The notes under the pieces: model-generated
What the model was told of the DNA's origin: nothing
What the model saw: only the letters and a program-made list of their open reading frames with translations
The model's database searches: none
Position numbers and translations under genes: made by a program
Shown: piece after piece, positions 1-64,000 of the stretch
How positions within the stretch are numbered: position 1 is the first letter of the stretch
How the letters are laid out: each line of letters starts with the position of its first letter
Assembly (NCBI GenBank): GCA_902615025.1
Contig: CACMNV010000004.1
Coordinates: forward strand, 9,242 to 73,241
Length of the DNA stretch: 64,000 nt
Direction of reading: 5' to 3'
DNA from: an uncultured SAR116 cluster alpha proteobacterium
Lineage (GTDB): Bacteria > Pseudomonadota > Alphaproteobacteria > Puniceispirillales > Marisalimonadaceae

Positions 1-1112
1 TCACCAATTGCTAACAAAGGCGCATCTCTATAATATCTTTCGATATTATATTCTGGCGAATATCCGAAACCTCCATGAATTCTCATAGCTTCAGTTGAAT
101 TAAATAAAGCTGTTTCTGTAGCATATAGTTTTGCCATTCCAGCTTGCAAATCAGATCTTTGTCCACTGTCATATGCTATAGCCGCTTGTTCTGTTAGTAA
201 TCTTGAGGCTTCTAATCTAGTTGCCATTTCTGCTAACTTAATTTGAATTGATTGGTGATTTGAAATTGGTTTTCCAAATGTTTTTCTAATTTTAGAATAT
301 TCTATAGAATCATCCAATGCGGCCTTTGCAAGTCCAACCCCTCTTGCTGCAACATTGATTCTTCCTAATTCTAAACCTGATAATATTTGCTGCAGACCTC
401 TGCCTTCTTCAGTACCGATTAAATTTTCTAATGGTATTTCAACATCTTTAAATTGAACTTCTCCTGTATCAATACCTCTATAGCCTAGTTTCTTTAGTTT
501 TCTTGGAATGTAACCTTGATCTTTATGAACTAATAATAAACTCATTCCTTTATGAGGTGGTGAAATTTCATTATTCGTCTTAACCAATACTGCTAAAACA
601 TCTCCTTGGACTGAATTTGTTATCCATGTTTTAGTCCCATTAATTTTATACTTCGTATTATCTTTAGTTGCTTTTGTTTTTATTGATTGTAAATCTGTTC
701 CACAATCTGGTTCTGTTAAAGCAATACCTCCTCTTAATTCTCCTGTTGCAAATTTAGGCAGATAAAAATTTTTCATTTCATCGGTGCCAAACTTTTCTAC
801 AGCAGCACACATAATTAAATGAGAATTAAAAATACCAGATACTGACATCCAAACAGATGAAACATTTTCTACAATTTTAGAATAAGTAACAGCAGATAAA
901 CCTAATCCACCATAATCTTCAGATATAGTTGCTCCAAAAAGACCCAGTTCAGCCATTTTGTCAGCTATGTCTTGAGGATATTTATCCTCAGATTCAAATT
1001 CTTTAACATAAGGTTTAACATCTTTTTCTAAAAACTTATCTATGCTACTAAGAATAAGTTTATCATTTTCAGAAGTGTCCAAATTTATTTTTGCTAGTTT
1101 CTGATCGTCCAT
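1..1112 (-). CDS. acyl-CoA dehydrogenase (partial; C-terminal end runs off the left edge)
   Basis: Absent from the ORF track because there is no stop in the window. Manual minus-strand translation from ATG 1112-1110 gives MDDQKLAKINLDTSENDKLILSSIDKFLEKDVKPYVKEFESEDKYPQDIADKMAELGLFGATISEDYGGLGLS...GGIALTEPDCGTDLQSIKTKA...INGTKTWITN. The frame stays open to position 3 (...RYYRDAPLLAIG). These are typical ACAD motifs. Confidence 0.85.
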   Translation of the reverse strand, partial: MDDQKLAKINLDTSENDKLILSSIDKFLEKDVKPYVKEFESEDKYPQDIADKMAELGLFGATISEDYGGLGLSAVTYSKIVENVSSVWMSVSGIFNSHLIMCAAVEKFGTDEMKNFYLPKFATGELRGGIALTEPDCGTDLQSIKTKATKDNTKYKINGTKTWITNSVQGDVLAVLVKTNNEISPPHKGMSLLLVHKDQGYIPRKLKKLGYRGIDTGEVQFKDVEIPLENLIGTEEGRGLQQILSGLELGRINVAARGVGLAKAALDDSIEYSKIRKTFGKPISNHQSIQIKLAEMATRLEASRLLTEQAAIAYDSGQRSDLQAGMAKLYATETALFNSTEAMRIHGGFGYSPEYNIERYYRDAPLLAIG

Positions 1113-1132
1113 TTAGTTTCTCTCTTTCTTAT

Positions 1133-2515
1133 TTAATTACTTAACTCAAATAATGAATCTATGCTGTTCGCATTATCTAGTTTAAGCATAAAATTTTTAA
1201 GTTCATCAGATTTTTCTGTTTTTAAGTATGGTTCTACAAGACCGTCAAATTTCTCAATAAACTCATCTTGGGTCATAAAATTTTCTGGATCCCCTTTTGG
1301 AATTTTTACAAATCTTTCATGCTCTTTACCATTAACTTTAATTTTAACATTCGCACTCATATATTCTGGGCAACATTCTTCAGCCTTTTTGTCGTGAGCA
1401 GTTTTTATTCTTTTACATAAAGATAGAGTTTCATTATCAGTTAAACTATTTTTATAATCATCCCATACAAAACTTCCGTTTTTTGCAGCTATAGCTGCAC
1501 AAAAAGGCATTGAAAATTGTCCATCAACTATATTTTTAGGATTTCTTTTTTCTTCTAAAGGAACACCGATAATATTTAATGCTGTATTTGATAATCCAAT
1601 TTCAACATCTTCTAGCTCTTTAAAATTAAAACCTATTTCTTCTTTAAGTTCTAACAATCCGTCTATTGCTGCATGACTGTATCTACATGATGGGTAGGGC
1701 TTTACACCTAAATTAAGAGTTTCAAAATTTTCACCTAAAGCATTTAAGGCTTTTTTAGAATCTCCACCAGAAACAAAAGAATTTAAATATCCCCATTTAC
1801 CCTCAAAAGCTTGTTGTGGACCTTTAAAACCCTCTAAAGCTAAAACAGCACATTTTAATCCATTTTGGGCAGCTTGACCAACATGTGATCTTTTTGTCCA
1901 AGATCCATCGTTTAAAAATTCCATTGAACCCGATGACTGACTTAAGGCAATACCAAAGGCTGAAATAAATTGATTTTTATTTAATCCTAAAATATGACCA
2001 GTTGCTGCAACAGCCCCAAAAATACCACAAGTGGCAGTTGGATGAAATCCTCTATTATAATGCTTAGATGCTCCACCTGCCAACCCAAGTCTTATTTGAA
2101 TTTCATAACCTATAACACAAGCTGTAATTAATTGTTGTCCTGAACAGTTTTTCATTTGTGCAGCTGAAAGAGCAGCAGATAAAATTGGTGCACTTGAATG
2201 AAGAGAAGCTTCAGCATGAGTATCATCAAAATCTAGAGAGTGTGCTAAAGTACCATTAATTAAAGCAGCAGCAGACGGTGCATAATTATTTTTATCTGAA
2301 AAAACTTTACAATTACCATTATCCAAATCTAATGTTTGAATTGCTTTTATCAAACTTTCTGTTGATTCAGCATCATGCCTTGCTCTGATAATTATTCCAA
2401 CAGTATCTAAAATAAGTAGCTTAGTTCTTTCAACTACATCTTTAGGTAATTTTTCAAATTTAATGTTTTCACAAAATTCAGCTAATTTTTCTGTTAATTT
2501 TTCCATATCTCTCAA
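1133..2515 (-). CDS. MmgE/PrpD (2-methylcitrate dehydratase) family protein, paralog 1
   Basis: 460 aa, full-length PrpD-family layout (AHSLDFDDTH, GFHPTATCGIFGA, KPYPSCRYSH). Lies 20 nt upstream of the ACAD gene on the same strand. Confidence 0.85.
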   Translation of the reverse strand: MRDMEKLTEKLAEFCENIKFEKLPKDVVERTKLLILDTVGIIIRARHDAESTESLIKAIQTLDLDNGNCKVFSDKNNYAPSAAALINGTLAHSLDFDDTHAEASLHSSAPILSAALSAAQMKNCSGQQLITACVIGYEIQIRLGLAGGASKHYNRGFHPTATCGIFGAVAATGHILGLNKNQFISAFGIALSQSSGSMEFLNDGSWTKRSHVGQAAQNGLKCAVLALEGFKGPQQAFEGKWGYLNSFVSGGDSKKALNALGENFETLNLGVKPYPSCRYSHAAIDGLLELKEEIGFNFKELEDVEIGLSNTALNIIGVPLEEKRNPKNIVDGQFSMPFCAAIAAKNGSFVWDDYKNSLTDNETLSLCKRIKTAHDKKAEECCPEYMSANVKIKVNGKEHERFVKIPKGDPENFMTQDEFIEKFDGLVEPYLKTEKSDELKNFMLKLDNANSIDSLFELSN

Positions 2516-2587
2516 CTTGTATTTATTTCAGTTAAGTTATAATGTTATTATTTATTAATTTTTTTTCAATTTATTTAATTTTTTTTT

Positions 2588-3865
2588 ATGACAGAACCAT
2601 TTGAATTAACTGCTACAAAAGCTCTTGAATTAATTGATAAAAATAAACTTTCATATTTAGAATGGATTGAAAGTTGTTTAGAAAGAATAAAAACAAGAGA
2701 ACCTTTTATTAAAGCCTTTTCCTACATTGATTATACGAGACCAATCGAATTAGCAAAAAAATGTGATCAAATAAAAAAGAAAAATTTTGGAATACCATTT
2801 GCTGCAAAAGACATTATTGATATTGAGGGTATGCCGACACAGATGGGCACACCTTTTTATTCAGAAAATATACCAAAAAGAGATGCTGGAAGTGTCGCAA
2901 TCGCTAAACACTATGGCTGTATTCCTATTGGCAAGACAGTGACAACTGAACTGGGTCACAGACACCCTGGCCCAACTGTTAATCCTCATAATTATGAACA
3001 TACCCCAGGTGGATCTAGCTCTGGTTCAGCTGCAGCAGTAGCAGAAAACATGGTACCTATTGCTTTTGGAACCCAAACAACTGGTTCTGTTATAAGACCT
3101 GCAGCTTATTGTGGAGTTATAGGCTATAAGCCAACTTATGGAGATTTTGATAAATCAGGAATTTTACCAAACTCTCCATCTATAGATACTTTAGGTCTTA
3201 TGGCTAGATCGATAGAAGATATACTTAGTATGAGAAATATTTTGATAGAAGAAGAATGTTTATTAAATGAAAATTTAAATATTAATGATATTAGGTTTGC
3301 GTTCGTTAAAACTCCTTACTGGGATAAAATAGATGACGACTCTAAAGTAAATCTAGAAAATTTTATTTCTAATCTGATAGAATTGAACGTTAATGTAGAA
3401 GAAATATATTTAAATAATTTAATTTTAAAGTCTAGTGAAATACATAAAAAAATAAGTGGATTTGAATTTAAAAGATCTATTTCCGCCGAACGTTTTCACC
3501 ACTATAATGAACTAAGTGATATCCTAAGAAATGGAAGGCTTAGTGACGGTGAAAATATGTCATTAAGTGATTACCATTATTTATTTGATCATCTTGAAAA
3601 ACATAAACATATGATTAATGACAAGATATCTTCTTATGACTGTATAATATCACCAAGTGCTCTAGGTGAAGCACTAAGTGGTTTAGAATATACAGGCTCA
3701 CCAGTGTTAAATACGACTTGGACTTTATTAGGATTACCATCAATAACACTACCAATGTTTAAAAGCAAAAATAATTTACCAATAGGTTGTCAATTTATTG
3801 CAAAGAAGGCTGAAGATAATAAACTTTTAAGTATTTCAAAAAAAATACTCTTAGAATTTAGCTAG
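2588..3865 (+). CDS. amidase-signature family amidase
   Basis: 425 aa. Has FAAKDIID (catalytic Lys context) and the GGSSSGSAAAVA Ser-cisSer-Lys signature. Divergent from PrpD paralog 1. Confidence 0.85.
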   Translation: MTEPFELTATKALELIDKNKLSYLEWIESCLERIKTREPFIKAFSYIDYTRPIELAKKCDQIKKKNFGIPFAAKDIIDIEGMPTQMGTPFYSENIPKRDAGSVAIAKHYGCIPIGKTVTTELGHRHPGPTVNPHNYEHTPGGSSSGSAAAVAENMVPIAFGTQTTGSVIRPAAYCGVIGYKPTYGDFDKSGILPNSPSIDTLGLMARSIEDILSMRNILIEEECLLNENLNINDIRFAFVKTPYWDKIDDDSKVNLENFISNLIELNVNVEEIYLNNLILKSSEIHKKISGFEFKRSISAERFHHYNELSDILRNGRLSDGENMSLSDYHYLFDHLEKHKHMINDKISSYDCIISPSALGEALSGLEYTGSPVLNTTWTLLGLPSITLPMFKSKNNLPIGCQFIAKKAEDNKLLSISKKILLEFS

Positions 3866-5145
3866 CCAAAGTGAGAAGTTATTAATAATGAAGGTAAAGT
3901 AAGAGCTAAAGCAGGAAATAAAAGTACTATTATTAAAACAACTGTATCTGATATACAAAATGGGAATGAACCCCTAATCACAGTCGTTACAGGTAATTTT
4001 GTGACTCCACTTACAGCAAATAAATTAAGTCCAACAGGTGGAATTACACTTCCGATTTCTATACATAAAGCTGTTAAAATTCCAAGGTGAACAGGATCAA
4101 CTCCAAGTGCTAATGCAACGGGGAAATAAATAGGTACTGTTAAAACTAAAATTGCAACACCTGTTAAAAACATAGATAAAAATAGCAAAGAACCCATTAA
4201 AGCAAACAAAAATCCAAGCCTTGATAAACCTAACGTACCAGCCCATTCAGCTATCATCTGAGGCCATCCCATATTAGCAAGATAAAACTGGAATATGCCT
4301 ACACATCCTAACAAAAAGAAAACTACAGCTGTTAAATTCATAGTCCTTACTGTCGTTGGCATTAATTCTTTTAAAAAAGTCTTTCTTTTAAAAACCAGAC
4401 CATAAAATAATGCGTAACTGGCAGCAGCGGCACCTGCTTCTGTTGGAGTAAATACTCCTCCATAAAGTCCACCTAAAATAATAACTGGCATCAACAAAGC
4501 TGGCCAAGCATCTTTAAATGAAATCCAAACCTCGCATAAGTCAAATTTTCCTCGAGGTAATTTTATAAATAGTGAAACGCTAATGATTATAACTGCATCA
4601 CTTATTGCTAACATTATGCCAGGCACAATGCCTGCAAAAAATAAATCAATAATTGATATCTCTGTTATAACACCGAACAAAATAAGAGTGATGCTTGGTG
4701 GTATTAATAAAGCTATCCCGCCAGCTGAGGCAATTACACCAGCTGCCATCCATTTGGGATAACCTCTTTTTACAAGCTCCGGATATGCAATAACACTCAT
4801 TGCTGCAGCCATAGCTGTTGAAGAACCTGATATTGCCCCAAATAAAACTGCTGCTAAAAGAGTTGCATATGCGAAACCACCTGGAACCCAGCCAACTAAA
4901 GAATCAGCAAATCTAAACAAACCTGCAACAAGGCCTGTTCTTTCCATTAAAAAACCAGCATAAATAAAAAAAGGTATTGCTACTAAAGTATATTTAGTTA
5001 GAAAGCTAAAAAAAGCTTCGAATAGAGTACTGTAAGTAAGAAAATCATCAAATAGTACACCAATTGCAGTAGCACCAGCTAATGAAATTCCAATAGGAAC
5101 TCCAGCAAATAAAAGCATGAATAACGTACTACCTAAACTCCACAT
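3862..5145 (-). CDS. TRAP transporter large permease (DctM family)
   Basis: 427 aa polytopic membrane protein with DctM-like segments (FGAISGSSTA, LLIPPSI). Follows DctQ and DctP genes. Confidence 0.9.
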   Translation of the reverse strand: MWSLGSTLFMLLFAGVPIGISLAGATAIGVLFDDFLTYSTLFEAFFSFLTKYTLVAIPFFIYAGFLMERTGLVAGLFRFADSLVGWVPGGFAYATLLAAVLFGAISGSSTAMAAAMSVIAYPELVKRGYPKWMAAGVIASAGGIALLIPPSITLILFGVITEISIIDLFFAGIVPGIMLAISDAVIIISVSLFIKLPRGKFDLCEVWISFKDAWPALLMPVIILGGLYGGVFTPTEAGAAAASYALFYGLVFKRKTFLKELMPTTVRTMNLTAVVFFLLGCVGIFQFYLANMGWPQMIAEWAGTLGLSRLGFLFALMGSLLFLSMFLTGVAILVLTVPIYFPVALALGVDPVHLGILTALCIEIGSVIPPVGLNLFAVSGVTKLPVTTVIRGSFPFCISDTVVLIIVLLFPALALTLPSLLITSHFG

Positions 5146-5158
5146 AACAATTATCTAT

Positions 5159-5710
5159 CTAAACATCCGTTGATAATTCAACTTTTTCAGTGAAATGATC
5201 ACCCTTAATATAACTATGAATATCTTCAATTATTTGTAAAAAAGCCACGAGTGACATTAAACCTAAGCCTATTGCTAAACAAGTATGAAACGGCCACATA
5301 TAAAAAAATAAACTTTCTGACAATTCACTTATTTTAATTGAATAGTGTATAGTAGATATAGCTGTATAAGTTAATGAAGCACAAAAAATACAAACTGTAG
5401 TTGAAACAAAGATTTTAGCAAATCCAATTAATTTGAAAAACTTGTAAGCACTCAACAATTGAAGTACAGCACTCATGACTAAATGCCCTCTTTTAATTTG
5501 TGTTACACAAATGAAAAAAGCAACTGAACACATTGTAGCATAGATAACTGCATCCTGACCCCACTCAAATACAACACCCAAAATATATCTTCTAAAAATT
5601 TCAGCTAAAGCGAATAAGGTTACACCTATCATCAACAGAGCTGACAAAGTCCCTAGGATCTTTTCGATCCAGTGCTTAATCAATTCAGAAATTTGATAAA
5701 ATATTTTCAT
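5159..5710 (-). CDS. TRAP transporter small permease (DctQ family)
   Basis: 183 aa with four predicted TM helices. Positioned between the binding-protein and DctM genes. Confidence 0.75.
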   Translation of the reverse strand: MKIFYQISELIKHWIEKILGTLSALLMIGVTLFALAEIFRRYILGVVFEWGQDAVIYATMCSVAFFICVTQIKRGHLVMSAVLQLLSAYKFFKLIGFAKIFVSTTVCIFCASLTYTAISTIHYSIKISELSESLFFYMWPFHTCLAIGLGLMSLVAFLQIIEDIHSYIKGDHFTEKVELSTDV

Positions 5711-5756
5711 GCTAATTTAAAAAAGGCCTAAATAAAATTTAGGCCTTTTGATAAAG

Positions 5757-6926
5757 TTACTTACGTGACTTCTTTTTAAATAAAGCTGTTCCTTTTGCAT
5801 ATTTAGCAAAGTCTGCAGCAAAAGCAGTACAATCAGTCTTTTCTAATGGATCTGATCCTAATGGATTTGCTTTAACTAAAGCCGCAGCCTCTGATGTAAA
5901 TTGGTCCACCATTTTATCACCAGTTCCATCAACTTTTGTTTTAATCCAGTTATTTGTAGCACCACCTTCAGCCTTTTGTAAAACACCAGCTTCTGATGGG
6001 TTCATTACGTAAATACCAGGCTTAGACTTATCTGTTACTTTATACTTATCAACAAGTCTCTTATCATTACAAAAGTTTATTGCCTTTTGATATGGAATAA
6101 AGTCATTAACAATAATGTCAGCTAATGCTTTTTGTTGAGCTTTAGATAGTGTTGACCACCATTTGTTTGAAGCACCAATCCAATAGTAATCACCGACGAT
6201 ACCGTTGATGCCAGCTACAGTAAAATATGGAGCTTGCTCTTTTGTTGCGTTAAATCCACCTAAACTTGTTAATAATCCATCAATTACTCCAGTTTGAAGT
6301 GCTGGTGGAACATCTCCAAATGACATTGTAGTTGGATTAGCACCTAATGATCCAAGTAATGCATTTTCAGCAGGTCCCATACTTCTGATTTTTTTACCTT
6401 TGAAGTCAGCTGGAACAAGCATTCTACTTTTAACAGCTCCAGCACCCATATACATACTTAAGTGACCAGAACCAAATATTGTAATTCCATGTTTATCATT
6501 AAATACCTTCTTTAACTGAGCAAAAGTTTTTGTACCATCTAGTCCATTGATAGCACCAGGAGTAGTTAATTTACCAGCTCCTACAATTGTATTTGCTAAA
6601 GGCTCAACTGAAGAAGTTTTACCAAACTGTCCAGTCATCATTTCTAAATTACCTTTTGTTAAGGCCTGTGTACCTTTTGGTACATTATAAAGTGATTTAG
6701 CCCAGTAAATTTGTACTTTACTTCCTGGAATTTTCTTTTCAACTTGCTCTGCAAAAAACATTTCTGCAATAGCTGCAGGATGTGGCGGACCAGAGTGGTC
6801 TGATGCCCATCTCATTTTAATTGGTTCAACTTTACCGTGTCCATCTGCGATAGCATTTGTTGAACCTAATGAAAATAAAGCTGCAATTGTAGCAACTGCT
6901 GTCATTAATTTCTTATCTAATCTCAT
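5757..6926 (-). CDS. TRAP transporter substrate-binding protein (DctP family, C-terminally extended)
   Basis: 389 aa with a signal peptide (..LGSTNAIA). DctP-like core including the carboxylate-binding Arg context KKIRSMGP. Strong SD (GGAGGAAAATTC-ATG). About 50 aa longer than a typical DctP. Confidence 0.75.
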   Translation of the reverse strand: MRLDKKLMTAVATIAALFSLGSTNAIADGHGKVEPIKMRWASDHSGPPHPAAIAEMFFAEQVEKKIPGSKVQIYWAKSLYNVPKGTQALTKGNLEMMTGQFGKTSSVEPLANTIVGAGKLTTPGAINGLDGTKTFAQLKKVFNDKHGITIFGSGHLSMYMGAGAVKSRMLVPADFKGKKIRSMGPAENALLGSLGANPTTMSFGDVPPALQTGVIDGLLTSLGGFNATKEQAPYFTVAGINGIVGDYYWIGASNKWWSTLSKAQQKALADIIVNDFIPYQKAINFCNDKRLVDKYKVTDKSKPGIYVMNPSEAGVLQKAEGGATNNWIKTKVDGTGDKMVDQFTSEAAALVKANPLGSDPLEKTDCTAFAADFAKYAKGTALFKKKSRK

Positions 6927-7047
6927 GAATTTTCCTCCGAAACATAGATTTTGTTAAATAATTATTTAGACACTAAACATATAATACTATGTAATCAAAG
7001 GTTTTTTAGTTCATATGTTATATAAAAAATTAATAAAATAAATTGAA

Positions 7048-8250
7048 CTATATAATATCTTTATTTTTCAATAAGTTAATGTCTTCAATTGAGTAGCCTA
7101 ACTTAGTAAATATCTCTTCATTATGTTCACCTAATTCAGGTGCTGTTTTGTCAACATGATTTTCAGTGTCGAATCTTATTGGTGTTTTTAGTAAGCTTAT
7201 GTTTTTTTTATTTTTAGTCGTTATAGTTTCAATGTTATTTCTTTCTTTAACAAATTCATTTTGAAGTGAAGACTTAACATCTAAGATTGGTGCAGCTGGT
7301 ACATTACCTGCAAAAATTTTTAGCCATTCTGACGTAGACTTTTTACTTAATTCTTTATCTAAAATTTCTGTTATTTGACTTCTATTCTCCTGTCTCAGTT
7401 TAAAATTTAAAAACCTTTTATCTTCTCCCAAGTCTTTTCTATCTATATATTCACAAAGAATAGGCCAAAAACTCTCTTTATTGCACATTAAATAAATCCA
7501 ACCATCAGAAGTTTTATACAGTTGACATGGAACTAAAACGGGATGAGCAGATCTATCTAATCTTTCTGGTTCGTAATCTGAATTTAATGCCCAGGCAGCT
7601 ACATAACTTTGATTAAACATGGCTGTATCAAAAAGACTTACATCAATATCTCTTCCAATTCCTGTATCTCTTGCGGATAAAACACCACTCACTAAACTAA
7701 ATGCCATAGTTAATCCTGCCATGTAATCTACAATAGACAGACCAAATCTTGCCGGAGGAGCATCAGGTTCACCAGTCAATGAAAAGTACCCTGCCTCAGC
7801 TTGCATTAAATAATCATATCCTGGCCAATTCTTTCTTGGCCCTTCTCTACCATATGCAGAACAATGAGCTGCAACAATTTTTTTATTATATTGTTTTAAT
7901 TGGTCAAATGTAATTCCTAACTTTTCAGGAACATCACCTCTAAGATTATTGCAAACTGCATCACTTGTTTTTACTAACTTACCTAAAATTTCCTTCCCTT
8001 CACCAGATAAAATATTAAGAGTTATACTTTTTTTATTTCTGTTTAATGCTTGAAAGAAGATACTTGATGCTGAATTTCTTTCTTCATCAATGAAATAAGG
8101 ACCAAGTGCTCTTAAGTAGTCTCCATCCGTTCCCGCAGGTTCTATTTTTATTACCTCTGCACCTAAATCCGATAAATACTGAGAACCAAATGGACCCGCA
8201 CCATATTGCTCAAATGCTAAAACTTTTAATCCCTCTAGAGGCAAGCTCAT
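7048..8250 (-). CDS. family III CoA-transferase (CaiB/BaiF/Ict-like)
   Basis: 400 aa. N-terminus LEGLKVLAFEQYGAGPFGSQYLSDLGAEVIKIEP is the canonical family III signature. Confidence 0.9.
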   Translation of the reverse strand: MSLPLEGLKVLAFEQYGAGPFGSQYLSDLGAEVIKIEPAGTDGDYLRALGPYFIDEERNSASSIFFQALNRNKKSITLNILSGEGKEILGKLVKTSDAVCNNLRGDVPEKLGITFDQLKQYNKKIVAAHCSAYGREGPRKNWPGYDYLMQAEAGYFSLTGEPDAPPARFGLSIVDYMAGLTMAFSLVSGVLSARDTGIGRDIDVSLFDTAMFNQSYVAAWALNSDYEPERLDRSAHPVLVPCQLYKTSDGWIYLMCNKESFWPILCEYIDRKDLGEDKRFLNFKLRQENRSQITEILDKELSKKSTSEWLKIFAGNVPAAPILDVKSSLQNEFVKERNNIETITTKNKKNISLLKTPIRFDTENHVDKTAPELGEHNEEIFTKLGYSIEDINLLKNKDII

Positions 8251-8267
8251 TTTTTAAAACTTTCTAA

Positions 8268-8801
8268 TTATTTTGTATTTGAAATAATTTCATCAACAAC
8301 ACTATGACCTCTTTTAGCAACTAAAAAAGATCTTACCATATCCATCACAATCAAATTATCTTGATTTTTTCCAATATGTCTAACTCTTACTATTCCTTGG
8401 GTTGGTCTTGATTTAGACTCTCTTTTATCAAGTACCTCTGTTTCAGAATATAGAGTATCTCCAACAAATACTGGTGCGGGTAATTTTATTTCTTCCCAAC
8501 CTAAATTTGCTATTGCTTTCTGGCTAGTACCACTCACGCACATGCCTGTAACCAGTGATAAGGTAAATGCAGAATTTACAAGATAACGTTTGAATTCTGT
8601 TTTAGACGCATAATTAGTATCAAAATGCACAGGATGTGTGTTCATTGTTAAATTTGTAAACCAAATATTATCTGTTTCTGTAATGGTTCGACCTGGCCAA
8701 TGTTCGTAAATGTCACCTACATTGAAATCTTCAAAATATCTGCCTGGATCTTCTCGATATCTATTAGGCCCAACCTTTTTTATTCCAAATAACTCACTCA
8801 T
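8268..8801 (-). CDS. MaoC-like (R)-specific enoyl-CoA hydratase, single hot-dog domain
   Basis: 177 aa with a hot-dog fold pattern (NTHPVHFD...). Zero-nt junction with the upstream lyase gene. Confidence 0.8.
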   Translation of the reverse strand: MSELFGIKKVGPNRYREDPGRYFEDFNVGDIYEHWPGRTITETDNIWFTNLTMNTHPVHFDTNYASKTEFKRYLVNSAFTLSLVTGMCVSGTSQKAIANLGWEEIKLPAPVFVGDTLYSETEVLDKRESKSRPTQGIVRVRHIGKNQDNLIVMDMVRSFLVAKRGHSVVDEIISNTK

Positions 8802-9614
8802 TTAAACCTCTCTCTCAATAATGGACTTAGCTCTTGCCAAAACAGGAGCATCAACCATTTTACCTTCAAAATTAAAAGCGCCAGTACCTGCAGTTTCAGA
8901 TGCTTTTAAAACTCCTTTTGCCCAAATCAATTCTTCATCAGTTGGATTATATGCTCGATGGATAGGTTCAATTTGATCTGGATGAATTGCAAATTTTCCT
9001 TTAAAACCCATTGATTTAATTAGCTTAGTTTCATTAAAACATCCTTCCGCATCACGAAAATCCAACCAAACCCCATCCAAAGCAATAGTGTTGTATAGAG
9101 CTGAGGCATTAACTATTTTACCTCTTGAATAAGCTAGCGAATCTACACTCATATCTCCACCTGTCATAGCTGTAAAGTCAGCAGAACCAAAACCTATTCC
9201 TGAAAAGTTTATACCTTCAACATTCCAAAATTCGATATTAGCAATTCCTTTAGGTGTCTCAATTTGTGGTAGAACTAAAATGTTTGTTCCTAAATCATTT
9301 AAAAAAGATTTACACTCTTTAGCATCTTCAATTTTTGGTATGGCAATAGAATAAGGAAGATTTGGACAATTCTTCAACATTTTAATGTCATCATGATAAT
9401 CATTCGAATCTAAACCATTTATCCTCAGTAAAAATTTCTCTGGTTGATTATTAAAATTGTTTTTTGAAAATTCGATGAAATTTTTACGCCCAAAATCTTT
9501 CTTATCTTTGGCAAGTCCGTCTTCTAAATCAAAAATGACTTTGTCAGAATTTGATGCCAAGGCTTTTGGAACTCTCTCGATTTTATCCAATGGTAAAAAT
9601 AAAATACTCCTCAT
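8802..9614 (-). CDS. HpcH/CitE-like acyl-CoA lyase (citramalyl-/malyl-CoA lyase type)
   Basis: 270 aa. MRSILFLPLDK...SDKVIFDLEDGLA matches the CitE/HpcH N-terminal motif. Confidence 0.85.
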   Translation of the reverse strand: MRSILFLPLDKIERVPKALASNSDKVIFDLEDGLAKDKKDFGRKNFIEFSKNNFNNQPEKFLLRINGLDSNDYHDDIKMLKNCPNLPYSIAIPKIEDAKECKSFLNDLGTNILVLPQIETPKGIANIEFWNVEGINFSGIGFGSADFTAMTGGDMSVDSLAYSRGKIVNASALYNTIALDGVWLDFRDAEGCFNETKLIKSMGFKGKFAIHPDQIEPIHRAYNPTDEELIWAKGVLKASETAGTGAFNFEGKMVDAPVLARAKSIIEREV

Positions 9615-9636
9615 AATTGACTGCTCATTAATTCCT

Positions 9637-10956
9637 TTATTTTAAAAGATTGATAATGTCTTTCGCTCGATTTTTTTCAGGACTTTTAAAAAGATCAAAT
9701 ATTTCATTGGATAGTTTATCAGATAATAAAGAAGAAGATTTAGTTAAAATCTTTTTCTGTAATAATTCATTTTCAATTTTATTATTCAAGTCATGACTGT
9801 TTTTATATATTTCACTACCATCTTTTAATTCAATTAAAGCTTCAGTATTAGTCATTTTATCATTTGGAATGACTTCAACTTTATCACGTGTTTCAACAAT
9901 TTTTTCATTAAAGCAAATTTCATCATTATAACTATCTAGCCTTCCTGTATCAACACCGTGAAGAGACATTGCGGCGGTTAACTTATATGAAAACTTTGCC
10001 TCTAATCCTGTTTTCGGGCTATCAATATTACAAACTTGCAACCAAGAAGGTTGTGTTTGAATTGAAATTTTTTCAATTGAATCTGGATTAAAATTATTTT
10101 TTGTTTTCAATTCGTCCAATGCCTCAAGAAAAGCATGCAAACCATGACAACAAGCATGAAATTTATATTTAATTTCAGGGAATAAAAAATCTTGCCCTAA
10201 AACATTAATTGCTGCCTCAGGCATAGTTTCGTCCCATGCATGTGTCTTCAAAAAACCTTGATTACATTCAATCCCGTTTTCACAACTAACAAAACCTAAC
10301 TTTGACAATTTAGCAGCCTCAATTCCATTTGATGCAGCAATGCCAGCATGAAATGGTTTGCCCATTGTACCAAATTGTGACTTTAAACCTGATGCTCTTG
10401 TTGAAACTATACCAAGTGCATTTTCTATTTGTTTAGCATCTAATTTCAGTAATTTCGATGCAACTAAAGTTGCACCAAAAGCCCCACTGGTAGCTGTTTG
10501 ATGAAAACCTTTGTTATAATGTGAGTAACCAAGGATATGACCTAACCTAGTGGAAATTTCTACACCACACATATAAGCCAACATTATTTCATCAATCGAT
10601 GAGCCTAATTCTTCGCCAAGTGCTAATGCAGTAGGAAAAGCACTAGCCGTTGGATGTCCAGTAAATAAAAAATGAGTGTCGTCATAATCTAGGGCATGAC
10701 CAATAGTTCCATTTACAAAAGCTGCTGATTTAGCTGAAACTTCTTTTCCATTTGAAATTAATCTTGATAGACCTTTAGTTTGTTCTTCATCGATTAATTT
10801 AGTTACAATTTTTGATACTGGCTCTTCTTTTGCTGCATATGCAACACCACACCAATCGATCATTGACATCTTTGAAAAAAATATCATTTCATCATTAAAA
10901 TTTTGTAAGGTAGCCTGTAATACGAAATTACTAAAAATTTTTGTTAAATCTGTCAT
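9637..10956 (-). CDS. MmgE/PrpD family protein, paralog 2
   Basis: 439 aa (GHALDYDDTH, GFHQTATSGAFGA). Embedded in the CoA-ester operon. Confidence 0.85.
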   Translation of the reverse strand: MTDLTKIFSNFVLQATLQNFNDEMIFFSKMSMIDWCGVAYAAKEEPVSKIVTKLIDEEQTKGLSRLISNGKEVSAKSAAFVNGTIGHALDYDDTHFLFTGHPTASAFPTALALGEELGSSIDEIMLAYMCGVEISTRLGHILGYSHYNKGFHQTATSGAFGATLVASKLLKLDAKQIENALGIVSTRASGLKSQFGTMGKPFHAGIAASNGIEAAKLSKLGFVSCENGIECNQGFLKTHAWDETMPEAAINVLGQDFLFPEIKYKFHACCHGLHAFLEALDELKTKNNFNPDSIEKISIQTQPSWLQVCNIDSPKTGLEAKFSYKLTAAMSLHGVDTGRLDSYNDEICFNEKIVETRDKVEVIPNDKMTNTEALIELKDGSEIYKNSHDLNNKIENELLQKKILTKSSSLLSDKLSNEIFDLFKSPEKNRAKDIINLLK

Positions 10957-10967
10957 CTTTTACTCCA

Positions 10968-11819
10968 TTAAAACTTTGCTTCTGCTCTCATAGTCACACC
11001 AAATTCTTTTGTTGCACCCCAACAGCTTACTGAACCATCATCCATTTTATCTACACCAACCATATACTCACTATCTGCAAAAACAGGTGCCATGACTTTA
11101 TGAGTGAATGACTTTACTGGCTTACCCATCAATTTTTCAGCAGCTCTTAATAAATAAGTTGCCTGAAGTGGTCCATGTACAATTAAGCCAGGGTAATTTT
11201 CTTCATTAACTGTGTATGGATGATCATAATGAATTCTATGCCCAACAAATCCAATTGCGGAATATCTAAATAATATAGTTGGATGCATAAAAATTTTTTC
11301 GCTTAAATCTGCTTTCTCAGGTATGTCTTTTGAATAACCTGAGCCACCTCCAGACTTTGAAATATCTCTGTAAACAATATTGTGTTTTTCATTAATAGTT
11401 ACTTCATCATTGACTAAGAAATTATATTCTGCTGTTACAAAACATAAAAGACCAGTTCGTCCTTCTTTAACTTGAATGTCAGCTACAGTTGATTGTTTAA
11501 TAACTTTGTCACCTACTCTGATTGGTTTTAAGACTTTAATTTCACTTCCTGCCCACATTCTTCTTGGCAAAGGAACAGGAGGTAAAAATTCACCTAATGC
11601 TGGATGAGAATCTACACCAAGTTCATCATTTTTAACTAAATTCCACCCTAACATCCAATGTAATCCAGAAGTGACTGGATCTCCATCCTTAGGATTTCCT
11701 ATATCCATATTTAGCGTTGCTCTATATCTTTGTTCAACAATTGGTGTTACATAGTCGGTAACATTATCTATTTTTCCGATCCATTTTCTTAAATGATCAA
11801 TATCAACTTTTGTAGACAT
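10968..11819 (-). CDS. two-domain hot-dog hydratase (itaconyl-CoA / mesaconyl-C4-CoA hydratase family, Ich/Meh-like)
   Basis: 283 aa. RRMWAGSEI in the N-terminal half and GHRIHYDHPYT...GLIVHGPL in the C-terminal half, as I recall for the Ich/Meh/HTD2-type family. First gene of the minus-strand operon. Confidence 0.7.
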   Translation of the reverse strand: MSTKVDIDHLRKWIGKIDNVTDYVTPIVEQRYRATLNMDIGNPKDGDPVTSGLHWMLGWNLVKNDELGVDSHPALGEFLPPVPLPRRMWAGSEIKVLKPIRVGDKVIKQSTVADIQVKEGRTGLLCFVTAEYNFLVNDEVTINEKHNIVYRDISKSGGGSGYSKDIPEKADLSEKIFMHPTILFRYSAIGFVGHRIHYDHPYTVNEENYPGLIVHGPLQATYLLRAAEKLMGKPVKSFTHKVMAPVFADSEYMVGVDKMDDGSVSCWGATKEFGVTMRAEAKF

Positions 11820-12015
11820 AATAATTAAGCCCTATAATTTTAATTAGTGAATTAAAATGATTCTATTAATTAAATCCCAGATTTTGCATTAGATAAAGTT
11901 AAAAATGTAAAAAATAACAAGATTTTAATTTTACTATTTAAAAAAGTATTATTTAATAGAAAATTGATAAAAAAAACTTGAATCTAATTATAAATAATAT
12001 CTTTAGGAGATTTTT

Positions 12016-13563
12016 TTGAACGGTGCAGATACTCTAGTAGGGACATTATTAGAAGGTAATGTTGATGTGTGTTTTACAAACCCAGGAACCTCTGAAATGC
12101 ACTTCGTTGCTGCATTAGATAATTATAAAAATATGAGAAGCATTTTATGTTTGTTTGAAGGTTGCGCAACTGGAGCTGCAGATGGATATTATAGAATGAA
12201 AAGATCAGCGGCTTCGACTTTATTACATTTAGGACCAGGATTAGCAAATGGATTAGCAAATTTACATAATGCAAAAAAAGCTAATTCTGGAATTGTTAAT
12301 ATAGTAGGTGAACATGCTCTTGATCATATAAAGTTAAATGCTCCGTTAACCTCTGACATAGAGGGTATAGCGAGACCTGTTTCAAGTTGGATAAAAACTA
12401 GCAAATCATCTAAAGAAATAGGAATGGATGCAGCAGAAGCTATAAAAGCAGCCAATAAAAAACCTGGAGAAATTGCAACACTAATATTACCTGGTGATAC
12501 TGCGTGGAATGAGGGATCAAAAATTGAAGAGGTAATACTACATAATAATACAAAAAAAGTTCCTACAGATTTAATTAAAGAAGCAATATCAGAAATACAA
12601 AAAGCCAATAACCCATTAATACTAGTAGGAGGGCCTGCATTAGAAGAAAATAATCTTGTTAAATTAGCTTTAATAGCAGAAAAGCTTGGATGTGAATTAA
12701 AAACAGACTGGTTTAATGCACGACTAGACAAAGGAGCAGGAAGGATAAATTCAATAAGAATCCCATATGTAGTTGATAAAGCAGTTGAAGCCTTAAAAAA
12801 TTTTGACACTATTGTTAATATCTGTGCCAGACAACCTGTCGCCTTTTTTGCTTATCCTAATAAACCGGGAATTTTAACCCAAGACAAAACAAATTTTATA
12901 GAATTAGCTGAATTATCTGATGATATAAGATCTTTAATCAATGAATTTTCAGATCTTGCAAATGTTACTTCTAAAAACCCTAAAACAATATCAGAATTTA
13001 ATCCACCAGAAATACCTCAAGGTCCAATTAATACAACTTCTCTAGGCATGGCCCTAGGAGCTTTAATGCCAGAGAACGCAATTGTAGTTGATGAGTCAGT
13101 GACAACTGGCAGAGAGTTTTTTTATCAAACTGCAGGTTCTCATCCTCACACATGGTTAAACAATTGTGGAGGATCTATTGGATTTGGTATGCCTGTAGCG
13201 ATTGGCGCGGCAATAGCTTGTCCAAACCAGAAAGTCATTTCTCTTGAAGGTGATGGTAGCGCTATGTATACCGTCCAATCTTTATGGACAATGGCAAGAG
13301 AGAATTTAGATATTGTTATTTTAATTTTTGCTAACCAAAGTTACAAAATTTTGCAAGGAGAATTAAAGAATGTTGGTGTAACAAATCCAGGGAAATCTGC
13401 CATTGAAATGTTGTCACTTAAAAACCCAGAATTAGATTGGACTTCAATATCTAAAGGAATGGGTGTAGATGCAGTTAAAGTAGAAAATATAGAGGATTTA
13501 GTTAAATATTTTAAATATGGAATAAAAGAAAATGGTCCATTTTTAATTGAGGTTTTGATCTAA
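12016..13563 (+). CDS. thiamine-diphosphate-dependent enzyme (acetolactate synthase large-subunit-like / decarboxylase-lyase family)
   Basis: 515 aa. N-terminal PYR domain (GADTLVGTLLEGNVDVCFTNPGTSEMHF) and C-terminal ThDP motif GDGSAMYTVQSLWT...N. TTG start preceded by AGGAGA with a 5-nt spacer. Confidence 0.85.
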   Translation: MNGADTLVGTLLEGNVDVCFTNPGTSEMHFVAALDNYKNMRSILCLFEGCATGAADGYYRMKRSAASTLLHLGPGLANGLANLHNAKKANSGIVNIVGEHALDHIKLNAPLTSDIEGIARPVSSWIKTSKSSKEIGMDAAEAIKAANKKPGEIATLILPGDTAWNEGSKIEEVILHNNTKKVPTDLIKEAISEIQKANNPLILVGGPALEENNLVKLALIAEKLGCELKTDWFNARLDKGAGRINSIRIPYVVDKAVEALKNFDTIVNICARQPVAFFAYPNKPGILTQDKTNFIELAELSDDIRSLINEFSDLANVTSKNPKTISEFNPPEIPQGPINTTSLGMALGALMPENAIVVDESVTTGREFFYQTAGSHPHTWLNNCGGSIGFGMPVAIGAAIACPNQKVISLEGDGSAMYTVQSLWTMARENLDIVILIFANQSYKILQGELKNVGVTNPGKSAIEMLSLKNPELDWTSISKGMGVDAVKVENIEDLVKYFKYGIKENGPFLIEVLI

Positions 13564-13587
13564 TAGATAAATTATTAATATGATTAA

Positions 13588-13941
13588 ATGCCTATTTTAA
13601 AATTATACAAAGATAAAAATATAGATTGTAAAATGGACCTGGTTTCAATTGAGGATTATCTAATCAAAATGATGAATACAGAATTTAACGCTAGGCTTGA
13701 AAATTGCCAAATAATTTGGATAGCCACAGAAATATTAAAATCTGAGTACAAAATTTATGGTGAATTACTTTTACGTAAAAATGAGAACCGTACAAACTTA
13801 ATAAAAAATAATTTTTTAAATAAAATTGGTAAAAAATTATCAAAAAGTTTTTCTACAAATATTAGGTTAAGATCATTTTCAATTAAAGATGAATTAATTA
13901 ATGCGGCACAGATTAAATTAGGGGAAGATGATGACGGATAA
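13588..13941 (+). CDS. hypothetical protein, possible tautomerase-superfamily member (N-terminal Met-Pro)
   Basis: 117 aa beginning MPILKLY. Its end overlaps the next gene by 14 nt (coupled). The fold assignment is inference only. Confidence 0.5.
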   Translation: MPILKLYKDKNIDCKMDLVSIEDYLIKMMNTEFNARLENCQIIWIATEILKSEYKIYGELLLRKNENRTNLIKNNFLNKIGKKLSKSFSTNIRLRSFSIKDELINAAQIKLGEDDDG

Positions 13942-14737
13942 AAACATTGTACTTTGTGAAATAGATAGTAGAGGAATTGCAAATATTCATTTAAACAGAC
14001 CTCATAAAAATAATGCTTACAATGGGGAAATGATTGAGAGATTACTTGAAGTTTTTGAAGGTCTAAGTTCTCATAAATCTCTAAAAGCTATAGTAATAAG
14101 AGGTAATGGAAAACATTTTCAAGCTGGAGCAGATTTAGAATGGTTAAAGGAAATTGGAAAATTAACAAAAGATGAAAATTTCATAGTATCTAAAAAAACT
14201 GCTTTAGCGATAAAAGGTCTAACAGAATTTCCTAGACCCGTAATTTCTATAGTTCATGGTGGTTGCTTTGGTGGTGGAACAGGAATTGTAGCTGCATCTG
14301 ATATTGTAATAGCAGAAACGAAATCAATTTTTTCAATATCGGAAACTCGTTGGGGTGTAATGGCAGGCATAATAATACCTCAACTAAATAAATCCATTGG
14401 AGTTAGAAATGTCAGAAGATATGCAGTTTCTTCTGAGAGATTTAATGCAGATGAAGCCAAAAGAATTGGTTTAGTGCATGAAGTTTTAGATGAACAATTT
14501 ATTGAAGAAAAGTTAGAATCTATTTTAGATCACATTTTATTATGTGGTCCAGAGGCAATTTACCAAACAAAAATGAGAGCTTTAAAAGAAGCAAGCTTGA
14601 TTTTAACCGATAAGGAATTTAATGAATTGGTTGAAGAACATTCACTAAAAAGGATGAGCAATGAGGCTTTTGAAGGTCTAAATAGTTTTTCTGAAAAAAG
14701 AAATCCTTCTTGGTATCCAAAAATAAAGGATAATTGA
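13928..14737 (+). CDS. enoyl-CoA hydratase/isomerase (crotonase) family protein
   Basis: 269 aa. Crotonase oxyanion-hole regions (FQAGADL..., GGCFGGGTGIVAASD) and a methylglutaconyl-CoA-hydratase-like length. Confidence 0.85.
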   Translation: MMTDKNIVLCEIDSRGIANIHLNRPHKNNAYNGEMIERLLEVFEGLSSHKSLKAIVIRGNGKHFQAGADLEWLKEIGKLTKDENFIVSKKTALAIKGLTEFPRPVISIVHGGCFGGGTGIVAASDIVIAETKSIFSISETRWGVMAGIIIPQLNKSIGVRNVRRYAVSSERFNADEAKRIGLVHEVLDEQFIEEKLESILDHILLCGPEAIYQTKMRALKEASLILTDKEFNELVEEHSLKRMSNEAFEGLNSFSEKRNPSWYPKIKDN

Positions 14738-14738
14738 T

Positions 14739-16088
14739 ATGTCATCATTAGTTATTAATTCAAAAATCTGGGGTGAAATGTTTGGTACCAGAGAAATGTC
14801 AGAAATTTTTTCAGATAAAAACACTATACAATATTACCTCGATGTTGAAGCTGCACTTGCTCGAGTTCAATCAAGATTAGGGATAATTCCTAAAACCTGT
14901 GGTTTAGAAATTTCAAAAGTTGCAAAAACAGATTGGATTGACTGGGAATTATTAGAAAAAAGAACTTCTATTGTAGGGTATCCAATTTTACCATTAGTTG
15001 AACAATTAAGCTTAAAAGTAAAAAAGAATTTCGGGCAATATTGCCATTGGGGAGCAACAACACAAGATATAATGGACACAGCTGATGTTTTACAAATTAG
15101 AGATGCTTTATCAATCTTATTATCTGATTTAGTTGGAATTAAAAAAGTTTTAAAAAAACTTGTAAAAAAGTACATCAACACACCAATGTCTGGAAGAACT
15201 CATTTACAGCATGCTTTACCTACTTCTTTTGGCTATAAATGTAGCACATGGTTATCTGGTATTGAGAGACATATTGATAGAATTAAAGAAATAAAAGAGA
15301 GATTATTTTACGTTTCTTTTTTTGGAGCTGCAGGAACTCTTGCCTCTTTAGGAGAGAAAAATGGGCTAAGGACAAAGAACGGACTTGCTAAAGAATTAAA
15401 ATTAAAATCTCCAGATGTGAGTTGGCATTCGATTAGAGATAATTTTTGTGAGTTATCATCTTGGATTTCTCTAGTTAGCGCATCATTAGGTAAAATTGCT
15501 TATGATGTTATGCTAATGATGCAAACTGAAGTACAAGAGGTTAATGAGCCTTTTATTCATGGTAGGGGTTCATCTTCTACTATGCCACAAAAAAGAAATC
15601 CAATTTCATCTGAAGTGATTCTAGCTTGTTCTAAACTTTTAAGAGAACATCACTCTGCTATGCTTGATAGTATGGTATTAGATCATGAAAGAGCTACTGG
15701 TCAATGGCATTTGGAGTGGTACACATTACCTAAAATGTTTATAATTGCCTCTTCTTCATTTCGATGCTCAAGAGAATTATTAGAAGGAATCCAAGTTGAT
15801 AAAAAGAAAATGATAAATAATTTAAATCATACTAACGGACTAATTTTAGCCGAATCTGTAATGATGAAAATTGCTCCAAAACTTGGAAGACAAATAGCTC
15901 ACGATCTAGTATATGATTGCTGTAGAAAATCAATAACTAATAACATGAGTTTACTTGAAACACTAATAATGGATGAAAAAATATCTAAAAATTTTAGAAG
16001 AGAAGAAATAGAATTTTGTTTAAATCCTAAGAATTATTTAGGTGCTGCACCCAGAATGGCAGAAGAACTTTTAAAAAATGTCAAATGA
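14739..16088 (+). CDS. class II fumarase/aspartase-superfamily lyase, 3-carboxy-cis,cis-muconate cycloisomerase (PcaB)-like / adenylosuccinate-lyase-like
   Basis: 449 aa. Has the superfamily signature GSSSTMPQKRNP and WGATTQD, HLQHALP segments. Confidence 0.8.
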   Translation: MSSLVINSKIWGEMFGTREMSEIFSDKNTIQYYLDVEAALARVQSRLGIIPKTCGLEISKVAKTDWIDWELLEKRTSIVGYPILPLVEQLSLKVKKNFGQYCHWGATTQDIMDTADVLQIRDALSILLSDLVGIKKVLKKLVKKYINTPMSGRTHLQHALPTSFGYKCSTWLSGIERHIDRIKEIKERLFYVSFFGAAGTLASLGEKNGLRTKNGLAKELKLKSPDVSWHSIRDNFCELSSWISLVSASLGKIAYDVMLMMQTEVQEVNEPFIHGRGSSSTMPQKRNPISSEVILACSKLLREHHSAMLDSMVLDHERATGQWHLEWYTLPKMFIIASSSFRCSRELLEGIQVDKKKMINNLNHTNGLILAESVMMKIAPKLGRQIAHDLVYDCCRKSITNNMSLLETLIMDEKISKNFRREEIEFCLNPKNYLGAAPRMAEELLKNVK

Positions 16089-16510
16089 AAAACTCTTTAA
16101 ACAAAAATGATTTTTATAATTTTTTAAGTGAGACTTTTCCTCAAGTTTCAAATCTTTTTAAAATAAGAAATTTAACTCCAGGAAATGTATCCTTAGAAAT
16201 GAGTATCAACTATGAACACTTAAGACCAGGTAATACTATATCTGGACCTACAATGTTTCTTTTAGCAGATGTGAGTTTTTATTTATCAATTTTATCTAAA
16301 GTAGGACTTGAGAGCTTAGCAGTTACAACTAATTGTTCAATTGATTTTTTAAGAAAACCATCTGAAAAAAATTTATATAGTCAAAATAGAATTTTAAAAA
16401 TTGGCAAATCTTTATGTGTGGGAGATGTTTTGATATATTCCGTTGATTTGAAAGATCCTGTAGCTCATGCATCATTAACATATTCTATTCCTCCCAAAAA
16501 ATCTTTTTAA
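16085..16510 (+). CDS. PaaI/hot-dog family acyl-CoA thioesterase
   Basis: 141 aa of PaaI-like size and pattern (GNTISGPTMFLLADV). ATGA overlap with the upstream gene. Confidence 0.7.
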   Translation: MKNSLNKNDFYNFLSETFPQVSNLFKIRNLTPGNVSLEMSINYEHLRPGNTISGPTMFLLADVSFYLSILSKVGLESLAVTTNCSIDFLRKPSEKNLYSQNRILKIGKSLCVGDVLIYSVDLKDPVAHASLTYSIPPKKSF

Positions 16511-16559
16511 TGAACAAAAATTCTGTTACGTTTTATTAAATTAAATATTGGAGATTTAG

Positions 16560-17369
16560 ATGAGCTTTGTGAAAACAGAAACAAATGGTCAGATTTTTGT
16601 AATCAGATTAAATAGACCTGAAAGATTAAATGCGCTTAGCACTGTTATTAGAGAGGGAATGGCTGAAGCTTTTACCAAGTTTCATAATGATAATAATTTA
16701 GAAGTTGCTATTTTAACTGGTACTGGAAGAGGTTTTTGCGCAGGCGAAGACATGAAAGAATCGTTAGATAGAGGAATTGCTGGGTCTCCAAAAGAGATGG
16801 TTAAAAAAGATTTAACAAACCCTTTTCAAGATGGGATTTTACAAAAACCTGTAATAGCAGCAGTAAATGGTTTTGCAATGGGAGGAGGTTTCATGCTTGT
16901 TGAAAGATGCGACTTAAGAATTGCAGTGAAAGAAGCTATTTTTGAAATGTCTGAAGCAAAAAGATGGTTGTTAGGAGGATATAATCACGGTCACTATGGT
17001 AACTTACCACATCCCGTAGCTACTGAAATGGCTTTTGGTTACAGAATAAATGCAGAAAGAATGTATCAAGTAGGTTTTGTTAATAGGCTAGTTGACCAAG
17101 AAAATTTAATGGAAAAAGCGCATTCAATGGCAAAGCATCTTCTTTCACTTCCACCAGCCTCAAGAGTTAATACTTTGTACATGATGAAACATATGGCACC
17201 TAAACTACCTTCAAATATAACACATTTAGCAGAAAAACTTCACCTTCATGGCGATACCGAAGATCGAATGGAAAGTAGAAGAGCTTTCGCTGAAAAAAGA
17301 GAACCAAATTATAAAGGATGGTTAAACCCAGATGACAGATACAATATGCCAAAGTTAGAAGAAGAATAA
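16560..17369 (+). CDS. enoyl-CoA hydratase/isomerase (crotonase) family protein
   Basis: 269 aa (RPERLNAL, GRGFCAGEDM, NGFAMGGGFMLVERCD). Confidence 0.85.
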   Translation: MSFVKTETNGQIFVIRLNRPERLNALSTVIREGMAEAFTKFHNDNNLEVAILTGTGRGFCAGEDMKESLDRGIAGSPKEMVKKDLTNPFQDGILQKPVIAAVNGFAMGGGFMLVERCDLRIAVKEAIFEMSEAKRWLLGGYNHGHYGNLPHPVATEMAFGYRINAERMYQVGFVNRLVDQENLMEKAHSMAKHLLSLPPASRVNTLYMMKHMAPKLPSNITHLAEKLHLHGDTEDRMESRRAFAEKREPNYKGWLNPDDRYNMPKLEEE

Positions 17370-17382
17370 AATAGGTCGTAAA

Positions 17383-18594
17383 ATGAATGCAATTAATGGA
17401 GCTTTATCAGGATTAAAAATAGTGGCTTGTTCTACAGCCCAAGCTGGAACTGTGCCATACATGCTCATGGCAGATTTAGGGGCAGATGTAATAAAGATTG
17501 AAACACCTGTCAAAGGAGATAATAACCGTAAATCAGGTTATTTATTTGGAGAAACTAGTTCTTTTTTTGAAACAAACAATCGTGGTGTTAAGAGTTTAAC
17601 TTTAAATCTTAAATCTGAAAAAGGTCAAAAAATTTTACATAAACTTGTAAAAGAAGCCGATATCTTTGGACAAAATTTTAGACCAGGTGTAGCAAAAAAA
17701 CTTAATTTTGATTATGAAACACTAGAAAAAATTAACCCTAAAATCATTTATGCATCTGTTTCAGCCTATGGTCCTGACGCGCCAGATGGTCATTTGCCAG
17801 GCACTGATGCTGTCGGACAGGCACTAAGCGGAATTGCAGAAGCTTATTCTATACCAGGGAACAATTTGAGAACTGGAGTTGCGTCTGTAGCTGACGAAAC
17901 CTGTGCAATTTTAACTTTTGGAGGAATACTTGCCGCATATATTAATGCGCAAAAAACAGGTAAGGGCCAAAAACTAGAAACTTCACTAGTTGGAAGCGCA
18001 TTCAGATTACAGGGCTGGACTATGACAACTTCCATGTGGAGTAATAAACCTCCAATTACTGGCGCAAGGATAAACGGAACAAGAGAACGTCCTGGTATTG
18101 CTGCGTGTTTTAATGACAAAAATGGCAAACCTTTTGCTCTTCAGTTAGAACCTAACAGTTGGTTAGATGCTATGAATGTTTTAGGCTTCAAAGACAATTT
18201 AGAAAAAGATGGTCTATTAGATTTAGGGTTGGCATTTGAATCAGAAGATAAAAAAACCGAGATCTTAGATAAACTAGCAGAGCTCTTTTCAACTAACGAA
18301 AGAGATCACTGGATTTCAATATTAAGAAAAGCTGACAAGATTTCAACCCATGTAAATACAATGTTGGAAGCTTCATTTGATCCAAATATAGTAAATAATA
18401 ATTATGTAACTGAAGTTTGGTATCCTGAATTAAACAAAAATTTAAAAGTACATGGAACTCCTTGGAAGTTTTCTAAAACTCCAGCAAATATTAAAAGAGC
18501 TCCTAAACTTGGTGAACACAATTCAGAAATTCTTAAAAATTTAGGATATACAGATGATGAAATTGAAAATTTAACAAACGAAAAAATTATTTAA
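17383..18594 (+). CDS. family III CoA-transferase
   Basis: 403 aa. LSGLKIVACSTAQAGTVPYMLMADLGADVIKIETP is the family III signature. Confidence 0.9.
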   Translation: MNAINGALSGLKIVACSTAQAGTVPYMLMADLGADVIKIETPVKGDNNRKSGYLFGETSSFFETNNRGVKSLTLNLKSEKGQKILHKLVKEADIFGQNFRPGVAKKLNFDYETLEKINPKIIYASVSAYGPDAPDGHLPGTDAVGQALSGIAEAYSIPGNNLRTGVASVADETCAILTFGGILAAYINAQKTGKGQKLETSLVGSAFRLQGWTMTTSMWSNKPPITGARINGTRERPGIAACFNDKNGKPFALQLEPNSWLDAMNVLGFKDNLEKDGLLDLGLAFESEDKKTEILDKLAELFSTNERDHWISILRKADKISTHVNTMLEASFDPNIVNNNYVTEVWYPELNKNLKVHGTPWKFSKTPANIKRAPKLGEHNSEILKNLGYTDDEIENLTNEKII

Positions 18595-19117
18595 TTTCTT
18601 CAAGCTCTTTTATAAACTTTTTAAAATTATCTACATAATGCTTAGATGATCTAGTCATATCTTTTATCATTTCTGGACTTAATTCTCTTACTGCTTTTGC
18701 TGGAGAGCCAATAATTAACATACCATCAGGAAATTCTTTGTTTTCAGTAACTAAAGCTCCTGCGCCAACAAGACAATTATTTCCGATTTTTGCATTGTTA
18801 AGTATAGTTGCTCCCATTCCTACCAAAGAATTATTTCCAATAGTACAACCGTGAATTATTGCATTATGGCCTATAGTACAATTATTTCCAATTGTTACAG
18901 GAGTATTTGGATCAACATGAATAATTGTATTTTCTTGAATATTAGTTTCATCTCCTATTTTGATGAGATCATTATCACCTCTTAAAACCGAACCAAACCA
19001 AATTCCAACATCCTGACCTAGAATAACATTACCTATGACATGCGCATCTGGTGCCACCCAATAAGAACCTTCAGAAGGTAATTGAGGCTCTTTTTTTCCT
19101 AAATTGTAAATCGGCAT
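18587..19117 (-). CDS. gamma-carbonic-anhydrase-like / left-handed beta-helix (PaaY/CaiE/YrdA family) protein
   Basis: Hexapeptide repeats throughout (IGNNCTIGHNAIIHGCTIGNNSLVGMGA). I prefer ATG at 19117, preceded by GGAGAAAAA, over the track start at 19180. The homologous region begins at MPIYNLG. Confidence 0.85.
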   Translation of the reverse strand: MPIYNLGKKEPQLPSEGSYWVAPDAHVIGNVILGQDVGIWFGSVLRGDNDLIKIGDETNIQENTIIHVDPNTPVTIGNNCTIGHNAIIHGCTIGNNSLVGMGATILNNAKIGNNCLVGAGALVTENKEFPDGMLIIGSPAKAVRELSPEMIKDMTRSSKHYVDNFKKFIKELEEIK

Positions 19118-19281
19118 TTTTTCTCCCTGATAATTGTTTTTAATACTAATCATTAATTCATTAATCAATTCGATCAACAAGGATAATTATTGTCAAGAAA
19201 AGAAAATATTTTACGCTACAATTGTATTATTTTTAATATAAATCCAAATGTGTTTTTTTTTCTAATTGTTACTAAAATAAT

Positions 19282-20451
19282 TTAAAAAGGTAATCCAACG
19301 TAATTTTCGGCAAATGATTTTTGAGCGACTTCTGAATTTTCTAAATATTCAATTTCAGTCTCTTGCATTTTTTGGTCAAAATCAGACTGATTGGGAAATT
19401 TATGAAAAGTTACTGTCATCCACCAACTAAATCTAATGGCTTTCCAAACTCTATTTAATGCTCGTTTTGAATATTTAGATAACACCACTTTATTTTTTTC
19501 TTGGTAATATTCCTCTAGGGTCTCAACTAAATAGTTTACATCTGAAAAAGCTAAATTTAATCCCTTCGCACCTGTAGGTGGAACTATATGAGCAGCATCT
19601 CCAACTAAAAATAGATTTCCATAACTCATTGGTTCAACCACAAATGATCTTAAAGGAGCTAGTGACTTCTCTATAGATGGACCTGTTACGAGATTTTCTA
19701 AAGATTCTTCTGGTAATCTTTTTTTTATTTCATTCCAGAAACGATCATCACTCCATTCATTAGTTTTTTCATCAATTGAAGTTTGGATATAATATCTACT
19801 TAAATTTTCATTCCGCATAGAAGCCAGAGCAAAACCTGTTTTATGGTTTGCATAAATTAATTCTTCGCTTATTGGAGGTGTTTCAGATAAAATTCCTAAC
19901 CATGCAAAAGGGTAGACTCTCTCAAAGGTTTTAATTTTTTCTTTAGGAATTGTATTTCTTGAAACACCATGAAATCCATCACAACCTATTATGAAATCCG
20001 CATTAATTTTTGTTTCTTTATCAACGATCTTGCATGTGACGTATGGGCTACTTGTTTCAATTTCATGAATTTTTACATCTTTAACTGAATTAAAAACTTT
20101 ACCATTTTTTTTTTCTCTTAACTCATATAGATCTTTTGTCACTTCTGTTTGACCATAAACAGTGATTTTTTGATTAATCAATTTTTTAAAATCCATTCTA
20201 AATCCACGATTTTTTAAAGACAAAAAAATGCCATCATGAGAAAAACCTTCTTCCTTTATCCTTTTGAAAATTCCTGCCTTTTTAAGTAATTTTATGGTTC
20301 CTTCTTCTAAAACACCTGCTCTTATTCTGGATAAAACATGTTCTTTGGTGTGTTTTTCCAATACTAAACAATCAATATTAATATCACTTAAAAGTTGCGA
20401 CAATAGTAATCCTGAAGGCCCTCCTCCAATGATAAGAACTTGAGTTCTCAT
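19282..20451 (-). CDS. pobA: 4-hydroxybenzoate 3-monooxygenase
   Basis: 389 aa, colinear with Pseudomonas PobA along the whole length as I recall it (MRTQVLIIGGGPSGLLL, RIRAGVLE, VYGQTEVT, CDGFHG, ERVYPF.WLG, LIYANH, LRSFVVEPM, GDAAHIVPPTGAKGLNLA, ENYVGLP). Confidence 0.95.
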   Translation of the reverse strand: MRTQVLIIGGGPSGLLLSQLLSDINIDCLVLEKHTKEHVLSRIRAGVLEEGTIKLLKKAGIFKRIKEEGFSHDGIFLSLKNRGFRMDFKKLINQKITVYGQTEVTKDLYELREKKNGKVFNSVKDVKIHEIETSSPYVTCKIVDKETKINADFIIGCDGFHGVSRNTIPKEKIKTFERVYPFAWLGILSETPPISEELIYANHKTGFALASMRNENLSRYYIQTSIDEKTNEWSDDRFWNEIKKRLPEESLENLVTGPSIEKSLAPLRSFVVEPMSYGNLFLVGDAAHIVPPTGAKGLNLAFSDVNYLVETLEEYYQEKNKVVLSKYSKRALNRVWKAIRFSWWMTVTFHKFPNQSDFDQKMQETEIEYLENSEVAQKSFAENYVGLPF

Positions 20452-20573
20452 AAAAATATCCAGTGAATCTTATTTTTTAATAACAAAAACATATATAAGA
20501 ATTATCATAAATGAATGTTTTATTAAAAATCAAATTGAATTAAAAAATTAATTTTAAATCTTTGTTACGTTTG

Positions 20574-21893
20574 TTAATAAAAAGCCCATAACATTATTAG
20601 AGTAATACTTGGGAAAGAAAATAATAGTATTATTCTGATTATATCACTTAACAAAAAGGGTATAACGCCTTTAAAAGTATCAATTATAGGTACATCCTTA
20701 GCCATTTTATTAATTATAAATACATTCAGTCCAACAGGTGGAGTTATTAAACCAACTTCAACAACAACTAGAGTTAATATTCCAAACCAAATTGCTGTTT
20801 CTTCTGGAGATAATCCAAAATCAAGTGACATCACTAAAGGAAAAAAAACTGGGATTGTTAACAATATCATTGCTAAACTATCCATTAAACATCCTAAGAA
20901 CAGATATAAAATCATAATACATGCGACAACTATTAAAGGTTCTAAATTATTTTCTTTTGAAAATTCAGTTAATAAATTTGGAAGCTGAGTTAAAGCAATA
21001 AAAGAATTAAAAAATTCTGCACCTAATAAAACAAAAAATATCATTCCTGTTGTAACTGCTGTACTTTCAATAACCTCAATAAATGACTTTATATTAAATG
21101 ATTTATTTGTAATGGCTATAATACCGGTTCCTGCAGCACCAATTGCAGCACCTTCAGTAGGTGTAAAAAAACCCATGTAAATTCCACCAATCATGACAAC
21201 AAAGATCAAGATTATATGCCAAATATTTTTAAATAAATACATACGGTCTTTCCAAGTAACTCTATCTTTAATTGGTCCAGAATTTTGGTTTAATCTGACA
21301 TATAAACTAATTGCAACTACATAACCTAAGGCAGCAAGTAAACCAGGTATGAAAGCGCATAAAAACATTTTAGCTATGTTTTGTTCAGTCAGAATAGAAT
21401 AGATTATTAATATAACTGAAGGAGGAATTAAAATGCCTAGAGTTCCCCCCGCAGCTAATGCACCAGTACTTAGCGCTCCTGAATAGCCTAATCTTCTTAA
21501 TTCTGGCAAGGCTACTTTTCCCATGGTTGCTGCAGTTGCCAATGATGATCCACAAATTGCGCCAAATCCAGCACATGCTCCAACGGCAGCCATAGCAACG
21601 CCCCCTTTTCTATGTCCTAAACATGCACCGGCAAACTTAAACAATGCTTCACTCATACCAGCTTTAGATGCGAAATTTCCCATAAGTAAAAAAAGTGGAA
21701 TAACTGAAAGAGAGTAATTTGAAAATAAATGCCATGCACTTGTTTTAGCCAGAGACATAATAGGAAGCCAACCTGTAATTAAAATTGTACCAGTACATCC
21801 AACTAATAACATGGCTAAACCAATAGGAACTCTGAATGCTAAAAGTGAAAATAGAATTGGGAAAGCTAGAATACCAAGAATATATTTGTCCAT
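20574..21893 (-). CDS. TRAP transporter large permease (DctM family)
   Basis: 439 aa polytopic protein with DctM-like motifs (GAICGSSLATAATMG, ILIPPSV). Confidence 0.9.
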   Translation of the reverse strand: MDKYILGILAFPILFSLLAFRVPIGLAMLLVGCTGTILITGWLPIMSLAKTSAWHLFSNYSLSVIPLFLLMGNFASKAGMSEALFKFAGACLGHRKGGVAMAAVGACAGFGAICGSSLATAATMGKVALPELRRLGYSGALSTGALAAGGTLGILIPPSVILIIYSILTEQNIAKMFLCAFIPGLLAALGYVVAISLYVRLNQNSGPIKDRVTWKDRMYLFKNIWHIILIFVVMIGGIYMGFFTPTEGAAIGAAGTGIIAITNKSFNIKSFIEVIESTAVTTGMIFFVLLGAEFFNSFIALTQLPNLLTEFSKENNLEPLIVVACIMILYLFLGCLMDSLAMILLTIPVFFPLVMSLDFGLSPEETAIWFGILTLVVVEVGLITPPVGLNVFIINKMAKDVPIIDTFKGVIPFLLSDIIRIILLFSFPSITLIMLWAFY

Positions 21894-21895
21894 GA

Positions 21896-22426
21896 TTAAC
21901 TTCTCGATAGAACTAATTCATGATAAAATGTGTATAAACAGCATGCAGATAATAATCCAAATGAAAATGACACTGGCAAAAAGGGTATCCAAATTGGAAA
22001 TTGTAGTAACATAGTTTCTTCTTGATAATTATACATGTCTCTTGCTCCGAAAAACATCCTCCAAGTAAAGAACAAGGCTATAAGTCCATAAATAACTGAG
22101 CTAATACAATCTAAAAAAGCAATTTTTTTGAAATTTAATTTTGCAGTTATGAAATCTACAATAACATTACCTTTTTTTAAATGGCATAAAGGTAAAAAGG
22201 AAGATATCGCAATTGCACTACCAATTTCAACCAATTCAAAATCACCCACTAGAGGATTTAAGAGTATAATTCTACTTAATATTGAAATAAAGTTAATTAA
22301 AATAACAATGACAAGAATTATACCTCCTAAAATAGCCAAGATATAAGCTAAATCATATAAAAAACGACCAAATTTATCATTTGGTCGTTCTGTAAGTTCA
22401 TCAATAGGATTATTTGATGAACTCAT
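21896..22426 (-). CDS. TRAP transporter small permease (DctQ family)
   Basis: 176 aa with four TM segments. Lies between the DctP and DctM genes with 2-4 nt gaps. Confidence 0.75.
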   Translation of the reverse strand: MSSSNNPIDELTERPNDKFGRFLYDLAYILAILGGIILVIVILINFISILSRIILLNPLVGDFELVEIGSAIAISSFLPLCHLKKGNVIVDFITAKLNFKKIAFLDCISSVIYGLIALFFTWRMFFGARDMYNYQEETMLLQFPIWIPFLPVSFSFGLLSACCLYTFYHELVLSRS

Positions 22427-22430
22427 TTAA

Positions 22431-23459
22431 TTATAGTGATTTTTCATATTTTGAAATTAAGCTTTTTGCTGTATCTAAAAGTTTTTGAGCGTCTAAACCT
22501 TTTTTATTAGTACTCTTAATCCAATCTTCAGTTACTTTTTTTCCAGCAGCTTTCATTTTAGCTAGTTCTTCACCTTGTAAAGTAAAAAACTGTCCGCCAG
22601 CATTTACAGCTAATTTTCTTGCAGGAACTTCAAAGCCGTCCCAAAGTTTACCTGCCTCTTTTGCTAAAGATAAACCCGAATTATTGTCAATAACCTTTTT
22701 TTGTGATGGTGATAAACTCTCATACTTTGCTTTATTCATTATGAATAAAAAAGGTGTTGTATATAAACCTCTATTACCTGCAACATTAGTATGTGCTTTT
22801 GTTAATTCTTGCAATTTAAATGAAGGCATAATTTCCCAAGGCACAACCATTCCATCAATTACTCCTTTTGACAATGACGGGGCAACTTTTGGAACTGGCA
22901 TCCCGACTGGAGTGGCACCCATACTTTTAAGCATAGTTGTAATTACTCTTGTAGGACCTCTCATCTTCATCCCTTGAAAATCACCAATAGACTTAATCAG
23001 CTTATTTTTTGTATGTATCATACCAGGAGCGTGCACATGAACTGTTAAGATTTTATAATCTTTTAGATCTTCTGCTCCTATGGTTTCTACATACTCCTGA
23101 ACCGCTTGTGATGTTATTACTGATTTTGTTGGCAAAAATGGTAATTCAAAAGCTTCAAGTCTTGGAAATCTTCCTGGTGTATAACCCGCAACTGTCCAAA
23201 CTATGTCTACTACCCCTTCTCTAACTTGATCAACTAGCTGGGGTGGCTTTCCTCCAAGTTGCATAGAATAATACATCTCGGTTATAATTTCACCATTTGA
23301 TTCTTTTTTTACTTTTTCTGCCCACGGCAAAACAAATTTTGCATTAGAGTTAGCTGGTGCAGGAACAAATGTATGAAATTTCAAAGTTACCTTATCAGCT
23401 AGTGCAGAAAATGAAAAAAAAGTTAATGATAAAATAATCATTTTTATAAGCATTTTCAT
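22431..23459 (-). CDS. TRAP transporter substrate-binding protein (DctP family)
   Basis: 342 aa with a signal peptide (..FSALA/DK). DctP core with MKMRGPT (conserved Arg). Confidence 0.85.
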   Translation of the reverse strand: MKMLIKMIILSLTFFSFSALADKVTLKFHTFVPAPANSNAKFVLPWAEKVKKESNGEIITEMYYSMQLGGKPPQLVDQVREGVVDIVWTVAGYTPGRFPRLEAFELPFLPTKSVITSQAVQEYVETIGAEDLKDYKILTVHVHAPGMIHTKNKLIKSIGDFQGMKMRGPTRVITTMLKSMGATPVGMPVPKVAPSLSKGVIDGMVVPWEIMPSFKLQELTKAHTNVAGNRGLYTTPFLFIMNKAKYESLSPSQKKVIDNNSGLSLAKEAGKLWDGFEVPARKLAVNAGGQFFTLQGEELAKMKAAGKKVTEDWIKSTNKKGLDAQKLLDTAKSLISKYEKSL

Positions 23460-23571
23460 TGTTTCCTCCTAAATTGAGAAAATTAAATCACAAAAAAAAA
23501 TAAGTTTCTAATATAAATTTAAAAAATTGATTTTAAGAAATCGATTGATAAAATTTAATTAGGTAATTTAT

Positions 23572-24549
23572 ATGGCAATAAAAGCTCTTTCATATTTAGG
23601 TGTTACATCAGAAAAAATCCAAGATTGGTCAGATTATGCAACAAAAAATCTTGGCATGCAGGAAATTGATAAAACAAAAAACTCTTTAATGCTAAGAATG
23701 GATGATCAAAAACAAAGGTTTTCCATTTCGAATGATGGTGGTGAGGGTTTATCATTTTTAGGGTGGGAAGTAGAAAACAAAAGTGACTTAGATAATTTTG
23801 CATCAATATTAGATCAAAATAATGTAAAAGTCTTTAGAGGACAAAAGTTTCTTTGTGATAAAAGATTCGTTGAAGATTTACTTTATTTTAAAGATCCTGC
23901 TGGAAATCAAATTGAATTAATATTTAATCCATTTAAAACTGATGAAGAGTTTAAACCTGGAAGAGCAATATCTGGCTTCAAAACTGGAATTTGTGGTTTA
24001 GGTCACGCCGTATTGCATACTGACAATATAGAACCACTCGTAAAATTTTATCGGGATTTATTGGGTTTTAAAGTGAGTGATTTTAGTTTTGAACCTATTA
24101 GACTTCACTTTTTTCATGTCAATGAAAGACATCATAGTTTTGCGCTTGTTGAAACAGGTAAAGTTGGTTTTCATCATTTTATGGTAGAATACAATAATTT
24201 GGATGATGTTGGACAGGGCTATGATCTTCTTCAATTTGAAAGCAATAAAATTGCATATACCTTGGGTAGACACACTAATGACTATATGACATCATTTTAT
24301 TCATATTCACCGTCAGGATTTTTTGTAGAAAATGGTTGGGGAGGAAGACACATTGATCCAAACACGTGGAAACCAGAATTGACTAATGTTGGACCTAGTT
24401 TTTGGGGACATGAAAGACTTCATCTTCCAAAAGACCAAAGACTAAAATTTAGAGATAAAAGGATGGAAATAGCAGCTAATGGAATTCAAGCGCCTTTGAT
24501 AATTGATTGTCCATGGCTTTATCAAAATCAATCCAAAAAAGATGCATAA
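23572..24549 (+). CDS. type I extradiol ring-cleavage dioxygenase (BphC/HsaC-like, two-domain VOC fold)
   Basis: 325 aa. Candidate 2-His-1-carboxylate ligands sit in GLGHAVLH, FHHFMVE and GFFVENGWG, with about 30 aa of C-terminal extension. Confidence 0.8.
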   Translation: MAIKALSYLGVTSEKIQDWSDYATKNLGMQEIDKTKNSLMLRMDDQKQRFSISNDGGEGLSFLGWEVENKSDLDNFASILDQNNVKVFRGQKFLCDKRFVEDLLYFKDPAGNQIELIFNPFKTDEEFKPGRAISGFKTGICGLGHAVLHTDNIEPLVKFYRDLLGFKVSDFSFEPIRLHFFHVNERHHSFALVETGKVGFHHFMVEYNNLDDVGQGYDLLQFESNKIAYTLGRHTNDYMTSFYSYSPSGFFVENGWGGRHIDPNTWKPELTNVGPSFWGHERLHLPKDQRLKFRDKRMEIAANGIQAPLIIDCPWLYQNQSKKDA

Positions 24550-26005
24550 TACTAAATGTAATGTTTTAATTGTTGGTTTTGGTCCGACTGGATCAGTGCT
24601 TGCTAATTTATTGTCAAAGTACAATATCACTATCCATATTTTAGAAAAAGAAAACGAAATTTATAATTTACCTAGAGCTGTTCATTTTGATGATGAAATT
24701 ATGAGAACATTTAAGAGTATCGGTATTTTTAAAAAATTTTTAAAAAAAACTATTATCAACAAGGGAACAAAATTTGTTGATGAATTTGATAATCTAATTT
24801 TAGATTGGCCGAGACCGAAAAAAATTACAGAAAATGGTTTTTACCCAAGTTATAGATTTCATCAGCCAGATCTTGAAAAAATTTTAAGAAAAAACTTAAT
24901 TAAAAATAAAAAAGTTAAAATTAGTTATAATTCTGAGTTGTTAGAAATATCAGAAAAAGGTGATTTTATTTCTGCAAAATATTTAGATAAAGTCAGTAAT
25001 TCTTTTCAAATAATTAATGCAGATTATGTTGTAGGATGTGATGGAGCTAACTCTTTAGTTAAAGAATATATTAGTCAAGAAGTAATAGATTTTGGTTTTC
25101 AAGAAAAATGGGCAGTTATTGATTTAATTATGAAACAAAATAAAAATAACTTACCTGACAGAACTATACAATATTGCAGTAAAAAAACTCCTGCAACTTA
25201 CTGTAGAAATGTTGGCAGAAGAAGAAGATGGGAATTTTCTTTAGATAAAAATTCAGTAGATAAAGAAATTTTAAATGATGATAAAATTTGGCATTTTTTA
25301 TCTAAATGGATTACTCCAGAAGATGCAATCATAGAAAGAAAAACAATTTATACTTTTAAGTCTTTGATTGCAAAAAAATGGAGAAAAGGAAGAGTATTCA
25401 TTGCTGGAGATGCTGCTCATTTGTCACCTCCATTTATGGGTCAAGGAATGTGTTCTGGAATTAGAGACGTGTCAAATCTATTTTGGAAAATAGCTTATAG
25501 CTGTAATTTTGGACATAAAGAAAAGCTTTTAAACACTTATGAGAGTGAGAGATTAAAAAATGTAAAAGAATATATCATAACCACAATTAATATGGGAAGA
25601 TTGTTAAATTCAATTGGTGAAACAAATGTTTCTAATACGGTAAAAGAAGAAAAAGATGGATCTAAAAAAATGACTTCTATAAAACCACCTCTAGGTCCTG
25701 GATTAGGAAATAATAAAGATAAATTGAGAGGAAAAATTTTTCCTTATATAAATTTACAAAATTCAAACGTTTCAAATTTTGACTCGGAATTTGAAACAGA
25801 GTTAGTTTTGCTATCAAAACAAAACGTAGATAATAAAAAAATCAAGCATATAAATGTAAACAAATATGAAGAAGTAATGAAAGTTTTCAACAGACTAAAT
25901 ATTAGTGCTTTGATTTTAAGACCTGATAGATTTATTTTAAGTTCATTAAATGATAATTCAAAAATAAATGATTTTATCGAAAAATCGACATTGCAATTTG
26001 GTTGA
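24542..26005 (+). CDS. FAD-dependent aromatic hydroxylase (MhpA-like class A flavoprotein monooxygenase)
   Basis: Contains VLIVGFGPTGSVLANLL...LPRAVHFDDEIMRTF, DG.NS and GDAAHLSPPFMGQGMCSGIRD. I prefer ATG 24542, which overlaps the upstream stop as ATGCATAA, over the track start at 24503. Confidence 0.85.
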   Translation: MHNTKCNVLIVGFGPTGSVLANLLSKYNITIHILEKENEIYNLPRAVHFDDEIMRTFKSIGIFKKFLKKTIINKGTKFVDEFDNLILDWPRPKKITENGFYPSYRFHQPDLEKILRKNLIKNKKVKISYNSELLEISEKGDFISAKYLDKVSNSFQIINADYVVGCDGANSLVKEYISQEVIDFGFQEKWAVIDLIMKQNKNNLPDRTIQYCSKKTPATYCRNVGRRRRWEFSLDKNSVDKEILNDDKIWHFLSKWITPEDAIIERKTIYTFKSLIAKKWRKGRVFIAGDAAHLSPPFMGQGMCSGIRDVSNLFWKIAYSCNFGHKEKLLNTYESERLKNVKEYIITTINMGRLLNSIGETNVSNTVKEEKDGSKKMTSIKPPLGPGLGNNKDKLRGKIFPYINLQNSNVSNFDSEFETELVLLSKQNVDNKKIKHINVNKYEEVMKVFNRLNISALILRPDRFILSSLNDNSKINDFIEKSTLQFG

Positions 26006-26853
26006 AAATTATGAAATTAAGTGTATTGCAAGCAGGTTTTAATTTAGATCATATTGCTCTTGAAAGTCCTGATCCAAATGAGTTGTCAAAATTTTATAAA
26101 AATTTCATTATGATGGAACATGTTGAGAAAAAGAATCAGGAAATAATTTGCGAAGGAAAAAATAGAAAAGTCATATTAATCAAAGGAAAAAAAAACAAGC
26201 TTTCTTATGCAGGGTTTTCGTGCAGAAATAGAAAAAATCTTGAACAATTTAAAAACTTTATAATTGCAAATAAAGTCCCATTTTCAAAATTTGTAAATAA
26301 TCACCTAGAAAAAGGGGCTTTCTCAATAATTGACCCTGATAAAAATATAATATCCTTCGGAATTCGAAAAAAAACAAAAATTGCATTTAAAAATAAATTT
26401 TGTATGCCTTTACAACATTTAACTTTTTCTAGTAGAGATGTTGAACAATTTGAGCATTTTTATTGTAACATGTTAGGTTTTAAAACTACAGACAGAGTTA
26501 TTCATAAGAATAGAAGTTTAGCTACAATTTTTTTAACTTCAAATCACGAACACCACACTATAGCCTGTTTTAAATCTAATAAAATTGGTATTGATCACCA
26601 TTCATATGAAGTTAGTCAATGGGAAAATATTAAAATTTTGTGTGATTATTTTTCACAAAATAATATTAAAATAATATGGGGACCCGGAAGACATGGTCCT
26701 GGAAATAATTTGTTTATATTTATTGAAGATTTGGACAAAAATTGGTTAGAATTTTCTGCAGAATTAGAAATAATTCATGATAGAAAAGTAAATGAATGGC
26801 CACAATCTGAAAAAACTTTAAATTTATGGGGCAAAGGAATATTAAGGTCTTAA
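26002..26853 (+). CDS. second two-domain VOC/extradiol dioxygenase-like protein
   Basis: 283 aa. Candidate ligands in LQHLTFSS, IDHHSYEV and WLEFSAE. The start is either TTG 26002 (overlapping the upstream stop) or ATG 26011. Confidence 0.7.
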   Translation: MKIMKLSVLQAGFNLDHIALESPDPNELSKFYKNFIMMEHVEKKNQEIICEGKNRKVILIKGKKNKLSYAGFSCRNRKNLEQFKNFIIANKVPFSKFVNNHLEKGAFSIIDPDKNIISFGIRKKTKIAFKNKFCMPLQHLTFSSRDVEQFEHFYCNMLGFKTTDRVIHKNRSLATIFLTSNHEHHTIACFKSNKIGIDHHSYEVSQWENIKILCDYFSQNNIKIIWGPGRHGPGNNLFIFIEDLDKNWLEFSAELEIIHDRKVNEWPQSEKTLNLWGKGILRS

Positions 26854-26897
26854 TGTGAAGTTAAATACATTTTTAAACAATAATTTAGGAGAATTTT

Positions 26898-27749
26898 TTG
26901 GAATTTATTCAACATGATGCACCACTATCTGGAAGAATAAAAGATATTAATTTAAATGATTTTATATCAAATCAAACAAAAACAAAAATTATAAAATTTG
27001 TTGACGATAATTTAGTGGTACTTATTAAAAATCAATTCATAAATGACTATAAGCTTAAAGAATTTAGTAATTTTTTTGGACAGTTAGACCCACCAGGACC
27101 AAATCCTTACGGTATTAATTTTTTGCCAGAACATCCTGAAATTAATGTAATATCAAACGTTAAAACTTCGAAGGGAATTCCTATTGGAAACCTTGGGGAT
27201 GGCGAAGCAACATGGCACGCAGATATGACTTATCTTAAAAAACCTCCAAAATACGGAATACTCTATGCAGTTGAGGTGCCTAAAAATCAAGGAAATACTC
27301 ATTTTGCAAACATGTATAAAGCCTATGAAAAACTGCCACATAATTTAAAAAAAATTATTGATGATAAAATAATTATACACGATAGCTCTCATAATAGTGC
27401 AGGAATGCTAAGAAAAGGTTTTAAAAAAGTTAGTAGGCCAGATTTAACACCAGGGGCACGTCATCCTGCAGTTATAACTAATCCACAAAATAATAAGAAA
27501 AGACTTTTTTTAGGAAGAAGGCCTAATGCTTACATCTTAGGGTTAAAAATAAATGAGAGTGAGAAATTGTTGAATGATATTTGGTATTATGCGACAAATG
27601 AAGAAGTTACCTGGACTCAAAATTGGGAAGTTGGAGATTTGTTAATTTGGAAAAACTTATATGTTCTTCATAAAAGAGATGCATTTGATCCAAATTCAAG
27701 AAGAATTATGCATAGAACTCAAATTAAAGGAAATGACAATTTAAATTAA
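26898..27749 (+). CDS. TauD/TfdA-family Fe(II)/2-oxoglutarate-dependent dioxygenase
   Basis: 283 aa. HxD facial-triad context ATWHADMTY, distal HKRD/HRT region. TTG start with AGGAGA and a 5-nt spacer. Confidence 0.85.
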   Translation: MEFIQHDAPLSGRIKDINLNDFISNQTKTKIIKFVDDNLVVLIKNQFINDYKLKEFSNFFGQLDPPGPNPYGINFLPEHPEINVISNVKTSKGIPIGNLGDGEATWHADMTYLKKPPKYGILYAVEVPKNQGNTHFANMYKAYEKLPHNLKKIIDDKIIIHDSSHNSAGMLRKGFKKVSRPDLTPGARHPAVITNPQNNKKRLFLGRRPNAYILGLKINESEKLLNDIWYYATNEEVTWTQNWEVGDLLIWKNLYVLHKRDAFDPNSRRIMHRTQIKGNDNLN

Positions 27750-27835
27750 GATAGCAAATAAATTAAAAAAAAGTTGTTGTTCCAAAAGTATCTAAATGTA
27801 AAGATTACTTAATTAAAATATAAACGGAGGATTTT

Positions 27836-28825
27836 GTGGCATTAATTTTACAAAAATTTAAATTATTTGTTATTGGATTTTTTAGCTCAATAGCACTTAT
27901 TTCATTATCTTTTTTATTTGGATTTTCAGCTAACGCAGACGAATATCCAAATAAACCAATTGAGATAGTTATTCATGCTAAGTATGGAGGTGGAACTGAT
28001 ACAACCGCCAGAATGGCATCAATAAGATCAAGAAGAATTTTAAAAACAGATATTAGAATAGTTTCAAAAAGAGGTGGAGCAGGAGCAAAAGCTCAAAATT
28101 ATGTGCTTACAAGACCTGCTGATGGTTATACTGTAATGGCCCTCACACAAACTCATCTATATACTATGGCTAGAGGTAAGTCTAACATGAAAATTGATGA
28201 TATAGTTGGAGTAGCTAGAGCTATGGACGATCCAACTTTTATTACTGTGTCTGGGAAAAGTAAATATAAAACATTAGACGACGTAATTAATGCATCAAAA
28301 AAAGCTCCTTTAAACTGGGGTGTAGCAAATATTGGTGGAACTGAACATATAGGTCTTGTTCAATTTGCAAAAGAAGCTGGCATAAAAGTTAAAGTAGTAC
28401 CTTTTGGTTCTGGAGCACAAATGGTTCAAGCTTTAATGGCTGGCAAAATTGATGCTACTTTACCTAATGTAAGTGAAGCCACAAACCAAGTTGCAGATGG
28501 GACTTTTAGAGCATTAGTTGTTTTAGCCGAAAAAAGATTAAAAGATTATCCTAATGTTCCTTCTTCATACGAATTAGGCATTAAAGCTAAATGTTCTACA
28601 ACAAGAGGATATGCTGTGTTAGCTTCAACTCCAAAACCAATTATAGAGAAAATTTCAAAGGGATTGGTTAAAGCAATGAAACATAAAGTATTTGCTAACT
28701 ATTTAGCTAGTGCAGGTTTAACTGTAGAAGGAAGTGTTGCAGGTACAACAGTTTGGGACAAACATCTTAAAGAAGAATTTAAGGTGGCTCAAAGTGCATT
28801 AAAAGATTTAGGATTATTGAAATAA
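27836..28825 (+). CDS. tctC: tripartite tricarboxylate transporter substrate-binding protein (TctC/Bug family)
   Basis: 329 aa. Signal peptide, then the YPNKPIEIVI Bug-family start. GTG start with a GGAGGA SD. Confidence 0.85.
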   Translation: MALILQKFKLFVIGFFSSIALISLSFLFGFSANADEYPNKPIEIVIHAKYGGGTDTTARMASIRSRRILKTDIRIVSKRGGAGAKAQNYVLTRPADGYTVMALTQTHLYTMARGKSNMKIDDIVGVARAMDDPTFITVSGKSKYKTLDDVINASKKAPLNWGVANIGGTEHIGLVQFAKEAGIKVKVVPFGSGAQMVQALMAGKIDATLPNVSEATNQVADGTFRALVVLAEKRLKDYPNVPSSYELGIKAKCSTTRGYAVLASTPKPIIEKISKGLVKAMKHKVFANYLASAGLTVEGSVAGTTVWDKHLKEEFKVAQSALKDLGLLK

Positions 28826-28837
28826 TTTAATTCATTA

Positions 28838-29335
28838 ATGAATAATTCTTTTAAAAATTTATTTAATAAAACTGATACTATCATAGCAATCATAATATTT
28901 GCTATGATAGTATTTTTATGGAATGCTGCAGACAACTTTGATAGCGTTTCAGATTTGTTTGCGCAAAACATTCCACCTCAATTGTTTCCTCAAATTTTAT
29001 TAATCACAATTGGTTTGTTAACATTATTAATACCTTTTGAACATATTTTACTAAAAAAGTCTGGCAAAGATATCGACTCAGGTAGGAAGAAAAAAATTAA
29101 TTTTGCAACTTACGGTACGATGGCTATTTTATTAACGATAATTGTTTTTTCAGAATTTTTAGGAGCTTATGTTACAATTTTTTTGGCATGTTTTGTTCTT
29201 CCACTTTTCTGGGGAGAAAAGAATCTTAAATTATTGATACCTTATGTAATTTTATTTCCACTATTTATTATATTGATATTCAATATTTTACTAGGTGTTT
29301 ATTTTGAACCAGGTATCTTAGAAGGCTATTTATAA
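28838..29335 (+). CDS. tctB: tripartite tricarboxylate transporter small membrane protein (TctB family)
   Basis: 165 aa with four TM segments. Positioned between the tctC and tctA homologs. Confidence 0.65.
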   Translation: MNNSFKNLFNKTDTIIAIIIFAMIVFLWNAADNFDSVSDLFAQNIPPQLFPQILLITIGLLTLLIPFEHILLKKSGKDIDSGRKKKINFATYGTMAILLTIIVFSEFLGAYVTIFLACFVLPLFWGEKNLKLLIPYVILFPLFIILIFNILLGVYFEPGILEGYL

Positions 29336-29347
29336 TTAGGACTATTT

Positions 29348-30820
29348 ATGGAAGATATAGTTAAAGGTTTATCCTTAATTTTAGAGTTTGAAAATATAAT
29401 TCTAATTTTAGGTGGAGTATTAATTGGAGTTTTAGTAGGAGCTCTGCCTGGTTTAAGCTCACCAATGGCTATAGCTTTATTAATACCATTTACTATAACA
29501 TTGGATCCCGTAGCCGCTATTGCAATGATGGCTGCTTTATATTGTGCAGGTACTTTTGGTGGATCAATTACCGCTATATTAATTAATGCACCTGGTGCGC
29601 CACCTGCAGTTGCCACAGCTCTTGATGGGTATCCAATGGCAAAAAACGGAGAGCCTGGAAGAGCACTAGGACTTGCTGCTGTTTCTAGCGTCTTAGGTGG
29701 TATATTTAGTTTGATAGTATTTATTTTTGCTGCACCATTGCTAGCACAAGTAGCACTTGAATTTGGTCCCCAAGAATACTTCGGTTTAGCTATTTTTGCA
29801 TTGTCTATGCTTGCAACAATGAGCGGCAAATCTTCCATAAGAAACCTAATCTCAGGTTGTGTAGGGGTATTAATTGGTACAATTGGTATTCATTTAACAA
29901 CTGGAGTAGAAAGATTTACTTTTGATGTGCCAGAGTTAGAAGAAGGTATAAGTTTTGTTCCTGTTTTAATTGGTTTATTTGCAGTAAGCGAATTGTTTAA
30001 ACAATCTGAAACTTTAAACTCGGTTGTTGATAGAATTCATGCTAAGGCCTTAAGACTGCCAACAATTGCAGAATTAAAAAAATTAAAATATACAATTTTA
30101 AGATCCTCAGGTATAGGAACGTTTATCGGAATACTTCCTGCGGAAGGATCTACAGTAGCTGCAATTATGGGTTATAATGAAGCCAGAAGATGGTCCAAAA
30201 ATAAAGACCAATTTGGAAAAGGTTCGCCTGAAGGTATTGTTGGGCCAGAAGCCGCGAATAATTCTGCTGCTGGTGGCGCAATGGTACCAACATTGGCCTT
30301 AGGAATTCCTGGAAGTGGGTCTACAGCTCTAATTCTTGCAGCTCTAATAATGCATGGATTTCGCCCTGGGCCTTATTTGATAAATGAAACTCCAGAATTC
30401 GTTTATGCTATTTTTGGTGCAATGTTAATTGCAAATTTTGGTTTCCTTATTATTGGCTTGATTGGAGCTAAGTTTTTTTCACTGGTAGCATTTATACCTA
30501 AAAAGCTTTTATGGCCGGCTGTTTTTATATTTGCCATGATTGGTTCTTATTCATTTAGTTCTTCAATGTTTGATGTTTGGGTAATGTTAACATTTGGCGT
30601 GATTGGATATTTTATGAGTAGACACGGGTTTTCTGCTGCTCCATTAGTGATGGGTTTAATTCTTGGAAAATTAGTTGAAGAAAGTTTTTCTCAATCAATG
30701 ATAATTCATGATAATAATTTCTTTGCATTGCTAGACAAGCCAATAGTAGTTTTCTTTTTCATACTAACTTTCTTAAGTTTAACAACTCCTCTTTGGACAA
30801 AAGTTTTTAAGAAAAATTAA
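29348..30820 (+). CDS. tctA: tripartite tricarboxylate transporter large permease (TctA family)
   Basis: 490 aa polytopic protein with TctA-like segments (GALPGLS, ILINAPGAPPAVATALDGYPMA, GILPAEGSTVAA). Confidence 0.9.
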   Translation: MEDIVKGLSLILEFENIILILGGVLIGVLVGALPGLSSPMAIALLIPFTITLDPVAAIAMMAALYCAGTFGGSITAILINAPGAPPAVATALDGYPMAKNGEPGRALGLAAVSSVLGGIFSLIVFIFAAPLLAQVALEFGPQEYFGLAIFALSMLATMSGKSSIRNLISGCVGVLIGTIGIHLTTGVERFTFDVPELEEGISFVPVLIGLFAVSELFKQSETLNSVVDRIHAKALRLPTIAELKKLKYTILRSSGIGTFIGILPAEGSTVAAIMGYNEARRWSKNKDQFGKGSPEGIVGPEAANNSAAGGAMVPTLALGIPGSGSTALILAALIMHGFRPGPYLINETPEFVYAIFGAMLIANFGFLIIGLIGAKFFSLVAFIPKKLLWPAVFIFAMIGSYSFSSSMFDVWVMLTFGVIGYFMSRHGFSAAPLVMGLILGKLVEESFSQSMIIHDNNFFALLDKPIVVFFFILTFLSLTTPLWTKVFKKN

Positions 30821-32191
30821 ATGTCCAATAAATTTGATGATCTTGGAAATGCTGAAAATTTTTCTACGTGGTGTTTTAATTTAGAATATAAAGAAATCCC
30901 AAATGAAGTTATTGATAAAATAAAATTAATATTCATGGATAGCTTAGGTTTAATCTTTGCAAGCAGAAATGAGGATTACATTAAAGCGATGAAACAATCT
31001 TTTACTGATAGGGGTAATTGTACTGTTCCTGGACATTTAGAAAAATTATGCCCATCAGATGCAATTGTGTTAAATGGTACTGCAATACATGGAGAAGATT
31101 TTGATGATACTTTTGAAGGAACACCTGTTCATGTAGGTTCGGTAATGTGTTCTTCATTATTAACTGCAGCAGAATACTATAAATTAAAACCAAAAGAAAT
31201 TTTGAAAGGTTTAGCAGTAGGTTCTGAATTAATGTGTAGACTTGCTTTGGTATCACCTATGGCAATACATAAACAAGGATTCCATCCAACTGCAATACTT
31301 GGTGCATTTGGAGCATCTATTGGCATTTCAAAAATATTAAAAAATAGTGTATTACAAACAACCTCATCCCTAGGAATAGTTGGGAGCATGGCTTCAGGTA
31401 TTATTGAATATCTAGCTGAAGGCACCTGGACAAAAAGATTACATCCAGGTTGGGCTGGTGCTTCAGGTTGGAAATCTGCTCACCTAGGAAAAAATAATTT
31501 TAAAGGTCCTAGAACTGTTTTCGAGGGAAAAAACGGTATTTTTAATTCTTTCGCTGATAGTAAGATAATTCCTGACTTTAAAAAATTAACTGATGATTTA
31601 GGATCATATTGGCATACAAATAACCTTGCTATAAAACCTTTCGCATGTGGAACAATGACACAACCATTTATTGACTGTGCAATCAAGGCTAGAGAAAAAA
31701 TAAATGATTTAAACGAAATTAAATCAATTATATGTAAAGTAGGAGAAGGAACTGTTCATAGATTATGGGAGCCTTTATCAGAAAAAATGAAACCTACGAC
31801 CCCATATAGTGCAAAATTCTCAGTACCTTTCTGTATTGCTGTAGGCCTTTATTTTGGTAAAGCAGGACTCTTAGAATTTACAGAAGAGCAAATAAAAAAT
31901 CGTGAAATTTTAAATATTTGTTCAAAAATTTCTTATGAAATTGACCCACAAAATGAGTATCCAAAAAATTATAGTGGTGAAATTAATATTATTCTTAAAA
32001 ATTCTCAAGTTATTCAAGAAACCCAACCTGGTTTACGAGGAGGAAAATTATTTCCCCTAGATGAAAAAGAGGTTGAAGAAAAATTTTTTAATAACTTAAA
32101 ATTTGGTAATCTTTCTTCAAGAGAAGTTAATAATGTAAAAAAATTTTTTGCAACTTTCTTTAATGAGCCAGATTTTTCCTTATTACACTAA
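30821..32191 (+). CDS. MmgE/PrpD family protein, paralog 3
   Basis: 456 aa (HGEDFDDTF, GFHPTAILGAFGA, KPFACGTMTQ). Its start abuts the tctA stop with a 0-nt gap. Confidence 0.85.
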   Translation: MSNKFDDLGNAENFSTWCFNLEYKEIPNEVIDKIKLIFMDSLGLIFASRNEDYIKAMKQSFTDRGNCTVPGHLEKLCPSDAIVLNGTAIHGEDFDDTFEGTPVHVGSVMCSSLLTAAEYYKLKPKEILKGLAVGSELMCRLALVSPMAIHKQGFHPTAILGAFGASIGISKILKNSVLQTTSSLGIVGSMASGIIEYLAEGTWTKRLHPGWAGASGWKSAHLGKNNFKGPRTVFEGKNGIFNSFADSKIIPDFKKLTDDLGSYWHTNNLAIKPFACGTMTQPFIDCAIKAREKINDLNEIKSIICKVGEGTVHRLWEPLSEKMKPTTPYSAKFSVPFCIAVGLYFGKAGLLEFTEEQIKNREILNICSKISYEIDPQNEYPKNYSGEINIILKNSQVIQETQPGLRGGKLFPLDEKEVEEKFFNNLKFGNLSSREVNNVKKFFATFFNEPDFSLLH

Positions 32192-33198
32192 ATTTCTTTA
32201 TTACAAAAATCACCAAATAACATTGCTTTGAATTTTGGTCCTTTCTCAAAAAAGTTTCCCCTATTAACTACCCATTTTACATGGTCTTTATAATTTGGAT
32301 CTGAATTAATTTTTATTCCCCATAGACCTTCAGCCTCATTAGGAATTGCAGAATATCTTACATCAATTATTAGATCTTTGTCTTTGTCATACCCAAGGTA
32401 CTCTTGTGAAAACCAGCTAAACCTTAAAATATCATTGAATTGCTTACTATCTTTATTTAAATTTTTATAATGAATATTAGTATCAAATTTTTCAATAGTT
32501 TCTCCAAAGCAAAACTTTGTCTTTCCAATCAGATTTACAGAATCTACATAATATTTACCCTCATATAAATATACTATTTTCCACAAAAAAAGATTTCCCA
32601 AACTCGGTTTAACAGTAATTTTTTTAAAGTCGTGATTTCTGTATTTAGCAAGATTTTTTGCTTCTTTTAAGGCTACTGAACTTTGAAAAAACCCAAATCC
32701 CAAATACAAAAAAATCCAAATAAAGCTGATCATATTTAAGAACTTTTTTTTCAAAATAACAGCTAAAATCATTAAGATTAAAATCGGTACAGTCAAAAGA
32801 GGATCAATTATTGAAATACTATTCCAAGCAAATCGATAATCTGAAAATGGCCAAAATAACTGAGTTCCATAACTCGTGCATGCATCTAGTAAAGCATGGG
32901 TAGAATATCCAACAAAAGCAAAAATGTAGTTTTCAAAAAAAGTTACATATTTTTTAACAAAATTATAAGTAAATAAAGTAACAATTAGTGCTCCAAAAGG
33001 TATAAATATAAAAGAATGAGTGAATTGTCTGTGATATTCTAAACTTAGCAATGGATCATAAGAAGATTTAATAAATACATCAAGATCTGGAGCTAACCCA
33101 CTTATAATTCCAATGACTGTTGCAACAGTTAATTTTTTTTTAGATGAAAAAAACTGTGATAATAGTCCACCAAAAGTACCTTGAGATATTGGATCCAT
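32188..33198 (-). CDS. membrane-bound metal-dependent hydrolase (YdjM/DUF457-like) with extra C-terminal domain
   Basis: 336 aa. N-terminal half has DPISQGTFG...APDLD...HRQFTHS motifs and TM helices. Confidence 0.65.
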   Translation of the reverse strand: MDPISQGTFGGLLSQFFSSKKKLTVATVIGIISGLAPDLDVFIKSSYDPLLSLEYHRQFTHSFIFIPFGALIVTLFTYNFVKKYVTFFENYIFAFVGYSTHALLDACTSYGTQLFWPFSDYRFAWNSISIIDPLLTVPILILMILAVILKKKFLNMISFIWIFLYLGFGFFQSSVALKEAKNLAKYRNHDFKKITVKPSLGNLFLWKIVYLYEGKYYVDSVNLIGKTKFCFGETIEKFDTNIHYKNLNKDSKQFNDILRFSWFSQEYLGYDKDKDLIIDVRYSAIPNEAEGLWGIKINSDPNYKDHVKWVVNRGNFFEKGPKFKAMLFGDFCNKEI

Positions 33199-33275
33199 AC
33201 AATTATATTTTTGTTATTAAATTATTGACGATATCTATTCTTATACACTACCTTATATAAAGGTACAGTAGTAAA

Positions 33276-34877
33276 ATGTCTAAAATTTCTTATGATGCAA
33301 TTATAATTGGAGCAGGCTTTTCAGGTTTATATCAACTTTATAAGTTGAGAGATAAATTGAAACTAAACTGTAGAGTATTAGAAAAAGGTTCTGGCATAGG
33401 TGGAACATGGTACTGGAACAGATACCCAGGTGCCAGATGTGACACTGAAAGCCACGCTTATACCTATTTTTTTTCTGAAGAAATTTTCAAGGAATGGGAA
33501 TGGAGCGAACGCTATCCAGGCCATGCGGAAATTCGTAAATATTTAAACTACGTTTCCAACAAATATTCATTAAAAGATGATATTCAACTTGATACTGAAG
33601 TAATTTCAGCGACATTTGACGAGGAAAATAATTCATGGATTTTAAAAACAAAGAATGATGAAATATTTAAATGTAAATTTTTAATTACGGCAGTTGGATG
33701 TATTTCAACAACAAACATTCCAAACATAAAAGGTTTAAATAAGTTTAATGGGAATTATTACCATACTGGGAATTGGCCTAAAAACGATGTAGATTTTTCT
33801 GGCAAACGGGTTGGTCAAATCGGTACTGGATCAACTGGAATTCAAGCTGCACCTGTAATTGCTGAAAAGGCAAAATACCTGACAGTTTTTCAAAGAACTC
33901 CTAACTTTAGTGTGCCTGCCAGAAATAAACCTCTTTCAAAAGAATTCAAAGAGTATGTTAAAAATAATTATGATGAACTAAAGTCAATTGTAAAAGAGAC
34001 ACCTAATGGACATGCTTTTCGGATTAGTAAAAAACTTACTTTTGATGTTCCCAAAAAAGAAAGAGAAAAAAAATATGAGGAATTTTGGGAAAAAGGGGGA
34101 CTGCAATTTAGAGGTGTTTTTAAAGATATAATTACAAACAAAAAAGCTAATGACTCTGCATCAAATTTTTTAAAGAAAAAAATTAGTCAAGTTGTTAAAA
34201 ATAGAGAGTTTGCAAAAATATTAACAAACTTTGATCACCCATATGGATGCAAAAGACCTCCAATAGATACCAACTATTTTGAAACCTATAATAAAGATAA
34301 TGTTCATCTAGTTGATATTAAAAATGATCCTATAATTGAAATAGATAAAAAAGGCATTAAAACAAAAAATAATTATTTTAAATTAGATACGATTGTTTTT
34401 GCAACTGGTTATGATGCAATGACAGGTACACTTATAAATTTAAATATAACTGGCGAGAATAATTTAAATTTAAAAGATTATTGGAATGAAGGTCCAAAAA
34501 CTTACCTAGGATTACAAATACCAGGCTTCCCAAACATGTTTACCATCACTGGACCAGGAAGTCCTTCAGTATTAACAAATATGCCAACTGCAATTGAACA
34601 ACATGTTGAATGGGTAACAGATTGTATATCATACATGATTGAAAATAATTTCAATAAAGTCTCTACATCTGAAAAAAATTCACTTGAATGGGGAAAGCAA
34701 GTTAAAGAAGCTGCAGATAAAACATTGCTTCCTACTGTTAAACATTCGTGGTATTTGGGAGCTAATATTCCAAATAAGCCTCGAGTGTTTATGCCTTATG
34801 CTGGTGGACTACCTACTTATACAAAAATTTGTGAAAATGTAAAAAACAATAACTACGAAGGCTTTGCCTTTAGTTGA
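33276..34877 (+). CDS. type I Baeyer-Villiger monooxygenase (cyclohexanone/phenylacetone monooxygenase-like)
   Basis: 533 aa. Has GAGFSGL (FAD), the BVMO fingerprint FNGNYYHTGNWP (FxGxxxHxxxWP) and GTGSTG (NADPH). Confidence 0.9.
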   Translation: MSKISYDAIIIGAGFSGLYQLYKLRDKLKLNCRVLEKGSGIGGTWYWNRYPGARCDTESHAYTYFFSEEIFKEWEWSERYPGHAEIRKYLNYVSNKYSLKDDIQLDTEVISATFDEENNSWILKTKNDEIFKCKFLITAVGCISTTNIPNIKGLNKFNGNYYHTGNWPKNDVDFSGKRVGQIGTGSTGIQAAPVIAEKAKYLTVFQRTPNFSVPARNKPLSKEFKEYVKNNYDELKSIVKETPNGHAFRISKKLTFDVPKKEREKKYEEFWEKGGLQFRGVFKDIITNKKANDSASNFLKKKISQVVKNREFAKILTNFDHPYGCKRPPIDTNYFETYNKDNVHLVDIKNDPIIEIDKKGIKTKNNYFKLDTIVFATGYDAMTGTLINLNITGENNLNLKDYWNEGPKTYLGLQIPGFPNMFTITGPGSPSVLTNMPTAIEQHVEWVTDCISYMIENNFNKVSTSEKNSLEWGKQVKEAADKTLLPTVKHSWYLGANIPNKPRVFMPYAGGLPTYTKICENVKNNNYEGFAFS

Positions 34878-34878
34878 T

Positions 34879-35352
34879 TTAATCATTTGCTATATTATTG
34901 ATTTCAGAAATTTTTTTTCTGAGGTTTGTTATTCTATTCGACAACTCACCACCAACCTTTGAGTCCCCTTTTAAAGATGATAATAATTCAGATACTTCAT
35001 TAGCAAGTTGATTAATTTTACTATTAGCGTCCATTAAACGAACCTGAGTTTTTCTAATCAAAGCATTTAAAACAACATCATTTTTCTTTAATTTTACAAA
35101 ATAATCTTTTGGAATAATGCTTGCGACAACTTTTTGGGAACAAGCTTTAGCTGTAACTGTTCTCTTAGTTCCTAAAAGCAAAGAAGTTTCTCCGAAAACT
35201 TCGCCTACTCCTAATCTGTTTAACTGAAATTTATCTTTTGTTTCTATATTTACATAACCTTCTAATATCAAATAAGCTTCCTCAGGAATATTTCCAATTT
35301 CATAAATTAATTCTCCTGGGTTCCAAATTATTGAATTGTCATTTCTTTGCAT
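34879..35352 (-). CDS. stand-alone cyclic-nucleotide-binding domain protein with coiled-coil tail (no HTH)
   Basis: 157 aa. Phosphate-binding cassette FGETSLLLGTKRTVTAKA. The C-terminal ~50 aa look heptad/coiled-coil-like, and no DNA-binding domain is visible. Confidence 0.8.
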   Translation of the reverse strand: MQRNDNSIIWNPGELIYEIGNIPEEAYLILEGYVNIETKDKFQLNRLGVGEVFGETSLLLGTKRTVTAKACSQKVVASIIPKDYFVKLKKNDVVLNALIRKTQVRLMDANSKINQLANEVSELLSSLKGDSKVGGELSNRITNLRKKISEINNIAND

Positions 35353-35364
35353 AATTTTTTTTGT

Positions 35365-35481
35365 CTATCCCAAAGGAGGCATCCAAAAGACATATCCCCA
35401 AAAAACTACGTAACAGAAAAAAAGAAAATATGCGAAAAGGCCCATTGGCTTATTATCTTTTGTTCTTTCATTTTCTTCCAA
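35365..35481 (-). CDS. candidate small membrane protein (38 aa), unannotated
   Basis: Manual translation gives (TTG)MEENERTKDNKPMGLFAYFLFFCYVVFWGYVFWMPPLG*. AAGGAGA lies just upstream (short spacing), and an internal ATG (MGLFAY...) is an alternative start. It fills most of an otherwise 196-nt spacer between pcaG and the cNMP-binding gene. Confidence 0.3.
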   Translation of the reverse strand: MEENERTKDNKPMGLFAYFLFFCYVVFWGYVFWMPPLG

Positions 35482-35548
35482 TGTCTCCTTTATGTAGGAT
35501 TGGTAGTGTCGAATAATCAAGTTTGACCTAGGCATAATCAATTATAAC

Positions 35549-36121
35549 TTAAAATTCAAAAAAAATCGTCTCTTTTTTGCCTTGAAGATAAATATTAAAA
35601 ATAAAATTTTTTTTATCTTCCGTGTAAGGAATTAAAGTGTTTAATCTATCTTCAATTTTTATATTATTTAACACTAAATCATTTTTTAAATCATTTTCCA
35701 GAAAATACATGCGAGTAATTAATGGCCTGTTCATTCCTCTTGCCACAATCCAAAATGTAATATAAGAAGCAGAAAGAGATCCATCTGTATTAATTTTATT
35801 TCCTGGCCGAATAGTTTTAAGTTGATACTCTCCAGTTTTAAGGTCTGTGACTATTCTTGCGAATCCTTGATTACTTGAATAGTTTCCATTTACGTCACAT
35901 TGCCATGTTTCTATCATCGCATCTATTATTGGTTCGTTATTCCCATCATATATTTTTCCTTTAATATTTATGGCTTCGTTATCGGAAATATCTTGGAAAG
36001 GTATCAGACCCAATTCACTCTTAAAAATATTGATCCCTGTTATTCTAGGAGTACATCCAATATGTAAGAAAGGACCAGCAGTTTGAGAAGGTGTATCTAT
36101 CAACTTTTTAGGTTCATTCAT
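35549..36121 (-). CDS. pcaG: protocatechuate 3,4-dioxygenase alpha subunit
   Basis: TPSQTAGPFLHIG near the N-terminus and a C-terminal ...ETIFFEF, colinear with Pseudomonas PcaG. I prefer ATG 36121 (MNEPKKLIDTPSQT), 4 nt after the pcaH stop, over the track start at 36151 inside pcaH. Confidence 0.9.
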   Translation of the reverse strand: MNEPKKLIDTPSQTAGPFLHIGCTPRITGINIFKSELGLIPFQDISDNEAINIKGKIYDGNNEPIIDAMIETWQCDVNGNYSSNQGFARIVTDLKTGEYQLKTIRPGNKINTDGSLSASYITFWIVARGMNRPLITRMYFLENDLKNDLVLNNIKIEDRLNTLIPYTEDKKNFIFNIYLQGKKETIFFEF

Positions 36122-36125
36122 AATA

Positions 36126-36827
36126 TTACAAGCCTTCTCTTTTGTTTTCAAAGAAAGTTTGTTCTTTACCTCTCAAGACTATATCAAATCTATAACCAAG
36201 AATTTTTTCATTTTCAGTTTTTGAAAGGTCTAATCTTCCAATAAGTAATTTTCTAGCATTAATATCAGGTATAGAATTAACCATGGGACAAGATTTGATT
36301 AATGGATCACCTTCAAAATACATTTGAGTAATTAGTCTTTGGAGAAACATTGACCCAAACAAAGAAAAATGAATGTGTCTTGGTCTCCATTCAGTACCTC
36401 TATTTGGATAAGGATAAGCACCAGGTTCAATCGTTTTAAATATATAATATCCGTCTGAAGAGGTTATAAATCTTCCACAACCTCCAAAGTTCTCATCTAA
36501 CTTTATATTACTAGGATCATTTTGATGTCTATATTTTCCTCCTGCATTTGCTTGCCAAATTTCAATCAAAACATTTTTTAAATTATTTCCATTTTCATCT
36601 TTAACAAATCCATGTACAAATATTTCTTGCCCTAAAGGTTTTTCTCCAATTTTAGAAAAATTTAAAGTAAGATCATTGTCATTTTTATTTATAATTTTTT
36701 CACTAAAAAGTGGTCCTGACATTTCTGAACTAGAAGAATTTATCCATAAAGGCTCCTTGTTTGGTGATCTGGAGATACTTGATTTGTAGTCATGAAATTT
36801 TCTAAGAGGCTGATGTTTTTTAATCAT
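36126..36827 (-). CDS. pcaH: protocatechuate 3,4-dioxygenase beta subunit
   Basis: 233 aa. WRPRHIHFSLFG, ITQMYFEGDPLI..CP and YRFDIVLRG...FFEN match PcaH. Confidence 0.95.
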   Translation of the reverse strand: MIKKHQPLRKFHDYKSSISRSPNKEPLWINSSSSEMSGPLFSEKIINKNDNDLTLNFSKIGEKPLGQEIFVHGFVKDENGNNLKNVLIEIWQANAGGKYRHQNDPSNIKLDENFGGCGRFITSSDGYYIFKTIEPGAYPYPNRGTEWRPRHIHFSLFGSMFLQRLITQMYFEGDPLIKSCPMVNSIPDINARKLLIGRLDLSKTENEKILGYRFDIVLRGKEQTFFENKREGL

Positions 36828-36834
36828 ATTTTAA

Positions 36835-37254
36835 TCAATTTATTATTTTATAATATAAAATTATAATACAAACAAATATTTGTAAAATATTGATTATTAC
36901 TGAAAATCTGTGAAGTCTTTCAAATTTAACTTTTGATAAATCGTTAGATTTAGTTATTTCATCCTTAGCTTTATTAATAAGTGGGGTTAGATATTGTCTT
37001 GAAAAAACAAAACCAAGAAAAATCAAACTGAAACTAAAAATAATTATAAAATCTTTTTCTAATGCTGAAACAAATATCCCAATTAAAGTAATTATTATAC
37101 CAAACAAATAATATTTAGGGAAAAAAGACCTTAAAAAAATGCTAGATTGTTTTTCATTAAAATTTTTAAAAACACTAGGGGCTACAACAATAGGAAAAAA
37201 TATCATAAACCCTAAAATCATTCCTGTAATCAAAATAATCAAATAAACCTCCAA
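36835..37254 (-). CDS. DUF4149-like small integral membrane protein
   Basis: 139 aa with four TM segments. Lies 7 nt upstream of pcaH on the same strand. The family call rests on size and topology only. Confidence 0.5.
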   Translation of the reverse strand: MEVYLIILITGMILGFMIFFPIVVAPSVFKNFNEKQSSIFLRSFFPKYYLFGIIITLIGIFVSALEKDFIIIFSFSLIFLGFVFSRQYLTPLINKAKDEITKSNDLSKVKFERLHRFSVIINILQIFVCIIILYYKIIN

Positions 37255-37300
37255 AAAAAACTTTTAAAGTTAAGCATATTATTATTTAATATTTCATATT

Positions 37301-37837
37301 ATGACTGAAAATTATGATGTCCAAGTTTTAATTGATGAATTAAAAATAAAAAATAGAATAAAAGAACTTAGTAGTGAAATAAATAAATTTTATACAACAA
37401 CAACTAAACTTTTAGTAGTTGGACTTTTACGAGGATCTTTTGTTTTTATTGCTGACTTAGCAAGAGAAATTAATGTACCAGTAGAAATAGATTTTATGAC
37501 AGTTTCAAGCTATGGAAATTCTATGGTAAGTTCTCATAACGTTCGTATACTGAGTGATTTAAACACAGATATTAAAAATACCGATGTTCTGCTTGTAGAA
37601 GATATTATAGATACTGGCCATACTCTTAACCAGGTAATTAAAATGTTAAATGAAAGAGAGCCAAAATCCCTAGAAGTTTGTTGCCTTTTAAATAAATCAT
37701 CAAGACGAGAAACGGATATAAATGTCAACTGGGTAGGTTTTGATATACCTGATGAGTTTGTAGTTGGCTATGGAATTGATTATGCACAAAATAATAGAAA
37801 TTTACCCTATATTGGAAAAGTAGTTCAACCAAATTAA
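37301..37837 (+). CDS. hpt: hypoxanthine(-guanine) phosphoribosyltransferase
   Basis: 178 aa. [30 protein letters not shown] and the PRPP motif [14 protein letters not shown]. Confidence 0.9.
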
Positions 37838-38160
37838 ATCAAGCTATCTTCAATCCATTTCAAATATTCTTTATTTCCATCAATAATGGGTATTTTTAAA
37901 ATACATGGAACTTCATAAGAATGTTTTTCTTTAATTAGTTTCTTAAGTAAAGGATACTTACTTGAATTAGTTTTTAAAATTAAAAGAGTTTCATCATCAT
38001 TTTGAAGTTTTTTATTCCATTTATAAACAGATTTCATTTTGGGAAAAATATTACCACAAGCTGCAAGATTTTTTTCTACAGCAAAATTTGCTAGAGTAAG
38101 AGCCTCATCTTCATTTTTAGTTGTGATGTAGGCAAGGAAAAAATTTGTGGTTATAGACAT
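37834..38160 (-). CDS. cutA: divalent-cation tolerance protein CutA
   Basis: 108 aa with the CutA1 pattern ([15 protein letters not shown]...DETLLILKT...HSYEVP). Confidence 0.85.
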
Positions 38161-38161
38161 C

Positions 38162-39292
38162 TTATTCCCACGGTTTAATAACTACTTTAATTGCGCCATC
38201 AATTCTTTCCTTTGCATATTTTAAAGCAGTTGGTAATTCGTTCATTTTAAATGTATGCGTGTGAACAATTTTAGCATTAAATCTTTTTTGTTTCATAAAA
38301 GCCATTGCTCTGTGCGTTGCACTTTTACCTTCACCTCTTATGCCATACATATAAATATTATTTATTACTATGTGGGGAATATTAACTTTTATTGGATCAT
38401 GGGGGAAAGATGCCAAACAAATCTTTCCGCCTCTATTTGTCATCATTATTGCATCATTTAAAGCTTTTTCTGTTCCAGCACATTCAACAACATAATCCAC
38501 ACCTAAATATCCAACCAAAGATTTAACCGAATTAACAATATCATTTTCTTCATTTACATTTAAAACAAAATCAGCTCCAAGTTTTTTTCCTATTTCAAGT
38601 CTATCGTTTCTTGTGCCGATTAATATAACTGGATCTGCACCAAGCGCTTTTGCTACTGCCACTCCTAACAACCCTATAGGACCAGGGCCGATTACAACAA
38701 GACTTTCACCTGCTACTAGACCACCTAATTCAGTTAAACCATACATTGTTGTACCTGCTGTTACAACGAGTGTTGCTTCTTCATCAGTCATATCATCAGG
38801 TACTTTGATTAGCGTATTGATATGATTAATTGCATATTGTTTAAATCCACCATCAGAAGTAAACCCATTTGCTCTATGACCTTTATTTTTTTTTCCATAA
38901 TTAAGTCCATAATTATGACATGATGTATACATCCCCATTCTACATCTTTTACATTGTCCACATCCTGAATGTATTTCTACTGTAACCCTATCTCCTATTT
39001 TAAACTCGTCAACTGAAGGACCAAGTGCAACAACTGTACCCATATATTCATGGCCTGGAGTAAACTCTTTATTAAAGGGCTTCTCTCCTTCAATCAATGC
39101 TGGAGGACCATAACTTATAACATCCAAATCTGTAGCACATATAGCAACTGCATTTATTTTTAACAAAACTTCTGAGTAGCTGGGAGTGGGTATTGTTTTT
39201 GTTTTTAATTCCAGCTCATTTGGACTTTTTAAAACCCAAGCTTTCATTTCTTTTGGTAATGAATATTTTTTTGAAATTTTTATATCATCCAT
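38162..39292 (-). CDS. zinc-dependent medium-chain alcohol/polyol dehydrogenase
   Basis: 376 aa. GHEYMGTVVALG, structural-Zn Cys cluster CGQCKRCRMGMYTSC, Rossmann GPGPIGLLG. Confidence 0.85.
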   Translation of the reverse strand: MDDIKISKKYSLPKEMKAWVLKSPNELELKTKTIPTPSYSEVLLKINAVAICATDLDVISYGPPALIEGEKPFNKEFTPGHEYMGTVVALGPSVDEFKIGDRVTVEIHSGCGQCKRCRMGMYTSCHNYGLNYGKKNKGHRANGFTSDGGFKQYAINHINTLIKVPDDMTDEEATLVVTAGTTMYGLTELGGLVAGESLVVIGPGPIGLLGVAVAKALGADPVILIGTRNDRLEIGKKLGADFVLNVNEENDIVNSVKSLVGYLGVDYVVECAGTEKALNDAIMMTNRGGKICLASFPHDPIKVNIPHIVINNIYMYGIRGEGKSATHRAMAFMKQKRFNAKIVHTHTFKMNELPTALKYAKERIDGAIKVVIKPWE

Positions 39293-39330
39293 ATTATTTA
39301 AATATTATATGAGTTTTGAAAACTTAAAAA

Positions 39331-39380
39331 GTTTTTTATAAAACTAGTGGACACATTTGGTGTCCACTATAATTTTTTTT
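39331..39380. terminator. bidirectional-looking intrinsic terminator hairpin
   Basis: Perfect 10-bp stem TAGTGGACAC (39345-39354) / GTGTCCACTA (39360-39369) with a 5-nt loop. T8 run on the plus side (39373-39380). On the minus strand it is followed by GTTTTAT. It sits downstream of the minus-strand DapA-family gene. Confidence 0.5.
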
Positions 39381-39408
39381 GGAGGATTTCGTTATATTTT
39401 AAATACGA

Positions 39409-40341
39409 CTATTTATTATTTTTGTTTAATAACTCTTTTTGTAAATTTAAAATATTATCAATATGAAATTCTGCTTCATATCTCTGAACTTCATCAAATT
39501 CTTGAATATTACCTCTACATACATCTGTAGAATATATTTCTTCAGCAACTCTTAACATTTTATAAAACTTAATTGATATGTCTATATGCTGATGCGCAAA
39601 AGAAATAGCTGGTAAAATTCTATAAAAAAGCTTTCTTGCCTCTTTTTCTTTGTTATTTATCATCAAATTATAAACAGAATTATAAATTGTTTCCATGGTG
39701 GACGGTATAAATCCATGAACGCCTCTTCTCATAGCCTCTATAAAACCAGTTGCAGCCCATCCTCCAGTAAGATGTAATTTATTTTTTGTTAAATTAATAA
39801 TATTTGAATATTTTTTTCCTGAATTTACAACTTCTACTTTTAAGGATTTAAAATTTGAAACCTCATTCATTAGATTTTGAATTATTGCATCTGAAAGACC
39901 ATATCCATCCCAAGACAAATCTTGTATCATCAAATGCGATGGTCCAATTTCATTTATTTTTTTATAAAAGACAATTAAATCACCTTCATCTAAATTGAGT
40001 GGAGCTTGAATTAAAACCCATTTAATTTTTTTTTGTCTCGCAAGATCAACTAATGAATAAATTTCTTCTATTTTTGGGGAACTACATCCAAAAATAATTG
40101 GAATTATATTTCTGTTAATATCTAATACAAATTCCATCATTTCCGATTTTTCATTAAATGTTAAATTTTGAGTTTCACCTGCAACAGCTGACAAAAGCAT
40201 ACCAGCACAATTCGTATCTATCGTATGTAAGACTGACTTTTCAAGGCTCTTATAATCTATAGACTTATTAATTTTAAAAGGTGTATGTAAACTAGGTATA
40301 ATTCCATTTAACTCACTAATAGGGGAGAGTTTGGAATTCAT
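39409..40341 (-). CDS. DapA/dihydrodipicolinate-synthase-family class I aldolase
   Basis: 310 aa with a DHDPS-family-like N-terminal half (GIIPSLHTPF, GMLLSAVAGE). The specific substrate is unknown. Confidence 0.65.
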   Translation of the reverse strand: MNSKLSPISELNGIIPSLHTPFKINKSIDYKSLEKSVLHTIDTNCAGMLLSAVAGETQNLTFNEKSEMMEFVLDINRNIIPIIFGCSSPKIEEIYSLVDLARQKKIKWVLIQAPLNLDEGDLIVFYKKINEIGPSHLMIQDLSWDGYGLSDAIIQNLMNEVSNFKSLKVEVVNSGKKYSNIINLTKNKLHLTGGWAATGFIEAMRRGVHGFIPSTMETIYNSVYNLMINNKEKEARKLFYRILPAISFAHQHIDISIKFYKMLRVAEEIYSTDVCRGNIQEFDEVQRYEAEFHIDNILNLQKELLNKNNK

Positions 40342-40667
40342 CCTATTTTTGTGCCATTTTCAACATTTGGATTAACTCCAAGCAATTTAACCTCTTTATC
40401 TGTAATTGCCCCTAAAATTAAGACTTCAGATAAAACACCAGCAATATTTTTTTGTGGGAAATTAGTTACAGCTATAATTTTTCTATTTAATAATTCATTT
40501 TTTGAATAGTTTGTAATTTGAGCAGATGATTTTTTTATTCCATCTTTTTCTCCAAAATCTATATCTATTACATAAGCTGGCTTCCTTGCTTTTTTGTTTT
40601 CTTTAACATCAACGATTGTTCCAACTTGAATATTAAATTTAATGAAATTTTCAAAATTAATTTCCAT
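40338..40667 (-). CDS. tRNA-binding domain protein (CsaA-like)
   Basis: 109 aa. F..F.IQVGTIVDV...KPAYVIDIDFGE..IKKSSAQIT is a CsaA/EMAP-II-like OB fold pattern. Confidence 0.8.
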   Translation of the reverse strand: MEINFENFIKFNIQVGTIVDVKENKKARKPAYVIDIDFGEKDGIKKSSAQITNYSKNELLNRKIIAVTNFPQKNIAGVLSEVLILGAITDKEVKLLGVNPNVENGTKIG

Positions 40668-41018
40668 TTAACTTTTTAAAACTTTACTTTTTAAAGTCTT
40701 TTGATCAGACATCTTAATAACTTTTGATGAATTTAAATACCCACCTTCATCTATTTTTAAGGATCTATAAAGCAAGTCACCTTCAACTTTCCCAGTCGAC
40801 ATGATATGTAATTTTTCAGCAGATATATCAGCTTTAATTTTCCCTTCTACGATAATTTCTTGAGCAGTAATATTCCCAATAAAGGATGCATTTTCACTAA
40901 CAATAAGTTTATCAATTTTTATTGTTCCTATAAAAGTTCCACTTAAAGTTAAATCACCTGATCCAAAGTAGTTTCCTTCAAAATTATCCTCAAATCTAAT
41001 TTTCGAATCATATTTCAT
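40668..41018 (-). CDS. bactofilin-family (DUF583) polymer-forming protein
   Basis: 116 aa with a repetitive beta-helix pattern (G.F.G.I....L.V...A.F.G.I.A.EI.VEGK..). Confidence 0.7.
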   Translation of the reverse strand: MKYDSKIRFEDNFEGNYFGSGDLTLSGTFIGTIKIDKLIVSENASFIGNITAQEIIVEGKIKADISAEKLHIMSTGKVEGDLLYRSLKIDEGGYLNSSKVIKMSDQKTLKSKVLKS

Positions 41019-41049
41019 ATTTTTTTACTAATAATATCATTTACTTTAT

Positions 41050-41068
41050 AATTTATAAATTGACATAA
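41050..41068. repeat. 19-nt repeat copy 1 (AATTTATAAATTGACATAA), contains the 12-bp perfect palindrome AATTTATAAATT
   Basis: Identical to 41254-41272. Lies 31 nt from the bactofilin start (minus strand) and 16 nt before a 44-codon ORF (plus strand). Confidence 0.6.
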
Positions 41069-41084
41069 AGTGTTATAATATATC

Positions 41085-41219
41085 ATGTTTATTACAATAA
41101 TAAATAAATTAAAATTTTCTTTTTTTATTTTCCTAATAATATCAATAATTATATCACTACCCATTATTGCCAAAAATAATCAGCTACTTCAAAATGTTTT
41201 ATCTTTCTGTGGCTTTTAA
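41085..41219 (+). CDS. candidate small membrane protein (44 aa), unannotated
   Basis: ATG..TAA ORF MFITIINKLKFSFFIFLIISIIISLPIIAKNNQLLQNVLSFCGF with one TM helix. Sits between the two repeat copies upstream of the SCO1 gene. Confidence 0.3.
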   Translation: MFITIINKLKFSFFIFLIISIIISLPIIAKNNQLLQNVLSFCGF

Positions 41220-41253
41220 AAAATCTTTTTTTTCAATCTAATAATTATATTTC

Positions 41254-41272
41254 AATTTATAAATTGACATAA
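41254..41272. repeat. 19-nt repeat copy 2 (AATTTATAAATTGACATAA)
   Basis: Identical to 41050-41068. Lies 28 nt upstream of the SCO1 TTG start. Confidence 0.6.
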
Positions 41273-41300
41273 CTTAGCATATAATTATTTTAGAAAAACA

Positions 41301-41912
41301 TTGAATAATGATTTAACAATGAACATAAAAAGACAACTAATAATTCCATGTACTTTAATTGGTCTGTTAATTTTAATACCTATTTATTCTGTCGTGGTAA
41401 ATTATTTTAAGTCAGCTTCAACTTTATCATTAAAATCAACTTTAACAGAAGTGAATCTCTTTTCACATCTTGGAAAAATAGTTGATATCAAAGATTTTAA
41501 AAATACACCTACTTTGCTTTTTTTTGGATTTACTCATTGTCCTGAAGTTTGCCCTACAACTCTGTCTAATTTGTTGAATAATATTGAATTACTAGAGAAA
41601 AATAAAAAAAATTATAGAGTTTTATTTGTAACTTTAGACCCAGAAAGAGATACTATTAATAATTTAAACGATTATCTACAAAACTTTAATTCATCTGTGA
41701 TTGGTTTAACTGGTGAATTAAATGAAATAAATAAATTTGCTAAAAATTGGAATATTTATTGGGAGAAAGTTTCTGAAGGAGATGACTATACAATTAATCA
41801 CACAGCAACAGTATTTATGATTAATAAAAATGGAAATTTTGCTGGAACAATAGCCTGGGGAGAAAGTGATAAATCCATAAAATTAAAACTTAAAAAACTT
41901 TTTAATCTGTAA
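41301..41912 (+). CDS. SCO1/SenC copper chaperone (thioredoxin fold)
   Basis: 203 aa. LLFFGFTHCPEVCP (CxxxC copper site) and the conserved His context TINHTA. The start is either TTG 41301 or ATG 41319. Confidence 0.9.
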   Translation: MNNDLTMNIKRQLIIPCTLIGLLILIPIYSVVVNYFKSASTLSLKSTLTEVNLFSHLGKIVDIKDFKNTPTLLFFGFTHCPEVCPTTLSNLLNNIELLEKNKKNYRVLFVTLDPERDTINNLNDYLQNFNSSVIGLTGELNEINKFAKNWNIYWEKVSEGDDYTINHTATVFMINKNGNFAGTIAWGESDKSIKLKLKKLFNL

Positions 41913-42654
41913 TTCTATAACCAAATGATCTGATAATTTTTTTAGTATCATTAGACTTTAAAAAATTAAAAAATAACTTTGCCTTATTATTATTTTTTGC
42001 ATTTTCTAAAAGAATAACATCTTGTTTAATTGGTGAATAAAGATTTTGCGGTATTTCTTTAAAATATCCTAATTCATATTTTTTAAGTTTAAGCTTATCT
42101 GAATTAGAAATGATACCTAAATCAACATTACCTGAATAAATAAATGATGAAACTTGGTTAATATTTGAAGCAAGAATTATCTTATTTTCAAATAGAGACA
42201 ACATACCTAAACTTTCTAAAACCTGCTTAGAAGCACGCCCATATGGTGAAAATTTAGGATTAGCTATAACAATTTTATTTGATAATCTTTTTAAAAGTAT
42301 ATTTTCAAATTTAATTTGGTATTCTATTTTTGTTTTGGAAAAAATTATAAGACTTCCAATAGCATAAGTGAATTTAGAAACTTTAATTTTTTTATTATCT
42401 GGTATCTTTTGAATTGTTGACCGATCTGCAGATAAAAATATATCAATTGGTGCTTTATTTAAAATTTGAGCAAAAAGTTTAGCTGTTGATCCCGTAGATA
42501 TTTTAAAAGATGTTTTATTGTTTTTTAAAAATTCTTTTTTTATTAGATTTAATGGTCCTATAAAATTTGATGCAACGGCAACATGAATTTTTTCGTATCC
42601 ATAAGAATTAAAGCTATAAAAAAGAAAAAAAATAAAAAGAATGAATTTTATCAT
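41902..42654 (-). CDS. ModA-like molybdate/tungstate-type periplasmic binding protein (no modBC nearby)
   Basis: 250 aa with a signal peptide. ModA-like VAVASNF...STGSTAKLFAQI..APIDIFLSAD. Confidence 0.7.
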   Translation of the reverse strand: MIKFILFIFFLFYSFNSYGYEKIHVAVASNFIGPLNLIKKEFLKNNKTSFKISTGSTAKLFAQILNKAPIDIFLSADRSTIQKIPDNKKIKVSKFTYAIGSLIIFSKTKIEYQIKFENILLKRLSNKIVIANPKFSPYGRASKQVLESLGMLSLFENKIILASNINQVSSFIYSGNVDLGIISNSDKLKLKKYELGYFKEIPQNLYSPIKQDVILLENAKNNNKAKLFFNFLKSNDTKKIIRSFGYRITD

Positions 42655-42975
42655 TTATTTAAATTTTAAATCTAAATCCTGCAACCCTTTTGAAACTTCA
42701 AGTTCACAACCTCCTTCAAATCTAGTAACTTGACCACCCATTTCTTTTATTTGATCCCAAAACTTATTTGATTTTGTTGTCCTTACCTCTTCCATTTCTT
42801 TCTTTGTTCTAAAAACATGAAATATTTCTACTTGATTTTCTGTCCTATCTACAAAACATCTTAACATTAGACCGTTATTTTGAAATAAATCATTACTCCA
42901 ATCTTTTAAAGCAAGGATAATTGCTTTTTTCGCTAATTCATTTTGTACTTTAATTGTTACATTTACTGCATACAT
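42655..42975 (-). CDS. hypothetical protein, possibly ABM (dimeric alpha/beta barrel monooxygenase-like) fold
   Basis: 106 aa. The size and hydrophobic pattern are compatible with an ABM domain. Weak call. Confidence 0.4.
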   Translation of the reverse strand: MYAVNVTIKVQNELAKKAIILALKDWSNDLFQNNGLMLRCFVDRTENQVEIFHVFRTKKEMEEVRTTKSNKFWDQIKEMGGQVTRFEGGCELEVSKGLQDLDLKFK

Positions 42976-42995
42976 AAATCCCTCTAAAACCTGAA

Positions 42996-43769
42996 TTAAA
43001 ATTTAATCTCATCATTTATTTTTATAATACCCTTGTTTAAAACTTTTCCATAAACGCCTAGATCATAATGGCCATAGATTTTTTGAAGTTGATTGGGTAT
43101 ATTTAAATCTCTTAAGCCAGTATTTGGATTAACATTAGTAGCAGCGCACCTTTTAGTTTTTCTAAATATTTCAAATTTAACACCTCCAATGGTAATAATT
43201 TTTCCTAACCAATTAAATTCTTCCCAAGCTTTTATTCCTGAAAAAATTACATTACCTCTAAATCTAATGTAGTTGACTTCTTGTTTTATCTTTACCTCAA
43301 AATCATTTACAGTATTCAGATTTATAAATGATAAGGCTTTGTCAGGTATATCTGAAAATGAGTGTTTATTATCATTTTTAACATCAGATTTATCTGTAAC
43401 TAATCTTGGTTTTTTGTTTATATTAATGTTAAGAAAATTTGCTAAGCATAAATTTAATTTTTTTATATCATTATTATTGTTTAAGAAACCATTGAAAATT
43501 TCTTTATCTTTGTAAATCAATTTTAAAAAATTAGTTTTTAAATTGATTTGAGGCTGTAATAAAGAGAGTTTCTCTTCCTTAACTAGCGCAAGAAAATTTG
43601 TTTTTTTCATATAAATTAAAGATTTTTCACAAATGTCATTTTCAAATTTTGCAAAAGCATATTTCCTATCACCTGAGATTGTTGAACCTGGATAAAGGTT
43701 TGCTGTATTCATGAATTCCCCATTAAGACCTTTTATAGGATATCGGACGATATATTTAACAAATGTCAT
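42996..43769 (-). CDS. MOSC domain protein (MOSC_N beta-barrel + MOSC)
   Basis: 257 aa. N-terminus YPIKGLNG...GDRKYAF, C-terminal region with the conserved Cys context KRCAATNVNP. Confidence 0.8.
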   Translation of the reverse strand: MTFVKYIVRYPIKGLNGEFMNTANLYPGSTISGDRKYAFAKFENDICEKSLIYMKKTNFLALVKEEKLSLLQPQINLKTNFLKLIYKDKEIFNGFLNNNNDIKKLNLCLANFLNININKKPRLVTDKSDVKNDNKHSFSDIPDKALSFINLNTVNDFEVKIKQEVNYIRFRGNVIFSGIKAWEEFNWLGKIITIGGVKFEIFRKTKRCAATNVNPNTGLRDLNIPNQLQKIYGHYDLGVYGKVLNKGIIKINDEIKF

Positions 43770-43834
43770 AGTTTATAATAATTGATCTAAATAAAATATA
43801 AATATATTTAAGTAATATAATTTAGAGTAAATGA

Positions 43835-45334
43835 TTATTTCTTATTACTAGATTTTAGCTTTTTAAGTACCTCCGACAATAATTTAATAGCAGAATCATT
43901 ATCTTCAATTTCTGTCTTATCTAAAGATAAAGATAAGCCAGGTATATTTTTTTCAAATAAATTTTTATTAAAATCCAAAAAGCCAGATACTTCATAAGTT
44001 TGAACGGGATAAGAGATTCCCTTAACATTTATTGATTTTTTTTTCTTACAAGCAATTTTATTTCTGACAAGAAGATACGTATCCTCAGATAAAAGAATTT
44101 TATTTACTTCTGAACTAGTTTCAAGTCTAGATGCTAAATTCACTCCATTTCCTATAATTGTATAATCTAGTCTATCTTCTGAACCAAAATTACCAACCGT
44201 ACATACGCCTGTGTGTATACCAATTCTAGCATTTAGTGGTTTTGCCAATCCCTTTTTTCTCCAAGTGCTTCTTAAGCTATCTAATTTTTCTAGCATTTCA
44301 ATTGCCATAGATACACAGGATATGGCATCTTCTTGTTTTCCTTTTGTTTTTGGGTCGCCAAAAAATACTAAAATTGCATCTCCAATAAATTTATCTATTG
44401 TCCCACCCCATTTTATTGCGATATTAGACATTTCTGTTAAATATTGTGTTAACAATTCTGTTAATACTTCAGGTTCTAATCTTTCTGTAAGTTCAGTAAA
44501 ACCTTGTAAATCAGAGAAAAAAACACTTAAGTGCTTTCTCTTGGTTTGAACCTTAACATCTAGTTTACCAGAAAAAATAGATTCATACACTTGTGGAGAA
44601 AAATACTTAGCCAACTTCTGTGAAAGTTCACGCAATTCAGAAGTTCTCTCTTCAACTTTTTTTTCAAGATTTAAGTTTAAATTTTCTAACTGAAGGTGAG
44701 CATTATTCAATTCACTCAATCTTTTTTGTTCTAATTGATAGAGTCTAGCATTTTGCAATGCATTAGCTGTTTGATTAGCTAAAATTCCAATCAAAATCTC
44801 GTCATCTTTATCAAATATGTTTAATTTCACACTTTCAACTGAAAATACTCCCACTAACTCATCATCTATAAGCATTGGGATAGCTACTTGACTTTCAGCA
44901 TTTTTAAGGCCGGGTAACTCAACTTCATCTTGCAATTTTTTATTATCTGAAACACTAACCTGTTTTCGAATAGCTTGCATATAACTTCTCTGCATACCTA
45001 AATTTGCCATTCTCATTAATTTTTTCTTTTGAGCTACAATACCAATTACGCCAATACCAAAATTGACCTTGGCACCTATACCTTTATTTTCGTAACCATA
45101 CGTCTCTAATACATTAAGACATTTTTTATCCTCGGAAACTAGAAGTATCATGGAGTGCTTAAAACCAAAATATTCATCCATTAAAGAGAGCATGGTTGAA
45201 GCTATAACAGAAAGATTTAGTGATTTGTTTATTTGACCTGAAATTTGTTTAATTATCTCAACTTCTTTGGTTCTTCTTTCCAAAAGACTCATAATTTTTT
45301 TGGTTTCTATTTCAGAATGATTTTGCTTATTCAT
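43835..45334 (-). CDS. GAF-domain class III adenylate/guanylate cyclase
   Basis: 499 aa. N-terminal GAF-like region, a coiled-coil linker, and a cyclase core LSVFFSDLQGFTELTE...GGTIDKFIGDAILVFFG...IGIHTGVCTVGNFG. Confidence 0.9.
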   Translation of the reverse strand: MNKQNHSEIETKKIMSLLERRTKEVEIIKQISGQINKSLNLSVIASTMLSLMDEYFGFKHSMILLVSEDKKCLNVLETYGYENKGIGAKVNFGIGVIGIVAQKKKLMRMANLGMQRSYMQAIRKQVSVSDNKKLQDEVELPGLKNAESQVAIPMLIDDELVGVFSVESVKLNIFDKDDEILIGILANQTANALQNARLYQLEQKRLSELNNAHLQLENLNLNLEKKVEERTSELRELSQKLAKYFSPQVYESIFSGKLDVKVQTKRKHLSVFFSDLQGFTELTERLEPEVLTELLTQYLTEMSNIAIKWGGTIDKFIGDAILVFFGDPKTKGKQEDAISCVSMAIEMLEKLDSLRSTWRKKGLAKPLNARIGIHTGVCTVGNFGSEDRLDYTIIGNGVNLASRLETSSEVNKILLSEDTYLLVRNKIACKKKKSINVKGISYPVQTYEVSGFLDFNKNLFEKNIPGLSLSLDKTEIEDNDSAIKLLSEVLKKLKSSNKK

Positions 45335-45385
45335 TTTAAATTATTTATTTAAAAGAGATTTAGAGCCATTTTTTTTAAAATGATA

Positions 45386-45769
45386 CTAATCTGTAATTGA
45401 AAGAACTTCGTAAACGTCAGCTGCTTGCAACTTAAAAATTCCAGTCATCCCAGTCATAGAAGCAATTGCTTGTAATTTCATATCCATCTCCTCAAATAAA
45501 TCACCTTCGGTTTCAGCATGATCAAATTTCAGTTCTAAATTATATTGTTTTAAAGTTGATGGGTCTGAAATTGTTGCATAGGCATAAGGGTTTTCAGATA
45601 TATTTCTTTTTGTTTTATTGAAAAATTGAAATGATAGTGCAACATGTTTTTCATCTACATACCATATTTGAGAGATAACTGTTGTGTTTGGTTCACCATC
45701 TTTTGAACAACTAGTTATCCAACTCGGGAACATGCCCTGAAGAGAAGGCAAATGTTTTTCCTTTATCAT
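45386..45769 (-). CDS. pyridoxamine-5'-phosphate-oxidase-like (split-barrel FMN-binding) family protein
   Basis: 127 aa. The call rests on size and beta-barrel-like pattern only. Confidence 0.5.
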   Translation of the reverse strand: MIKEKHLPSLQGMFPSWITSCSKDGEPNTTVISQIWYVDEKHVALSFQFFNKTKRNISENPYAYATISDPSTLKQYNLELKFDHAETEGDLFEEMDMKLQAIASMTGMTGIFKLQAADVYEVLSITD

Positions 45770-45778
45770 AGTTTTAAT

Positions 45779-46237
45779 TTATTCTCCAATTTCTTTTCCA
45801 GCATCTGGACCTGGAGTTTGTATAAAAACTTTATCAACTTTAAATTTTATACCTATATCTGGTATTATTCCGTATTTAGATAAAGCTCCTTCTTTAGACA
45901 TCCCTATGCTTGTAATTGTATCTATAATTTTATTTCTGTAAATATTTGAGGCTTCTAAATCATCTCTTGATATATTGATTACTTCTAAAAATTGGCCTTT
46001 GAAATTGTAAGCCTCATGAGTTACCATTCCTACAAAAAAACTTATCCTTCCGGACTCATTAAGAAATTTTAAAACCTCTTTAGCTTCATCATTCCTTACA
46101 TAACAAGTTATTGTTGAATTTTTACTGTCAACATTTACGCCCAGTGTGTCAACATGACGAGTTTTATTATTATTAGACGCAACTCCAAAATGACCAAATC
46201 CATTTTTTAATGCACTTAATGTTAAATCAGGTATCAA
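45779..46237 (-). CDS. hypothetical protein, possibly split-barrel flavin-binding fold
   Basis: 152 aa ORF with tight spacing in the minus-strand gene run. The functional call is weak. Confidence 0.4.
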   Translation of the reverse strand: MIPDLTLSALKNGFGHFGVASNNNKTRHVDTLGVNVDSKNSTITCYVRNDEAKEVLKFLNESGRISFFVGMVTHEAYNFKGQFLEVINISRDDLEASNIYRNKIIDTITSIGMSKEGALSKYGIIPDIGIKFKVDKVFIQTPGPDAGKEIGE

Positions 46238-46252
46238 AATTATATCACCAAA

Positions 46253-46675
46253 TTAACTAGTTACTTTGAAAAGAACTTCTGGATTTGTCATAGTTTTAAT
46301 TTCCAAAACATTACCATTTGGATCTTCAACAAAGAAAGTTTCTTGTTCAAATTCAGTGCCTTTAAATCTCCTGTATGGTTTATCTAAATAATCAATATCA
46401 CTAGCTTCAATTCTTTTTTTAACATTTTGAAAAATGTCTTCATCAAGATGTACTCCAAAATGTGGAACACAAACTTCTCCCATATCGACATGATGTCTTT
46501 CTCTATTCTGTCTAGTTTCCGTTTGATGAAGAGTTAGTTCATTTCCCCAAAAATCAACGTCGATCCAATGACCCTCTTCTTGATTTCCCGTTTTACATCC
46601 TAAAATGTCTTTGTAAAATTTTAAAGCTGTAGGGATATCTCCTGCAGGCACTGCCAAATGAAAAGTGTTAGCCAT
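46253..46675 (-). CDS. VOC (glyoxalase/bleomycin-resistance/dioxygenase) family protein
   Basis: 140 aa. FHLAVP..D...A..FY.D.LG N-terminal VOC motif and a C-terminal FVEDPNGNVLE. Confidence 0.7.
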   Translation of the reverse strand: MANTFHLAVPAGDIPTALKFYKDILGCKTGNQEEGHWIDVDFWGNELTLHQTETRQNRERHHVDMGEVCVPHFGVHLDEDIFQNVKKRIEASDIDYLDKPYRRFKGTEFEQETFFVEDPNGNVLEIKTMTNPEVLFKVTS

Positions 46676-46707
46676 AATATAACTCCATTTATTTTATATA
46701 TATACTA

Positions 46708-47130
46708 TTATAATTCTTTTAATAATTTCTTAAATATTTTTTTTGATTTTCCATAAAGTTTAACTTTTTTTATTTTTTCAAGATTACTTTTATCTCCACC
46801 AACAACTACAATTCCAATCATGCCCATAGCCTTATGTGGAGTACATTGATAAAGATATATGCCAGGTTTTTTAAATTCATATTCTGCTTTTTTATTTATT
46901 TTAGTTTTAAACTTCTTTACACCTTTTGGCATTCCAATGAATTCAACATTGTGACCTTTAGAAACATGTTTCCAAATAATTTTGTCATTTAAATCAAGCT
47001 TAGCTACTTTTATAGAATAAACCATTTTCTCTTTGCCAAGTTTATTCAACATATCTATTTCAATAGTTTTTCCGTAACTAATTGATGAATAGAATAATAT
47101 AAATATTATAAAAATTAATTTTTTGAACAT
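46708..47130 (-). CDS. pseudoazurin (type 1 blue copper protein)
   Basis: 140 aa with a signal peptide. IEIDMLNK...KGHNVE...GIYLYQCTPHKAMGMIGIVVVG is colinear with Alcaligenes/Paracoccus pseudoazurins, including the Cys-x2-His-x4-Met ligand loop. Confidence 0.9.
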   Translation of the reverse strand: MFKKLIFIIFILFYSSISYGKTIEIDMLNKLGKEKMVYSIKVAKLDLNDKIIWKHVSKGHNVEFIGMPKGVKKFKTKINKKAEYEFKKPGIYLYQCTPHKAMGMIGIVVVGGDKSNLEKIKKVKLYGKSKKIFKKLLKEL

Positions 47131-47174
47131 AGATCTACCTTCCGTTTATGATATTATAATTAATTATTAAATGT

Positions 47175-48428
47175 TTAATTAAAAGACCTATAATTTTTTA
47201 GTAATGGGTTTTTTTGGCCAAGTATTAAAAAAGAAAAGATTAATAAAATAATTACAAAACACATACCAATCCTATGATCATTAAAAATAAGTATTAAAAA
47301 ACCATAAGCTAAGGGACCCAAAAAACTTGTTATTTTTCCAGAAAAAATAGCAAAGCCAAAGAATTGGCCACCTTTTTTTGAAGGGATTAGATCACTTATT
47401 AATACTCTGCTTGAAGATTGAAGTGGACCAATAAAGAGACCTAAAAAAAAACTTACTATCCAAAAATATATTTCATTTTTAATTAAAATTAAAAATACAC
47501 CAAAAACAATTAAAGATATTATACAACATTGAATCACTCTAAATGAAGAAATAATCCTATCATAAAAACCACCAATAATAGCGCCTAGTGCTGCAGATAA
47601 GTTTATTAAAATTGCAAAATACAAAATTTGTTTTGTAGAGAAATCAAATACATTTGACGCATAAATACCCCCAAATGCAAATAATGTAGCCAGAGCATCA
47701 AAATAAAATAGTCTTGATAAAAAGAATCTTAAAATCAATTTCTCATTAAATATAAATATGCAACCTTGTTTTATATACTGAAATGTACTTTTGTTTGTTT
47801 TATTTTTTTCAGGTTCTGAAGTAAAAATAAATAGTGGTATTGCAAAAACCATCATCCATATTGAAATAAATAACATACATGCTCTTATATTTTCACCATT
47901 TTCTTTTGTTAAACCAAAGATCAATTTTTCAGGAAAAATAAATAAAACTAAACATAATAATAAAGATATAATTCCAGCTGCATATCCAGCTCCCCAAGAA
48001 AAACCGGATAAAATTCCATAATTTTTTTTAGTTGTTGAGCTTGATAGAAGTGAATTATATAAAACAAATACAACTTCCATTGTAAAAATACTTATACAAG
48101 AAAATATACTTGCAAATACTAAATATTCTATACCAGGTTTTGCAAACCATAATAGCATGGTTGAAAATCCTCCTAGCATTGTAAGAAAGAATAAAATTAA
48201 TTTTCTTTTTCTTTTCTTGTCAGCATAACTTCCTAAAATTGGTCCCATAAATGCTGTCATTATTGCTGCAATTGCAATTATAACTCCCCATAAAAAGGAT
48301 CCATTTTTAACAGCGATTTTTTCAACAAAATAAACTGAAAAAATAAAAGTGGTATGAATAGTTGTAATTGGTGATGTAGCCCAATCATACAAAATAAAAG
48401 CTAATGAATTTTTGTTTAAACTAACCAT
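47175..48428 (-). CDS. MFS transporter (UMF1/Atg22-like family)
   Basis: 417 aa with about 12 TM segments. The N-terminal YDWA..P motif is typical of the UMF1 family. Confidence 0.75.
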   Translation of the reverse strand: MVSLNKNSLAFILYDWATSPITTIHTTFIFSVYFVEKIAVKNGSFLWGVIIAIAAIMTAFMGPILGSYADKKRKRKLILFFLTMLGGFSTMLLWFAKPGIEYLVFASIFSCISIFTMEVVFVLYNSLLSSSTTKKNYGILSGFSWGAGYAAGIISLLLCLVLFIFPEKLIFGLTKENGENIRACMLFISIWMMVFAIPLFIFTSEPEKNKTNKSTFQYIKQGCIFIFNEKLILRFFLSRLFYFDALATLFAFGGIYASNVFDFSTKQILYFAILINLSAALGAIIGGFYDRIISSFRVIQCCIISLIVFGVFLILIKNEIYFWIVSFFLGLFIGPLQSSSRVLISDLIPSKKGGQFFGFAIFSGKITSFLGPLAYGFLILIFNDHRIGMCFVIILLIFSFLILGQKNPLLKNYRSFN

Positions 48429-48747
48429 TAAGGTAATGAATATTGGTTAAAATTAAAAATATTATCATAGTAAGTAAAATAGTTGTCATTACATTTTTAA
48501 ATAAGATAGATATTAATATTGCTAAAAATCCACAAATAATTTCAAAATTAACATTTTGAATCAAATCATCATTTTTATCAAAAAATAGAGCTTGAACAAT
48601 GATAGGAGTTAAAACAACTATTGGTATTAAATTAATTACCTTTAAATATAGTTCTGAACCTTTAAATTTAATTAATCCCGAAAGTGGGATAAACCTAATT
48701 AAAAAAGTTAGAACTCCACACAAAAATATTAAATACCATACACTCAT
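48421..48747 (-). CDS. azlD: AzlD-family branched-chain amino acid transport protein
   Basis: 108 aa small hydrophobic protein overlapping the azlC-like gene by 4 nt. Confidence 0.7.
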   Translation of the reverse strand: MSVWYLIFLCGVLTFLIRFIPLSGLIKFKGSELYLKVINLIPIVVLTPIIVQALFFDKNDDLIQNVNFEIICGFLAILISILFKNVMTTILLTMIIFLILTNIHYLNG

Positions 48748-49433
48748 TGTGAATTATCTTTTTCAATGAAAGGTAAGGAAATTAACAAGCTTAATAGAGC
48801 AGAAAAGATAATCCATAATTCAAAATCTAATTTGTAAAATAAAATAGCTAAGATACCAGAAGCTAAACATGCAATTATTTCATACTTTAGTTTTATCATT
48901 GGTGTAATTATCGCTATAAAACTCAATGGTATTATAAATGCTAAATCAATATTTTCAGGAATTAGTTGCCCAAAAAAAATACCAAATAACGTTGAAATTT
49001 GCCAAGTTAAAAATAATGTCAAACCAGATCCTAAAAGATGATAGTGCATAAATTTTTTATTTTTATTTGTTGCAAAGTATTTAATTGAAACAGCGTAAGC
49101 TTCGTCTGTTAAAAGATAGGACAATATTATTCTCCATTTTAAAGAAAGTTCTTTTAAATATTCATTAATTGATATGCCATAAAGCAAATGTCTCAAGTTA
49201 ATTGAAATTATTGAAGTAATTAAAGAAAAAGGGGATACTAATAAATAAAACTGTGCAAAAACAATTTGGCTAGCTCCAGCAAAAATAATTGAAGACATTA
49301 AAAAAGCTTGTAATACAGATAAACCGCTTTCAATAGCTAATATTCCATATATTAATCCAAATGGGAATACTCCTATTTGCAATGGTAATTCTTGGATGAC
49401 ACCTGATTTAAAATGTTCTAATTTTGTTTCCAT
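48744..49433 (-). CDS. azlC: AzlC-family branched-chain amino acid permease component
   Basis: 229 aa with AzlC-like segments (FAGASQ.V, LRH.LYG, LTDEAYA). Confidence 0.8.
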   Translation of the reverse strand: METKLEHFKSGVIQELPLQIGVFPFGLIYGILAIESGLSVLQAFLMSSIIFAGASQIVFAQFYLLVSPFSLITSIISINLRHLLYGISINEYLKELSLKWRIILSYLLTDEAYAVSIKYFATNKNKKFMHYHLLGSGLTLFLTWQISTLFGIFFGQLIPENIDLAFIIPLSFIAIITPMIKLKYEIIACLASGILAILFYKLDFELWIIFSALLSLLISLPFIEKDNSQ

Positions 49434-49485
49434 TTAACTTAAAGATTAGTTTAAATTTTCTTATAGATATTTTATATATTAAAGT

Positions 49486-50172
49486 ATGACAAATTCTAAA
49501 ACTATTTTAATTACTGGTTCTAATAGAGGTATAGGTCTTGAATTAGTTAAAGAAAGTTTGACTAAAAATTTTTCTGTTGTCGGAACATTTAGAAATAAAA
49601 ATAATGCTAAAGAACTTTTAAAATTAAAATCTAATAATCTCAAACTTTTTGAAATGGATGTCGTTAAAGAAAATTCTATTTTAAATGTGTCAAATAATAT
49701 TGATTATACAATTGATTATTTGATATGTAATGCTGGCATAAATAATGGCTATGGAGGTATTTTTGATCAAGATCATAGTTATGAGAAAATGTTAGAAGTA
49801 TTGAACGTAAATGTATTAGGTTGTATTTTGACAATTAAGCATTTTACTAGAAATTTAAGAAAAAATGCCAAAATAATATTGATTTCATCAATTATGAGTG
49901 TTCAAAAACATAGTGGCTCTAATGCTCTTATTTATAGAGCATCTAAAGCGGCAGTTAACAATATAATGGTTTCGATTTCACAAGAGTTTAAATCAAAATA
50001 CATAACCGTGTCATCTTTTCATCCAGGTTGGGTTAGAACTGATATGGGAGGACCAAATGCAACACTTTCAGCTAAAGAGAGTGCATCATCATTAATAAAG
50101 AGTTTTGAAAAGTTAACATTTGAAGATACTGGAAAATTCTTTAATTATGATGGAAACGAAATAAATTTTTAA
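49486..50172 (+). CDS. short-chain dehydrogenase/reductase (C-factor-like SDR)
   Basis: 228 aa. TGSNRGIGL cofactor motif, NAGI, YRASKAA catalytic motif. Confidence 0.85.
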   Translation: MTNSKTILITGSNRGIGLELVKESLTKNFSVVGTFRNKNNAKELLKLKSNNLKLFEMDVVKENSILNVSNNIDYTIDYLICNAGINNGYGGIFDQDHSYEKMLEVLNVNVLGCILTIKHFTRNLRKNAKIILISSIMSVQKHSGSNALIYRASKAAVNNIMVSISQEFKSKYITVSSFHPGWVRTDMGGPNATLSAKESASSLIKSFEKLTFEDTGKFFNYDGNEINF

Positions 50173-50185
50173 AAAAGGAGATAAT

Positions 50186-50476
50186 ATGCCAAAAGGTTAT
50201 TTTTTAAGTGCACATAGAAGTCCAGCAGATCCTGAAAAAAGGGCTGCATATTTAGAATTGGCTGGTCCAGCAATGTTAAAAGCTGGAGGAAAAGTTTTAG
50301 CTAGCACCAGTGATATTGTTGCTCATGAAAAAGGAATTTCTCAACAAACGGTTTTAGTTGAATTTGAAACATTTGAGAAAGCAGTTGCAGCATACGAAAG
50401 TGAAGATTATCAAAAAGCATTAAAAGCATTAGATAATGGAGCAGATAGAGAAATTAGAATTTTTGCTGGTGTTTAA
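50186..50476 (+). CDS. DUF1330 family protein
   Basis: 96 aa. MPKGYFLSAH...DPEK...Y...A......GGKVLA is typical of DUF1330. Confidence 0.75.
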   Translation: MPKGYFLSAHRSPADPEKRAAYLELAGPAMLKAGGKVLASTSDIVAHEKGISQQTVLVEFETFEKAVAAYESEDYQKALKALDNGADREIRIFAGV

Positions 50477-50480
50477 ATAA

Positions 50481-51326
50481 ATGGAAGTAAAATATAGTTT
50501 TTTTGAATATGATCAAAATAAGCTATATTATGGTATAGTTGGGGAGGGTTTTCCAGTTTTATTACTACATGGTTGGCCACAAACTTCTTTCATGTGGAGA
50601 CACCTTTATCCATATTTAGTAAAAAATAGATTCAAAGTAATTATGCCAGATTTACCTGGCCTTGGAAAATCATCTGCTCCTAAATCTTTCGATAAAAAAA
50701 CCATAGCTTCATATATTCAAGTCTTTGTGCACGATTTTCTCGGATTAGATAAAATTTTTATTATTGGTCATGATTGGGGAGGGCCAATTTCTTTCTCTTA
50801 TGCGCAAACATGTCAAAATAAGGTTAAAAAAATTGTACTAATTGATGTTCCAATACCAGGAGATGGAAGTGCTGATTTTTCCGAAAATAGATGGCACCAT
50901 CAATTTCATAAAATTATCGACTTACCTGAAGAACTTACAATAGACAGAGAAGAGATTTATTTAAATTATTTTTATAATAATTGGAGTGGAAAAAATTTTG
51001 TTATGGACAGAGATGCCCAAAAAAAATATTTAGATGCATACTCAAACAAAAATGCTATGAAATCAGGATTTGAATATTATAGAGCTTTACCACAGGATAT
51101 TAAAGACAATCTTAAGTTTTTAAAAAAAGGCAAATTGAAAATACCTTTTCTTGGAATTGCAGGAGGAGAAGGTTATGGAAGGGGCATTAAAATCATTTTA
51201 AAATCTTTGAAAAGAGTGACAAATAATTACGAAGGTTATGAAATCTCTAATTGTGGACATTGGGTTGCTGAAGAGGAGCCGGAGTTAATATCAAAATATA
51301 TTATAAAGTTCTTCAATAAAAAATAA
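50481..51326 (+). CDS. alpha/beta hydrolase with Asp nucleophile (epoxide hydrolase / haloacid-haloalkane dehalogenase-like)
   Basis: 281 aa. HGWPQTSFMWRH oxyanion region, GHDWGG nucleophile elbow (Asp rather than Ser), C-terminal GHW. Confidence 0.85.
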   Translation: MEVKYSFFEYDQNKLYYGIVGEGFPVLLLHGWPQTSFMWRHLYPYLVKNRFKVIMPDLPGLGKSSAPKSFDKKTIASYIQVFVHDFLGLDKIFIIGHDWGGPISFSYAQTCQNKVKKIVLIDVPIPGDGSADFSENRWHHQFHKIIDLPEELTIDREEIYLNYFYNNWSGKNFVMDRDAQKKYLDAYSNKNAMKSGFEYYRALPQDIKDNLKFLKKGKLKIPFLGIAGGEGYGRGIKIILKSLKRVTNNYEGYEISNCGHWVAEEEPELISKYIIKFFNKK

Positions 51327-51333
51327 AAAATTC

Positions 51334-52380
51334 ATGACCTCTCTTTTTTACAAAATACTTTACTACGGTCTGTTATTTATTGTTACTTATTTACTATTCG
51401 TATATCCGTCAGAAGTTATAGAATTATTAATATTAAATGGAGAAATTTTTAATTTAAAATCACTATTAACTACCCTGTTTATAAATTTACTGATCTTAAT
51501 ATACTTTAGAACATTTAACACAAACAAGCTTTTAAAATTATTTGTCAATGAAGGAATAGGTATTGGATTTGTAAGTTTTTGGATAACAAGCTTATCGCTT
51601 ATTTTTTCATTTTTAATAACACAATATCACACCGAAATTGGATATGCCTCTATTTTTTTGATTATTTTAATTACTATTCACGCATATTCAAATGGCGCAA
51701 AAATCAATTTAAAATTTTTAACTTTTAATTCTGACTTAGTTAAAAATAAATCCAAAATTATCTTTATGAGTGATTTGCATCTTGGAACTAATTCAACAAA
51801 ACATCTAAAAAAAATTTTAGATAAAATTAGTAAAATTGACTTTGATTTTATTTTGATTGGGGGTGATTTAATTGATTCAAGTCAATTTAAATTATCTGAT
51901 TTAGAAATTTTTAAAAAAATCAAAAAACCAATTTTATTTTGTACTGGAAATCATGATTATTATATTAGAGGATCTAAAGATAAATTAAATCAGTTAACTA
52001 AATATAATATTACTTATTTAAATAATCGTTCTAAACTAATTAAAAATTTTAATATTATTGGTATCAATGATAATCAATCAATCGAAGAACAGAAAAATGT
52101 TGCACTTAGATATTTTGATAAAAATAGATTTAATATTTATTTAACTCATAAACCTTCACTCTTTAATATACTAAGTTTATCTGGATTAGTTTTGTCTGGA
52201 CATACACATAATGGTCAAATATTTCCATTTAATTTAATTGTGAAAATGAAATTTCCTCATGTTTATGGATTTTTTAAAAAAGAGAATACAGATCTTTATG
52301 TTTCTTCAGGATCAGGTTGTTGGGGACCAAGAATGAGATTAGGTTCTAATAATGAAATTATTATATTAGAATTTATGTAA
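51334..52380 (+). CDS. membrane-anchored metallophosphoesterase (YkuE-like)
   Basis: 348 aa. N-terminal TM helices, then SDLHLG, GGDLID, GNHD and GHTHNGQ motifs. Confidence 0.8.
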   Translation: MTSLFYKILYYGLLFIVTYLLFVYPSEVIELLILNGEIFNLKSLLTTLFINLLILIYFRTFNTNKLLKLFVNEGIGIGFVSFWITSLSLIFSFLITQYHTEIGYASIFLIILITIHAYSNGAKINLKFLTFNSDLVKNKSKIIFMSDLHLGTNSTKHLKKILDKISKIDFDFILIGGDLIDSSQFKLSDLEIFKKIKKPILFCTGNHDYYIRGSKDKLNQLTKYNITYLNNRSKLIKNFNIIGINDNQSIEEQKNVALRYFDKNRFNIYLTHKPSLFNILSLSGLVLSGHTHNGQIFPFNLIVKMKFPHVYGFFKKENTDLYVSSGSGCWGPRMRLGSNNEIIILEFM

Positions 52381-53341
52381 AGTATTTATTAATCAAAGTT
52401 TTTGAACATTCTATTCCTGATAAAAATGCATCCTCAACTCTCTGTCCATTTACATAATAGTCTCCACCTAACATAGGTGGGCACCAATCACCAGCAATAC
52501 CAAGAGGCATTACTTTTGAAATTTTACTATGCTCTAATGGGAAGTAATTTTTAACTTTTGCATATCTCCATCTATGTATATTTTTATAAGTTATATCATC
52601 ATTTTTAACTTTATAAATTTTAGTAAATTCGCTTATTATTTTATCTAAGACAAATTCTTTATTTTTTTCTAAATGATCAAGTGAGAACTTTTCATTTGCA
52701 TGTATAGTTATACAATTATCACTTAATGAATTTTTAATTTTATTATTTTCAGAAATAATCCAACTGAAAATACTGTTTTTGTCAATTTCAAAATACTTTA
52801 AGTTTATGTCTTTTATAGATATCATTGCACACCAACAAGGAAAATATGTGACATTTTCAATTAATTTATAAATTTGGCTATCTAAGTTTTTTATTAATTC
52901 AGCAGTTTGAGATGAGGGAGCTGTAATTATTAACCCATCTGCAGTAAATTTTTTGTTATTGGTATTAATAGTAAAGGTATCACTATACTCAATACTTTCA
53001 ACAAGAGTTTCTTGATATATTTCTAAATTTTTTGAAAACCAATATGAAAATTCTCTCATATCTGGATTTCCAATAAATCTGTCTTTTTTTGAGAGTGTAT
53101 TCCAATTTATTAATACATTATCCTTAACTCCAAGTTGGCATATTTTTTTAAATTCGTTCGATTTAGCTGTAAAAAATTGAGCACCATGATTAAAAATAAA
53201 TTCTTTATTTTTTCTTGTACTAATTCTTCCTCCGGGATATTTTCCTTTGTCTAGAACAGTTATATAGAAATTTTTAGAATTAAAATGCTTTGCTGCAGCT
53301 AAGCCTGCAATACCACTTCCTATTACAACTATTTTTTTCAT
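52373..53341 (-). CDS. FAD/NAD(P)-binding oxidoreductase (renalase/amine-oxidase-like)
   Basis: 322 aa. KIVVIGSGIAGLAAA...DKGKYPGGR dinucleotide-binding motif. Confidence 0.75.
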   Translation of the reverse strand: MKKIVVIGSGIAGLAAAKHFNSKNFYITVLDKGKYPGGRISTRKNKEFIFNHGAQFFTAKSNEFKKICQLGVKDNVLINWNTLSKKDRFIGNPDMREFSYWFSKNLEIYQETLVESIEYSDTFTINTNNKKFTADGLIITAPSSQTAELIKNLDSQIYKLIENVTYFPCWCAMISIKDINLKYFEIDKNSIFSWIISENNKIKNSLSDNCITIHANEKFSLDHLEKNKEFVLDKIISEFTKIYKVKNDDITYKNIHRWRYAKVKNYFPLEHSKISKVMPLGIAGDWCPPMLGGDYYVNGQRVEDAFLSGIECSKTLINKYFT

Positions 53342-53345
53342 AATT

Positions 53346-54080
53346 TTAAAATAAAAGTCTCAGCGCTAGTAAAAATAAAATTGTTTCAAAAATAACCTTA
53401 AATGTTTTCTCATCAATTTTGAATAATAAAATTTGACCTACCCTGCTACCTAATATTGTACTAGGTATCATTAATAAAATTAAAGTTAAATATTCATAAA
53501 AATTAAATCCTATAAACATAAATCCAATAATTTTAATTAGGTTTCCTATAAAACCAAAAAAACCTAAAGTACCTACTATTTCCTCTTTTTTAGTTAAATT
53601 ATTTCTAATTATTATAGCCAAAATTGGTGCTATAACGCCGACTAACATATTCATAACTCCTGTAAAAAAACCTAGGACATAATAAAAATTTTCAGGAATT
53701 CTAACTTTTTTATTTTTCTTAATATTTTGAAATACTATTGTTGAAATAATGAATGCACCAATTAAAAACTTAATTTTTTGTGAATCTAAATTTTGAAAAA
53801 TTGTTAATCCTAAATAAACTCCAAATGGTATAAACATACAAAAAGGAATTATTAATTTCCAAACTAAATACTCTCTAAATAAAAATACCCTTGCTACATT
53901 TGAAGTTAACTGGACCGTACCATGAATTGGTATTGCCACTAATGGATTTATAAACTGAAGCATGTAAGCTAATAAAATTGTACCACCACCAGCGCCTGCA
54001 AGAGATGTGATCATCGCTGTAAAAAAACTTACGATTATAATAGAAATGGTAATTAAATAATTATCAAGTATGACATCCAT
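53346..54080 (-). CDS. TauE/SafE-family anion (sulfite/sulfonate) exporter-like membrane protein
   Basis: 244 aa with 7-8 TM segments and an internal-duplication pattern typical of TauE/SafE. Confidence 0.7.
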   Translation of the reverse strand: MDVILDNYLITISIIIVSFFTAMITSLAGAGGGTILLAYMLQFINPLVAIPIHGTVQLTSNVARVFLFREYLVWKLIIPFCMFIPFGVYLGLTIFQNLDSQKIKFLIGAFIISTIVFQNIKKNKKVRIPENFYYVLGFFTGVMNMLVGVIAPILAIIIRNNLTKKEEIVGTLGFFGFIGNLIKIIGFMFIGFNFYEYLTLILLMIPSTILGSRVGQILLFKIDEKTFKVIFETILFLLALRLLF

Positions 54081-54174
54081 AAATTAGTTTTTTTTGAGCT
54101 GAAATTCTAAAAATTGCATTGTTTGCGCCATAACCATCATAACTTTTATTTCGTTGAACAAATTCTAAAAAAAA

Positions 54175-55872
54175 TCAATTATTTATTAATGTTGTATAAA
54201 TTTGGAAAAAAGAGCCATCACTGTCTTCATCATAAAGTATATTATTTTCTTTTATTTTTTTTAAAATATTTGTTTCTAAACCAAACTTAGCGTCAATATA
54301 ATCATAGTAATTGTCAGATATTTTTAGAGTTTTTAAACCTAGATCATTAAATTTTTTTGATAATTTAAAAATATCATTTGTACGCAAAGCTATATGTTGA
54401 ATATTTGATATATGTTTTTTTTTCCTTAACTGGCTAGTCAAAGTTTCATCATTTTCAGCTGAATTTATTACTATCTTAAATGTTTTAGATTTATTCTCTA
54501 TTACATGGCTTTTTGTAATTCCACCTGGATCAATTATATCAGTATTTGAAATTTTTTTACATTCAAATAAGGACTTATAAAACAATACAGATGATAATAA
54601 AGTTGAATGTTCTACAGATATAGCAATATGATCAAACTCTAAATTTGAATTTTGACTATCTTGGTCTAAAAAATTGAAATCATTCTGCCAATTTTTATTA
54701 TCAATTAAAAAAATATATTGCCCATTTTCTTCTATCAAGTTCATTTTAAATTTATTGTTGAGATAAAAATCTTTTACATTGTTTACTTTTAATGCCTTGC
54801 ATCTTTTGAGTGTTGATTGAACATTATCTACCACAAGTCCAAAAGCATAAGGGTTGAATTCTCCTAAATTTTCATCTGGAACTATTTCTGAATTAATTAT
54901 AAATTTTACATTTCCCAATATATATAAAGTAATTTTTTTTGTTTTGTGAAGACCTGCTTTAATGAAACCAAGACTCTTCAGTAATTTTTGAATAATATTT
55001 AGATCTTCTTTTTTAACAGAAAACTCTATAAATTCTATTTTTTCAATTTTTGCTCTTTCTACAATTTCATTTTTTTTTGATAAATTAATAAGAGATCTAT
55101 AACCATCCTTTGTTATTAAGTCTCTATTATCTTTTCTAAATTGATCGTTAAAGATTTCCAGTGAAATCCAACTATCGTACCCAGTATCATAAAGTTTTTC
55201 CATAAATTCTGATACTTTAAGATCCCCTTGACCAGGCATATTTCGGAAATGTCTACTCCAAAACAAAAGATCCATATTATATTTTGGTGCATCAGCAATT
55301 TGAACAATAAATATTTTTTCCTTTGGAATTGAAGTAAACGTATCAAGATTTATACCTTTAGATAAGGTATGAAAGGAGTCTAAAATTATACCAACATGTT
55401 TGTGATTTGCTCTTCTTACAATTTCCCATGCGTCTCTATGATCCGATATATATTTTCCACAAGCTAAAGCCTCGTATCCTATAAAAATATCTCTTACTTT
55501 TGCTATTTCACCTAAGTCATTGAAATCATCAGCCGCTCTGTCAATCCCTCCTAAGGCCAAGTTAGATGTGTTTGAACATATCAAAATAGTTTTTGCTCCT
55601 AGCTCATTCATGACATCAAACTTCTTCTTTGCTCGATCAAATGCCCTAGATCTGTATGGCTCGGTCATCCCCTCAAAATCTCTGAATGGCTGAAACAATG
55701 AAATTTCTAATCCATAATCATACACCATTTTTTTAATTTCTTTTGGCTTGAGATCATGAACTAAAAAATCATTTTCAAAAATTTCTACACCTTTAAATCC
55801 CATATTAGAAATAGATTTCAATTTTTGATCTAAAGATCCATTAATTGATACTGTTGCTATAGACGTTTTAAT
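54175..55872 (-). CDS. quiC: 3-dehydroshikimate dehydratase, QsuB/QuiC1 type (xylose-isomerase-like TIM barrel fused to an HPPD-like VOC domain)
   Basis: LFQPFRDFEG, YEALA.GK, IFIVQIADAP and SLEIFND.FRK are colinear with QsuB as I recall it. The C-terminal half is VOC/HPPD-like (DHIA...IQHIAL). The N-terminus is extended 17 codons beyond the track start to an ATT codon (see findings): (I/M)KTSIATVSINGSLDQKLKSISNMGFKGVEIFEND. Confidence 0.9.
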   Translation of the reverse strand: MKTSIATVSINGSLDQKLKSISNMGFKGVEIFENDFLVHDLKPKEIKKMVYDYGLEISLFQPFRDFEGMTEPYRSRAFDRAKKKFDVMNELGAKTILICSNTSNLALGGIDRAADDFNDLGEIAKVRDIFIGYEALACGKYISDHRDAWEIVRRANHKHVGIILDSFHTLSKGINLDTFTSIPKEKIFIVQIADAPKYNMDLLFWSRHFRNMPGQGDLKVSEFMEKLYDTGYDSWISLEIFNDQFRKDNRDLITKDGYRSLINLSKKNEIVERAKIEKIEFIEFSVKKEDLNIIQKLLKSLGFIKAGLHKTKKITLYILGNVKFIINSEIVPDENLGEFNPYAFGLVVDNVQSTLKRCKALKVNNVKDFYLNNKFKMNLIEENGQYIFLIDNKNWQNDFNFLDQDSQNSNLEFDHIAISVEHSTLLSSVLFYKSLFECKKISNTDIIDPGGITKSHVIENKSKTFKIVINSAENDETLTSQLRKKKHISNIQHIALRTNDIFKLSKKFNDLGLKTLKISDNYYDYIDAKFGLETNILKKIKENNILYDEDSDGSFFQIYTTLINN

Positions 55873-56908
55873 CCTTTAACTCCACTAGTTTTTTTGTTTT
55901 TGATGAAAGTTTAATAGCTTCAATTACCTTGATTGTTTCGTTTGCTATTGATGCGGTAATAATTGGTTTTTCTTTTTTTTCTATTACCTTACAGAAATGT
56001 TCGATTTGATTCACTAAAGGATCTGAAAATTTGTATGGATAATTCGTTCCAGAAATAGGTGAAAACCAATGACCATTTTTTGTATGTTGCCATAATTTCA
56101 AATTTGGTAGAGACATTGAAGCTTTCGTTCCACCAATCAAATAACTTGATTCTTCGGTCGAAGGATAAATTTCGTTTTCTCTAGCAGTTAATTCCCAACT
56201 CCAGGGTGAAACAACACTGTCAGAAGTCAGAAACGTAGCTATTATTCCATTTTTAAATTCCAAAACAGCCCCTGATACGTCTTCGTTATCAAAACCTCTT
56301 AAAGAATTTTGTGATATGGAAAAAACCTTAGCAATTTTTCCAAACAAAAAATTCATCAAATCAAGATCATGAATGAGATTAACAAAGATAGGTCCTGCAC
56401 CATCATTTTTTTTCCAATTAGCTTCTTTAAAATAATTATTAGGTTTGAACATTTGACAATTGATATTAACAGTTCTTACTTTCCCTAGGAAATTATTATC
56501 TATTAACTCTTTAGCTTTGTGCATTATAGAGTTATGCCTTCTATGATGACCAACTAATATTTGAACATTCATTCTTTTTGCTTCAGATATTAATTTATCA
56601 GTATCAATAGAACGAATTGTGATAGGCTTTTCTATTAAAACTGTACATTTATGTTTTATAACTTCTATCCCATCTTTAAAATGAGATGAGTTTGGAGTGG
56701 CTATAATTACGCCATCAATTGTTTCTGATTTAAACATATCTTTAATAGAAGAATAAAAATTGGCATTAACTTTATCTCCTATTGAATTTTTTTTTAAATC
56801 AACAACTGCTTTAAGTTTAGCTTTATTAGTTTTACTTATAGCGTCAATGTGTTTTAAGCCCATAACGCCAATACCAACGACTGCTAATTTAATTTTTCTA
56901 TTTTTCAT
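55868..56908 (-). CDS. Gfo/Idh/MocA-family NAD(P)-dependent oxidoreductase
   Basis: 346 aa. N-terminal Rossmann IKLAVVGIGVMG, EKP motif (VLIEKPI), C-terminal alpha/beta domain. Confidence 0.85.
   Translation of the reverse strand: MKNRKIKLAVVGIGVMGLKHIDAISKTNKAKLKAVVDLKKNSIGDKVNANFYSSIKDMFKSETIDGVIIATPNSSHFKDGIEVIKHKCTVLIEKPITIRSIDTDKLISEAKRMNVQILVGHHRRHNSIMHKAKELIDNNFLGKVRTVNINCQMFKPNNYFKEANWKKNDGAGPIFVNLIHDLDLMNFLFGKIAKVFSISQNSLRGFDNEDVSGAVLEFKNGIIATFLTSDSVVSPWSWELTARENEIYPSTEESSYLIGGTKASMSLPNLKLWQHTKNGHWFSPISGTNYPYKFSDPLVNQIEHFCKVIEKKEKPIITASIANETIKVIEAIKLSSKTKKLVELKD
55870..55883 (-). promoter_or_regulatory. SD (GGAG) + 7-nt spacer + ATT initiation codon of the dehydratase gene, overlapping the upstream stop codon
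   Basis: The minus strand reads GGAG TTAAAGG ATT AAA ACG. GAT TAA of the upstream gene overlaps ATT by one nt. An in-frame TAA lies two codons upstream of the ATT. Confidence 0.65.
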
Positions 56909-56909
56909 A

Positions 56910-56950
56910 AATATATGTTATTTTTAATAATATATGATATAACATATATT
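56910..56950. promoter_or_regulatory. candidate GntR-type operator: 12-bp perfect inverted repeat AATATATGTTAT-N17-ATAACATATATT
   Basis: Read directly in the 68-bp divergent spacer between the oxidoreductase/quiC operon and the GntR gene. The arms carry symmetric GT / AC positions. Confidence 0.4.
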
Positions 56951-56976
56951 AAAAAAACTATCGAATCTATAAGTTT

Positions 56977-57636
56977 ATGGAAAATATTCACTTATCAGTC
57001 ACAGAAAATATTTTTGAAAAAATTAAATATGATATCGTTTTAGGAGTCCTAAAGCCTAATCAAAAACTTAAATTAAATTTATTACAAAAAGAATATAATG
57101 TTTCAATCTCAATTCTAAGAGAAGTACTTAATCGTCTGTGTGGTGATGGTTTCATAATATATAAAGTTCAAAAAGGTTTTTTTGTTTCTCCTATATCAAA
57201 AGAAGATCTTCATGAAATAGCAAATTTAAGAATTATTTTAGAGACACATGCTCTTGAAATCTCAATAAAAAATAAAGACTATGAATGGGAGGCTGAATTA
57301 TTAGGTGCTTATCATAAATTAAACCATGCTGAAAATGAATTAGAAAAAAATAATTTAAATGCAAAATCACTCTGGACAAAATATGATGCTGAATTTCATC
57401 AAATGTTAATTAAAAAATGTAACTCTAAAAATTTAATTAAGATACACGGCGTAATATTTGATAAATATCACAGATATCAACTTTTAGTTTTAAACTATAG
57501 AGGCAAGGAATCAATTAAAGAACACAAAAATCTTTTAGATTGCGCTTTAATAGATGATTTTCAAAAAGCTCAAAAAATACTAAAAGATCATATTAAGAAA
57601 GGTGTAGATCACGCTTCTTCAAATTTATCAATTTAA
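56977..57636 (+). CDS. GntR-family transcriptional regulator (FadR/FCD subfamily)
   Basis: 219 aa. N-terminal wHTH (L.PNQKL....L...YNVS.S.LREVL.RL..DGFI), C-terminal all-helical FCD-like domain. Confidence 0.9.
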   Translation: MENIHLSVTENIFEKIKYDIVLGVLKPNQKLKLNLLQKEYNVSISILREVLNRLCGDGFIIYKVQKGFFVSPISKEDLHEIANLRIILETHALEISIKNKDYEWEAELLGAYHKLNHAENELEKNNLNAKSLWTKYDAEFHQMLIKKCNSKNLIKIHGVIFDKYHRYQLLVLNYRGKESIKEHKNLLDCALIDDFQKAQKILKDHIKKGVDHASSNLSI

Positions 57637-57758
57637 TAAGTATTAGTTTAAATGATAAAAAAGTACTTTCTATAAAAATCACAAATTGGTCACATTCATT
57701 TCTAAATTTTGTCATAATCTAAGATTAAGTAATATTATTCATAAATCCTCCCAAAATT

Positions 57759-57786
57759 AGCATTAGTTTTTAAATAAACTAATGCT
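57759..57786. terminator. hairpin between convergent genes (possible bidirectional terminator)
   Basis: 11-bp perfect stem AGCATTAGTTT (57759-57769) / AAACTAATGCT (57776-57786) with a 6-nt loop. The flanking U-tracts are weak. Confidence 0.35.
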
Positions 57787-57794
57787 TATGAATT

Positions 57795-58898
57795 TTAGCT
57801 AAAATTACTTATCTTTGCTTCGATTAAACCATATTCTGTTTTTACAAAGTAATTATTTGAATTATCAATCGATATGTCTTTTTCGTAAGCTATCATAAAT
57901 CCCATATTTTTTTTGAATTTTGGAGAAAATATTACTGAAGTAATTTCACCAATTTCCTTTTTTTCATAATAACATTTAGGCTTACTTTTAATGTTTAGAC
58001 CACTTTCTCCAAAAAAAACGCGATATATGTTTCGTTTTTCTTTATTTTTAATATAATTACTTAAAGCAACTTTACCTACAAAGTTATAAGACATATCAAT
58101 TGAACAGTATTTTCCTAGAGAACAATCAAAAGGTGTGTCTTTAGAAGTCATATCATTTCCATAACTTAATAAAGAGTTTTCAACTCTTTCAATCATATTT
58201 GGACAACCAGCATTTATATTAAATGGTTTACCCTCTTTCATTACATAGTCCCAGAAATCACAAGCAATTTTTGCATCATCAAAAAGAAATTCAAATCCTC
58301 CTTGCTTACTATATCCCGTTTTAGAAACTAGAACTCGAGTATTCTTAAAATCAAAAAAATCAAAGCTGAAAAATGGTAAAGAAAGAAATTTCTTATCAAT
58401 TAACTCTTCAGTTAATTTGATAGCCTTGGGACCTTGCAACGCTAATGTATAAATATTTTTGTTTTTTACTTTAACATTGAAATTCAAATTAACTAACAAA
58501 CCACTAAACCACATGAACATGTCAGAGTCTGAAATTGATACCCAAATAGTTTCTTCGTCTATAGAGTATACTAAAGTATCATTTAATAAACCTCCACTAA
58601 AGTTAGTCATAGGTGTGTAATAGCATTTAAATTTATCAATTATTTCAAAATTTCGACAAGATACATAACGAAGAAAATTTAATGCATCAGATCCTTTGAT
58701 CTCTATTATTTTTTGACAAGATACATCCCACATTTGAACATGGTTGATAAGATGATAGTAATCTTCTTCATAACTATTAAATATTGTAGGCAAAAGTGTC
58801 TTGTTATATATTGTATATGATGATACTCCAGCAAGAGCATTCCTTGATGTAAATGGAGTAGAGTCAATTCTATTGGATTGAGTTAATTTGTAATCCAT
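57795..58898 (-). CDS. GcvT-family tetrahydrofolate-dependent aminomethyltransferase/demethylase (DmdA-like size and N-terminus)
   Basis: 367 aa. STPFTSRN...YTIYNKTLLPTIF...EDYYHLINHVQMWDVSCQKIIEIKG and ...SKTGYSKQGGFEF fit the GcvT fold and resemble DMSP demethylase as I remember it. Confidence 0.8.
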   Translation of the reverse strand: MDYKLTQSNRIDSTPFTSRNALAGVSSYTIYNKTLLPTIFNSYEEDYYHLINHVQMWDVSCQKIIEIKGSDALNFLRYVSCRNFEIIDKFKCYYTPMTNFSGGLLNDTLVYSIDEETIWVSISDSDMFMWFSGLLVNLNFNVKVKNKNIYTLALQGPKAIKLTEELIDKKFLSLPFFSFDFFDFKNTRVLVSKTGYSKQGGFEFLFDDAKIACDFWDYVMKEGKPFNINAGCPNMIERVENSLLSYGNDMTSKDTPFDCSLGKYCSIDMSYNFVGKVALSNYIKNKEKRNIYRVFFGESGLNIKSKPKCYYEKKEIGEITSVIFSPKFKKNMGFMIAYEKDISIDNSNNYFVKTEYGLIEAKISNFS

Positions 58899-58925
58899 AT
58901 ACAGAAAATATAAAAGGAATAAGAT

Positions 58926-59822
58926 TTGATCAACAACAATTTTGAAAAAAAATTAAAAAGTAAAGAGTTTGTATTTACAGCTGAGACATCACCTCCTGAT
59001 TCAACAGTTAGATCTGAAGTAACTGATAGAGTTCTATGTCTCAAGGATCTAGCAGATGCAATAAATGTAACAGATGGTGCAAGTGCAAAATCACACCTTT
59101 CTTCACTTGTGGTTTCATCTATAATAAAAGATATTGAAATTGAGCCAATTCTTCAATTAACAACACGAGATAGAAACAGAATAGCCATTCAATCAGATTT
59201 ACTTGGAGCCTGGACATTAAATATACAAAATATTTTATGTATTTATGGAGATCAAGTAGAAACAGGTGATCAACCAGAAACAAAAGAAGTTCGTGACCTA
59301 GATACTTTAGGAGTTATAAATACTGCAAATTATTTCAAAAAAGAAAAAAAATTTCCATCTGGTAGATCTATAAAATCAGCACCTGAGTTTTTTATAGGTG
59401 GTGCAGATACTCCATTTGAAATAGATGAAAAATTTGATTGTGGAAATTTAATTAAAAAAATTGAACAAGGAGTTAATTTTTTTCAAACTCAGTATGCTTT
59501 TGATGCTCAAATTCTAAAAAAATATATGGATAGATTGAAAAAATTTAATATTACTAAAAAGGCCTATTACCTTGTTGGATTAGGAGTCATCAAGTCTGCA
59601 AAAAGTGCTAAATGGATGAATAAAAATCTTTATGGTATTAACATTCCAAATTCAATAATTCAAAGATTAGAAGATTCTACAAATGAAAGTAAAGAAGGAA
59701 TTAAAATTTGTATAGAACTAATAGAAAAATATCAAGAAATTGAAGGTGTTCATGGAATTCATTTGATGGGTTATCATCAAGAAGAACAAATTGCGGAAGT
59801 AATATCACATTTTAAAAAATAG
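58926..59822 (+). CDS. metF: methylenetetrahydrofolate reductase family protein
   Basis: 298 aa. TAETSPP, NVTDGA, QLTTRDRNRIAIQSDLLGA, IYGD and FQTQYAFD align with MTHFR beta-strand ends. TTG start. Confidence 0.8.
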   Translation: MINNNFEKKLKSKEFVFTAETSPPDSTVRSEVTDRVLCLKDLADAINVTDGASAKSHLSSLVVSSIIKDIEIEPILQLTTRDRNRIAIQSDLLGAWTLNIQNILCIYGDQVETGDQPETKEVRDLDTLGVINTANYFKKEKKFPSGRSIKSAPEFFIGGADTPFEIDEKFDCGNLIKKIEQGVNFFQTQYAFDAQILKKYMDRLKKFNITKKAYYLVGLGVIKSAKSAKWMNKNLYGINIPNSIIQRLEDSTNESKEGIKICIELIEKYQEIEGVHGIHLMGYHQEEQIAEVISHFKK

Positions 59823-59830
59823 AGGTTTTT

Positions 59831-60880
59831 ATGACTAATTTACAAAAAATAAGAGAACTTCAAGGTAAAGTTATGAAAGACATAGCTGCAGGAGCTCTTA
59901 TACCAGTAATGATGATTGGAGATGAGTTAAATCTATTTGAAAAGTTATATAAACTTGGCCCAATATCTTCTGAAGATTTTTCAAAAAAAATTGAAATGGA
60001 TCATAGGTATATTAGAGAATGGTTATTAGCTATAAGTGCCTCTAAATATATCAACTACAATTCGAAAGAACAAAAATTTTATATGACTGAAGAACAATTT
60101 TCAGTTCTTGCTGATGAAGAAAGTTCATCTTTGATGATTGGTGGTTTTGAAAATTTAGTAGGAGCCGTTCATAATTATAAGATTATAAAAGACAATTTTA
60201 AAAATGGACACGGAACTGAATGGGGATCACTCCACCCATGTTGCTTATCTGGATCTGCTCGATTTTTTAAACCAGCCTATTCAATTTTTTTAATTAAAAA
60301 GTGGCTTCCAAGTATTGATAATGCAGTTGAAATTCTAAGTAATGGTGGAAGCTTCGCTGATGTAGGATGTGGTTACGGACACTCAACTGAAATAATTGCA
60401 AAAGAATTTCCAAAGTCAAAGGTGGTAGGTATAGACCCTCACGAACCATCTATTCGAGAAGCAAACAAAAATTCTGCCTCTAAAGGACTTAATAATTTAA
60501 CATATCAAGTTGCTTCAGGAGAAAATTATCAAGGTAAGTTTGATATCATTTCTTTTTTTGATTGTCTTCATGATATGGGTGATCCAGTTAGCGCCATAAA
60601 ATATGCAAAGTCAAAACTAAATACTAATGGAACTTTAATGCTTGTAGAGCCCTATGCGGATGACGAAGTTTCAAATAATTTCAATTTAGTAGGTCAGATG
60701 TATTATTCATTTTCTACTATTGCTTGTGTTCCTGCGTCAAAATCTCAAAAAGTTGGTTTAGCATTAGGAGCTCAAGCAGGTGCAAAAAAACTTTCTAAAA
60801 TTTTAAAAAAAGGTGGCTTTAACCATATAAAAGTAACTTATAAAACAGCAACGAATATGGTTATTCAAGCTAAAGTTTAA
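59831..60880 (+). CDS. class I SAM-dependent methyltransferase with N-terminal winged-helix dimerisation domain
   Basis: 349 aa. SAM motif I FADVGCGYGHST, motif post-I VGIDPH, FFDCLHDMGDP. Confidence 0.85.
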   Translation: MTNLQKIRELQGKVMKDIAAGALIPVMMIGDELNLFEKLYKLGPISSEDFSKKIEMDHRYIREWLLAISASKYINYNSKEQKFYMTEEQFSVLADEESSSLMIGGFENLVGAVHNYKIIKDNFKNGHGTEWGSLHPCCLSGSARFFKPAYSIFLIKKWLPSIDNAVEILSNGGSFADVGCGYGHSTEIIAKEFPKSKVVGIDPHEPSIREANKNSASKGLNNLTYQVASGENYQGKFDIISFFDCLHDMGDPVSAIKYAKSKLNTNGTLMLVEPYADDEVSNNFNLVGQMYYSFSTIACVPASKSQKVGLALGAQAGAKKLSKILKKGGFNHIKVTYKTATNMVIQAKV

Positions 60881-60894
60881 TAATCTCACCACAT

Positions 60895-61545
60895 ATGTTA
60901 AAAAAAGAAAAAGTTAATTTTATTTCGGAAGAACTAAATAAATTATACCCTAAAACACCTACTCCTCTTACACACCAAAATAAGTTTGAATTGTTGATAG
61001 CAGTTCTATTAAGTGCACAGTGTACTGATGAAAGGGTTAATAAAATCAGTCCAATTTTATTTAAAGTTGCCAATAATCCTTTTGAAATGGAAAAAATATC
61101 TAAAGAGAAAATCTACAGTATCATTAAACCTTGCGGTTTAGGGCCACAAAAATCAAAAGCCATTTCAGAATTGTCTAAAATTTTAGTCAAAGAGTTTAAT
61201 GGTAATGTCCCAAGAACTTTTAAAGAATTAGAAAAATTGCCTGGTGTAGGTCATAAGACTGCCAGTGTTGTAATGTCTCAAGGATTTGGATTTCCTGCTT
61301 TTCCAGTAGACACGCATATTCATAGATTGGCTCAGAGATGGGGTTTAACCAATGGTCGTAGTGTTAATCAAACAGAAAAAGATTTAAAAAGGCTATTCCC
61401 AAAAGAATGTTGGAATAAATTACATCTTCAAATTATTTTTTATGGTAGAGAGTATTGCACTGCTAGAGGATGCCTGGGCATTAAATGTAATATATGTAAG
61501 ACATTGTATCCCAAAAGAATTAAACCCATAAAAACAAAAAAATAA
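60895..61545 (+). CDS. nth: endonuclease III (HhH-GPD DNA glycosylase/AP lyase)
   Basis: 216 aa. LIAVLLSAQCTDERVN, the HhH-GPD element LPGVGHKTASVVM...VDTHIHR, and a C-terminal four-Cys cluster. Confidence 0.9.
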   Translation: MLKKEKVNFISEELNKLYPKTPTPLTHQNKFELLIAVLLSAQCTDERVNKISPILFKVANNPFEMEKISKEKIYSIIKPCGLGPQKSKAISELSKILVKEFNGNVPRTFKELEKLPGVGHKTASVVMSQGFGFPAFPVDTHIHRLAQRWGLTNGRSVNQTEKDLKRLFPKECWNKLHLQIIFYGREYCTARGCLGIKCNICKTLYPKRIKPIKTKK

Positions 61546-61549
61546 ATTG

Positions 61550-62596
61550 CTAAAAAGTTAATGCGTAGTTTTTATAAACTAAACTTATTTCTTCCATAAC
61601 TTCATCACTTAAATCAACATCCAAGCCCTTTATTACAACATCTAATTGTTCATCTGTTGTTGCGCCAAATATAACAGACCCCATAAAAGGTCTTTTTGTA
61701 CAAAAAGCCAAAGCCAAATGTACTGGATGAATATCAAACTTTTTTGAAATTTTTATATACTCTTGAACAGCTTTCATAGCATTTATGTTAACTCTATCTC
61801 CAATTGTTGAAACTCTTGTTATTCTTGAATCAGTTGGCATTTCGTCATTTAGATACTTACCAGTTAACAGACCTCCAGCTAATGGAGAATAAGCCAACAA
61901 AGGTATATTTTCATAATAAGACATTTCATTCATATCAGTATCATATAACCTGCATAATAAACTGTATTCATTTTGAATTGAAGCAACTGGAAAATTATTG
62001 AATTTTTTTACTGCATTAACATATTTTGTTACTCCCCAACATGTTTCATTTGAAAGGCCAAAAGCTCTAATCTTACCCTCTGATTTAAAATCATGCAGTG
62101 TTTCTACAATCTCTAAGATATCATTTTCAACTTCATTTTTATTACTATCAGACGGGTTATAATTCCAATTTTTTCGAAAGTGATAAGAACCTCGATTAGG
62201 CCAATGAAGTTGATAGAGATCGATATAATCGGTCTGAAGTCTTTTTAAACTAGCCTCTAATGCAATTTTTAAACTTTTCCTATTTATTGGACCTCCATCT
62301 CTAATGAATGTATCTCCATTACCAATAATTTTAGTGGCTAATATTAACTTATTTCTTAAGGTTGGATTCTTTTTAATCCAAGTCCCAATAATTTGTTCAG
62401 TTTTACCTGCAGTCTCTGCAAGGCGTGGACAGGTTGAATACATTTCTGCTGTATCAAAAAAATTTATTCCTGAATCATAAGCTTTATCCATTTGCAAATG
62501 AGCATCCATCTCACCAGTTTGCTCTCCATATGTCATTGTTCCTAAGCAATAATTTGAAACTTTTAAATCACTTTTACCTAAAAAATTATATTTCAT
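61550..62596 (-). CDS. aldo/keto reductase (Tas-like)
   Basis: 348 aa. LGKSDLKVSNYCLGTMTYG, FDTAEMY, YIDLYQLHWP, GLSNE. Confidence 0.9.
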   Translation of the reverse strand: MKYNFLGKSDLKVSNYCLGTMTYGEQTGEMDAHLQMDKAYDSGINFFDTAEMYSTCPRLAETAGKTEQIIGTWIKKNPTLRNKLILATKIIGNGDTFIRDGGPINRKSLKIALEASLKRLQTDYIDLYQLHWPNRGSYHFRKNWNYNPSDSNKNEVENDILEIVETLHDFKSEGKIRAFGLSNETCWGVTKYVNAVKKFNNFPVASIQNEYSLLCRLYDTDMNEMSYYENIPLLAYSPLAGGLLTGKYLNDEMPTDSRITRVSTIGDRVNINAMKAVQEYIKISKKFDIHPVHLALAFCTKRPFMGSVIFGATTDEQLDVVIKGLDVDLSDEVMEEISLVYKNYALTF

Positions 62597-62620
62597 GTTT
62601 TACTCTTATTAAAATCATTA

Positions 62621-62713
62621 TTATTTCTTATAAAATTTTCTCTTTAATACTCTGTATAAATAAATGCATAGAATCCCTATGATCAAATACAAATATTTCA
62701 AATATTCTTCCAT
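62621..62713 (-). CDS. candidate small membrane protein (30 aa), unannotated
   Basis: ATG..TAA ORF MEEYLKYLYLIIGILCIYLYRVLKRKFYKK (one TM helix plus a basic tail). It starts 5 nt after the EamA stop and ends 24 nt before the AKR start, so it fills the 122-nt spacer. Confidence 0.3.
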   Translation of the reverse strand: MEEYLKYLYLIIGILCIYLYRVLKRKFYKK

Positions 62714-62718
62714 ATCAA

Positions 62719-63609
62719 TTAATTCAAATTTGATTTTTCATTGAAATTTTTAACAACTTTTTCTCTCCAAAAAGTATATAAACCTGAAGATACAACAATC
62801 ATAACACCAAGTAAAATAAAGATATCTAATCTTTCAGAAAATATAAAAACTCCAATAATCGCAGAAAACACTAGTTGAAGATATGAGTATGGTTGTATTA
62901 AAGATGCTTCAACTAATTCTAATATTTTAACCATTAAAAAGTGAGATATTGCACTTAAGGTACACATAATAAAAACTAAGACATAGAAATCTTTTGAAAT
63001 AATATCTCCAAAAAAAACAATCATAAATAGCATAGTTATACTTCCGCCAAGACCTGTCCAAAAAAAACTTGTGATGGCACTATCTTGTCTTGAAGCATAC
63101 TTAGTTAATATCAAATAAAATGCAAACATGGACGCACCTATAAACGCAAAAATTGAACCTATTGAAAAAATGTTAAACCCTGGTCTTAATATAATTAGTA
63201 CTCCAACAAAACCAAAAGCTATTGCACTCCAACGCCTCCAACCAAATTTTTCTCCTAAAAATGGTACTGAAAGGCCAGCAACAATAAGGGGATAACACGC
63301 TATTACTGCATGTGTTTCAACAAGACCTATAAGTGCAAAAGTATAAACAACAATACAATTGTTAAGTGACAAAATCAATCCACGAGCAAATTGTAAAAAT
63401 GGTTGTTTTGTATAGGCAATTTCATAAAATCTTTTTTTTGAAAAAATCCAATATGAAAATATAAAAACTAAAATGAACCAATACCTAAAGGCAACCAAAG
63501 AAATTACGTTATTATTTTCTGCTAAATATTTTGACACCCCATCCATGCAAGAAAAAAGAAAAGTAGTCAATATCATAAGTGATATTCCAGTATTGGTATA
63601 ATTTTTCAT
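62719..63609 (-). CDS. DMT-superfamily (EamA-like) transporter
   Basis: 296 aa with 10 TM segments in two EamA-like repeats. Confidence 0.85.
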   Translation of the reverse strand: MKNYTNTGISLMILTTFLFSCMDGVSKYLAENNNVISLVAFRYWFILVFIFSYWIFSKKRFYEIAYTKQPFLQFARGLILSLNNCIVVYTFALIGLVETHAVIACYPLIVAGLSVPFLGEKFGWRRWSAIAFGFVGVLIILRPGFNIFSIGSIFAFIGASMFAFYLILTKYASRQDSAITSFFWTGLGGSITMLFMIVFFGDIISKDFYVLVFIMCTLSAISHFLMVKILELVEASLIQPYSYLQLVFSAIIGVFIFSERLDIFILLGVMIVVSSGLYTFWREKVVKNFNEKSNLN

Positions 63610-63692
63610 TTTATTCTTATAACAGTTAAGTAAAATTATGATATGGATTTAATCAATTTGATTTTAAAAAATTAAAGATTTAAATAATTAAG

Positions 63693-64000
63693 TTAACTTA
63701 AAGTTGATATCAATTGATAAGCACCTATTTCTGCTTCACTAAAAATACTTTTTGCATCGTCCATTAAAAATACTGCATCATTTCCATTAGTGAATTCTAA
63801 ATATAAACAATTAGAAAACTTTTTGTCCTTACCTCTCAAGCTTTCTTCTTTAGATATTTGAAAATCTTTAATTTCTTTAGATTCCCAAATTTCGGAATAT
63901 ACTTGATTAATATTTTTAATGTTTTTTTGAAAATTAATTAAATTTTCAACTTCAATTTTATCTCTTATAGCAATAATTAAACAAAATGCTCCCCTTAGAC
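63693..64000 (-). CDS. hypothetical protein (partial; N-terminus beyond the right edge)
   Basis: Manual minus-strand translation, open from the window edge to TAA at 63695-63693: ...LRGAFCLIIAIRDKIEVENLINFQKNIKNINQVYSEIWESKEIKDFQISKEESLRGKDKKFSNCLYLEFTNGNDAVFLMDDAKSIFSEAEIGAYQLISTLS*. I do not recognise the family. Confidence 0.4.
   Translation of the reverse strand, partial: LRGAFCLIIAIRDKIEVENLINFQKNIKNINQVYSEIWESKEIKDFQISKEESLRGKDKKFSNCLYLEFTNGNDAVFLMDDAKSIFSEAEIGAYQLISTLS

What the first reader, a model, noticed from the sequence alone, without database searches (positions are those of the whole stretch)
1..11819. Ict/Ich/Ccl-type C5-dicarboxylyl-CoA (itaconate/mesaconate-like) catabolic island, expanded with a second hydratase, two PrpD paralogs, an ACAD, an amidase and a TRAP system
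A minus-strand run with 0-22 nt gaps reads as follows: two-domain Ich/Meh-like hydratase (10968-11819), PrpD-family protein (9637-10956), CitE/HpcH-type acyl-CoA lyase (8802-9614), single-domain MaoC hydratase (8268-8801), family III CoA-transferase (7048-8250). TRAP dctPQM follows (3862-6926), then a second PrpD plus an acyl-CoA dehydrogenase (1-2515).

A CoA-transferase, an itaconyl-CoA hydratase and a CitE-type (S)-citramalyl-CoA lyase form the established bacterial itaconate degradation trio (Pseudomonas ict/ich/ccl; Yersinia ripABC with a MaoC-type hydratase). The same four enzyme families (Mct, Mch, Meh, Mcl) interconvert mesaconyl-, methylmalyl- and citramalyl-CoA in the Chloroflexus 3-hydroxypropionate bi-cycle. 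As far as I recall, the P. aeruginosa itaconate locus also carries an ACAD, a PrpD-family gene and a TRAP transporter, so this locus looks like a superset.

The locus has both hydratase types, an ACAD (methylsuccinyl-CoA to mesaconyl-CoA type chemistry) and two PrpD paralogs (a family that includes cis-aconitate decarboxylase). This suggests a broader funnel for itaconate, mesaconate, citraconate or methylsuccinate. That is unexpected in such a streamlined genome. The divergently placed amidase hints that an amide derivative may also feed in.
Basis: partly seen in the sequence, partly recalled or inferred. Interest (0 to 1): 0.62.

Follow-up and report, generated by a model that had tools for sequence, protein, structure and literature searches.

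The report
Mosaic marine C5-dicarboxylate catabolic gene island
An abundant marine SAR116-type bacterium carries a gene island that most likely imports and breaks down itaconate-like branched C5 acids, but it is assembled from both known hydratase types plus several enzyme lineages that nobody has characterised, not from a copy of the Pseudomonas pathway.

Summary
The genes are real, sit at the stated coordinates and belong to the stated families. The same order recurs in six near-identical assemblies and, at 56-93% amino-acid identity, in six SAR116/Puniceispirillales species. The organism is therefore not Pelagibacterales.

The itaconate/methylsuccinate-type reading holds at family level. 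It does not hold as "a superset of the P. aeruginosa locus". Only the two-domain hydratase is clearly PaIch-like. The ACAD is not an Mcd orthologue: it is 32% identical to PaMcd and clusters at 100% bootstrap with ACADs that partner RipB-like hydratases. The CoA-transferase lies outside the Ict clade; relatives carry an extra true Ict-clade gene that this genome lacks. The lyase is a lineage of its own, with unresolved placement. The TRAP system is unrelated to IctPQM. The "second hydratase" is the best-conserved member, at 57-64% identity to RipB-named proteins.

Both PrpD paralogues carry the His/Tyr epimerase residue set, not the decarboxylase or dehydratase set. Each belongs to a different uncharacterised clade that elsewhere fills the methylsuccinate-isomerase slot of canonical five-gene clusters.

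The best reading is a mosaic funnel from branched C5-dicarboxylates to citramalyl-CoA, yielding acetyl-CoA and pyruvate. The substrates are inferred and the amidase role is unknown. This is a new variant of a known kind.

The parts
10968..11819 (-). Two-domain hotdog hydratase of the PaIch (itaconyl-CoA / mesaconyl-C4-CoA hydratase) type; first gene of unit A
   Evidence: Its only PDB relatives are 8khg and 8huc, itaconyl-CoA hydratase, E 2e-48 over the full length. It is 35-37% identical to PaIch, with the FRYSA..F.GHRIHYD.PY and YPGL.VHGPL.AT blocks invariant. It is 39-49% identical to the Ich of canonical Mcd-Ict-Ich clusters. JGI names near-identical (about 100%) proteins 3-methylfumaryl-CoA hydratase.
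9637..10956 (-). PrpD2: MmgE/PrpD-family protein, predicted two-base epimerase/isomerase acting on a 2-substituted succinate (free acid)
   Evidence: Both Pfam domains are present. The residues at PaMsi positions H88/E91/H102/Y148/H152/K202/K266 read H-D-H-Y-H-K-K. It falls in a 100%-supported clade with PrpDs at 40-45% identity. One of these fills the Msi slot next to Ich in the canonical five-gene cluster of L098.
8802..9614 (-). CitE/HpcH-type acyl-CoA lyase, a lineage restricted to the SAR116 relatives among the sequences compared; inferred (S)-citramalyl-CoA lyase
   Evidence: Pfam hits HpcH_HpaI and C-C_Bond_Lyase. The best PDB hits are PaCcl (8khl/9nzb), CLYBL, RipC and Rv2498c. It scores 162.9 bits on NCBIfam RipC_Ccl, against 157.7 for genuine PaCcl. 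No relative above 35% identity was found in plasmids, and its tree placement is unresolved.
8268..8801 (-). Single-domain MaoC hydratase of the RipB type; its start abuts the lyase stop (0-nt gap)
   Evidence: NCBIfam RipB_Ich scores 232.8 bits over the full length, against 70 for the next family, but below the cut-off of 340. It is 57-64% identical to proteins that PGAP names RipB/Ich, and 61% identical to the RipB of a canonical RipC-RipB-RipA cluster, L092.
7048..8250 (-). Family III CoA-transferase, not of the Ict clade; inferred succinyl-CoA:dicarboxylate CoA-transferase
   Evidence: Pfam CoA_transf_3 scores 352.9 bits. It is 29% identical to PaIct. It forms a 100% clade with its SAR116 orthologues and a Variovorax MaoC-cluster CoA-transferase (40%). 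That clade lies outside the 97%-supported Ict clade and does not group with E. coli Frc, YfdE or CaiB. The catalytic Asp (S-I-V-D) is conserved.
5757..6926 (-). DctP-type TRAP solute-binding protein; unusually long (389 aa) and divergent
   Evidence: Pfam DctP scores 81 bits. It is 24% identical to IctP. PDB hits score 41 bits or less, and plasmid hits are below 30% identity. It has an N-terminal stretch that looks like a signal peptide (by eye) and keeps the carboxylate-clamping Arg (K-I-R), but only 4 of 9 IctP ligand-site positions match in a weak alignment.
5159..5710 (-). DctQ small TRAP membrane subunit
   Evidence: Pfam DctQ scores 45.2 bits, above the gathering score.
3862..5145 (-). 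DctM large TRAP permease
   Evidence: Pfam DctM scores 316 bits, and NCBIfam TIGR00786 scores 351, above its cut-off. It is 40% identical to PA0886-type DctM.
2588..3865 (+). Amidase-signature hydrolase; substrate unknown; syntenic in 5 of the 6 SAR116 relatives
   Evidence: Pfam Amidase scores 213.9 bits. The FAAKD Lys, GGSSSGS cis-Ser and GTQTTGS Ser motifs are intact. It is conserved at the same position at 56-59% identity. Nothing closer than 36% was found elsewhere.
1133..2515 (-). PrpD1: MmgE/PrpD-family protein (public gene calls start at 2506), predicted methylsuccinate-isomerase-like epimerase; first gene of unit B
   Evidence: It carries the H-D-H-Y-H-K-K set. It falls in a 98% clade with alphaproteobacterial PrpDs (42-47% identity) that sit between Ccl/Ict and Mcd/Ich in canonical clusters. 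It is 30% identical to PaMsi (212 bits).
1..1112 (-). Acyl-CoA dehydrogenase (370 of 387 aa lie in the window); partner lineage of RipB-type hydratases; inferred methylsuccinyl-CoA-type dehydrogenase
   Evidence: All three ACAD domains are present. It is 32% identical to PaMcd, whereas Mcd orthologues are 59-82%. It is 56-61% identical to ACADs adjacent to RipB-like MaoC in L094 and L095, forming a 100% clade separate from the Mcd clade. Its best PDB hit is 4iv6 'FadE3' at 402 bits. The catalytic Glu of the G-E-G-T motif is present in the full-length copy.

Best explanation
This is a catabolic island for branched C5-dicarboxylates of the itaconate, mesaconate and methylsuccinate kind. It sits in a SAR116-type marine alphaproteobacterium. 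It is a mosaic of the two convergent itaconate solutions, not a copy of either.

Proposed steps; all are inferred unless marked.
1. The TRAP system imports the dicarboxylate. That it is a TRAP transporter with a carboxylate-binding Arg is shown; the ligand is inferred.
2. The family III CoA-transferase makes the CoA ester at the expense of succinyl-CoA.
3. The ACAD oxidises the saturated ester (methylsuccinyl-CoA type) to the enoyl-CoA (mesaconyl-C4-CoA type).
4. Two hydratases produce (S)-citramalyl-CoA. The RipB-type enzyme is presumably tuned to itaconyl-CoA isomerisation and hydration. The PaIch-type enzyme is presumably tuned to mesaconyl-C4-CoA hydration. This follows the published efficiency ratios of 0.53 versus 0.09.
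5. The CitE-type lyase cleaves citramalyl-CoA to acetyl-CoA and pyruvate.
6. PrpD1 and PrpD2 act on the free acids as two-base (His/Tyr) epimerases. They convert the enantiomer the transferase does not accept. Each may serve a different 2-substituted succinate.

The amidase may release such an acid from a monoamide, but nothing tested here supports that beyond synteny.
For: Homology to characterised enzymes. The Ich-type hydratase matches PaIch at E 2e-48. The MaoC is 57-64% identical to RipB-named proteins, including one in a RipC-RipB-RipA cluster. The lyase's best solved relatives are all citramalyl-CoA lyases, and it scores like genuine PaCcl on the RipC_Ccl model.

Guilt by association. 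Each divergent member has relatives inside clusters of the same logic.
- The ACAD lineage sits with RipB-like MaoC, a CoA-transferase, a lyase and a PrpD in L094 and L095.
- PrpD1-type proteins sit in Ict/Ccl/Mcd/Ich clusters.
- A PrpD2-type protein sits in the canonical Ict-Mcd-Ccl-PrpD-Ich cluster L098.
- The CoA-transferase lineage sits beside an Ict-clade paralogue in L095.
- Both hydratase types also co-occur in an Acidocella locus, L055.

Catalytic residues are intact in the PrpDs, CoA-transferase, ACAD and amidase.

Published functions of the reference cluster come from PMC12290011, PMC9875883 and PMC12599236. C. necator gives a precedent for several Ict/Ccl/Mcd paralogues with different inducers (PMC13491972).

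Synteny is conserved across SAR116 species. Seawater metatranscriptome contigs span the CoA-transferase/MaoC, MaoC/lyase and lyase/PrpD2 junctions.
Against: No substrate was tested, and every specificity is inferred. The ACAD, CoA-transferase, lyase, TRAP binding protein and both PrpDs lie outside the experimentally characterised clades. Identities to the P. aeruginosa enzymes are only 24-40%. The lyase cannot be placed even relative to E. coli CitE, with bootstraps of 2-12%. This genome lacks the Ict-clade transferase that its relatives have. No paper in the held library links itaconate or methylsuccinate to marine bacterioplankton. The RNA evidence is soft: assembled contigs only, flat depth, and one contig crossing the divergent intergenic region, so DNA carry-over is possible. 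The trees are neighbour-joining with few characterised references.
Confidence: 0.62

Rival explanations
1. The enzyme logic is the same (import, CoA transfer, dehydrogenation, hydration, aldol-type cleavage, with free-acid epimerisation), but the substrate is a different dicarboxylate. Candidates are another 2-substituted succinate or a C5/C6 acid such as glutarate, 3-methylglutarate, ethylsuccinate or 2-hydroxymethylsuccinate. The products would then differ from acetyl-CoA plus pyruvate.
For: All the specificity-determining members lie outside characterised clades. The CoA-transferase's top NCBIfam hit is succinate-glutarate CoA-transferase, and the ACAD also matches a non-decarboxylating glutaryl-CoA dehydrogenase. 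The binding protein shares only 4 of 9 IctP site residues. PMC12290011 notes that the Msi pocket could take larger C3-substituted substrates. From memory, not tested here: the M. tuberculosis CitE-type lyase Rv2498c also cleaves HMG-CoA.
Against: Genuine PaIct and PaMcd give the same NCBIfam hit profiles, so those hits discriminate nothing. The two hydratases are the most specific markers, and both point to itaconyl- or mesaconyl-CoA. Both PrpD clades occur next to true Mcd orthologues at 64-80% identity.
Confidence: 0.2
2. The stretch is not one pathway. Unit A (hydratases, PrpD2, lyase, CoA-transferase, TRAP) is an itaconate-type module. PrpD1-ACAD and the amidase are functionally unrelated neighbours in a general catabolic region.
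For: They are separate transcription units, with the amidase on the other strand. L011 shows the lyase-MaoC-CoA-transferase-TRAP block inverted, so the modules are separable. The surrounding 30 kb is a patchwork of catabolic units: PobA, extradiol dioxygenases, a second TRAP system, and TctCBA with a third PrpD. The amidase has no conserved association outside SAR116.
Against: The ACAD lineage is directly adjacent to RipB-like MaoC, and to a PrpD in L094, in two unrelated genomes. PrpD1-type genes sit inside canonical clusters next to an ACAD. The PrpD1-ACAD-amidase-TRAP order is kept in five SAR116 species.
Confidence: 0.12
3. The genes serve central-carbon interconversion instead of catabolism of an imported acid. 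The route would run mesaconyl-C1-CoA to beta-methylmalyl-CoA to glyoxylate plus propionyl-CoA, as in the ethylmalonyl-CoA pathway, the methylaspartate cycle or the 3-hydroxypropionate bi-cycle.
For: The best solved relatives of the MaoC are beta-methylmalyl-CoA dehydratases (8hgn, 4e3e). Pfam also hits MC_hydratase. CitE-type lyases include Mcl.
Against: The MaoC is single-domain and matches only the N-terminal half of Mch, and RipB_Ich scores 233 bits against 70 for the Mch-type model. The lyase scores 30.7 bits on the malyl-CoA lyase model, and 52-101 bits on solved Mcl structures against 117-127 for PaCcl, CLYBL and RipC. The mesaconyl-CoA isomerase model scores 59 bits against a cut-off of 725. 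A dedicated TRAP importer sits in the same gene run. No crotonyl-CoA carboxylase/reductase or mutase was seen among the genes examined (1-35 kb of the window, plus about 10 kb beyond its left edge).
Confidence: 0.06

Closest known systems
Pseudomonas-type itaconate/methylsuccinate cluster (P. aeruginosa PA0878-PA0886; C. necator E6A55_22580-22600): Ich, Mcd, (Rdo), Msi, Ict, Ccl, IctPQM
   Same: The protein families and the overall logic are the same: a family III CoA-transferase, a two-domain Ich-type hydratase, a CitE-type lyase, an ACAD, a PrpD-family epimerase and a TRAP importer in one neighbourhood. The Ich homology is clear.
   Different: The ACAD, CoA-transferase and TRAP binding protein are not orthologues of Mcd, Ict and IctP. 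The lyase is a separate lineage. There are two PrpDs, neither in the PaMsi clade. There is no VOC/Rdo gene and no LysR regulator. An additional RipB-type hydratase and an amidase are present.
Yersinia/Salmonella-type RipABC itaconate cluster (represented here by Paraburkholderia caribensis L092)
   Same: A RipB-type single-domain MaoC hydratase (61% identical to the L092 RipB) lies immediately next to a CitE-type lyase.
   Different: There is no RipA-type (acetyl-CoA hydrolase/transferase family) CoA-transferase; a family III enzyme takes its place. The lyase is only 27% identical to the L092 lyase. The ACAD, the PrpDs and the Ich-type hydratase are extra.
Uncharacterised 'RipB-type extended' clusters: Pseudosulfitobacter pseudonitzschiae pSMR1-4 (L094) and the Variovorax paradoxus chromid (L095)
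   Same: They share RipB-like MaoC (61-64%) and the same ACAD lineage (56-61%), with family III CoA-transferase(s), a CitE-type lyase, a PrpD in L094, and TRAP or TTT uptake genes. L095 also holds the window's CoA-transferase lineage (40%).
   Different: Those clusters have no Ich-type hydratase. Their lyases are PaCcl-like (42-47%). They include GntR regulators. The L094 PrpD has His in place of the catalytic Tyr. No function has been published for them as far as the held library shows.
MmgE/PrpD two-base epimerases: (S)-(R)-methylsuccinate isomerase (PA0881) and iminodisuccinate epimerase (2HP0)
   Same: PrpD1 and PrpD2 carry all seven residues proposed for substrate binding and His/Tyr two-base catalysis.
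   Different: They are 28-30% identical to PaMsi and form two separate clades. Activity and substrate are untested.

Membership tests
Pseudomonas-type itaconate/methylsuccinate cluster (PA0878-0886) | Ich: two-domain hotdog itaconyl-CoA / mesaconyl-C4-CoA hydratase homologous to PA0878 | tested here: met
   Its only PDB relatives are the PaIch entries, E 2e-48 over the full length. It is 35-37% identical, with the conserved blocks invariant.
Pseudomonas-type itaconate/methylsuccinate cluster (PA0878-0886) | Ict: family III CoA-transferase of the PA0882 clade | tested here: not met
   It is 29% identical to PaIct, against 41-53% for cluster-associated Ict. It falls in a separate 100% clade, outside the 97%-supported Ict clade. 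SAR116 relatives carry a true Ict-clade gene between PrpD2 and the lyase; the window has only a 22-nt gap there.
Pseudomonas-type itaconate/methylsuccinate cluster (PA0878-0886) | Ccl: (S)-citramalyl-CoA lyase of the PA0883 clade | tested here: inconclusive
   PaCcl is the best PDB hit, and the RipC_Ccl score equals that of PaCcl. But it is only 33% identical, against 38-49% for cluster-associated lyases scored against PaCcl, and the deep tree nodes have 2-12% support.
Pseudomonas-type itaconate/methylsuccinate cluster (PA0878-0886) | [quoted passage not shown] | tested here: not met
   It is 32% identical, whereas Mcd orthologues are 59-82%. It falls in a separate 100% clade. Its catalytic-Glu motif G-E-G-T is absent at that position in PaMcd.
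Pseudomonas-type itaconate/methylsuccinate cluster (PA0878-0886) | Msi: PrpD-family protein of the PA0881 clade, adjacent to the ACAD | tested here: not met
   Neither PrpD1 nor PrpD2 falls in the PaMsi clade (91-100% support). Both fall in other clades that occupy the same slot in canonical clusters. PrpD1 is adjacent to an ACAD, but a non-Mcd one.
Pseudomonas-type itaconate/methylsuccinate cluster (PA0878-0886) | IctPQM: TRAP system derived from DctPQM, with a Leu-to-Val change in the pocket | tested here: not met
   The binding protein is 24% identical. Only 4 of 9 site residues match in a weak alignment. PMC12599236 describes IctPQM as a Pseudomonas-lineage duplication.
Yersinia-type RipABC cluster | RipB: single-domain MaoC (R)-specific enoyl-CoA hydratase | tested here: inconclusive
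   RipB_Ich is by far the best NCBIfam model (232.8 bits against 70), and the protein is 57-64% identical to PGAP-named RipB proteins. But the score is below the curated cut-off of 340.
Yersinia-type RipABC cluster | RipA: CoA-transferase of the acetyl-CoA hydrolase/transferase family | tested here: not met
   No such gene lies in the island. The only CoA-transferase there is family III.
Yersinia-type RipABC cluster | RipC: CitE-type itaconate-degradation lyase | tested here: inconclusive
   It scores 162.9 bits against a cut-off of 375, which genuine PaCcl also fails at 157.7. It is 27% identical to the lyase of the RipCBA cluster L092.
MmgE/PrpD two-base epimerase/isomerase (Msi, IDS epimerase) | Seven conserved residues: two His plus an acidic residue and two Lys for the carboxylates, and the catalytic His and Tyr | tested here: met
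   PrpD1 and PrpD2 both read H-D-H-Y-H-K-K. The decarboxylase has Ile at the Tyr position. E. coli PrpD differs at four of the seven positions.
Chloroflexus 3-hydroxypropionate bi-cycle set (Mct, Mch, Meh, Mcl) | Mct-type intramolecular mesaconyl-CoA transferase, two-domain Mch, and Mcl-type lyase | tested here: not met
   The mesacon_CoA_iso model scores 59 bits against a cut-off of 725. The MaoC covers only the N-terminal half of Mch. The Mcl-type model scores 30.7 bits. Only the Meh/Ich-type hydratase is shared.
TRAP transporter (DctPQM type) | Three components P, Q and M, and the conserved ligand-carboxylate Arg in P | tested here: met
   All three Pfam families score above their gathering scores. 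The Arg is kept in the K-I-R motif.
Amidase signature family | Ser-cisSer-Lys catalytic triad within the GGSS signature | tested here: met
   Pfam Amidase scores 213.9 bits. The FAAKD, GGSSSGS and GTQTTGS motifs are present. All NCBIfam equivalogs score below their cut-offs, so the substrate is unknown.

The most novel reading that the evidence does not exclude
The RipB-type hydratase, the FadE3-like ACAD lineage, the non-Ict CoA-transferase lineage and the two non-Msi PrpD clades together form a third evolutionary solution for methylsuccinate/itaconate-type catabolism that has not been recognised so far. In SAR116 it would be coupled, through the syntenic amidase and the divergent TRAP binding protein, to a marine-specific precursor unknown to current biochemistry. 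One candidate is a monoamide or ring-opened imide of a substituted succinate or maleate. Each PrpD paralogue would epimerise a different substrate.
Probability: 0.1. Interest if true: 0.75.

Novelty: new variant of a known kind. Interest (0 to 1): 0.45.

Why it matters
Itaconate and methylsuccinate catabolism has been studied in pathogens and soil saprophytes. Finding a complete-looking, conserved island in one of the most abundant surface-ocean lineages suggests these acids matter in marine dissolved organic carbon too. The exact hydratase protein occurs on 708 contigs and in 877 blocks of the public assembly index, and sequences matching the island are present in many seawater metatranscriptome assemblies. 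No source of these acids in the ocean is known.

The comparison also flags four uncharacterised enzyme lineages that appear to replace Mcd, Ict and Msi: one ACAD lineage, one CoA-transferase lineage and two PrpD clades. Surveys based on the P. aeruginosa sequences would miss them. The published Msi census found very few Alphaproteobacteria. Having both convergent hydratase types in one operon offers a natural test of the proposed split between itaconyl-CoA and mesaconyl-C4-CoA specialisation.

Tried and rejected
- Homologue search with the Ich protein. The top 120 hits were all at least 99% identical marine sequences. This showed abundance but gave no diversity or names. I reached distant loci by aligning the window protein with PaIch and scanning genome contigs.
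- First ACAD comparison. It gave no hit because I mis-set the frame by 2 nt; this was corrected.
- Exact look-up of PrpD1 from the TTG start. It failed because public gene calls use the ATG at 2506.
- Promoter and terminator scan. There were fewer promoter-like sites than in shuffles (47 against 58) and terminators were at chance level, so nothing can be said about transcription units from it.
- NCBIfam as a discriminator for the CoA-transferase, ACAD and lyase. I rejected this after calibration, because the genuine P. aeruginosa enzymes give the same sub-threshold profiles.
- Ligand inference for the TRAP binding protein. PDB sequence search gave 41 bits or less, plasmid hits were below 30%, and the IctP site residues could only be compared in a weak alignment.
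- Lyase phylogeny with E. coli CitE as outgroup: unresolved.
- Literature. No paper links SAR11, SAR116 or bacterioplankton to itaconate or methylsuccinate. No open paper with PaIch or PaCcl catalytic residues was found.
- Idea that the divergent plus-strand operon (TPP enzyme, crotonases, ADSL/CMLE-family lyase, CoA-transferase) belongs to the itaconate pathway, prompted by the C. necator 'second Ich homologue plus ADSL-family' remark in PMC12290011. I set this aside for two reasons. It adjoins a bona fide PobA and extradiol dioxygenases. The TPP gene is missing in the SAR116 relatives.
- The cis-aconitate-decarboxylase reading of the PrpDs. Rejected on the Tyr residue.
- An (R)/(S)-citramalate epimerase role. 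Rejected on chemistry, because C2 of citramalate carries no proton, and on the published lack of such activity in Msi.

Full report
OBSERVATION. Pfam confirms every family assignment:
- an acyl-CoA dehydrogenase cut by the window edge (1-1112, minus strand; 370 of 387 residues);
- an MmgE/PrpD protein (1133-2515; public gene calls start at 2506);
- an amidase-signature protein on the plus strand (2588-3865);
- DctM, DctQ and DctP (3862-6926);
- a family III CoA-transferase (7048-8250);
- a single-domain MaoC hydratase (8268-8801);
- an HpcH/CitE-type lyase (8802-9614);
- a second MmgE/PrpD protein (9637-10956);
- a hotdog-fold protein (10968-11819).

The gaps in the five-gene run are 11, 22, 0 and 17 nt. 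There is a 121-nt gap before dctP. The amidase converges on dctM with a 4-nt overlap and diverges from PrpD1. Contigs that extend beyond the window show that PrpD1-ACAD is a two-gene unit followed by convergent AzlCD and RidA, so the island ends just past the window edge. The same order occurs in six independent assemblies. It also occurs, at 56-93% amino-acid identity, in six species representatives. These are therefore genes under selection, not chance ORFs.

ORGANISM. A scan of one genome per species, using an alignment of the window hydratase with PaIch, returned the closest loci at 73-76% identity. They were SAR116-cluster single-cell genomes, 'alpha proteobacterium SCGC AAA536-G10' and Candidatus Levibacter. 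NCBI taxonomy places Levibacter in Puniceispirillales. No Pelagibacterales genome was among the best 80 loci. The Levibacter chromosome listed is 2.2 Mb. The exact hydratase protein is recorded on 708 contigs and in 877 index blocks, so the organism is very abundant in marine metagenomes.

WHAT IS KNOWN. I retrieved it as L087. The functions are now published:
- Ict, Ich and Ccl degrade itaconate.
- PA0879 is an (RS)-methylsuccinyl-C4-CoA dehydrogenase (Mcd).
- PA0881 is an (S)-(R)-methylsuccinate isomerase (Msi) that acts on the free acid (PMC12290011).
- PA0884-0886 import branched C5-dicarboxylates (PMC9875883). According to PMC12599236 they arose by a dctPQM duplication within a few Pseudomonas species.

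ORTHOLOGY TESTS. Direct comparison with the P. aeruginosa proteins gives only 24-40% identity. The 80 related loci provide the yardstick.
- ACAD. ACADs next to Ich homologues in Alpha- and Betaproteobacteria are 59-82% identical to PaMcd. The window ACAD is 32% identical.
- CoA-transferase. True Ict orthologues are 41-53% identical to PaIct. The window CoA-transferase is 29% identical.
- Lyase. Cluster-associated lyases are 38-49% identical to PaCcl. The window lyase is 33% identical.

Neighbour-joining trees agree with this.
- The ACAD forms a 100%-supported clade with ACADs from Pseudosulfitobacter (61%) and Variovorax (56%), separate from the Mcd clade.
- The CoA-transferase forms a 100% clade with its SAR116 orthologues and a Variovorax enzyme (40%). 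That clade lies outside the 97%-supported Ict clade and does not group with E. coli Frc, YfdE or CaiB.
- The lyase forms a clade containing only the SAR116 sequences, and its deeper position is unresolved even against E. coli CitE.

Calibration showed that NCBIfam cannot settle these cases. Genuine PaCcl scores 157.7 bits on the RipC_Ccl model, against 162.9 for the window lyase. PaIct and PaMcd give the same sub-threshold profiles as the window proteins. The TRAP binding protein is long (389 aa) and very divergent. Only 4 of 9 IctP ligand-site positions are the same in a weak alignment, although the carboxylate-clamping Arg is kept. The VOC/Rdo gene and the LysR regulator of the Pseudomonas locus are absent.

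THE TWO HYDRATASES. The two-domain protein matches only P. aeruginosa itaconyl-CoA hydratase entries among solved structures (E 2e-48, full length), and the most conserved blocks are invariant. The single-domain MaoC is the member closest to anything named. RipB_Ich is its best NCBIfam model by a wide margin (232.8 bits against 70, below the cut-off of 340). It is 57-64% identical to proteins that NCBI's pipeline names RipB/Ich, including one in a canonical RipC-RipB-RipA cluster. Relatives of this MaoC sit next to the window's ACAD lineage in two unrelated genomes:
- a plasmid of a marine, diatom-associated Pseudosulfitobacter: TRAP, Ict-clade CoA-transferase, MaoC, PrpD, ACAD, GntR, lyase;
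- a Variovorax chromid: ACAD, two CoA-transferases, MaoC, GntR, with a lyase nearby.

So there is a 'RipB-type extended' cluster family in which this ACAD takes the place of Mcd. The window island combines it with an Ich-type hydratase. Both hydratase types also lie together in an Acidocella locus (L055). PMC12290011 reports that the ratio of isomerase/hydratase to hydratase efficiency is 0.53 for the Yersinia enzyme and 0.09 for the P. aeruginosa enzyme. This suggests, by inference only, a division of labour between itaconyl-CoA and mesaconyl-C4-CoA.

THE TWO PrpD PARALOGUES. PrpD1 and PrpD2 are 26% identical to each other. Both have all seven residues proposed for carboxylate binding and His/Tyr two-base catalysis in Msi and iminodisuccinate epimerase. 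The cis-aconitate decarboxylase has Ile at the Tyr position, and E. coli PrpD differs at four of the seven positions. The tree resolves three well-supported clades:
- the characterised PaMsi type (91-100%);
- a PrpD1 type (98%), whose other members sit between Ccl/Ict and Mcd/Ich in alphaproteobacterial clusters;
- a PrpD2 type (100%), one member of which fills the Msi slot, next to Ich, in a canonical Ict(47%)-Mcd(72%)-Ccl(45%)-PrpD-Ich cluster on a marine Paracoccaceae plasmid.

Both paralogues are therefore best read as epimerases of 2-substituted succinates, not as decarboxylases or dehydratases. Why there are two is not explained.

DIFFERENCES FROM THE NEAREST RELATIVES. Five of the six SAR116 relatives have the order Ich, PrpD2, an Ict-clade CoA-transferase (41-42% to PaIct), lyase, MaoC, CoA-transferase, DctPQM, amidase (opposite strand), PrpD1. 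The window has only 22 nt where that Ict-clade gene would be. It carries a TPP enzyme next to Ich that the relatives lack. One relative (L011) has the lyase-to-DctM block inverted. No Ict- or Mcd-clade gene occurs elsewhere in the 64-kb window.

EXPRESSION. Many seawater metatranscriptome assemblies hold 42-68% of the sampled words of 7000-11900. Laid contigs cover 7060-20000 and span the CoA-transferase/MaoC, MaoC/lyase and lyase/PrpD2 junctions. But the depth is flat and one contig crosses the divergent Ich/TPP gap, so DNA carry-over cannot be excluded. Consensus promoter and terminator scans were at or below chance.

SURROUNDINGS. The plus-strand operon at 12016-18594 encodes a TPP enzyme, a 117-aa unknown, two crotonases, an ADSL/CMLE-family lyase, a thioesterase and a CoA-transferase. 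It adjoins a bona fide 4-hydroxybenzoate 3-monooxygenase (609 bits, above its cut-off), a second TRAP system, extradiol-dioxygenase-like proteins and another FAD monooxygenase. I read this as a separate aromatic-acid block. A third PrpD paralogue follows a TctCBA transporter at 27836-32191.

INTERPRETATION. The best-supported model (confidence about 0.6) is a mosaic island for branched C5-dicarboxylates. [quoted passage not shown]

What is shown: the families, the intact catalytic residues, the homology of the two hydratases, the clade positions, the recurring gene associations and the synteny. What is inferred: every substrate, the direction of flux and the division of labour.

There are three rivals:
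- the same logic acting on a different dicarboxylate;
- functionally independent neighbouring units;
- a central-carbon role of the beta-methylmalyl-CoA type, which is disfavoured by the single-domain MaoC, the low Mcl and Mct model scores and the in-operon importer.

The amidase has an intact catalytic signature. It is syntenic only within SAR116 and has no relative above 36% identity in the plasmid collection. Its role is open.

VERDICT. This is a new variant of a known kind. Interest is moderate, resting on the organism's abundance, the combination of both convergent hydratase types, and four uncharacterised lineages that appear to stand in for Mcd, Ict and Msi.

Noticed in passing
window 12016-23459: A divergent plus-strand operon encodes a TPP enzyme (PRK07586 type, 698 bits, above its cut-off), a 117-aa protein with no family, two crotonases, an ADSL/CMLE-family lyase, a 4HBT thioesterase and a second family III CoA-transferase. 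It is followed on the minus strand by a gamma-carbonic-anhydrase/PaaY-like protein, a bona fide 4-hydroxybenzoate 3-monooxygenase (609 bits against a cut-off of 538.7) and a second DctPQM. It looks like an aromatic-acid CoA pathway, not part of the C5 island.
   Followed up: partly
window 23572-27749: Two extradiol-dioxygenase-like (glyoxalase/BphC) proteins, an FAD monooxygenase and a TauD/TfdA-family dioxygenase lie here. This is more catabolic genes in the same 30-kb patchwork.
   Followed up: partly
window 27836-32191: A TctC-TctB-TctA tripartite tricarboxylate transporter is followed directly by a third MmgE/PrpD paralogue (30821-32191). It is 22-29% identical to the other PrpDs and has His in place of the catalytic Tyr (H-D-H-H-H-K-K). 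The PrpD of the Pseudosulfitobacter cluster L094 has the same substitution.
   Followed up: partly
L007 12180-13334; L010 7174-8340; L012 12168-13337; window 9615-9636: SAR116 relatives carry an Ict-clade CoA-transferase (41-42% to PaIct) between PrpD2 and the lyase. The window and its six near-identical assemblies have only a 22-nt spacer there. Conversely, the TPP gene at window 12016-13563 is absent from the relatives, where the 117-aa gene abuts Ich.
   Followed up: yes
L011 12190-19989: In one SAR116 single-cell genome the lyase-MaoC-CoA-transferase-DctPQM block is inverted relative to Ich-PrpD2. The ORF at the breakpoint matched both an Ict-like protein and an amidase fragment.
   Followed up: partly
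L014, L015, L021, L030 and about 30 other Bradyrhizobiaceae loci, around 7600-12700: The operon reads LysR | Mcd (64%) - Ict (45%) - Ich - a benzoylformate-decarboxylase-family TPP enzyme (848 bits on PRK07092). No CitE-type lyase lies within the 10-kb flanks. The fate of the hydratase product there is unclear.
   Followed up: partly
L088 11395-12558 versus L087 11853-13013: The window-type ACAD has the usual C-terminal catalytic-Glu motif (A-I-G-E-G-T). PaMcd has no Glu at the corresponding place (…Y-Q-V-A-P-I-S-T-N…), which suggests a different position for the catalytic base in the two lineages.
   Followed up: no
window 36000-58000: G+C falls to 24-27% in several 2-kb bins (40-44 kb, 48-50 kb, 52-54 kb), against 31-35% across the island.
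   Followed up: no
window 11260-12385: A metatranscriptome contig (run X2) crosses the 196-nt divergent intergenic region between Ich and the TPP gene. This means either overlapping transcription or DNA in the RNA libraries.
   Followed up: no

Follow-up and report, generated by a model that had tools for sequence, protein, structure and literature searches.

We analysed a window of 64,000 nucleotides (GCA_902615025.1, contig CACMNV010000004.1, positions 9,242-73,241 of the forward strand) from an uncultured SAR116 cluster alpha proteobacterium. The host group, the low-GC SAR116, is abundant in the ocean. Gene content, families and folds were read directly from the window, and synteny from the comparison of 51 SAR116 subclade-II loci. 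The relevant features are:

3862..6926, minus strand: TRAP transporter DctP, DctQ and DctM, end of the divergent module (Pfam; present in all SAR116 loci)
7048..8250, minus strand: family III CoA-transferase, dicarboxylate-type, Ict-like (Pfam CoA_transf_3, 353 bits)
8268..8801, minus strand: single-domain MaoC hydratase, RipB/Ich-like (Pfam MaoC_dehydratas, MC_hydratase)
8802..9614, minus strand: HpcH/CitE-type acyl-CoA lyase, (S)-citramalyl-CoA lyase-like (Pfam HpcH_HpaI)
9637..10956, minus strand: MmgE/PrpD-family protein (Pfam MmgE_PrpD_N, MmgE_PrpD_C)
10968..11819, minus strand: two-domain MaoC hydratase, homologue of the P. aeruginosa-type itaconyl-CoA hydratase (PDB)
12016..13563, plus strand: ThDP-dependent enzyme, PRK07586 family, benzoylformate-decarboxylase-like (NCBIfam and PDB matches)
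13588..13941, plus strand: tautomerase-superfamily ('Pro1') protein of a sequence-orphan family (AlphaFold2 model, Foldseek)
13928..14737, plus strand: crotonase a, methylglutaconyl/gamma-carboxygeranoyl-CoA hydratase-like (Pfam ECH_1)
14739..16088, plus strand: aspartase/fumarase-superfamily lyase (Lyase_1/ADSL_C), Tad1/3c8t/CMLE branch (Pfam, PDB, tree)
16085..16510, plus strand: hotdog-fold (PaaI-like) thioesterase (Pfam 4HBT, 27 bits)
16560..17369, plus strand: crotonase b, generic enoyl-CoA hydratase/isomerase (Pfam ECH_1)
17383..18594, plus strand: family III CoA-transferase, divergent, Frc/SUGCT-like (Pfam CoA_transf_3, 285 bits)
18587..19117, minus strand: left-handed beta-helix (LbH) protein, gamma-carbonic-anhydrase/PaaY/CaiE-like (Pfam Hexapep)
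19282..26853, no strand assigned: pobA, second TRAP transporter, BphC-like dioxygenase, MhpA-like hydroxylase, second extradiol dioxygenase (NCBIfam)
26898..32191, plus strand: TauD-family dioxygenase, tripartite tricarboxylate transporter (TTT) TctCBA, third PrpD-family protein (Pfam)
35549..36827, minus strand: pcaG and pcaH, protocatechuate 3,4-dioxygenase (TIGR02423, TIGR02422)

The seven plus-strand reading frames from 12016 to 18594 agree with the first-pass annotation, with successive junctions of +24, −14 (the overlap at 13928), +1, −4 (ATGA at 16085), +49 and +13 nt. Its family calls also held for all seven, through Pfam or NCBIfam profile matches and, for the 'Pro1' protein, through the predicted fold. 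Runs of 7-9 genes on one strand are common, and the median same-strand gap is 17 nt window-wide versus 7 nt within the seven-gene operon. Since genes on one strand are generally packed this tightly here and promoter and terminator scans gave a yield not above chance, we regard co-transcription of the seven genes as plausible and go no further.

The ThDP gene starts at a TTG codon with AGGAG 6 nt upstream. Its product aligned end to end with PRK07586 (698 bits, cut-off 363), an uncharacterised family, and its best PDB match was benzoylformate decarboxylase (~148 bits). No oxalyl-CoA decarboxylase model was found among the best 25 NCBIfam matches listed, and plasmid homologues with 47-51% identity have heterogeneous gene neighbourhoods. 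The analogy with Frc/Oxc or HACL systems drawn earlier is therefore not supported, nor is membership of the Oxc/Frc families. The operon CoA-transferase fell below the cut-off of every NCBIfam equivalog (PDB matches: Frc 148 bits, SUGCT 142 bits) and had no plasmid homologue above 35% identity.

Sequence searches of Pfam, NCBIfam and the PDB with the 'Pro1' protein gave no match, and in a set of 1.84 billion proteins its family forms no more than 28 clusters at 50% identity. The AlphaFold2 model (pLDDT 90) has a b-a-b-b-a-b topology, that is, a double beta-alpha-beta fold, and the top 50 PDB fold matches in Foldseek were almost all tautomerase-superfamily proteins, led by fused 4-OT, cis-CaaD and Cg10062 (TM 0.60-0.74, E down to 2.6e-7). 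Orthologues only ~40% identical still carry the MP[SVI]L[IK]L motif at the N-terminus; Q41, R63, R68, R95 and F97 are invariant and P2 nearly so. The predicted structure places this sequence-orphan family in the tautomerase fold.

The lyase had been labelled PcaB-like, which proved too narrow. Its PDB scores were higher for 3c8t (445 bits) and Tad1 (404), the fungal trans-aconitate decarboxylase, than for any CMLE (329 and 316). It scored below the cut-offs of both PcaB models (PRK09053, 452 against 595; TIGR02426, 329 against 356), on which Tad1 itself scored 459 and 325. In the tree the lyase fell within the clade containing Tad1, with genuine PcaBs as the outgroup. Assignment as a canonical PcaB was rejected on these cut-offs and this topology, and the lyase is better placed, by sequence, within the Tad1/CMLE branch as a non-canonical enzyme. 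The tested Tad1 catalytic residues Q152, S320, S321, R360, T362, W365 and W369 are all present; among the compared sequences, Ser320, essential in Tad1, is shared only by the lyase, Tad1 and the Bradyrhizobium orthologue of Tad1. The lyase is 44% identical to Tad1, while for long-type PcaBs the figure is 37-38%, so the sequence decides for neither activity.

The lyase gene is coupled to genes for CoA enzymes by conserved short gaps: in almost every lineage, no more than ~27 nt separates it from the crotonase-a gene or the thioesterase gene. Crotonase a, whose gene shares 14 nt with the tautomerase-like gene and adjoins the lyase in nearly all loci, matched PRK05674 best (191 bits, cut-off 426) and, in the PDB, 4kpk and 3i47 (unnamed enoyl-CoA hydratases) and 4zu2 (isohexenylglutaconyl-CoA hydratase). 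In all the loci examined the thioesterase gene comes after that of the lyase, and its matches to TIGR00369 and PaaD were weak and below cut-offs. Crotonase b is 82-98% identical across SAR116, and its best PDB matches (~100-110 bits) include 3-hydroxypropionyl-CoA dehydratase. The convergent hexapeptide gene, which overlaps the end of the CoA-transferase gene by 8 nt as first reported, keeps this orientation in all loci. Its 176-aa form agrees with orthologues, and it scored below the NCBIfam cut-offs for gamma-CA (167 bits), PaaY (124) and CaiE (97). The comparison with the carnitine operon stands as architecture, crotonase, CoA-transferase and LbH protein being the best-conserved trio here; it does not stand as family membership, all three lying far below the Cai equivalog cut-offs.

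The idea of a single seven-gene unit did not survive the synteny comparison: the ThDP gene was found in 8 of 51 loci, and a ~2 kb opposite-strand formaldehyde-detoxification gene pair separates the thioesterase and crotonase-b genes in 39 of 48. On gene order, we interpret the seven genes as a subclade-IIb-specific juxtaposition of three smaller units and not an ancestral operon. The ThDP gene heading the run is a late, lineage-specific add-on; the tautomerase-fold protein, crotonase a, the Tad1/CMLE-family lyase and the thioesterase form the conserved core; and crotonase b and the CoA-transferase, with the convergent PaaY/CaiE-like gene, make up the third unit. These units lie inside a ~35-kb island conserved throughout subclade II, which also carries the divergent module and the TTT transporter, with pobA-pcaHG a few kb beyond.

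The divergent module, with both Ich types, a Ccl-like lyase, an Ict-like transferase, a PrpD-family protein and a TRAP transporter, is of itaconate type as judged by homology. The only PDB matches of the two-domain MaoC were 8khg and 8huc (itaconyl-CoA hydratase; 168 bits, full length). RipB_Ich was the best NCBIfam match of the single-domain MaoC (233 bits, cut-off 340) and RipC_Ccl that of the HpcH/CitE-type lyase (163 bits, cut-off 375); the Ict-like transferase had its best NCBIfam matches in succinate-glutarate and succinyl-CoA:mesaconate CoA-transferases, also below cut-offs. In the PDB the MmgE/PrpD protein matched B. subtilis 'IRG1' (167 bits), IDS epimerase (143) and cis-aconitate decarboxylase (86). 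The Pseudomonas itaconate cluster likewise has a TRAP transporter and a PrpD-family component; a member of the MmgE/PrpD family there is a methylsuccinate isomerase (PMC12290011). In a Bradyrhizobium plasmid operon a Tad1 orthologue (59% identity) is encoded together with dctA, a PaIch-like MaoC (37% identical to the two-domain MaoC), a CoA-transferase and a CoA-ester lyase, and this operon by analogy offers an independent precedent for a Tad1-type lyase with itaconate-type CoA enzymes.

The flanking pobA (TIGR02360, 609 bits, cut-off 539) had been taken as evidence for the substrate, which the comparison of loci does not bear out. Direct adjacency occurs in only 6 loci and is a lineage-specific rearrangement, in which pobA moved next to the operon in the window's clade; elsewhere pobA lies directly upstream of pcaH. 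The aromatic-acid block, including the MhpA-like hydroxylase (NF004829, 467 bits, cut-off 390), was likewise found in just 6 loci, and L011 and every IIa locus lack it; in most SAR116 loci the TauD/TctCBA/PrpD block adjoins the hexapeptide gene. The pcaG (158 bits, cut-off 126) and pcaH (293 bits, cut-off 296) genes were overlooked in the first-pass annotation. They keep their relative position in L020, L031, L067, L068, L069, L076 and L077. In each of the seven SAR116 lineages studied, 4-17 kb separate pobA-pcaHG from the island, and no pcaB, pcaC or pcaD gene adjoins pobA-pcaHG. As first reported, pcaC, pcaD, pcaIJ and pcaF were not found within the 64-kb window. In a preprint's KEGG-based table K01857 ('pcaB') is 0 in IIb genomes, and by our reading its positives in IIa genomes are this same lyase, which suggests that subclade-II genomes (SAGs 50-75% complete) have no other PcaB-like gene. 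The same preprint lists pcaC-like and pcaD-like matches; at this completeness, canonical pcaB, pcaC or pcaD may lie elsewhere in the genomes.

A CoA-dependent role on what is plausibly an unsaturated di- or tricarboxylate, possibly a ring-fission product, is supported. From pcaHG in the window, its proximity in the seven lineages, the K01857 table and the move of pobA to the operon's side, our best reading, with a probability of roughly 0.4, is that 3-carboxymuconate enters a lower pathway that is non-canonical and depends on CoA, its substrate, step order and catalytic roles all assigned at family level. PobA and PcaHG would yield 3-carboxy-cis,cis-muconate, an unsaturated tricarboxylate, and the lyase would take the first committed step by cycloisomerisation, possibly with a Tad1-like vinylogous decarboxylation. 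The tautomerase-fold protein could then shift a double bond or ketonise the product, a family III CoA-transferase would make the thioester, crotonase and MaoC hydratases would hydrate it, and the CitE/Ccl-like lyase would split off acetyl-CoA; the thioesterase and PaaY-like protein may recover CoA from dead-end esters.

The main rival, that the island catabolises imported aconitate or itaconate-type acids, seems to us somewhat less likely than this reading. The TRAP and TTT importers beside the module point to an acid taken up from outside, and this counts against 3-carboxymuconate, as do the absence of thiolase and dehydrogenase genes from the island and of the tautomerase-like gene from lineage AG-343-O03. 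Tad1-type decarboxylation requires an sp3 carboxymethyl group, and 3-carboxymuconate has none, a point against its decarboxylation in this manner; 4-carboxymuconolactone does carry a beta,gamma-unsaturated carboxylate that is formally analogous. HGPRT, bactofilin and DHDPS genes are as syntenic as pcaHG, whose proximity to the island may stem from a gene order that is broadly conserved in this streamlined clade; island and pcaHG occur together in one lineage only and so count as a single evolutionary event.

The strongest functional clue is the divergent itaconate-type module, which the first-pass annotation lacked. Together with it and the protocatechuate-cleavage genes, the seven genes probably degrade an unsaturated tri- or dicarboxylic acid via CoA esters by an uncharacterised route.

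The seven plus-strand ORFs proposed by the first-pass annotation were reproduced, with junctions of +24, −14, +1, −4 (ATGA), +49 and +13 nt in our ORF list, and so was the hexapeptide gene convergent to the end of the run, which it overlaps by 8 nt. Pfam and NCBIfam bore out the families given to the ThDP enzyme, the two crotonases, the lyase (Lyase_1/ADSL_C), the hotdog thioesterase (4HBT), the family III CoA-transferase and PobA, and placed the hexapeptide protein among the gamma-CA/PaaY/CaiE-like proteins. The ThDP gene begins with a TTG codon located 6 nt downstream of an AGGAG, and its product matches the NCBIfam model PRK07586 end to end. The genes considered here are the following:

1133-2515 (−), MmgE/PrpD-family protein
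3862-6926 (−), TRAP transporter
7048-8250 (−), CoA-transferase of the divergent module
8268-8801 (−), single-domain MaoC protein
8802-9614 (−), HpcH/CitE lyase
9637-10956 (−), MmgE/PrpD-family protein of the divergent module
10968-11819 (−), two-domain MaoC protein (MaoC2)
12016-18594 (+), seven-gene run: ThDP enzyme, tautomerase-like protein, crotonase-a (13928-14737), lyase, hotdog thioesterase, crotonase-b (16560-17369), family III CoA-transferase
18587-19117 (−), hexapeptide (left-handed beta-helix, LbH) protein
19282-26853, pobA with a second TRAP transporter, a BphC-like dioxygenase, an MhpA-like hydroxylase and a second extradiol dioxygenase
30821-32191 (+), MmgE/PrpD-family protein
35549-36827 (−), pcaG and pcaH

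The run lies on one strand with short gaps and without an internal terminator, which we took as the criteria of an operon. In this genome, ~91% of which is coding, the median gap between same-strand genes is 17 nt and runs of seven to nine genes on one strand are common; since short gaps are the norm there, the tight spacing of the seven genes is not distinctive. Scans of 11700-19400 for promoters and terminators counted as many in shuffled controls as in the sequence itself.

With the lyase as query we collected 51 loci from species-representative genomes of the low-GC SAR116 (Puniceispirillales) and mapped each window gene onto all of them. The lyase was 89-97% identical to that of the window in 8 of the 51 loci and about 67-72% identical in the others. 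According to the tables of a preprint (10.64898/2026.07.17.739263), the SAGs nearest to the window (AG-919-I05, AG-903-E20 and AH-287-A08) belong to subclade IIb and the about-70% group to subclade IIa. Four parts were conserved across the SAR116 loci: (a) the tautomerase-like protein, crotonase-a, the lyase and the thioesterase; (b) crotonase-b, the CoA-transferase and the convergent hexapeptide protein; (c) the divergent MaoC2, PrpD, (CoA-transferase), HpcH, MaoC, CoA-transferase and TRAP genes; and (d) TauD, TctCBA and PrpD. The trio of crotonase, CoA-transferase and LbH protein was the best-conserved unit, at 71-98% identity. The single seven-gene unit of the first pass did not survive this comparison, as the whole run is not conserved in relatives: the ThDP gene is present in 8 of the 51 loci carrying the CoA-transferase and absent from the other 43, and in 39 of 48 loci about 2 kb of genes on the opposite strand come between the thioesterase and crotonase-b. 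The splitting pair, seen at 11780-13713 of one SAR116 locus (L002) and in 38 others, consists of frmA/frmB-like genes of formaldehyde detoxification. One codes for a class III alcohol dehydrogenase (S-(hydroxymethyl)glutathione dehydrogenase) that reaches 608 bits on TIGR02818, where the cut-off is 544, and the other for an esterase. The insertion of this pair indicates that unrelated genes can reside in the island. The mapping over the SAR116 loci thus identified the 'seven-gene operon' as a IIb-specific juxtaposition. Outside SAR116, the relatives of the lyase (55-59% identity, eight loci) shared none of the island context and had no common neighbours, around which ORF calling was poor owing to the high GC content of these genomes.

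Two local variations were also seen. The TRAP, CoA-transferase and MaoC block of AG-321-A13 (L028) has the opposite orientation to that of the other loci. Most IIa lineages (16480-17574 of L014, and also L068 and L069) have, between the hexapeptide gene and TauD, an enolase-superfamily gene (MR_MLE_C) that is missing from the window; it reaches only 89 bits on the muconate cycloisomerase subfamily model, whose cut-off is 335.

We interpret the conserved parts as modules of a CoA-dependent island for the catabolism of a di- or tricarboxylate, either unsaturated or branched, a reading to which we give a probability of about 0.8. Here and throughout the island we infer function from homology and synteny.

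The lyase had been described as PcaB-like. Among PDB chains it scored highest with 3c8t, a structural-genomics 'fumarate lyase' (445 bits), followed by Tad1, the trans-aconitate decarboxylase of Ustilago maydis (404 bits, with the match to 9h3i spanning the full length), two 3-carboxymuconate cycloisomerases (CMLEs; 329 and 316 bits), CreD (220 bits) and adenylosuccinate lyases (at most 190 bits). It stayed below all three PcaB cut-offs, with 452 bits against 595 on PRK09053, 329 against 356 on TIGR02426 and 242 against 371 on PRK05975. Tad1, a proven decarboxylase, scores alike on the same models (459 on PRK09053 and 325 on TIGR02426), so these scores say nothing for a PcaB function. In a neighbor-joining tree built with no bootstrap and rooted with the PcaBs of the Rhizobium johnstonii pcaDCHGB and Deinococcus deserti pcaD-HG-B-thiolase-CoA-transferase operons, the canonical PcaBs fell outside a clade in which Tad1 is joined by the Bradyrhizobium lyase and which also includes the 3c8t group and the SAR116 lyases with their sister group at 55-59% identity. 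Identity of the window lyase to genuine PcaBs is 30-38% (30% for R. johnstonii and 38% for D. deserti). Below the equivalog cut-offs and with the genuine PcaBs as its outgroup, the lyase cannot be kept as a canonical PcaB. Orthology to PurB or ArgH was rejected too, at 285 bits against a purB cut-off of 326 and 78 against an argH cut-off of 280.

Seven residues of Tad1 were shown to be important by mutagenesis, and the alanine mutant of S320 is inactive (PMC11880804). All seven (Q152, S320, S321, R360, T362, W365 and W369) are conserved in the window lyase, and serine at position 320 occurs only in Tad1, its Bradyrhizobium orthologue and the SAR116 clade, with Ala in the 3c8t-like and other non-canonical groups and Gly or Thr in PcaBs. 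The lyase is 44% identical to Tad1 and belongs to a separate subclade: the SAR116 clade is sister to another group, and Tad1 clusters with the lyase of Bradyrhizobium sp. CB82 (59%). The two thus share a branch of the aspartase/fumarase superfamily, all the tested residues and an association with itaconate-type genes. Tad1, however, is biosynthetic and partnered by the PrpF-type isomerase Adi1 (PMC11880804), whereas the SAR116 context is catabolic and its candidate isomerase is of the tautomerase fold. With PcaB the lyase shares the superfamily branch and the proximity of pobA and pcaHG, but it is co-operonic with a crotonase and a thioesterase, to which it is translationally coupled in nearly all lineages, and, as noted at first pass, no pcaC, pcaD, pcaIJ or thiolase gene (pcaF) occurs anywhere in the 64-kb window.

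The window does encode a protocatechuate 3,4-dioxygenase, with pcaG at 158 bits against a cut-off of 126 and pcaH at 293 against 296. The pair, which the first-pass annotation does not mention, stands alone between a DUF4149 gene and a gene for a cNMP-binding-domain protein. In seven SAR116 lineages the gene order runs from DUF4149 through pobA, pcaH, pcaG, the cNMP-binding protein, an FMO-like gene and YdjM to an optional stretch of PrpD, TctABC, TauD and the enolase-superfamily gene, and then continues with the hexapeptide gene, the CoA-transferase and crotonase-b onward to the thioesterase and lyase. In each of these seven lineages pcaHG is 4-17 kb away from the island and has no pcaB, pcaC or pcaD adjoining it, a link that comes from one lineage and counts as one evolutionary event, in SAGs that are incomplete and in which housekeeping genes are equally syntenic. 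A search for a subclade III or IIc arrangement with canonical pcaBCD returned five PcaH relatives, all five subclade-II-like.

The flanking pobA had been offered as evidence for a ring-fission product or another unsaturated dicarboxylate as the substrate, and in that role it was not upheld: it abuts the hexapeptide gene, and so the run, in six loci only, and elsewhere in SAR116-II (5549-6718 of L067, and also L068, L069 and L076) it lies directly upstream of pcaH. In the clade of the window it stands beside the hexapeptide gene with the second TRAP transporter, the two extradiol-type dioxygenase genes and the MhpA-like hydroxylase (467 bits on NF004829 against a cut-off of 390), a position that is a lineage-specific rearrangement or insertion. 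In one genome (L077, GCA_902556795.1) pobA is split into ORFs of 90 and 263 aa, by a frameshift or a sequencing error.

Published genome tables bear on the same link. In Table S6 of the preprint, K01857 ('pcaB') is called in 6 of the 11 genomes with pcaGH and in none of the 34 without it; the three positive columns that can be named are all IIa genomes, and IIb genomes score 0 (10.64898/2026.07.17.739263). JGI also names the IIa lyase a CMLE, and 34 of the about 40 named island-bearing SAGs appear in the preprint's PcaH table (10.64898/2026.07.17.739263). From the preprint's table we infer that subclade II has no PcaB-like gene other than that of the island lyase, and, as we read the preprint, 'pcaB present' in IIa and 'pcaB missing' in IIb would be the same orthologous lyase on either side of the KOfam threshold. 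The preprint also lists pcaC-like and pcaD-like hits in these genomes, but they are found in pcaGH-negative genomes as well and are therefore unspecific (10.64898/2026.07.17.739263).

We tentatively favour 3-carboxy-cis,cis-muconate, supplied by the neighbouring PobA and PcaHG, as the substrate of the island, and put this somewhat short of an even chance on homology and synteny. The preference arises because the cells would otherwise be without an enzyme for 3-carboxymuconate, and because the coupling of the lyase is to CoA enzymes rather than to pcaC or pcaD. The derived 3-carboxymuconyl-CoA would be an analogue of mesaconyl-C4-CoA, and its hydration and Ccl-type (citramalyl-CoA lyase) cleavage would give acetyl-CoA and a conjugated 2-oxo-acid, which would suit enzymes of the tautomerase and benzoylformate decarboxylase (BFD) types; alternatively, the lyase might lactonise its substrate, followed by a vinylogous decarboxylation resembling those of Tad1 or PcaC. 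Subclade II would then have a non-canonical lower pathway for protocatechuate, in which the lyase (possibly both cycloisomerase and decarboxylase) and the tautomerase-fold enzyme replace PcaB, PcaC and PcaD, and a CoA-ester route with the CoA-transferase, crotonase/MaoC hydratases and a citramalyl-CoA-lyase-like C-C lyase proceeds without 3-oxoadipate, succinyl-CoA transferase or thiolase. Specified to this extent, the proposal is rather doubtful.

The main rival holds that the island serves the catabolism of imported acids of the aconitate/itaconate family, unrelated to protocatechuate, and we regard it as a serious reading, if a somewhat unlikely one. trans- or cis-Aconitate, itaconate, mesaconate, citraconate or methylsuccinate would enter through the TRAP or TTT transporter, the lyase, acting like Tad1, would decarboxylate a tricarboxylate to itaconate or an analogue, and the tautomerase-fold protein would isomerise, for example from cis to trans. 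Enzymes like itaconate CoA-transferase (Ict), itaconyl-CoA hydratase (Ich) and Ccl would then release pyruvate (or oxaloacetate) and acetyl-CoA; alternatively, crotonase-a would hydrate aconityl-CoA to citryl-CoA. The lyase argues for such a route, being nearer Tad1 than any CMLE and having Ser320 with the other tested residues, and so do a tricarboxylate transporter within the island and crotonase-a, which is nearest to 3-substituted glutaconyl-CoA hydratases.

The divergent module also argues for it, by combining both Ich types with a Ccl-like lyase, an Ict-like CoA-transferase, PrpD and TRAP. MaoC2 matches in the PDB only the Pseudomonas aeruginosa-type itaconyl-CoA hydratase (168 bits, full length). 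The best NCBIfam model was RipB_Ich for the single-domain MaoC (233 bits, below the cut-off of 340) and RipC_Ccl for the HpcH lyase (163 bits, below 375), and the best matches of the CoA-transferase were succinate-glutarate and mesaconate transferases, again below the cut-offs. By these scores the MaoC proteins appear to be homologues of itaconyl-CoA hydratase, not proven equivalogs. The characterised itaconate/methylsuccinate cluster of P. aeruginosa (PA0878-PA0886) and Cupriavidus necator comprises Ict, Ich, Ccl, an MmgE/PrpD isomerase and TRAP (PMC12290011), and the island likewise clusters a CoA-transferase, MaoC hydratases, a CitE/HpcH lyase, PrpD and TRAP. Unlike that cluster, the SAR116 module is without an acyl-CoA dehydrogenase, has both Ich types together and stays below the equivalog cut-offs throughout; moreover, it is divergently linked to a Tad1/CMLE-family lyase, a tautomerase-fold protein, two crotonases and a thioesterase, all absent from known itaconate clusters. 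The three MmgE/PrpD paralogues of the window lie within 32 kb, the second and third being about 26% identical, and none of them matches an NCBIfam model at E<=1e-25. Exact-protein look-ups of the PrpD-family protein at 1133-2515 and of the window's amidase returned no record.

A second arrangement of this kind was found on plasmid pCB82_1 of Bradyrhizobium sp. CB82 (NZ_CP121651.1, 338991-344580), where LysR, dctA, a PaIch-type MaoC, a CaiB-type CoA-transferase and a CoA-ester lyase are followed by a Tad1-like lyase as the last gene. Its MaoC, CoA-transferase and CoA-ester lyase are 37%, 30% and 33% identical to the window's MaoC2, CoA-transferase and HpcH lyase, respectively, and no pca genes are annotated near it. 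We predict that this operon encodes a bacterial route from trans-aconitate via itaconate to pyruvate and acetyl-CoA; the literature searched contained no description of a bacterial Tad1-type route. The Bradyrhizobium and SAR116 arrangements indicate that this branch of lyases pairs repeatedly with a module of the Ict/Ich/Ccl type. Other members of the branch occur in unrelated contexts, for example with fumarase and a dicarboxylate symporter, or as a lone gene. Against the aconitate/itaconate route, the SAR116 lyase is not a Tad1 orthologue and its nearest relatives stand in unrelated contexts, and the Ich-, Ccl- and Ict-like proteins are all below the equivalog cut-offs. The route would also leave pcaHG without a PcaB-like partner in these genomes and the move of pobA beside the operon unexplained, and no evidence was found that such acids matter in the open ocean.

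The tautomerase-like protein, the 'Pro1' protein of the first pass, has a part in both the favoured reading and this rival. It gave no sequence match in Pfam, NCBIfam or the PDB, even with a family profile, which reached only sub-threshold Pfam matches (CHMI, E=0.15; DUF1904, E=0.085). The family is lineage-restricted, with only 28 clusters among 1.84 billion representatives, and its remote homologues lie on contigs of 0.7-1.7 kb whose flanks match nothing in the window. Orthologues that are only about 40% identical keep an MP[SVI]L[IK]L N-terminus, nearly all the SAR116 orthologues extracted have MP[SVI]L, and in the alignment Q41, R63, R68, R95 and F97 are invariant and P2 nearly so. An AlphaFold2 model from a 12-sequence alignment (pLDDT 90, pTM 0.81) has a beta-alpha-beta-beta-alpha-beta topology, with strands at residues 3-9, 41-47, 54-63 and 91-99 and helices at 18-33 and 70-88. 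Its best 50 Foldseek matches in the PDB are almost all of the tautomerase superfamily (fused 4-OT, cis-CaaD, Cg10062 and Ps01740), with a few designed proteins (TM 0.60-0.74, E down to 2.6e-7). The protein has the double beta-alpha-beta fold and N-terminal proline of that superfamily (fused 4-OT, cis-CaaD/Cg10062, MSAD, MIF), and conserved arginines as in its carboxylate-binding members, but differs from it in that no Pfam family or PDB chain matches its sequence significantly. Judged by the model, it is a predicted enzyme of the tautomerase fold. In SAG AG-343-O03 (L044/L069) only 218 nt separate MaoC2 from crotonase-a and the gene is absent, so it is dispensable in at least one lineage.

It is improbable that the lyase is instead a divergent PcaB of an ordinary beta-ketoadipate pathway, feeding a canonical PcaC, PcaD, CoA-transferase and thiolase encoded elsewhere, with neighbours that are unrelated and adjacent through genome streamlining. 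The pcaC-like and pcaD-like hits of the preprint, the tight packing and long same-strand runs normal for the genome, and the formaldehyde-detoxification genes within the island would all agree with this. However, the preprint's hits are unspecific, and neither gene adjoins pcaHG in the seven lineages; the lyase fails both the PRK09053 and the TIGR02426 cut-off and equals there the scores of Tad1, which is proven not to be a CMLE; the PcaBs form the outgroup and have Gly or Thr at the essential serine of Tad1; and translation of the lyase is coupled to that of a crotonase and a thioesterase in nearly all lineages.

PRK07586 was the best NCBIfam match of the ThDP enzyme (698 bits), followed by benzoylformate decarboxylase, which was also its best PDB match, and no Oxc model was among its 25 best NCBIfam matches. 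Judging by these matches, the ThDP enzyme is BFD-like and not an Oxc or HACL. The base composition of its gene gave no sign of foreign origin, and its plasmid homologues stand in heterogeneous, uninformative contexts. The operon CoA-transferase is a divergent Frc/SUGCT-like member without a close cultured homologue, and no plasmid homologue exceeds 35% identity. Crotonase-b is generic. Both crotonases appear to be without the first Glu, a catalytic residue, of canonical GGGxE (GGGTG and GGGFM) and to keep the second (SE...G), which suggests a non-canonical crotonase chemistry. Two crotonases, a hotdog thioesterase and an LbH protein beside a CoA-ester pathway for a dicarboxylic intermediate recall the paa lower pathway (PaaF/PaaG/PaaI/PaaY), but paaABCDE, paaZ, paaH and paaJ are absent from the island and all scores are far below the equivalog cut-offs.

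Very improbable is an aromatic upper pathway, in which the CoA-transferase, the crotonases and the thioesterase would shorten a hydroxycinnamate-type chain to 4-hydroxybenzoyl-CoA and so provide 4-hydroxybenzoate to PobA and PcaHG. PaaI-type hotdog thioesterases include 4-hydroxybenzoyl-CoA thioesterases, crotonase-a weakly matches p-hydroxycinnamoyl-CoA hydratase/lyase (117 bits against a cut-off of 276), and pobA and the MhpA-like hydroxylase adjoin the operon in the clade of the window, but the lyase, the tautomerase-fold protein and the itaconate-type module would be left with no role, the island is without a dehydrogenase, a thiolase and an aldehyde dehydrogenase, and most lineages with the core do not have the aromatic block.

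The analogies first drawn to an Oxc/Frc- or HACL-type pair of ThDP enzyme and CoA-transferase, or to a CaiB/CaiD/CaiE system, have hardly any chance if taken literally: the window does join a ThDP enzyme and a family III CoA-transferase in one run, and the crotonase, CoA-transferase and LbH trio is the best-conserved unit, but the ThDP enzyme is PRK07586/BFD-like in a pairing that most loci do not keep, and the CaiB, CaiD and CaiE models gave 93, 111 and 97 bits against cut-offs of 413, 500 and 305 in an island without a betaine transporter (caiT), caiA or caiC. Model scores and the distribution of the ThDP gene thus largely refute membership of the Oxc/Frc, HACL and carnitine families, and what stands of the carnitine comparison is the architecture of the trio.

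SAR116 bacteria are among the most abundant heterotrophs of the surface ocean, where subclade II, the low-GC 'Levibacteraceae', is itself abundant, and marine dissolved organic matter plausibly contains 4-hydroxybenzoate, protocatechuate and small carboxylic acids. The literature searched described neither the island nor the use of itaconate or aconitate by SAR116. As predicted from its gene families, the island would be a variant of CoA-dependent dicarboxylate catabolism that involves enzymes of three uncharacterised groups, namely the subclade of the lyase, the orphan family with the tautomerase fold and the ThDP enzymes of PRK07586. In current reconstructions its lyase is entered as 'pcaB' for some genomes and as 'missing pcaB' for others (10.64898/2026.07.17.739263), while the enzyme is not a canonical PcaB and lies in a CoA-ester island. 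The question can be tested in Ca. Levibacter sp. Uisw_134_01 (L041), a cultured strain with a closed genome that carries the island (PMC12421898, PMC12509534). If the island is the lower pathway for the product of PcaHG, one of the best-studied routes of aromatic catabolism would gain a new variant, and the predicted end products and energy yield would change; if it is a route of the aconitate/itaconate type, oligotrophic bacterioplankton would be credited with a further class of substrates, and the range of Tad1-type chemistry would come to include bacteria.

Follow-up and report, generated by a model that had tools for sequence, protein, structure and literature searches.

A divergent PcaB-like lyase among the scattered genes of a probably ordinary protocatechuate pathway in a SAR116 bacterium

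Introduction

What becomes of protocatechuate in a bacterium whose DNA, over a long stretch, encodes the making of this compound and the opening of its ring and then seems to stop? The stretch (the window, 64,000 nucleotides in all) comes from a MAG of the low-GC AAA536-G10 group of SAR116 that is 74% complete; its host belongs to the AAA536-G10/'Ca. Levibacter' family of low-GC SAR116 bacteria. A sequence-only reading of the window had offered two ways out: either the lower pathway is encoded elsewhere, or 3-carboxymuconate takes a noncanonical route through a CoA operon at 12.0-18.6 kb or through PrpD paralogues. We think it probable that no noncanonical route is called for, that this is the ordinary protocatechuate (beta-ketoadipate) pathway with its genes scattered, and that the window simply holds the upper half. 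On this view, the system is ordinary, and most of it is already in print.

We have set the window against its own MAG, against a set of relatives (61 genomes with the source MAG counted, 37 of them in its own family, that is, 36 others, and 13 congeners) and against a wider sample of 300 alphaproteobacteria, each at least 90% complete.

The upper half of the pathway

The genes that the sequence-only reading had named were all recovered at the coordinates it gave, the dehydratase as a QuiC-like protein, and a transporter joins them (scores in bits).

19282-20451, minus strand: pobA, 4-hydroxybenzoate 3-monooxygenase (TIGR02360, 609.1; cut-off 538.7)
35549-36151, minus strand: pcaG, protocatechuate 3,4-dioxygenase alpha subunit (TIGR02423, 157.8; cut-off 126.25)
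36126-36827, minus strand: pcaH (TIGR02422, 293.0, slightly below the cut-off of 296.4)
14739-16088, plus strand: PcaB-like lyase, "clade A" (NF006554, 451.8 against 595; TIGR02426, 329.0 against 355.75)
54175-55872, minus strand: candidate QuiC/QsuB-like fused dehydroshikimate dehydratase (NF042435, 436.2 against 1200)
20574-23459, minus strand: TRAP transporter dctM/dctQ/dctP (Pfam DctM, DctQ, DctP)

The pcaH orthologues of sister genera score 295-305 bits on the same model. The candidate dehydratase joins an AP_endonuc_2 domain to an HPPD-like one (Glyoxalase_5) in Pfam terms, and a protein annotated with these same two domains adjoins the pca cluster of a Deinococcus plasmid. Sharing the strand of pobA, the TRAP genes lie upstream of it, an adjacency retained in the two same-genus loci L054 and L055, and they probably encode an aromatic-acid importer. 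Dispersal of the pathway genes across some 40 kb, rather than their assembly into a pca operon, is borne out by the coordinates.

What the window lacks was also read correctly. A Pfam scan of 70 of the 74 window ORFs of at least 100 amino acids (the four skipped, all short, lie antisense within longer genes) returned no match to the carboxymuconolactone-decarboxylase, family I CoA-transferase or thiolase families and none to LysR, IclR or AraC regulators; nor is a PcaD encoded within the window. This confirms the reported absence of PcaC, PcaD, PcaIJ and PcaF, and of any PcaR/PcaQ/PobR-type regulator. The regulators that are there, and the sole alpha/beta hydrolase, are as follows.

56977-57636: GntR/FCD regulator
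34879-35352: cNMP-binding regulator
50481-51326, plus strand: alpha/beta hydrolase with an Asp elbow, its GHDWGG motif found at residue 96, as had been claimed

As a PcaD, this hydrolase is ruled out by its Asp elbow and by a score of just 33.3 bits on the PcaD model; its best match is haloalkane dehalogenase (101 bits, cut-off 241).

The lower half, probably elsewhere

Two of the missing steps have candidates elsewhere in the MAG, on contigs other than the window's. A PcaC-like gene at C50:512-889 reaches 149.4 bits against a cut-off of 155.7, with PcaC as its top family; a point against it is that its product resembles the copy found in SAR116 families that lack pcaHG (45-47% identity) more than it does operon-encoded PcaCs (36-42%). 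A PcaF thiolase at C23:3252-4448 stands above its cut-off (641.8 bits; 597). Neither pcaI nor pcaJ was found in the 74% complete MAG, nor was a good pcaD, the best match scoring 120-122 bits against 255.85, and the pcaCDIJF set that a whole-genome search was meant to recover is thus incomplete there. The first of the two ways out, a lower pathway sited elsewhere, is nevertheless supported, by the PcaC-like protein and PcaF within the MAG and by PcaIJ and a near-cut-off PcaD in congeners.

Those relatives are informative. Of the 36 other family genomes, 34 have pcaH and 32 have pcaI (31 above cut-off); among the 13 congeners, pcaI occurs in 11. In the congener G002, pcaI (328.6 bits) adjoins pcaJ (289.1 bits, above 243.55); the PcaIJ model describes a subfamily that includes ScoAB too, and we infer that this ScoAB/PcaIJ-family pair takes 3-oxoadipate. 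PcaD is the weakest step within the genus: PcaD-like proteins of 232-239 bits, near the cut-off of 255.85, occur in five of 13 congeners, and those above it (303-317 bits) occur in seven family genomes, all of other genera. Given that the near-cut-off PcaD of the genus shares an operon with a luciferase-like protein and an FAD monooxygenase, it may have a role in another pathway. The PcaC-like and PcaD-like proteins would nonetheless be expected to act in the pathway considered here.

Are these genes missing from the bacterium or only from its assembly? Two G002 regions of some 18 kb apiece lack orthologous counterparts in the source assembly. Around pcaIJ, none of 18 ORFs has an orthologue there (eight have no match; 10 match at 26-50% identity), and around the PcaD-like gene, none of 19 does (17 without a match; two at 27-33%). 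By contrast, the regions of pcaHG and of the lyase map completely, with all 23 and all 22 ORFs, respectively, at 65-99%. It is therefore likely that the MAG lacks PcaIJ and the best PcaD candidate only because their regions went unassembled or unbinned, and that the gap in the window reflects steps lying outside it or in unassembled parts of the genome.

The lyase and its neighborhood

The remaining step, lactonization, depends on the protein at 14739-16088. Its best NCBIfam models are those of 3-carboxy-cis,cis-muconate cycloisomerase (CMLE), yet it scores under both PcaB cut-offs; it is not the standard PcaB that might have been expected, yet it is likely a CMLE. Against PDB entries, it scores 444.6 bits with 3c8t, 404.6 with Tad1, and 329.4 and 316.1 with CMLEs. 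In trees, it falls outside the clade that holds all seven context-authenticated PcaBs (bootstrap 86, SH-aLRT 88). It retains the superfamily His, lost in six of those seven, and has the His/Glu pair that characterizes eliminating lyases.

Who carries it? The lyase class of about 324-341 bits is present in 31 of the 37 family genomes and elsewhere in the order in just one (309.8 bits), and in each family genome, the PcaB model matches only this lyase and a PurB-like protein. Among the 300 alphaproteobacteria, 50 have pcaH, and all three genomes with a lyase 54-56% identical to ours are among those 50. These three near-complete genomes carry pcaHG and otherwise have only the PurB-like match in the PcaB family; for this reason, a divergent CMLE is the most likely identity of the lyase. 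The single-contig genome G305 has pcaC-pcaH-pcaG together with no pcaB among them and the lyase at a distance of 1.39 Mb.

The lyase sits in the middle of an operon (Pfam and NCBIfam assignments) whose neighboring genes overlap or abut, with another cluster divergent from it.

12016-18594, plus strand: seven-gene operon, comprising the lyase and the six genes below
12016-13563, plus strand: TPP enzyme
13588-13941, plus strand: 117-amino acid ORF
13928-14737, plus strand: first crotonase, directly before the lyase
16085-16510, plus strand: hotdog thioesterase
16560-17369, plus strand: second crotonase
17383-18594, plus strand: family III CoA-transferase
7048-11819, minus strand: itaconate/methylsuccinate-type cluster

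The lyase thus shares a transcript with CoA-ester enzymes foreign to the classical pathway, which counts against its being a CMLE. Crotonase, lyase and thioesterase are retained together in nine of nine SAR116-type loci, and the second crotonase and the transferase are retained in eight of nine. The divergent cluster encodes a family III CoA-transferase, a RipB/Ich-like hydratase (RipB_Ich, 232.8 against 340), a RipC/Ccl-like lyase (RipC_Ccl, 162.9 against 375; both NCBIfam), an MmgE/PrpD protein and a FAS1-type dehydratase, and it fits the itaconate/methylsuccinate cluster type described in PMC12290011.

Could the lyase, then, be something other than a CMLE? It and its CoA-type operon might handle a different carboxylate, for instance in an elimination whose leaving group has to be protonated; lactonization would then be unfilled in this SAR116 family, and protocatechuate cleavage would be a matter of detoxification, cross-feeding or a promiscuous enzyme, and the abstract of a preprint (Coelho, Borton and Thrash, bioRxiv 10.64898/2026.07.17.739263, July 2026) does admit division of labor or promiscuous enzymes. 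The sub-cut-off scores, the place outside the authenticated clade, the His/Glu pair and the conserved operon all lean this way, as do the seven outside homologues (55-59% identity), none of which has pca genes beside it, and two of five other MAGs with this lyase type that lack a pcaH above cut-off. We nevertheless consider it unlikely, if worth keeping in mind: pcaHG without another PcaB in three of three carriers compares with a background frequency of 50 in 300, a Deinococcus PcaB within a pca operon likewise retains His and Glu, and outside SAR116, the lyase occurs without any CoA genes alongside and so does not depend on them.

The operon could instead be asked to do more, with its enzymes or the PrpD paralogues opening a CoA-dependent route for 3-carboxymuconate or its lactone that replaces PcaC, PcaD and PcaIJ. 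Translational coupling of the lyase to two crotonases, a thioesterase and a family III CoA-transferase, conservation across the family, a place next to pobA in this genus and the weakness of PcaD there would fit. We hold it to be improbable: the lineage has candidates for the PcaC-like protein, PcaIJ and PcaF, which make a replacement unneeded, the adjacency to pobA is limited to one genus, the PrpD and CoA genes at 7048-11819 belong to a known cluster type, and no chemistry ties carboxymuconate to these enzymes. That cluster suggests one more idea, that the lyase is a bacterial trans-aconitate decarboxylase of the Tad1 type whose itaconate is degraded by the adjacent divergent Ict/Ich/Ccl-type genes. 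Tad1 outscores the CMLEs, its probed residues are all conserved, and a Bradyrhizobium homologue lies in a dctA/MaoC/CaiB/CoA-ester-lyase operon. Those residues, however, are mostly present in authenticated PcaBs too, the Bradyrhizobium protein falls outside the lyase clade in the tree, and at two Tad1-distinguishing positions, the lyase has His/Glu where Tad1 has Asn/Val and the Bradyrhizobium protein has Asn/Cys; we give this idea very little credence.

A proposed pathway

On the ordinary reading, 4-hydroxybenzoate would enter, probably through the TRAP system, and be hydroxylated by PobA, and the QuiC-like protein may supply further protocatechuate from dehydroshikimate. PcaHG would open the ring to 3-carboxy-cis,cis-muconate, which the lyase, as a divergent PcaB subtype, would lactonize. 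The PcaC-like decarboxylase (C50), a PcaD-type serine hydrolase, a PcaIJ-type family I CoA-transferase and PcaF (C23) would then carry the product to succinyl-CoA and acetyl-CoA.

Comparison with known systems

Passages of bioRxiv 10.64898/2026.07.17.739263 state that some subclade II SAR116 could use pcaGHBCDIJ/fadA, that subclade III swaps PcaIJ for GctAB in a pcaGH operon and that pcaC is found throughout subclade I. All three patterns appeared independently in our 61-genome comparison, and from them, our families f1, f3 and f2/f4 would correspond to subclades II, III and I. That work proceeds by orthology calls; the same passages are silent on "pcaB" as a separate lyase clade in a CoA operon and on sub-threshold PcaC and PcaD.

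The clustered pca pathway of Pseudomonas/Stutzerimonas, Acinetobacter and roseobacters uses the same enzyme families for every step. Against curated cut-offs, PobA, PcaG and PcaF of the SAR116 system stand above, and PcaH, PcaC and PcaD stand within a few percent. The SAR116 genes are dispersed on the chromosome, whereas pcaIJFBDC or pcaDCHGB operons occur on the plasmids used for comparison, and unlike the clustered systems, the SAR116 genes have no PcaR/PcaQ/PobR-type regulator beside them and a PcaB of a different clade.

The lyase itself shares its fold family, that of the fumarase/aspartase superfamily, with the solved CMLEs (PDB 1RE5, P. putida; 1Q5N, Acinetobacter; 2FEL, Agrobacterium). 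Like bacterial CMLE/PcaB, it has the SS loop GSSxMPxKxNP and the ER..W..EW segment with the catalytic Arg; unlike them, it forms a separate clade at 30-38% identity. Its His lies in GRTHLQ, where authenticated PcaBs have Trp (three), Arg (two) or Leu (one) and only the Deinococcus protein has His. At the His/Glu positions, the Stutzerimonas, Acinetobacter and Azospirillum rows of our alignment read Trp and Ala. Yang et al. are said to have found in 2004 that P. putida CMLE has Trp153 and Ala289 there. Among characterized structures, the top scorer is Tad1, the trans-aconitate decarboxylase of Ustilago maydis (PDB 9H3I), and the lyase shares all of the Tad1 residues probed by mutagenesis in PMC11880804 (Q152, S320, S321, R360, T362, W365 and W369); it differs in having His and Glu for Asn and Val, and it is without the Tad1-like signature of the Bradyrhizobium plasmid homologue. 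The best PDB match of all, 3c8t (a deposit titled "Fumarate lyase" whose entry name gives no function and so no functional label), has the same His and Glu as the lyase.

Upper pathway genes in the window

In the surface ocean, SAR116 counts among the most abundant groups of bacteria, and many aromatics derived from plants and algae are funnelled through protocatechuate. Whether SAR116 cells obtain carbon from these aromatics or simply detoxify them is decided by the completeness of the pathway, insofar as flux can be predicted from genes. Where, then, are the steps that follow ring opening?

The window (64 kb, about 30% G+C) contains 74 ORFs that are 100 aa or longer, of which 70 were scanned against Pfam (the four omitted are short ORFs, antisense and nested in longer genes) and 28 against NCBIfam models. 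The features that concern protocatechuate are these:

19282-20451, PobA (4-hydroxybenzoate to protocatechuate), 609.1 bits against a cut-off of 538.7
PcaH, 293.0 bits against a cut-off of 296.4
PcaG, 157.8 bits, above the cut-off of 126.25
14739-16088 (+), PcaB-like protein, here called the lyase
54175-55872, fused AP_endonuc_2/HPPD-like protein, 436 bits on the QuiC model against a cut-off of 1200

PcaHG belong to the protocatechuate branch; of the 36 other genomes in the family, 34 carry orthologues. The model scores bear out the gene calls of the sequence-only reading (PobA, PcaHG, a PcaB-like lyase and a QuiC/QsuB-like protein), and that reading was also right about what the window lacks: among the 70 ORFs scanned, Pfam gives no match to the carboxymuconolactone decarboxylase, family I CoA-transferase or thiolase families (PcaC, PcaIJ and PcaF), nor to LysR, IclR or AraC regulators, and the sole alpha/beta hydrolase does have the GHDWGG elbow ascribed to it.

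The lower pathway in the same genome and its relatives

The observation is real, and its meaning is ordinary: this is probably a scattered beta-ketoadipate pathway, viewed through a 64-kb window of an incomplete metagenome-assembled genome (MAG). The MAG, which belongs to the low-GC branch of SAR116, comprises 1.52 Mb in 76 contigs and is 74% complete; the window is part of its contig 4. Candidates for two of the genes in question stand on other contigs:

C50:512-889, PcaC-like protein, 148.5-149.4 bits against a cut-off of 155.7, with PcaC as the top family
C23:3252-4448, PcaF, 3-oxoadipyl-CoA thiolase, 641.8 bits, above the cut-off of 597 (the model also covers PaaJ)

A whole-genome search for pcaC, pcaD, pcaI, pcaJ and pcaF thus closes only part of the gap. 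PcaI and PcaJ have no match in this 74%-complete MAG, and the 18 matches to the PcaD model all fall below its cut-off of 255.85, the best of them (120-122 bits) lying where contig C3 ends and having a GLSMGG elbow; PcaD is the weakest step of the pathway. The PcaC-like gene is flanked by a permease and MgtE on a contig of 3.7 kb. Its product is the orthologue of a copy that is retained also in SAR116 families devoid of pcaHG, being 71% identical to the Levibacter orthologue, 45-47% to the copies of families that lack pcaHG or have a second copy, and 36-42% to operon-encoded PcaCs. It is a member of the PcaC family; its role in the pathway we infer.

The relatives tell us more. Across 61 genomes (this MAG, 13 from its genus, a further 23 from the family and 24 from elsewhere in the order), pcaI was found in 11 of the 13 congeners and 32 of the 36 family genomes, 31 of these 32 scoring above the cut-off, and in the four-contig congener G002 pcaI and pcaJ are adjacent, at 328.6 and 289.1 bits. 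PcaD-like genes reach 232-239 bits in five of the 13 congeners and 303-317 bits, above the cut-off, in seven family genomes from other genera.

What does absence from this MAG mean? We mapped the ORFs of G002 onto it. None of the 18 ORFs of the pcaIJ region has an orthologue there (eight give no match, ten match at 26-50% identity), nor has any of the 19 ORFs of the PcaD-like region (17 without a match, two at 27-33%). As controls, the pcaHG region (23 of 23 ORFs) and the lyase region (22 of 22) map at 65-99%. For the PcaC region, which contigs C50 and C12 cover in part, six of 13 ORFs map at 90-100%, and the remaining seven, upstream in G002, have no match in the MAG. The gaps are therefore entire regions rather than individual genes, as would be expected of a 74%-complete bin, and since the assembly contains nothing orthologous to the pcaIJ region, the lack of pcaIJ in the MAG does not establish its absence from the organism. 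The first option of the sequence-only reading, that the lower pathway is encoded elsewhere, is the one supported, the apparent gap being the product of window limits and an incomplete MAG. The PcaD-like operon may be accessory in the genus, since five of 13 is below the expectation for a core gene at these completeness values.

The best PcaD candidate of the genus (L050:6217-10790 in G002, 239.6 bits against 255.85) shares its operon with genes for an FAD monooxygenase, a luciferase-like oxidoreductase and two proteins without assignment, and a molybdoenzyme of the xanthine-dehydrogenase type adjoins it; this operon may serve another catabolic route. Separately, the MAG has a third intradiol-dioxygenase-like gene (G000:C22:9852-10418, about 79 bits on the PcaH model, in a frame of about 278 aa), found also in G001, G005, G006, G010 and G017. 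All six family genomes have one in-frame TAA in it, which could be a conserved stop, the boundary of two adjoining ORFs or an artefact.

Much of this is already in print. As far as its accessible portion goes, a preprint of July 2026 (bioRxiv 10.64898/2026.07.17.739263) reports that some members of SAR116 subclade II could use pcaGHBCDIJ/fadA, that subclade III lacks pcaIJ and has gctAB inside the pcaGH operon, and that pcaC occurs throughout subclade I. All three patterns recur in our searches, in families f1, f3 and f2/f4, respectively, which we infer to be those subclades II, III and I. Given the matching patterns, the dispersed pathway of this lineage can be taken as published, in the form of orthology calls, by the accessible part of that preprint. 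The order relatives of family f3 (L028-L033, L014-L019) show the arrangement pcaD-pcaC-pcaH-pcaG, followed by a protein of 286-290 aa with a weak family I CoA-transferase match (33-45 bits) that fits the gctAB substitution; in none of them did the PcaB model pick out a lyase scoring more than 200 bits.

Is the lyase a 3-carboxy-cis,cis-muconate cycloisomerase?

Steps B, C and D are all based on sub-threshold or atypical proteins, the lyase being the candidate for step B. Its setting is this:

12016-18594 (+), lyase operon of seven genes: TPP enzyme, 117-aa ORF, crotonase, lyase, hotdog thioesterase, crotonase, family III CoA-transferase
13588-13941, the 117-aa ORF, with a Met-Pro start

The lyase is the fourth gene, and the genes overlap or abut. 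The crotonase-lyase-thioesterase core recurs in nine of nine SAR116-type loci and the second crotonase with the CoA-transferase in eight of nine; only within the genus of the window do the TPP enzyme and the pobA/TRAP genes adjoin them. The 117-aa ORF lies upstream of the crotonase in SAR116 loci (37-43% identity), and searches of 16 other loci did not turn it up beside lyases of clade A or B. The idea that it is a tautomerase ("Pro1") was given up when Pfam returned no match even at E up to 5.

The best NCBIfam models for the lyase are those for 3-carboxy-cis,cis-muconate cycloisomerase (CMLE, PcaB), both below cut-off (NF006554, 451.8 against 595; TIGR02426, 329.0 against 355.75). On TIGR02426, homologues that are 54-59% identical to it reach 351.8-370.6 bits, on either side of the cut-off, and the lower score of the lyase is consistent with its skewed amino-acid composition, which the tree builder flagged as atypical. 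Among solved structures it matches 3c8t ("Fumarate lyase") at 444.6 bits and Ustilago Tad1 at 404.6, and the CMLEs of Acinetobacter, P. putida and Agrobacterium at 329.4, 316.1 and 155.9. As authenticated PcaBs we used seven proteins, all within pca operons (Stutzerimonas, Acinetobacter, Azospirillum, Hymenobacter, Deinococcus, Phaeobacter and Alloyangia); a Streptomyces "pcaB" within a cluster of secondary-metabolite type was not counted. All seven form a single clade (86/88), and the lyase stands apart from them in clade A (80/98). Plasmid proteins linked to GntR and transporters form clade B (99/95), and the backbone between the clades is unresolved.

At the position of the superfamily's catalytic His, the lyase and clades A and B have His, and the authenticated PcaBs have Trp (three), Arg (two), Leu (one) or, in Deinococcus, His; the partner Glu is present in the lyase and in three of those seven. 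The P. putida CMLE is reported to have Trp153 and Ala289 at these two positions. We had taken retention of His as evidence against a CMLE while four of four PcaBs lacked it, and dropped it as a ground for exclusion when Deinococcus, among three added, turned out to have it. The residues lean against CMLE function, short of excluding it.

The phyletic record points the other way. Searched across the order with the PcaB model, a class of lyases at 324-341 bits occurs in 31 of 37 family genomes and outside the family in only one genome (309.8 bits), and in every family genome the model's matches are confined to this lyase and one that is PurB-like. We also sampled 300 alphaproteobacterial genomes with a completeness of 90% or more: 40 have a match to the window lyase (E up to 1e-60) and 50 have pcaH. 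Where the best match is 31-42% identical (30 genomes) it lies within 7 kb of pcaH in 26, and so represents canonical operon genes (one of the 26, G271, is unpublished, and no result depends on it). Three genomes have a match at the level of clade A (54-56% identity); all three have pcaH above cut-off (331-358 bits), unlinked to the lyase, and their only other PcaB-model match is PurB-like (162-189 bits), although as they come from just two genera their statistical weight is modest. The single-contig genome G305 has pcaC-pcaH-pcaG without pcaB or pcaD, its lyase being 1.39 Mb distant. Five further clade-A MAGs, of completeness not known, have pcaH above cut-off in three cases and not in two.

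All told, the lyase is probably a divergent CMLE. A competing proposal is that the operon, from the 117-aa ORF on, could stand in for PcaC, PcaD and PcaIJ as a new CoA-dependent route that carries the protocatechuate cleavage product, or the lactone made from it, into central metabolism, in which case the lyase would catalyse something besides classical lactonisation. The conserved run of CoA genes is congenial to such a route; the PcaC-like, PcaIJ and PcaF candidates of the lineage are what it has to contend with. In a milder form, clade A could be an unrecognised second type of bacterial CMLE, in bacteria whose pca genes are scattered. We regard the new CoA-dependent route as very improbable; what interest remains lies in the clade-A lyases as a possible second CMLE type.

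Neighbourhoods outside SAR116 are of little help. Seven homologues from other proteobacteria (55-59% identity) have no pca genes beside them, and their mixed surroundings did not point to a function. Homologues on plasmids (46-50% identity), in GntR and transporter contexts, belong to a different clade and were set aside for inferring function. The "pcaB" annotation is inconsistent throughout an entire lyase clade. In Burkholderia and Paraburkholderia (L087:6104-9714; L088:6083-9763), the gene of a clade-B lyase is paired with that of a dicarboxylate symporter, next to a GntR regulator gene transcribed in the opposite direction, and no pca genes lie nearby; some records are named pcaB and others "adenylosuccinate lyase family", and the pcaB label is doubtful here. 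A Ralstonia homologue (L086), whose record carries no annotation, clusters with them. On a Roseivivax marinus plasmid (L085:3817-13751), a clade-B lyase shares an operon with a TAXI-TRAP transporter, a class II fumarase and an enolase-superfamily protein, 3.7 kb from a LysR-pcaC-pcaH-pcaG cluster that is without pcaB and pcaD.

Neighbouring clusters in the window

On either side of the lyase operon lie genes of other catabolic systems:

3-1112, acyl-CoA dehydrogenase, at the window start
1133-2515, further PrpD paralogue
3862-6926, TRAP system, downstream of the itaconate-type cluster
7048-11819, itaconate-type cluster: family III CoA-transferase, Ich-like hydratase, Ccl-like lyase, MmgE/PrpD protein, FAS1-type dehydratase
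23572-26853, MhpA-type 3-(3-hydroxyphenyl)propionate hydroxylase (466.6 bits, above 390) with two flanking extradiol dioxygenases

The genes at 3-11819 are divergent from the lyase operon, are kept across the SAR116 family and match, on the accessible part of PMC12290011, the itaconate/methylsuccinate cluster type described there. This match accounts for the PrpD paralogues without carboxymuconate, and the suggestion that they process it is not needed. The MhpA-type hydroxylase and the two extradiol dioxygenases make the region at 12-37 kb read as an aromatic-acid catabolic island, in which, by way of speculation, the enzymes of the CoA operon may trim the side chains of aromatic compounds; downstream meta-cleavage genes for this set were not seen within the window.

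Comparison with Tad1

Could the lyase be of the type of Ustilago Tad1? The scores against solved structures and the adjacent itaconate-type cluster favour the idea. Every residue mutated in Tad1 according to the available part of PMC11880804 (Q152, S320, S321, R360, T362, W365 and W369) is conserved in the lyase, and most are also found in authenticated PcaBs. Tad1, however, has Asn for the catalytic His and Val for the partner Glu, whereas the lyase keeps His and Glu. We read the Tad1 signature (Asn for His, Val or Cys for Glu) off the alignment of Tad1 and a Bradyrhizobium homologue; the lyase does not carry it, and on these residues the Tad1 assignment was rejected.

The Bradyrhizobium plasmid homologue is another matter, having the Tad1-like Asn with Cys, and WEIEW. 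It is the last gene of an operon on plasmid pCB82_1 of Bradyrhizobium sp. CB82 (L084:3770-9359), after dctA, a MaoC-type dehydratase, a CaiB CoA-transferase and a CoA-ester lyase. A limited literature search found no bacterial enzyme of the Tad type. Unlike the window lyase, the Bradyrhizobium protein looks like a candidate bacterial trans-aconitate decarboxylase, and its operon like one for the catabolism of trans-aconitate, by way of itaconate, to acetyl-CoA and pyruvate.
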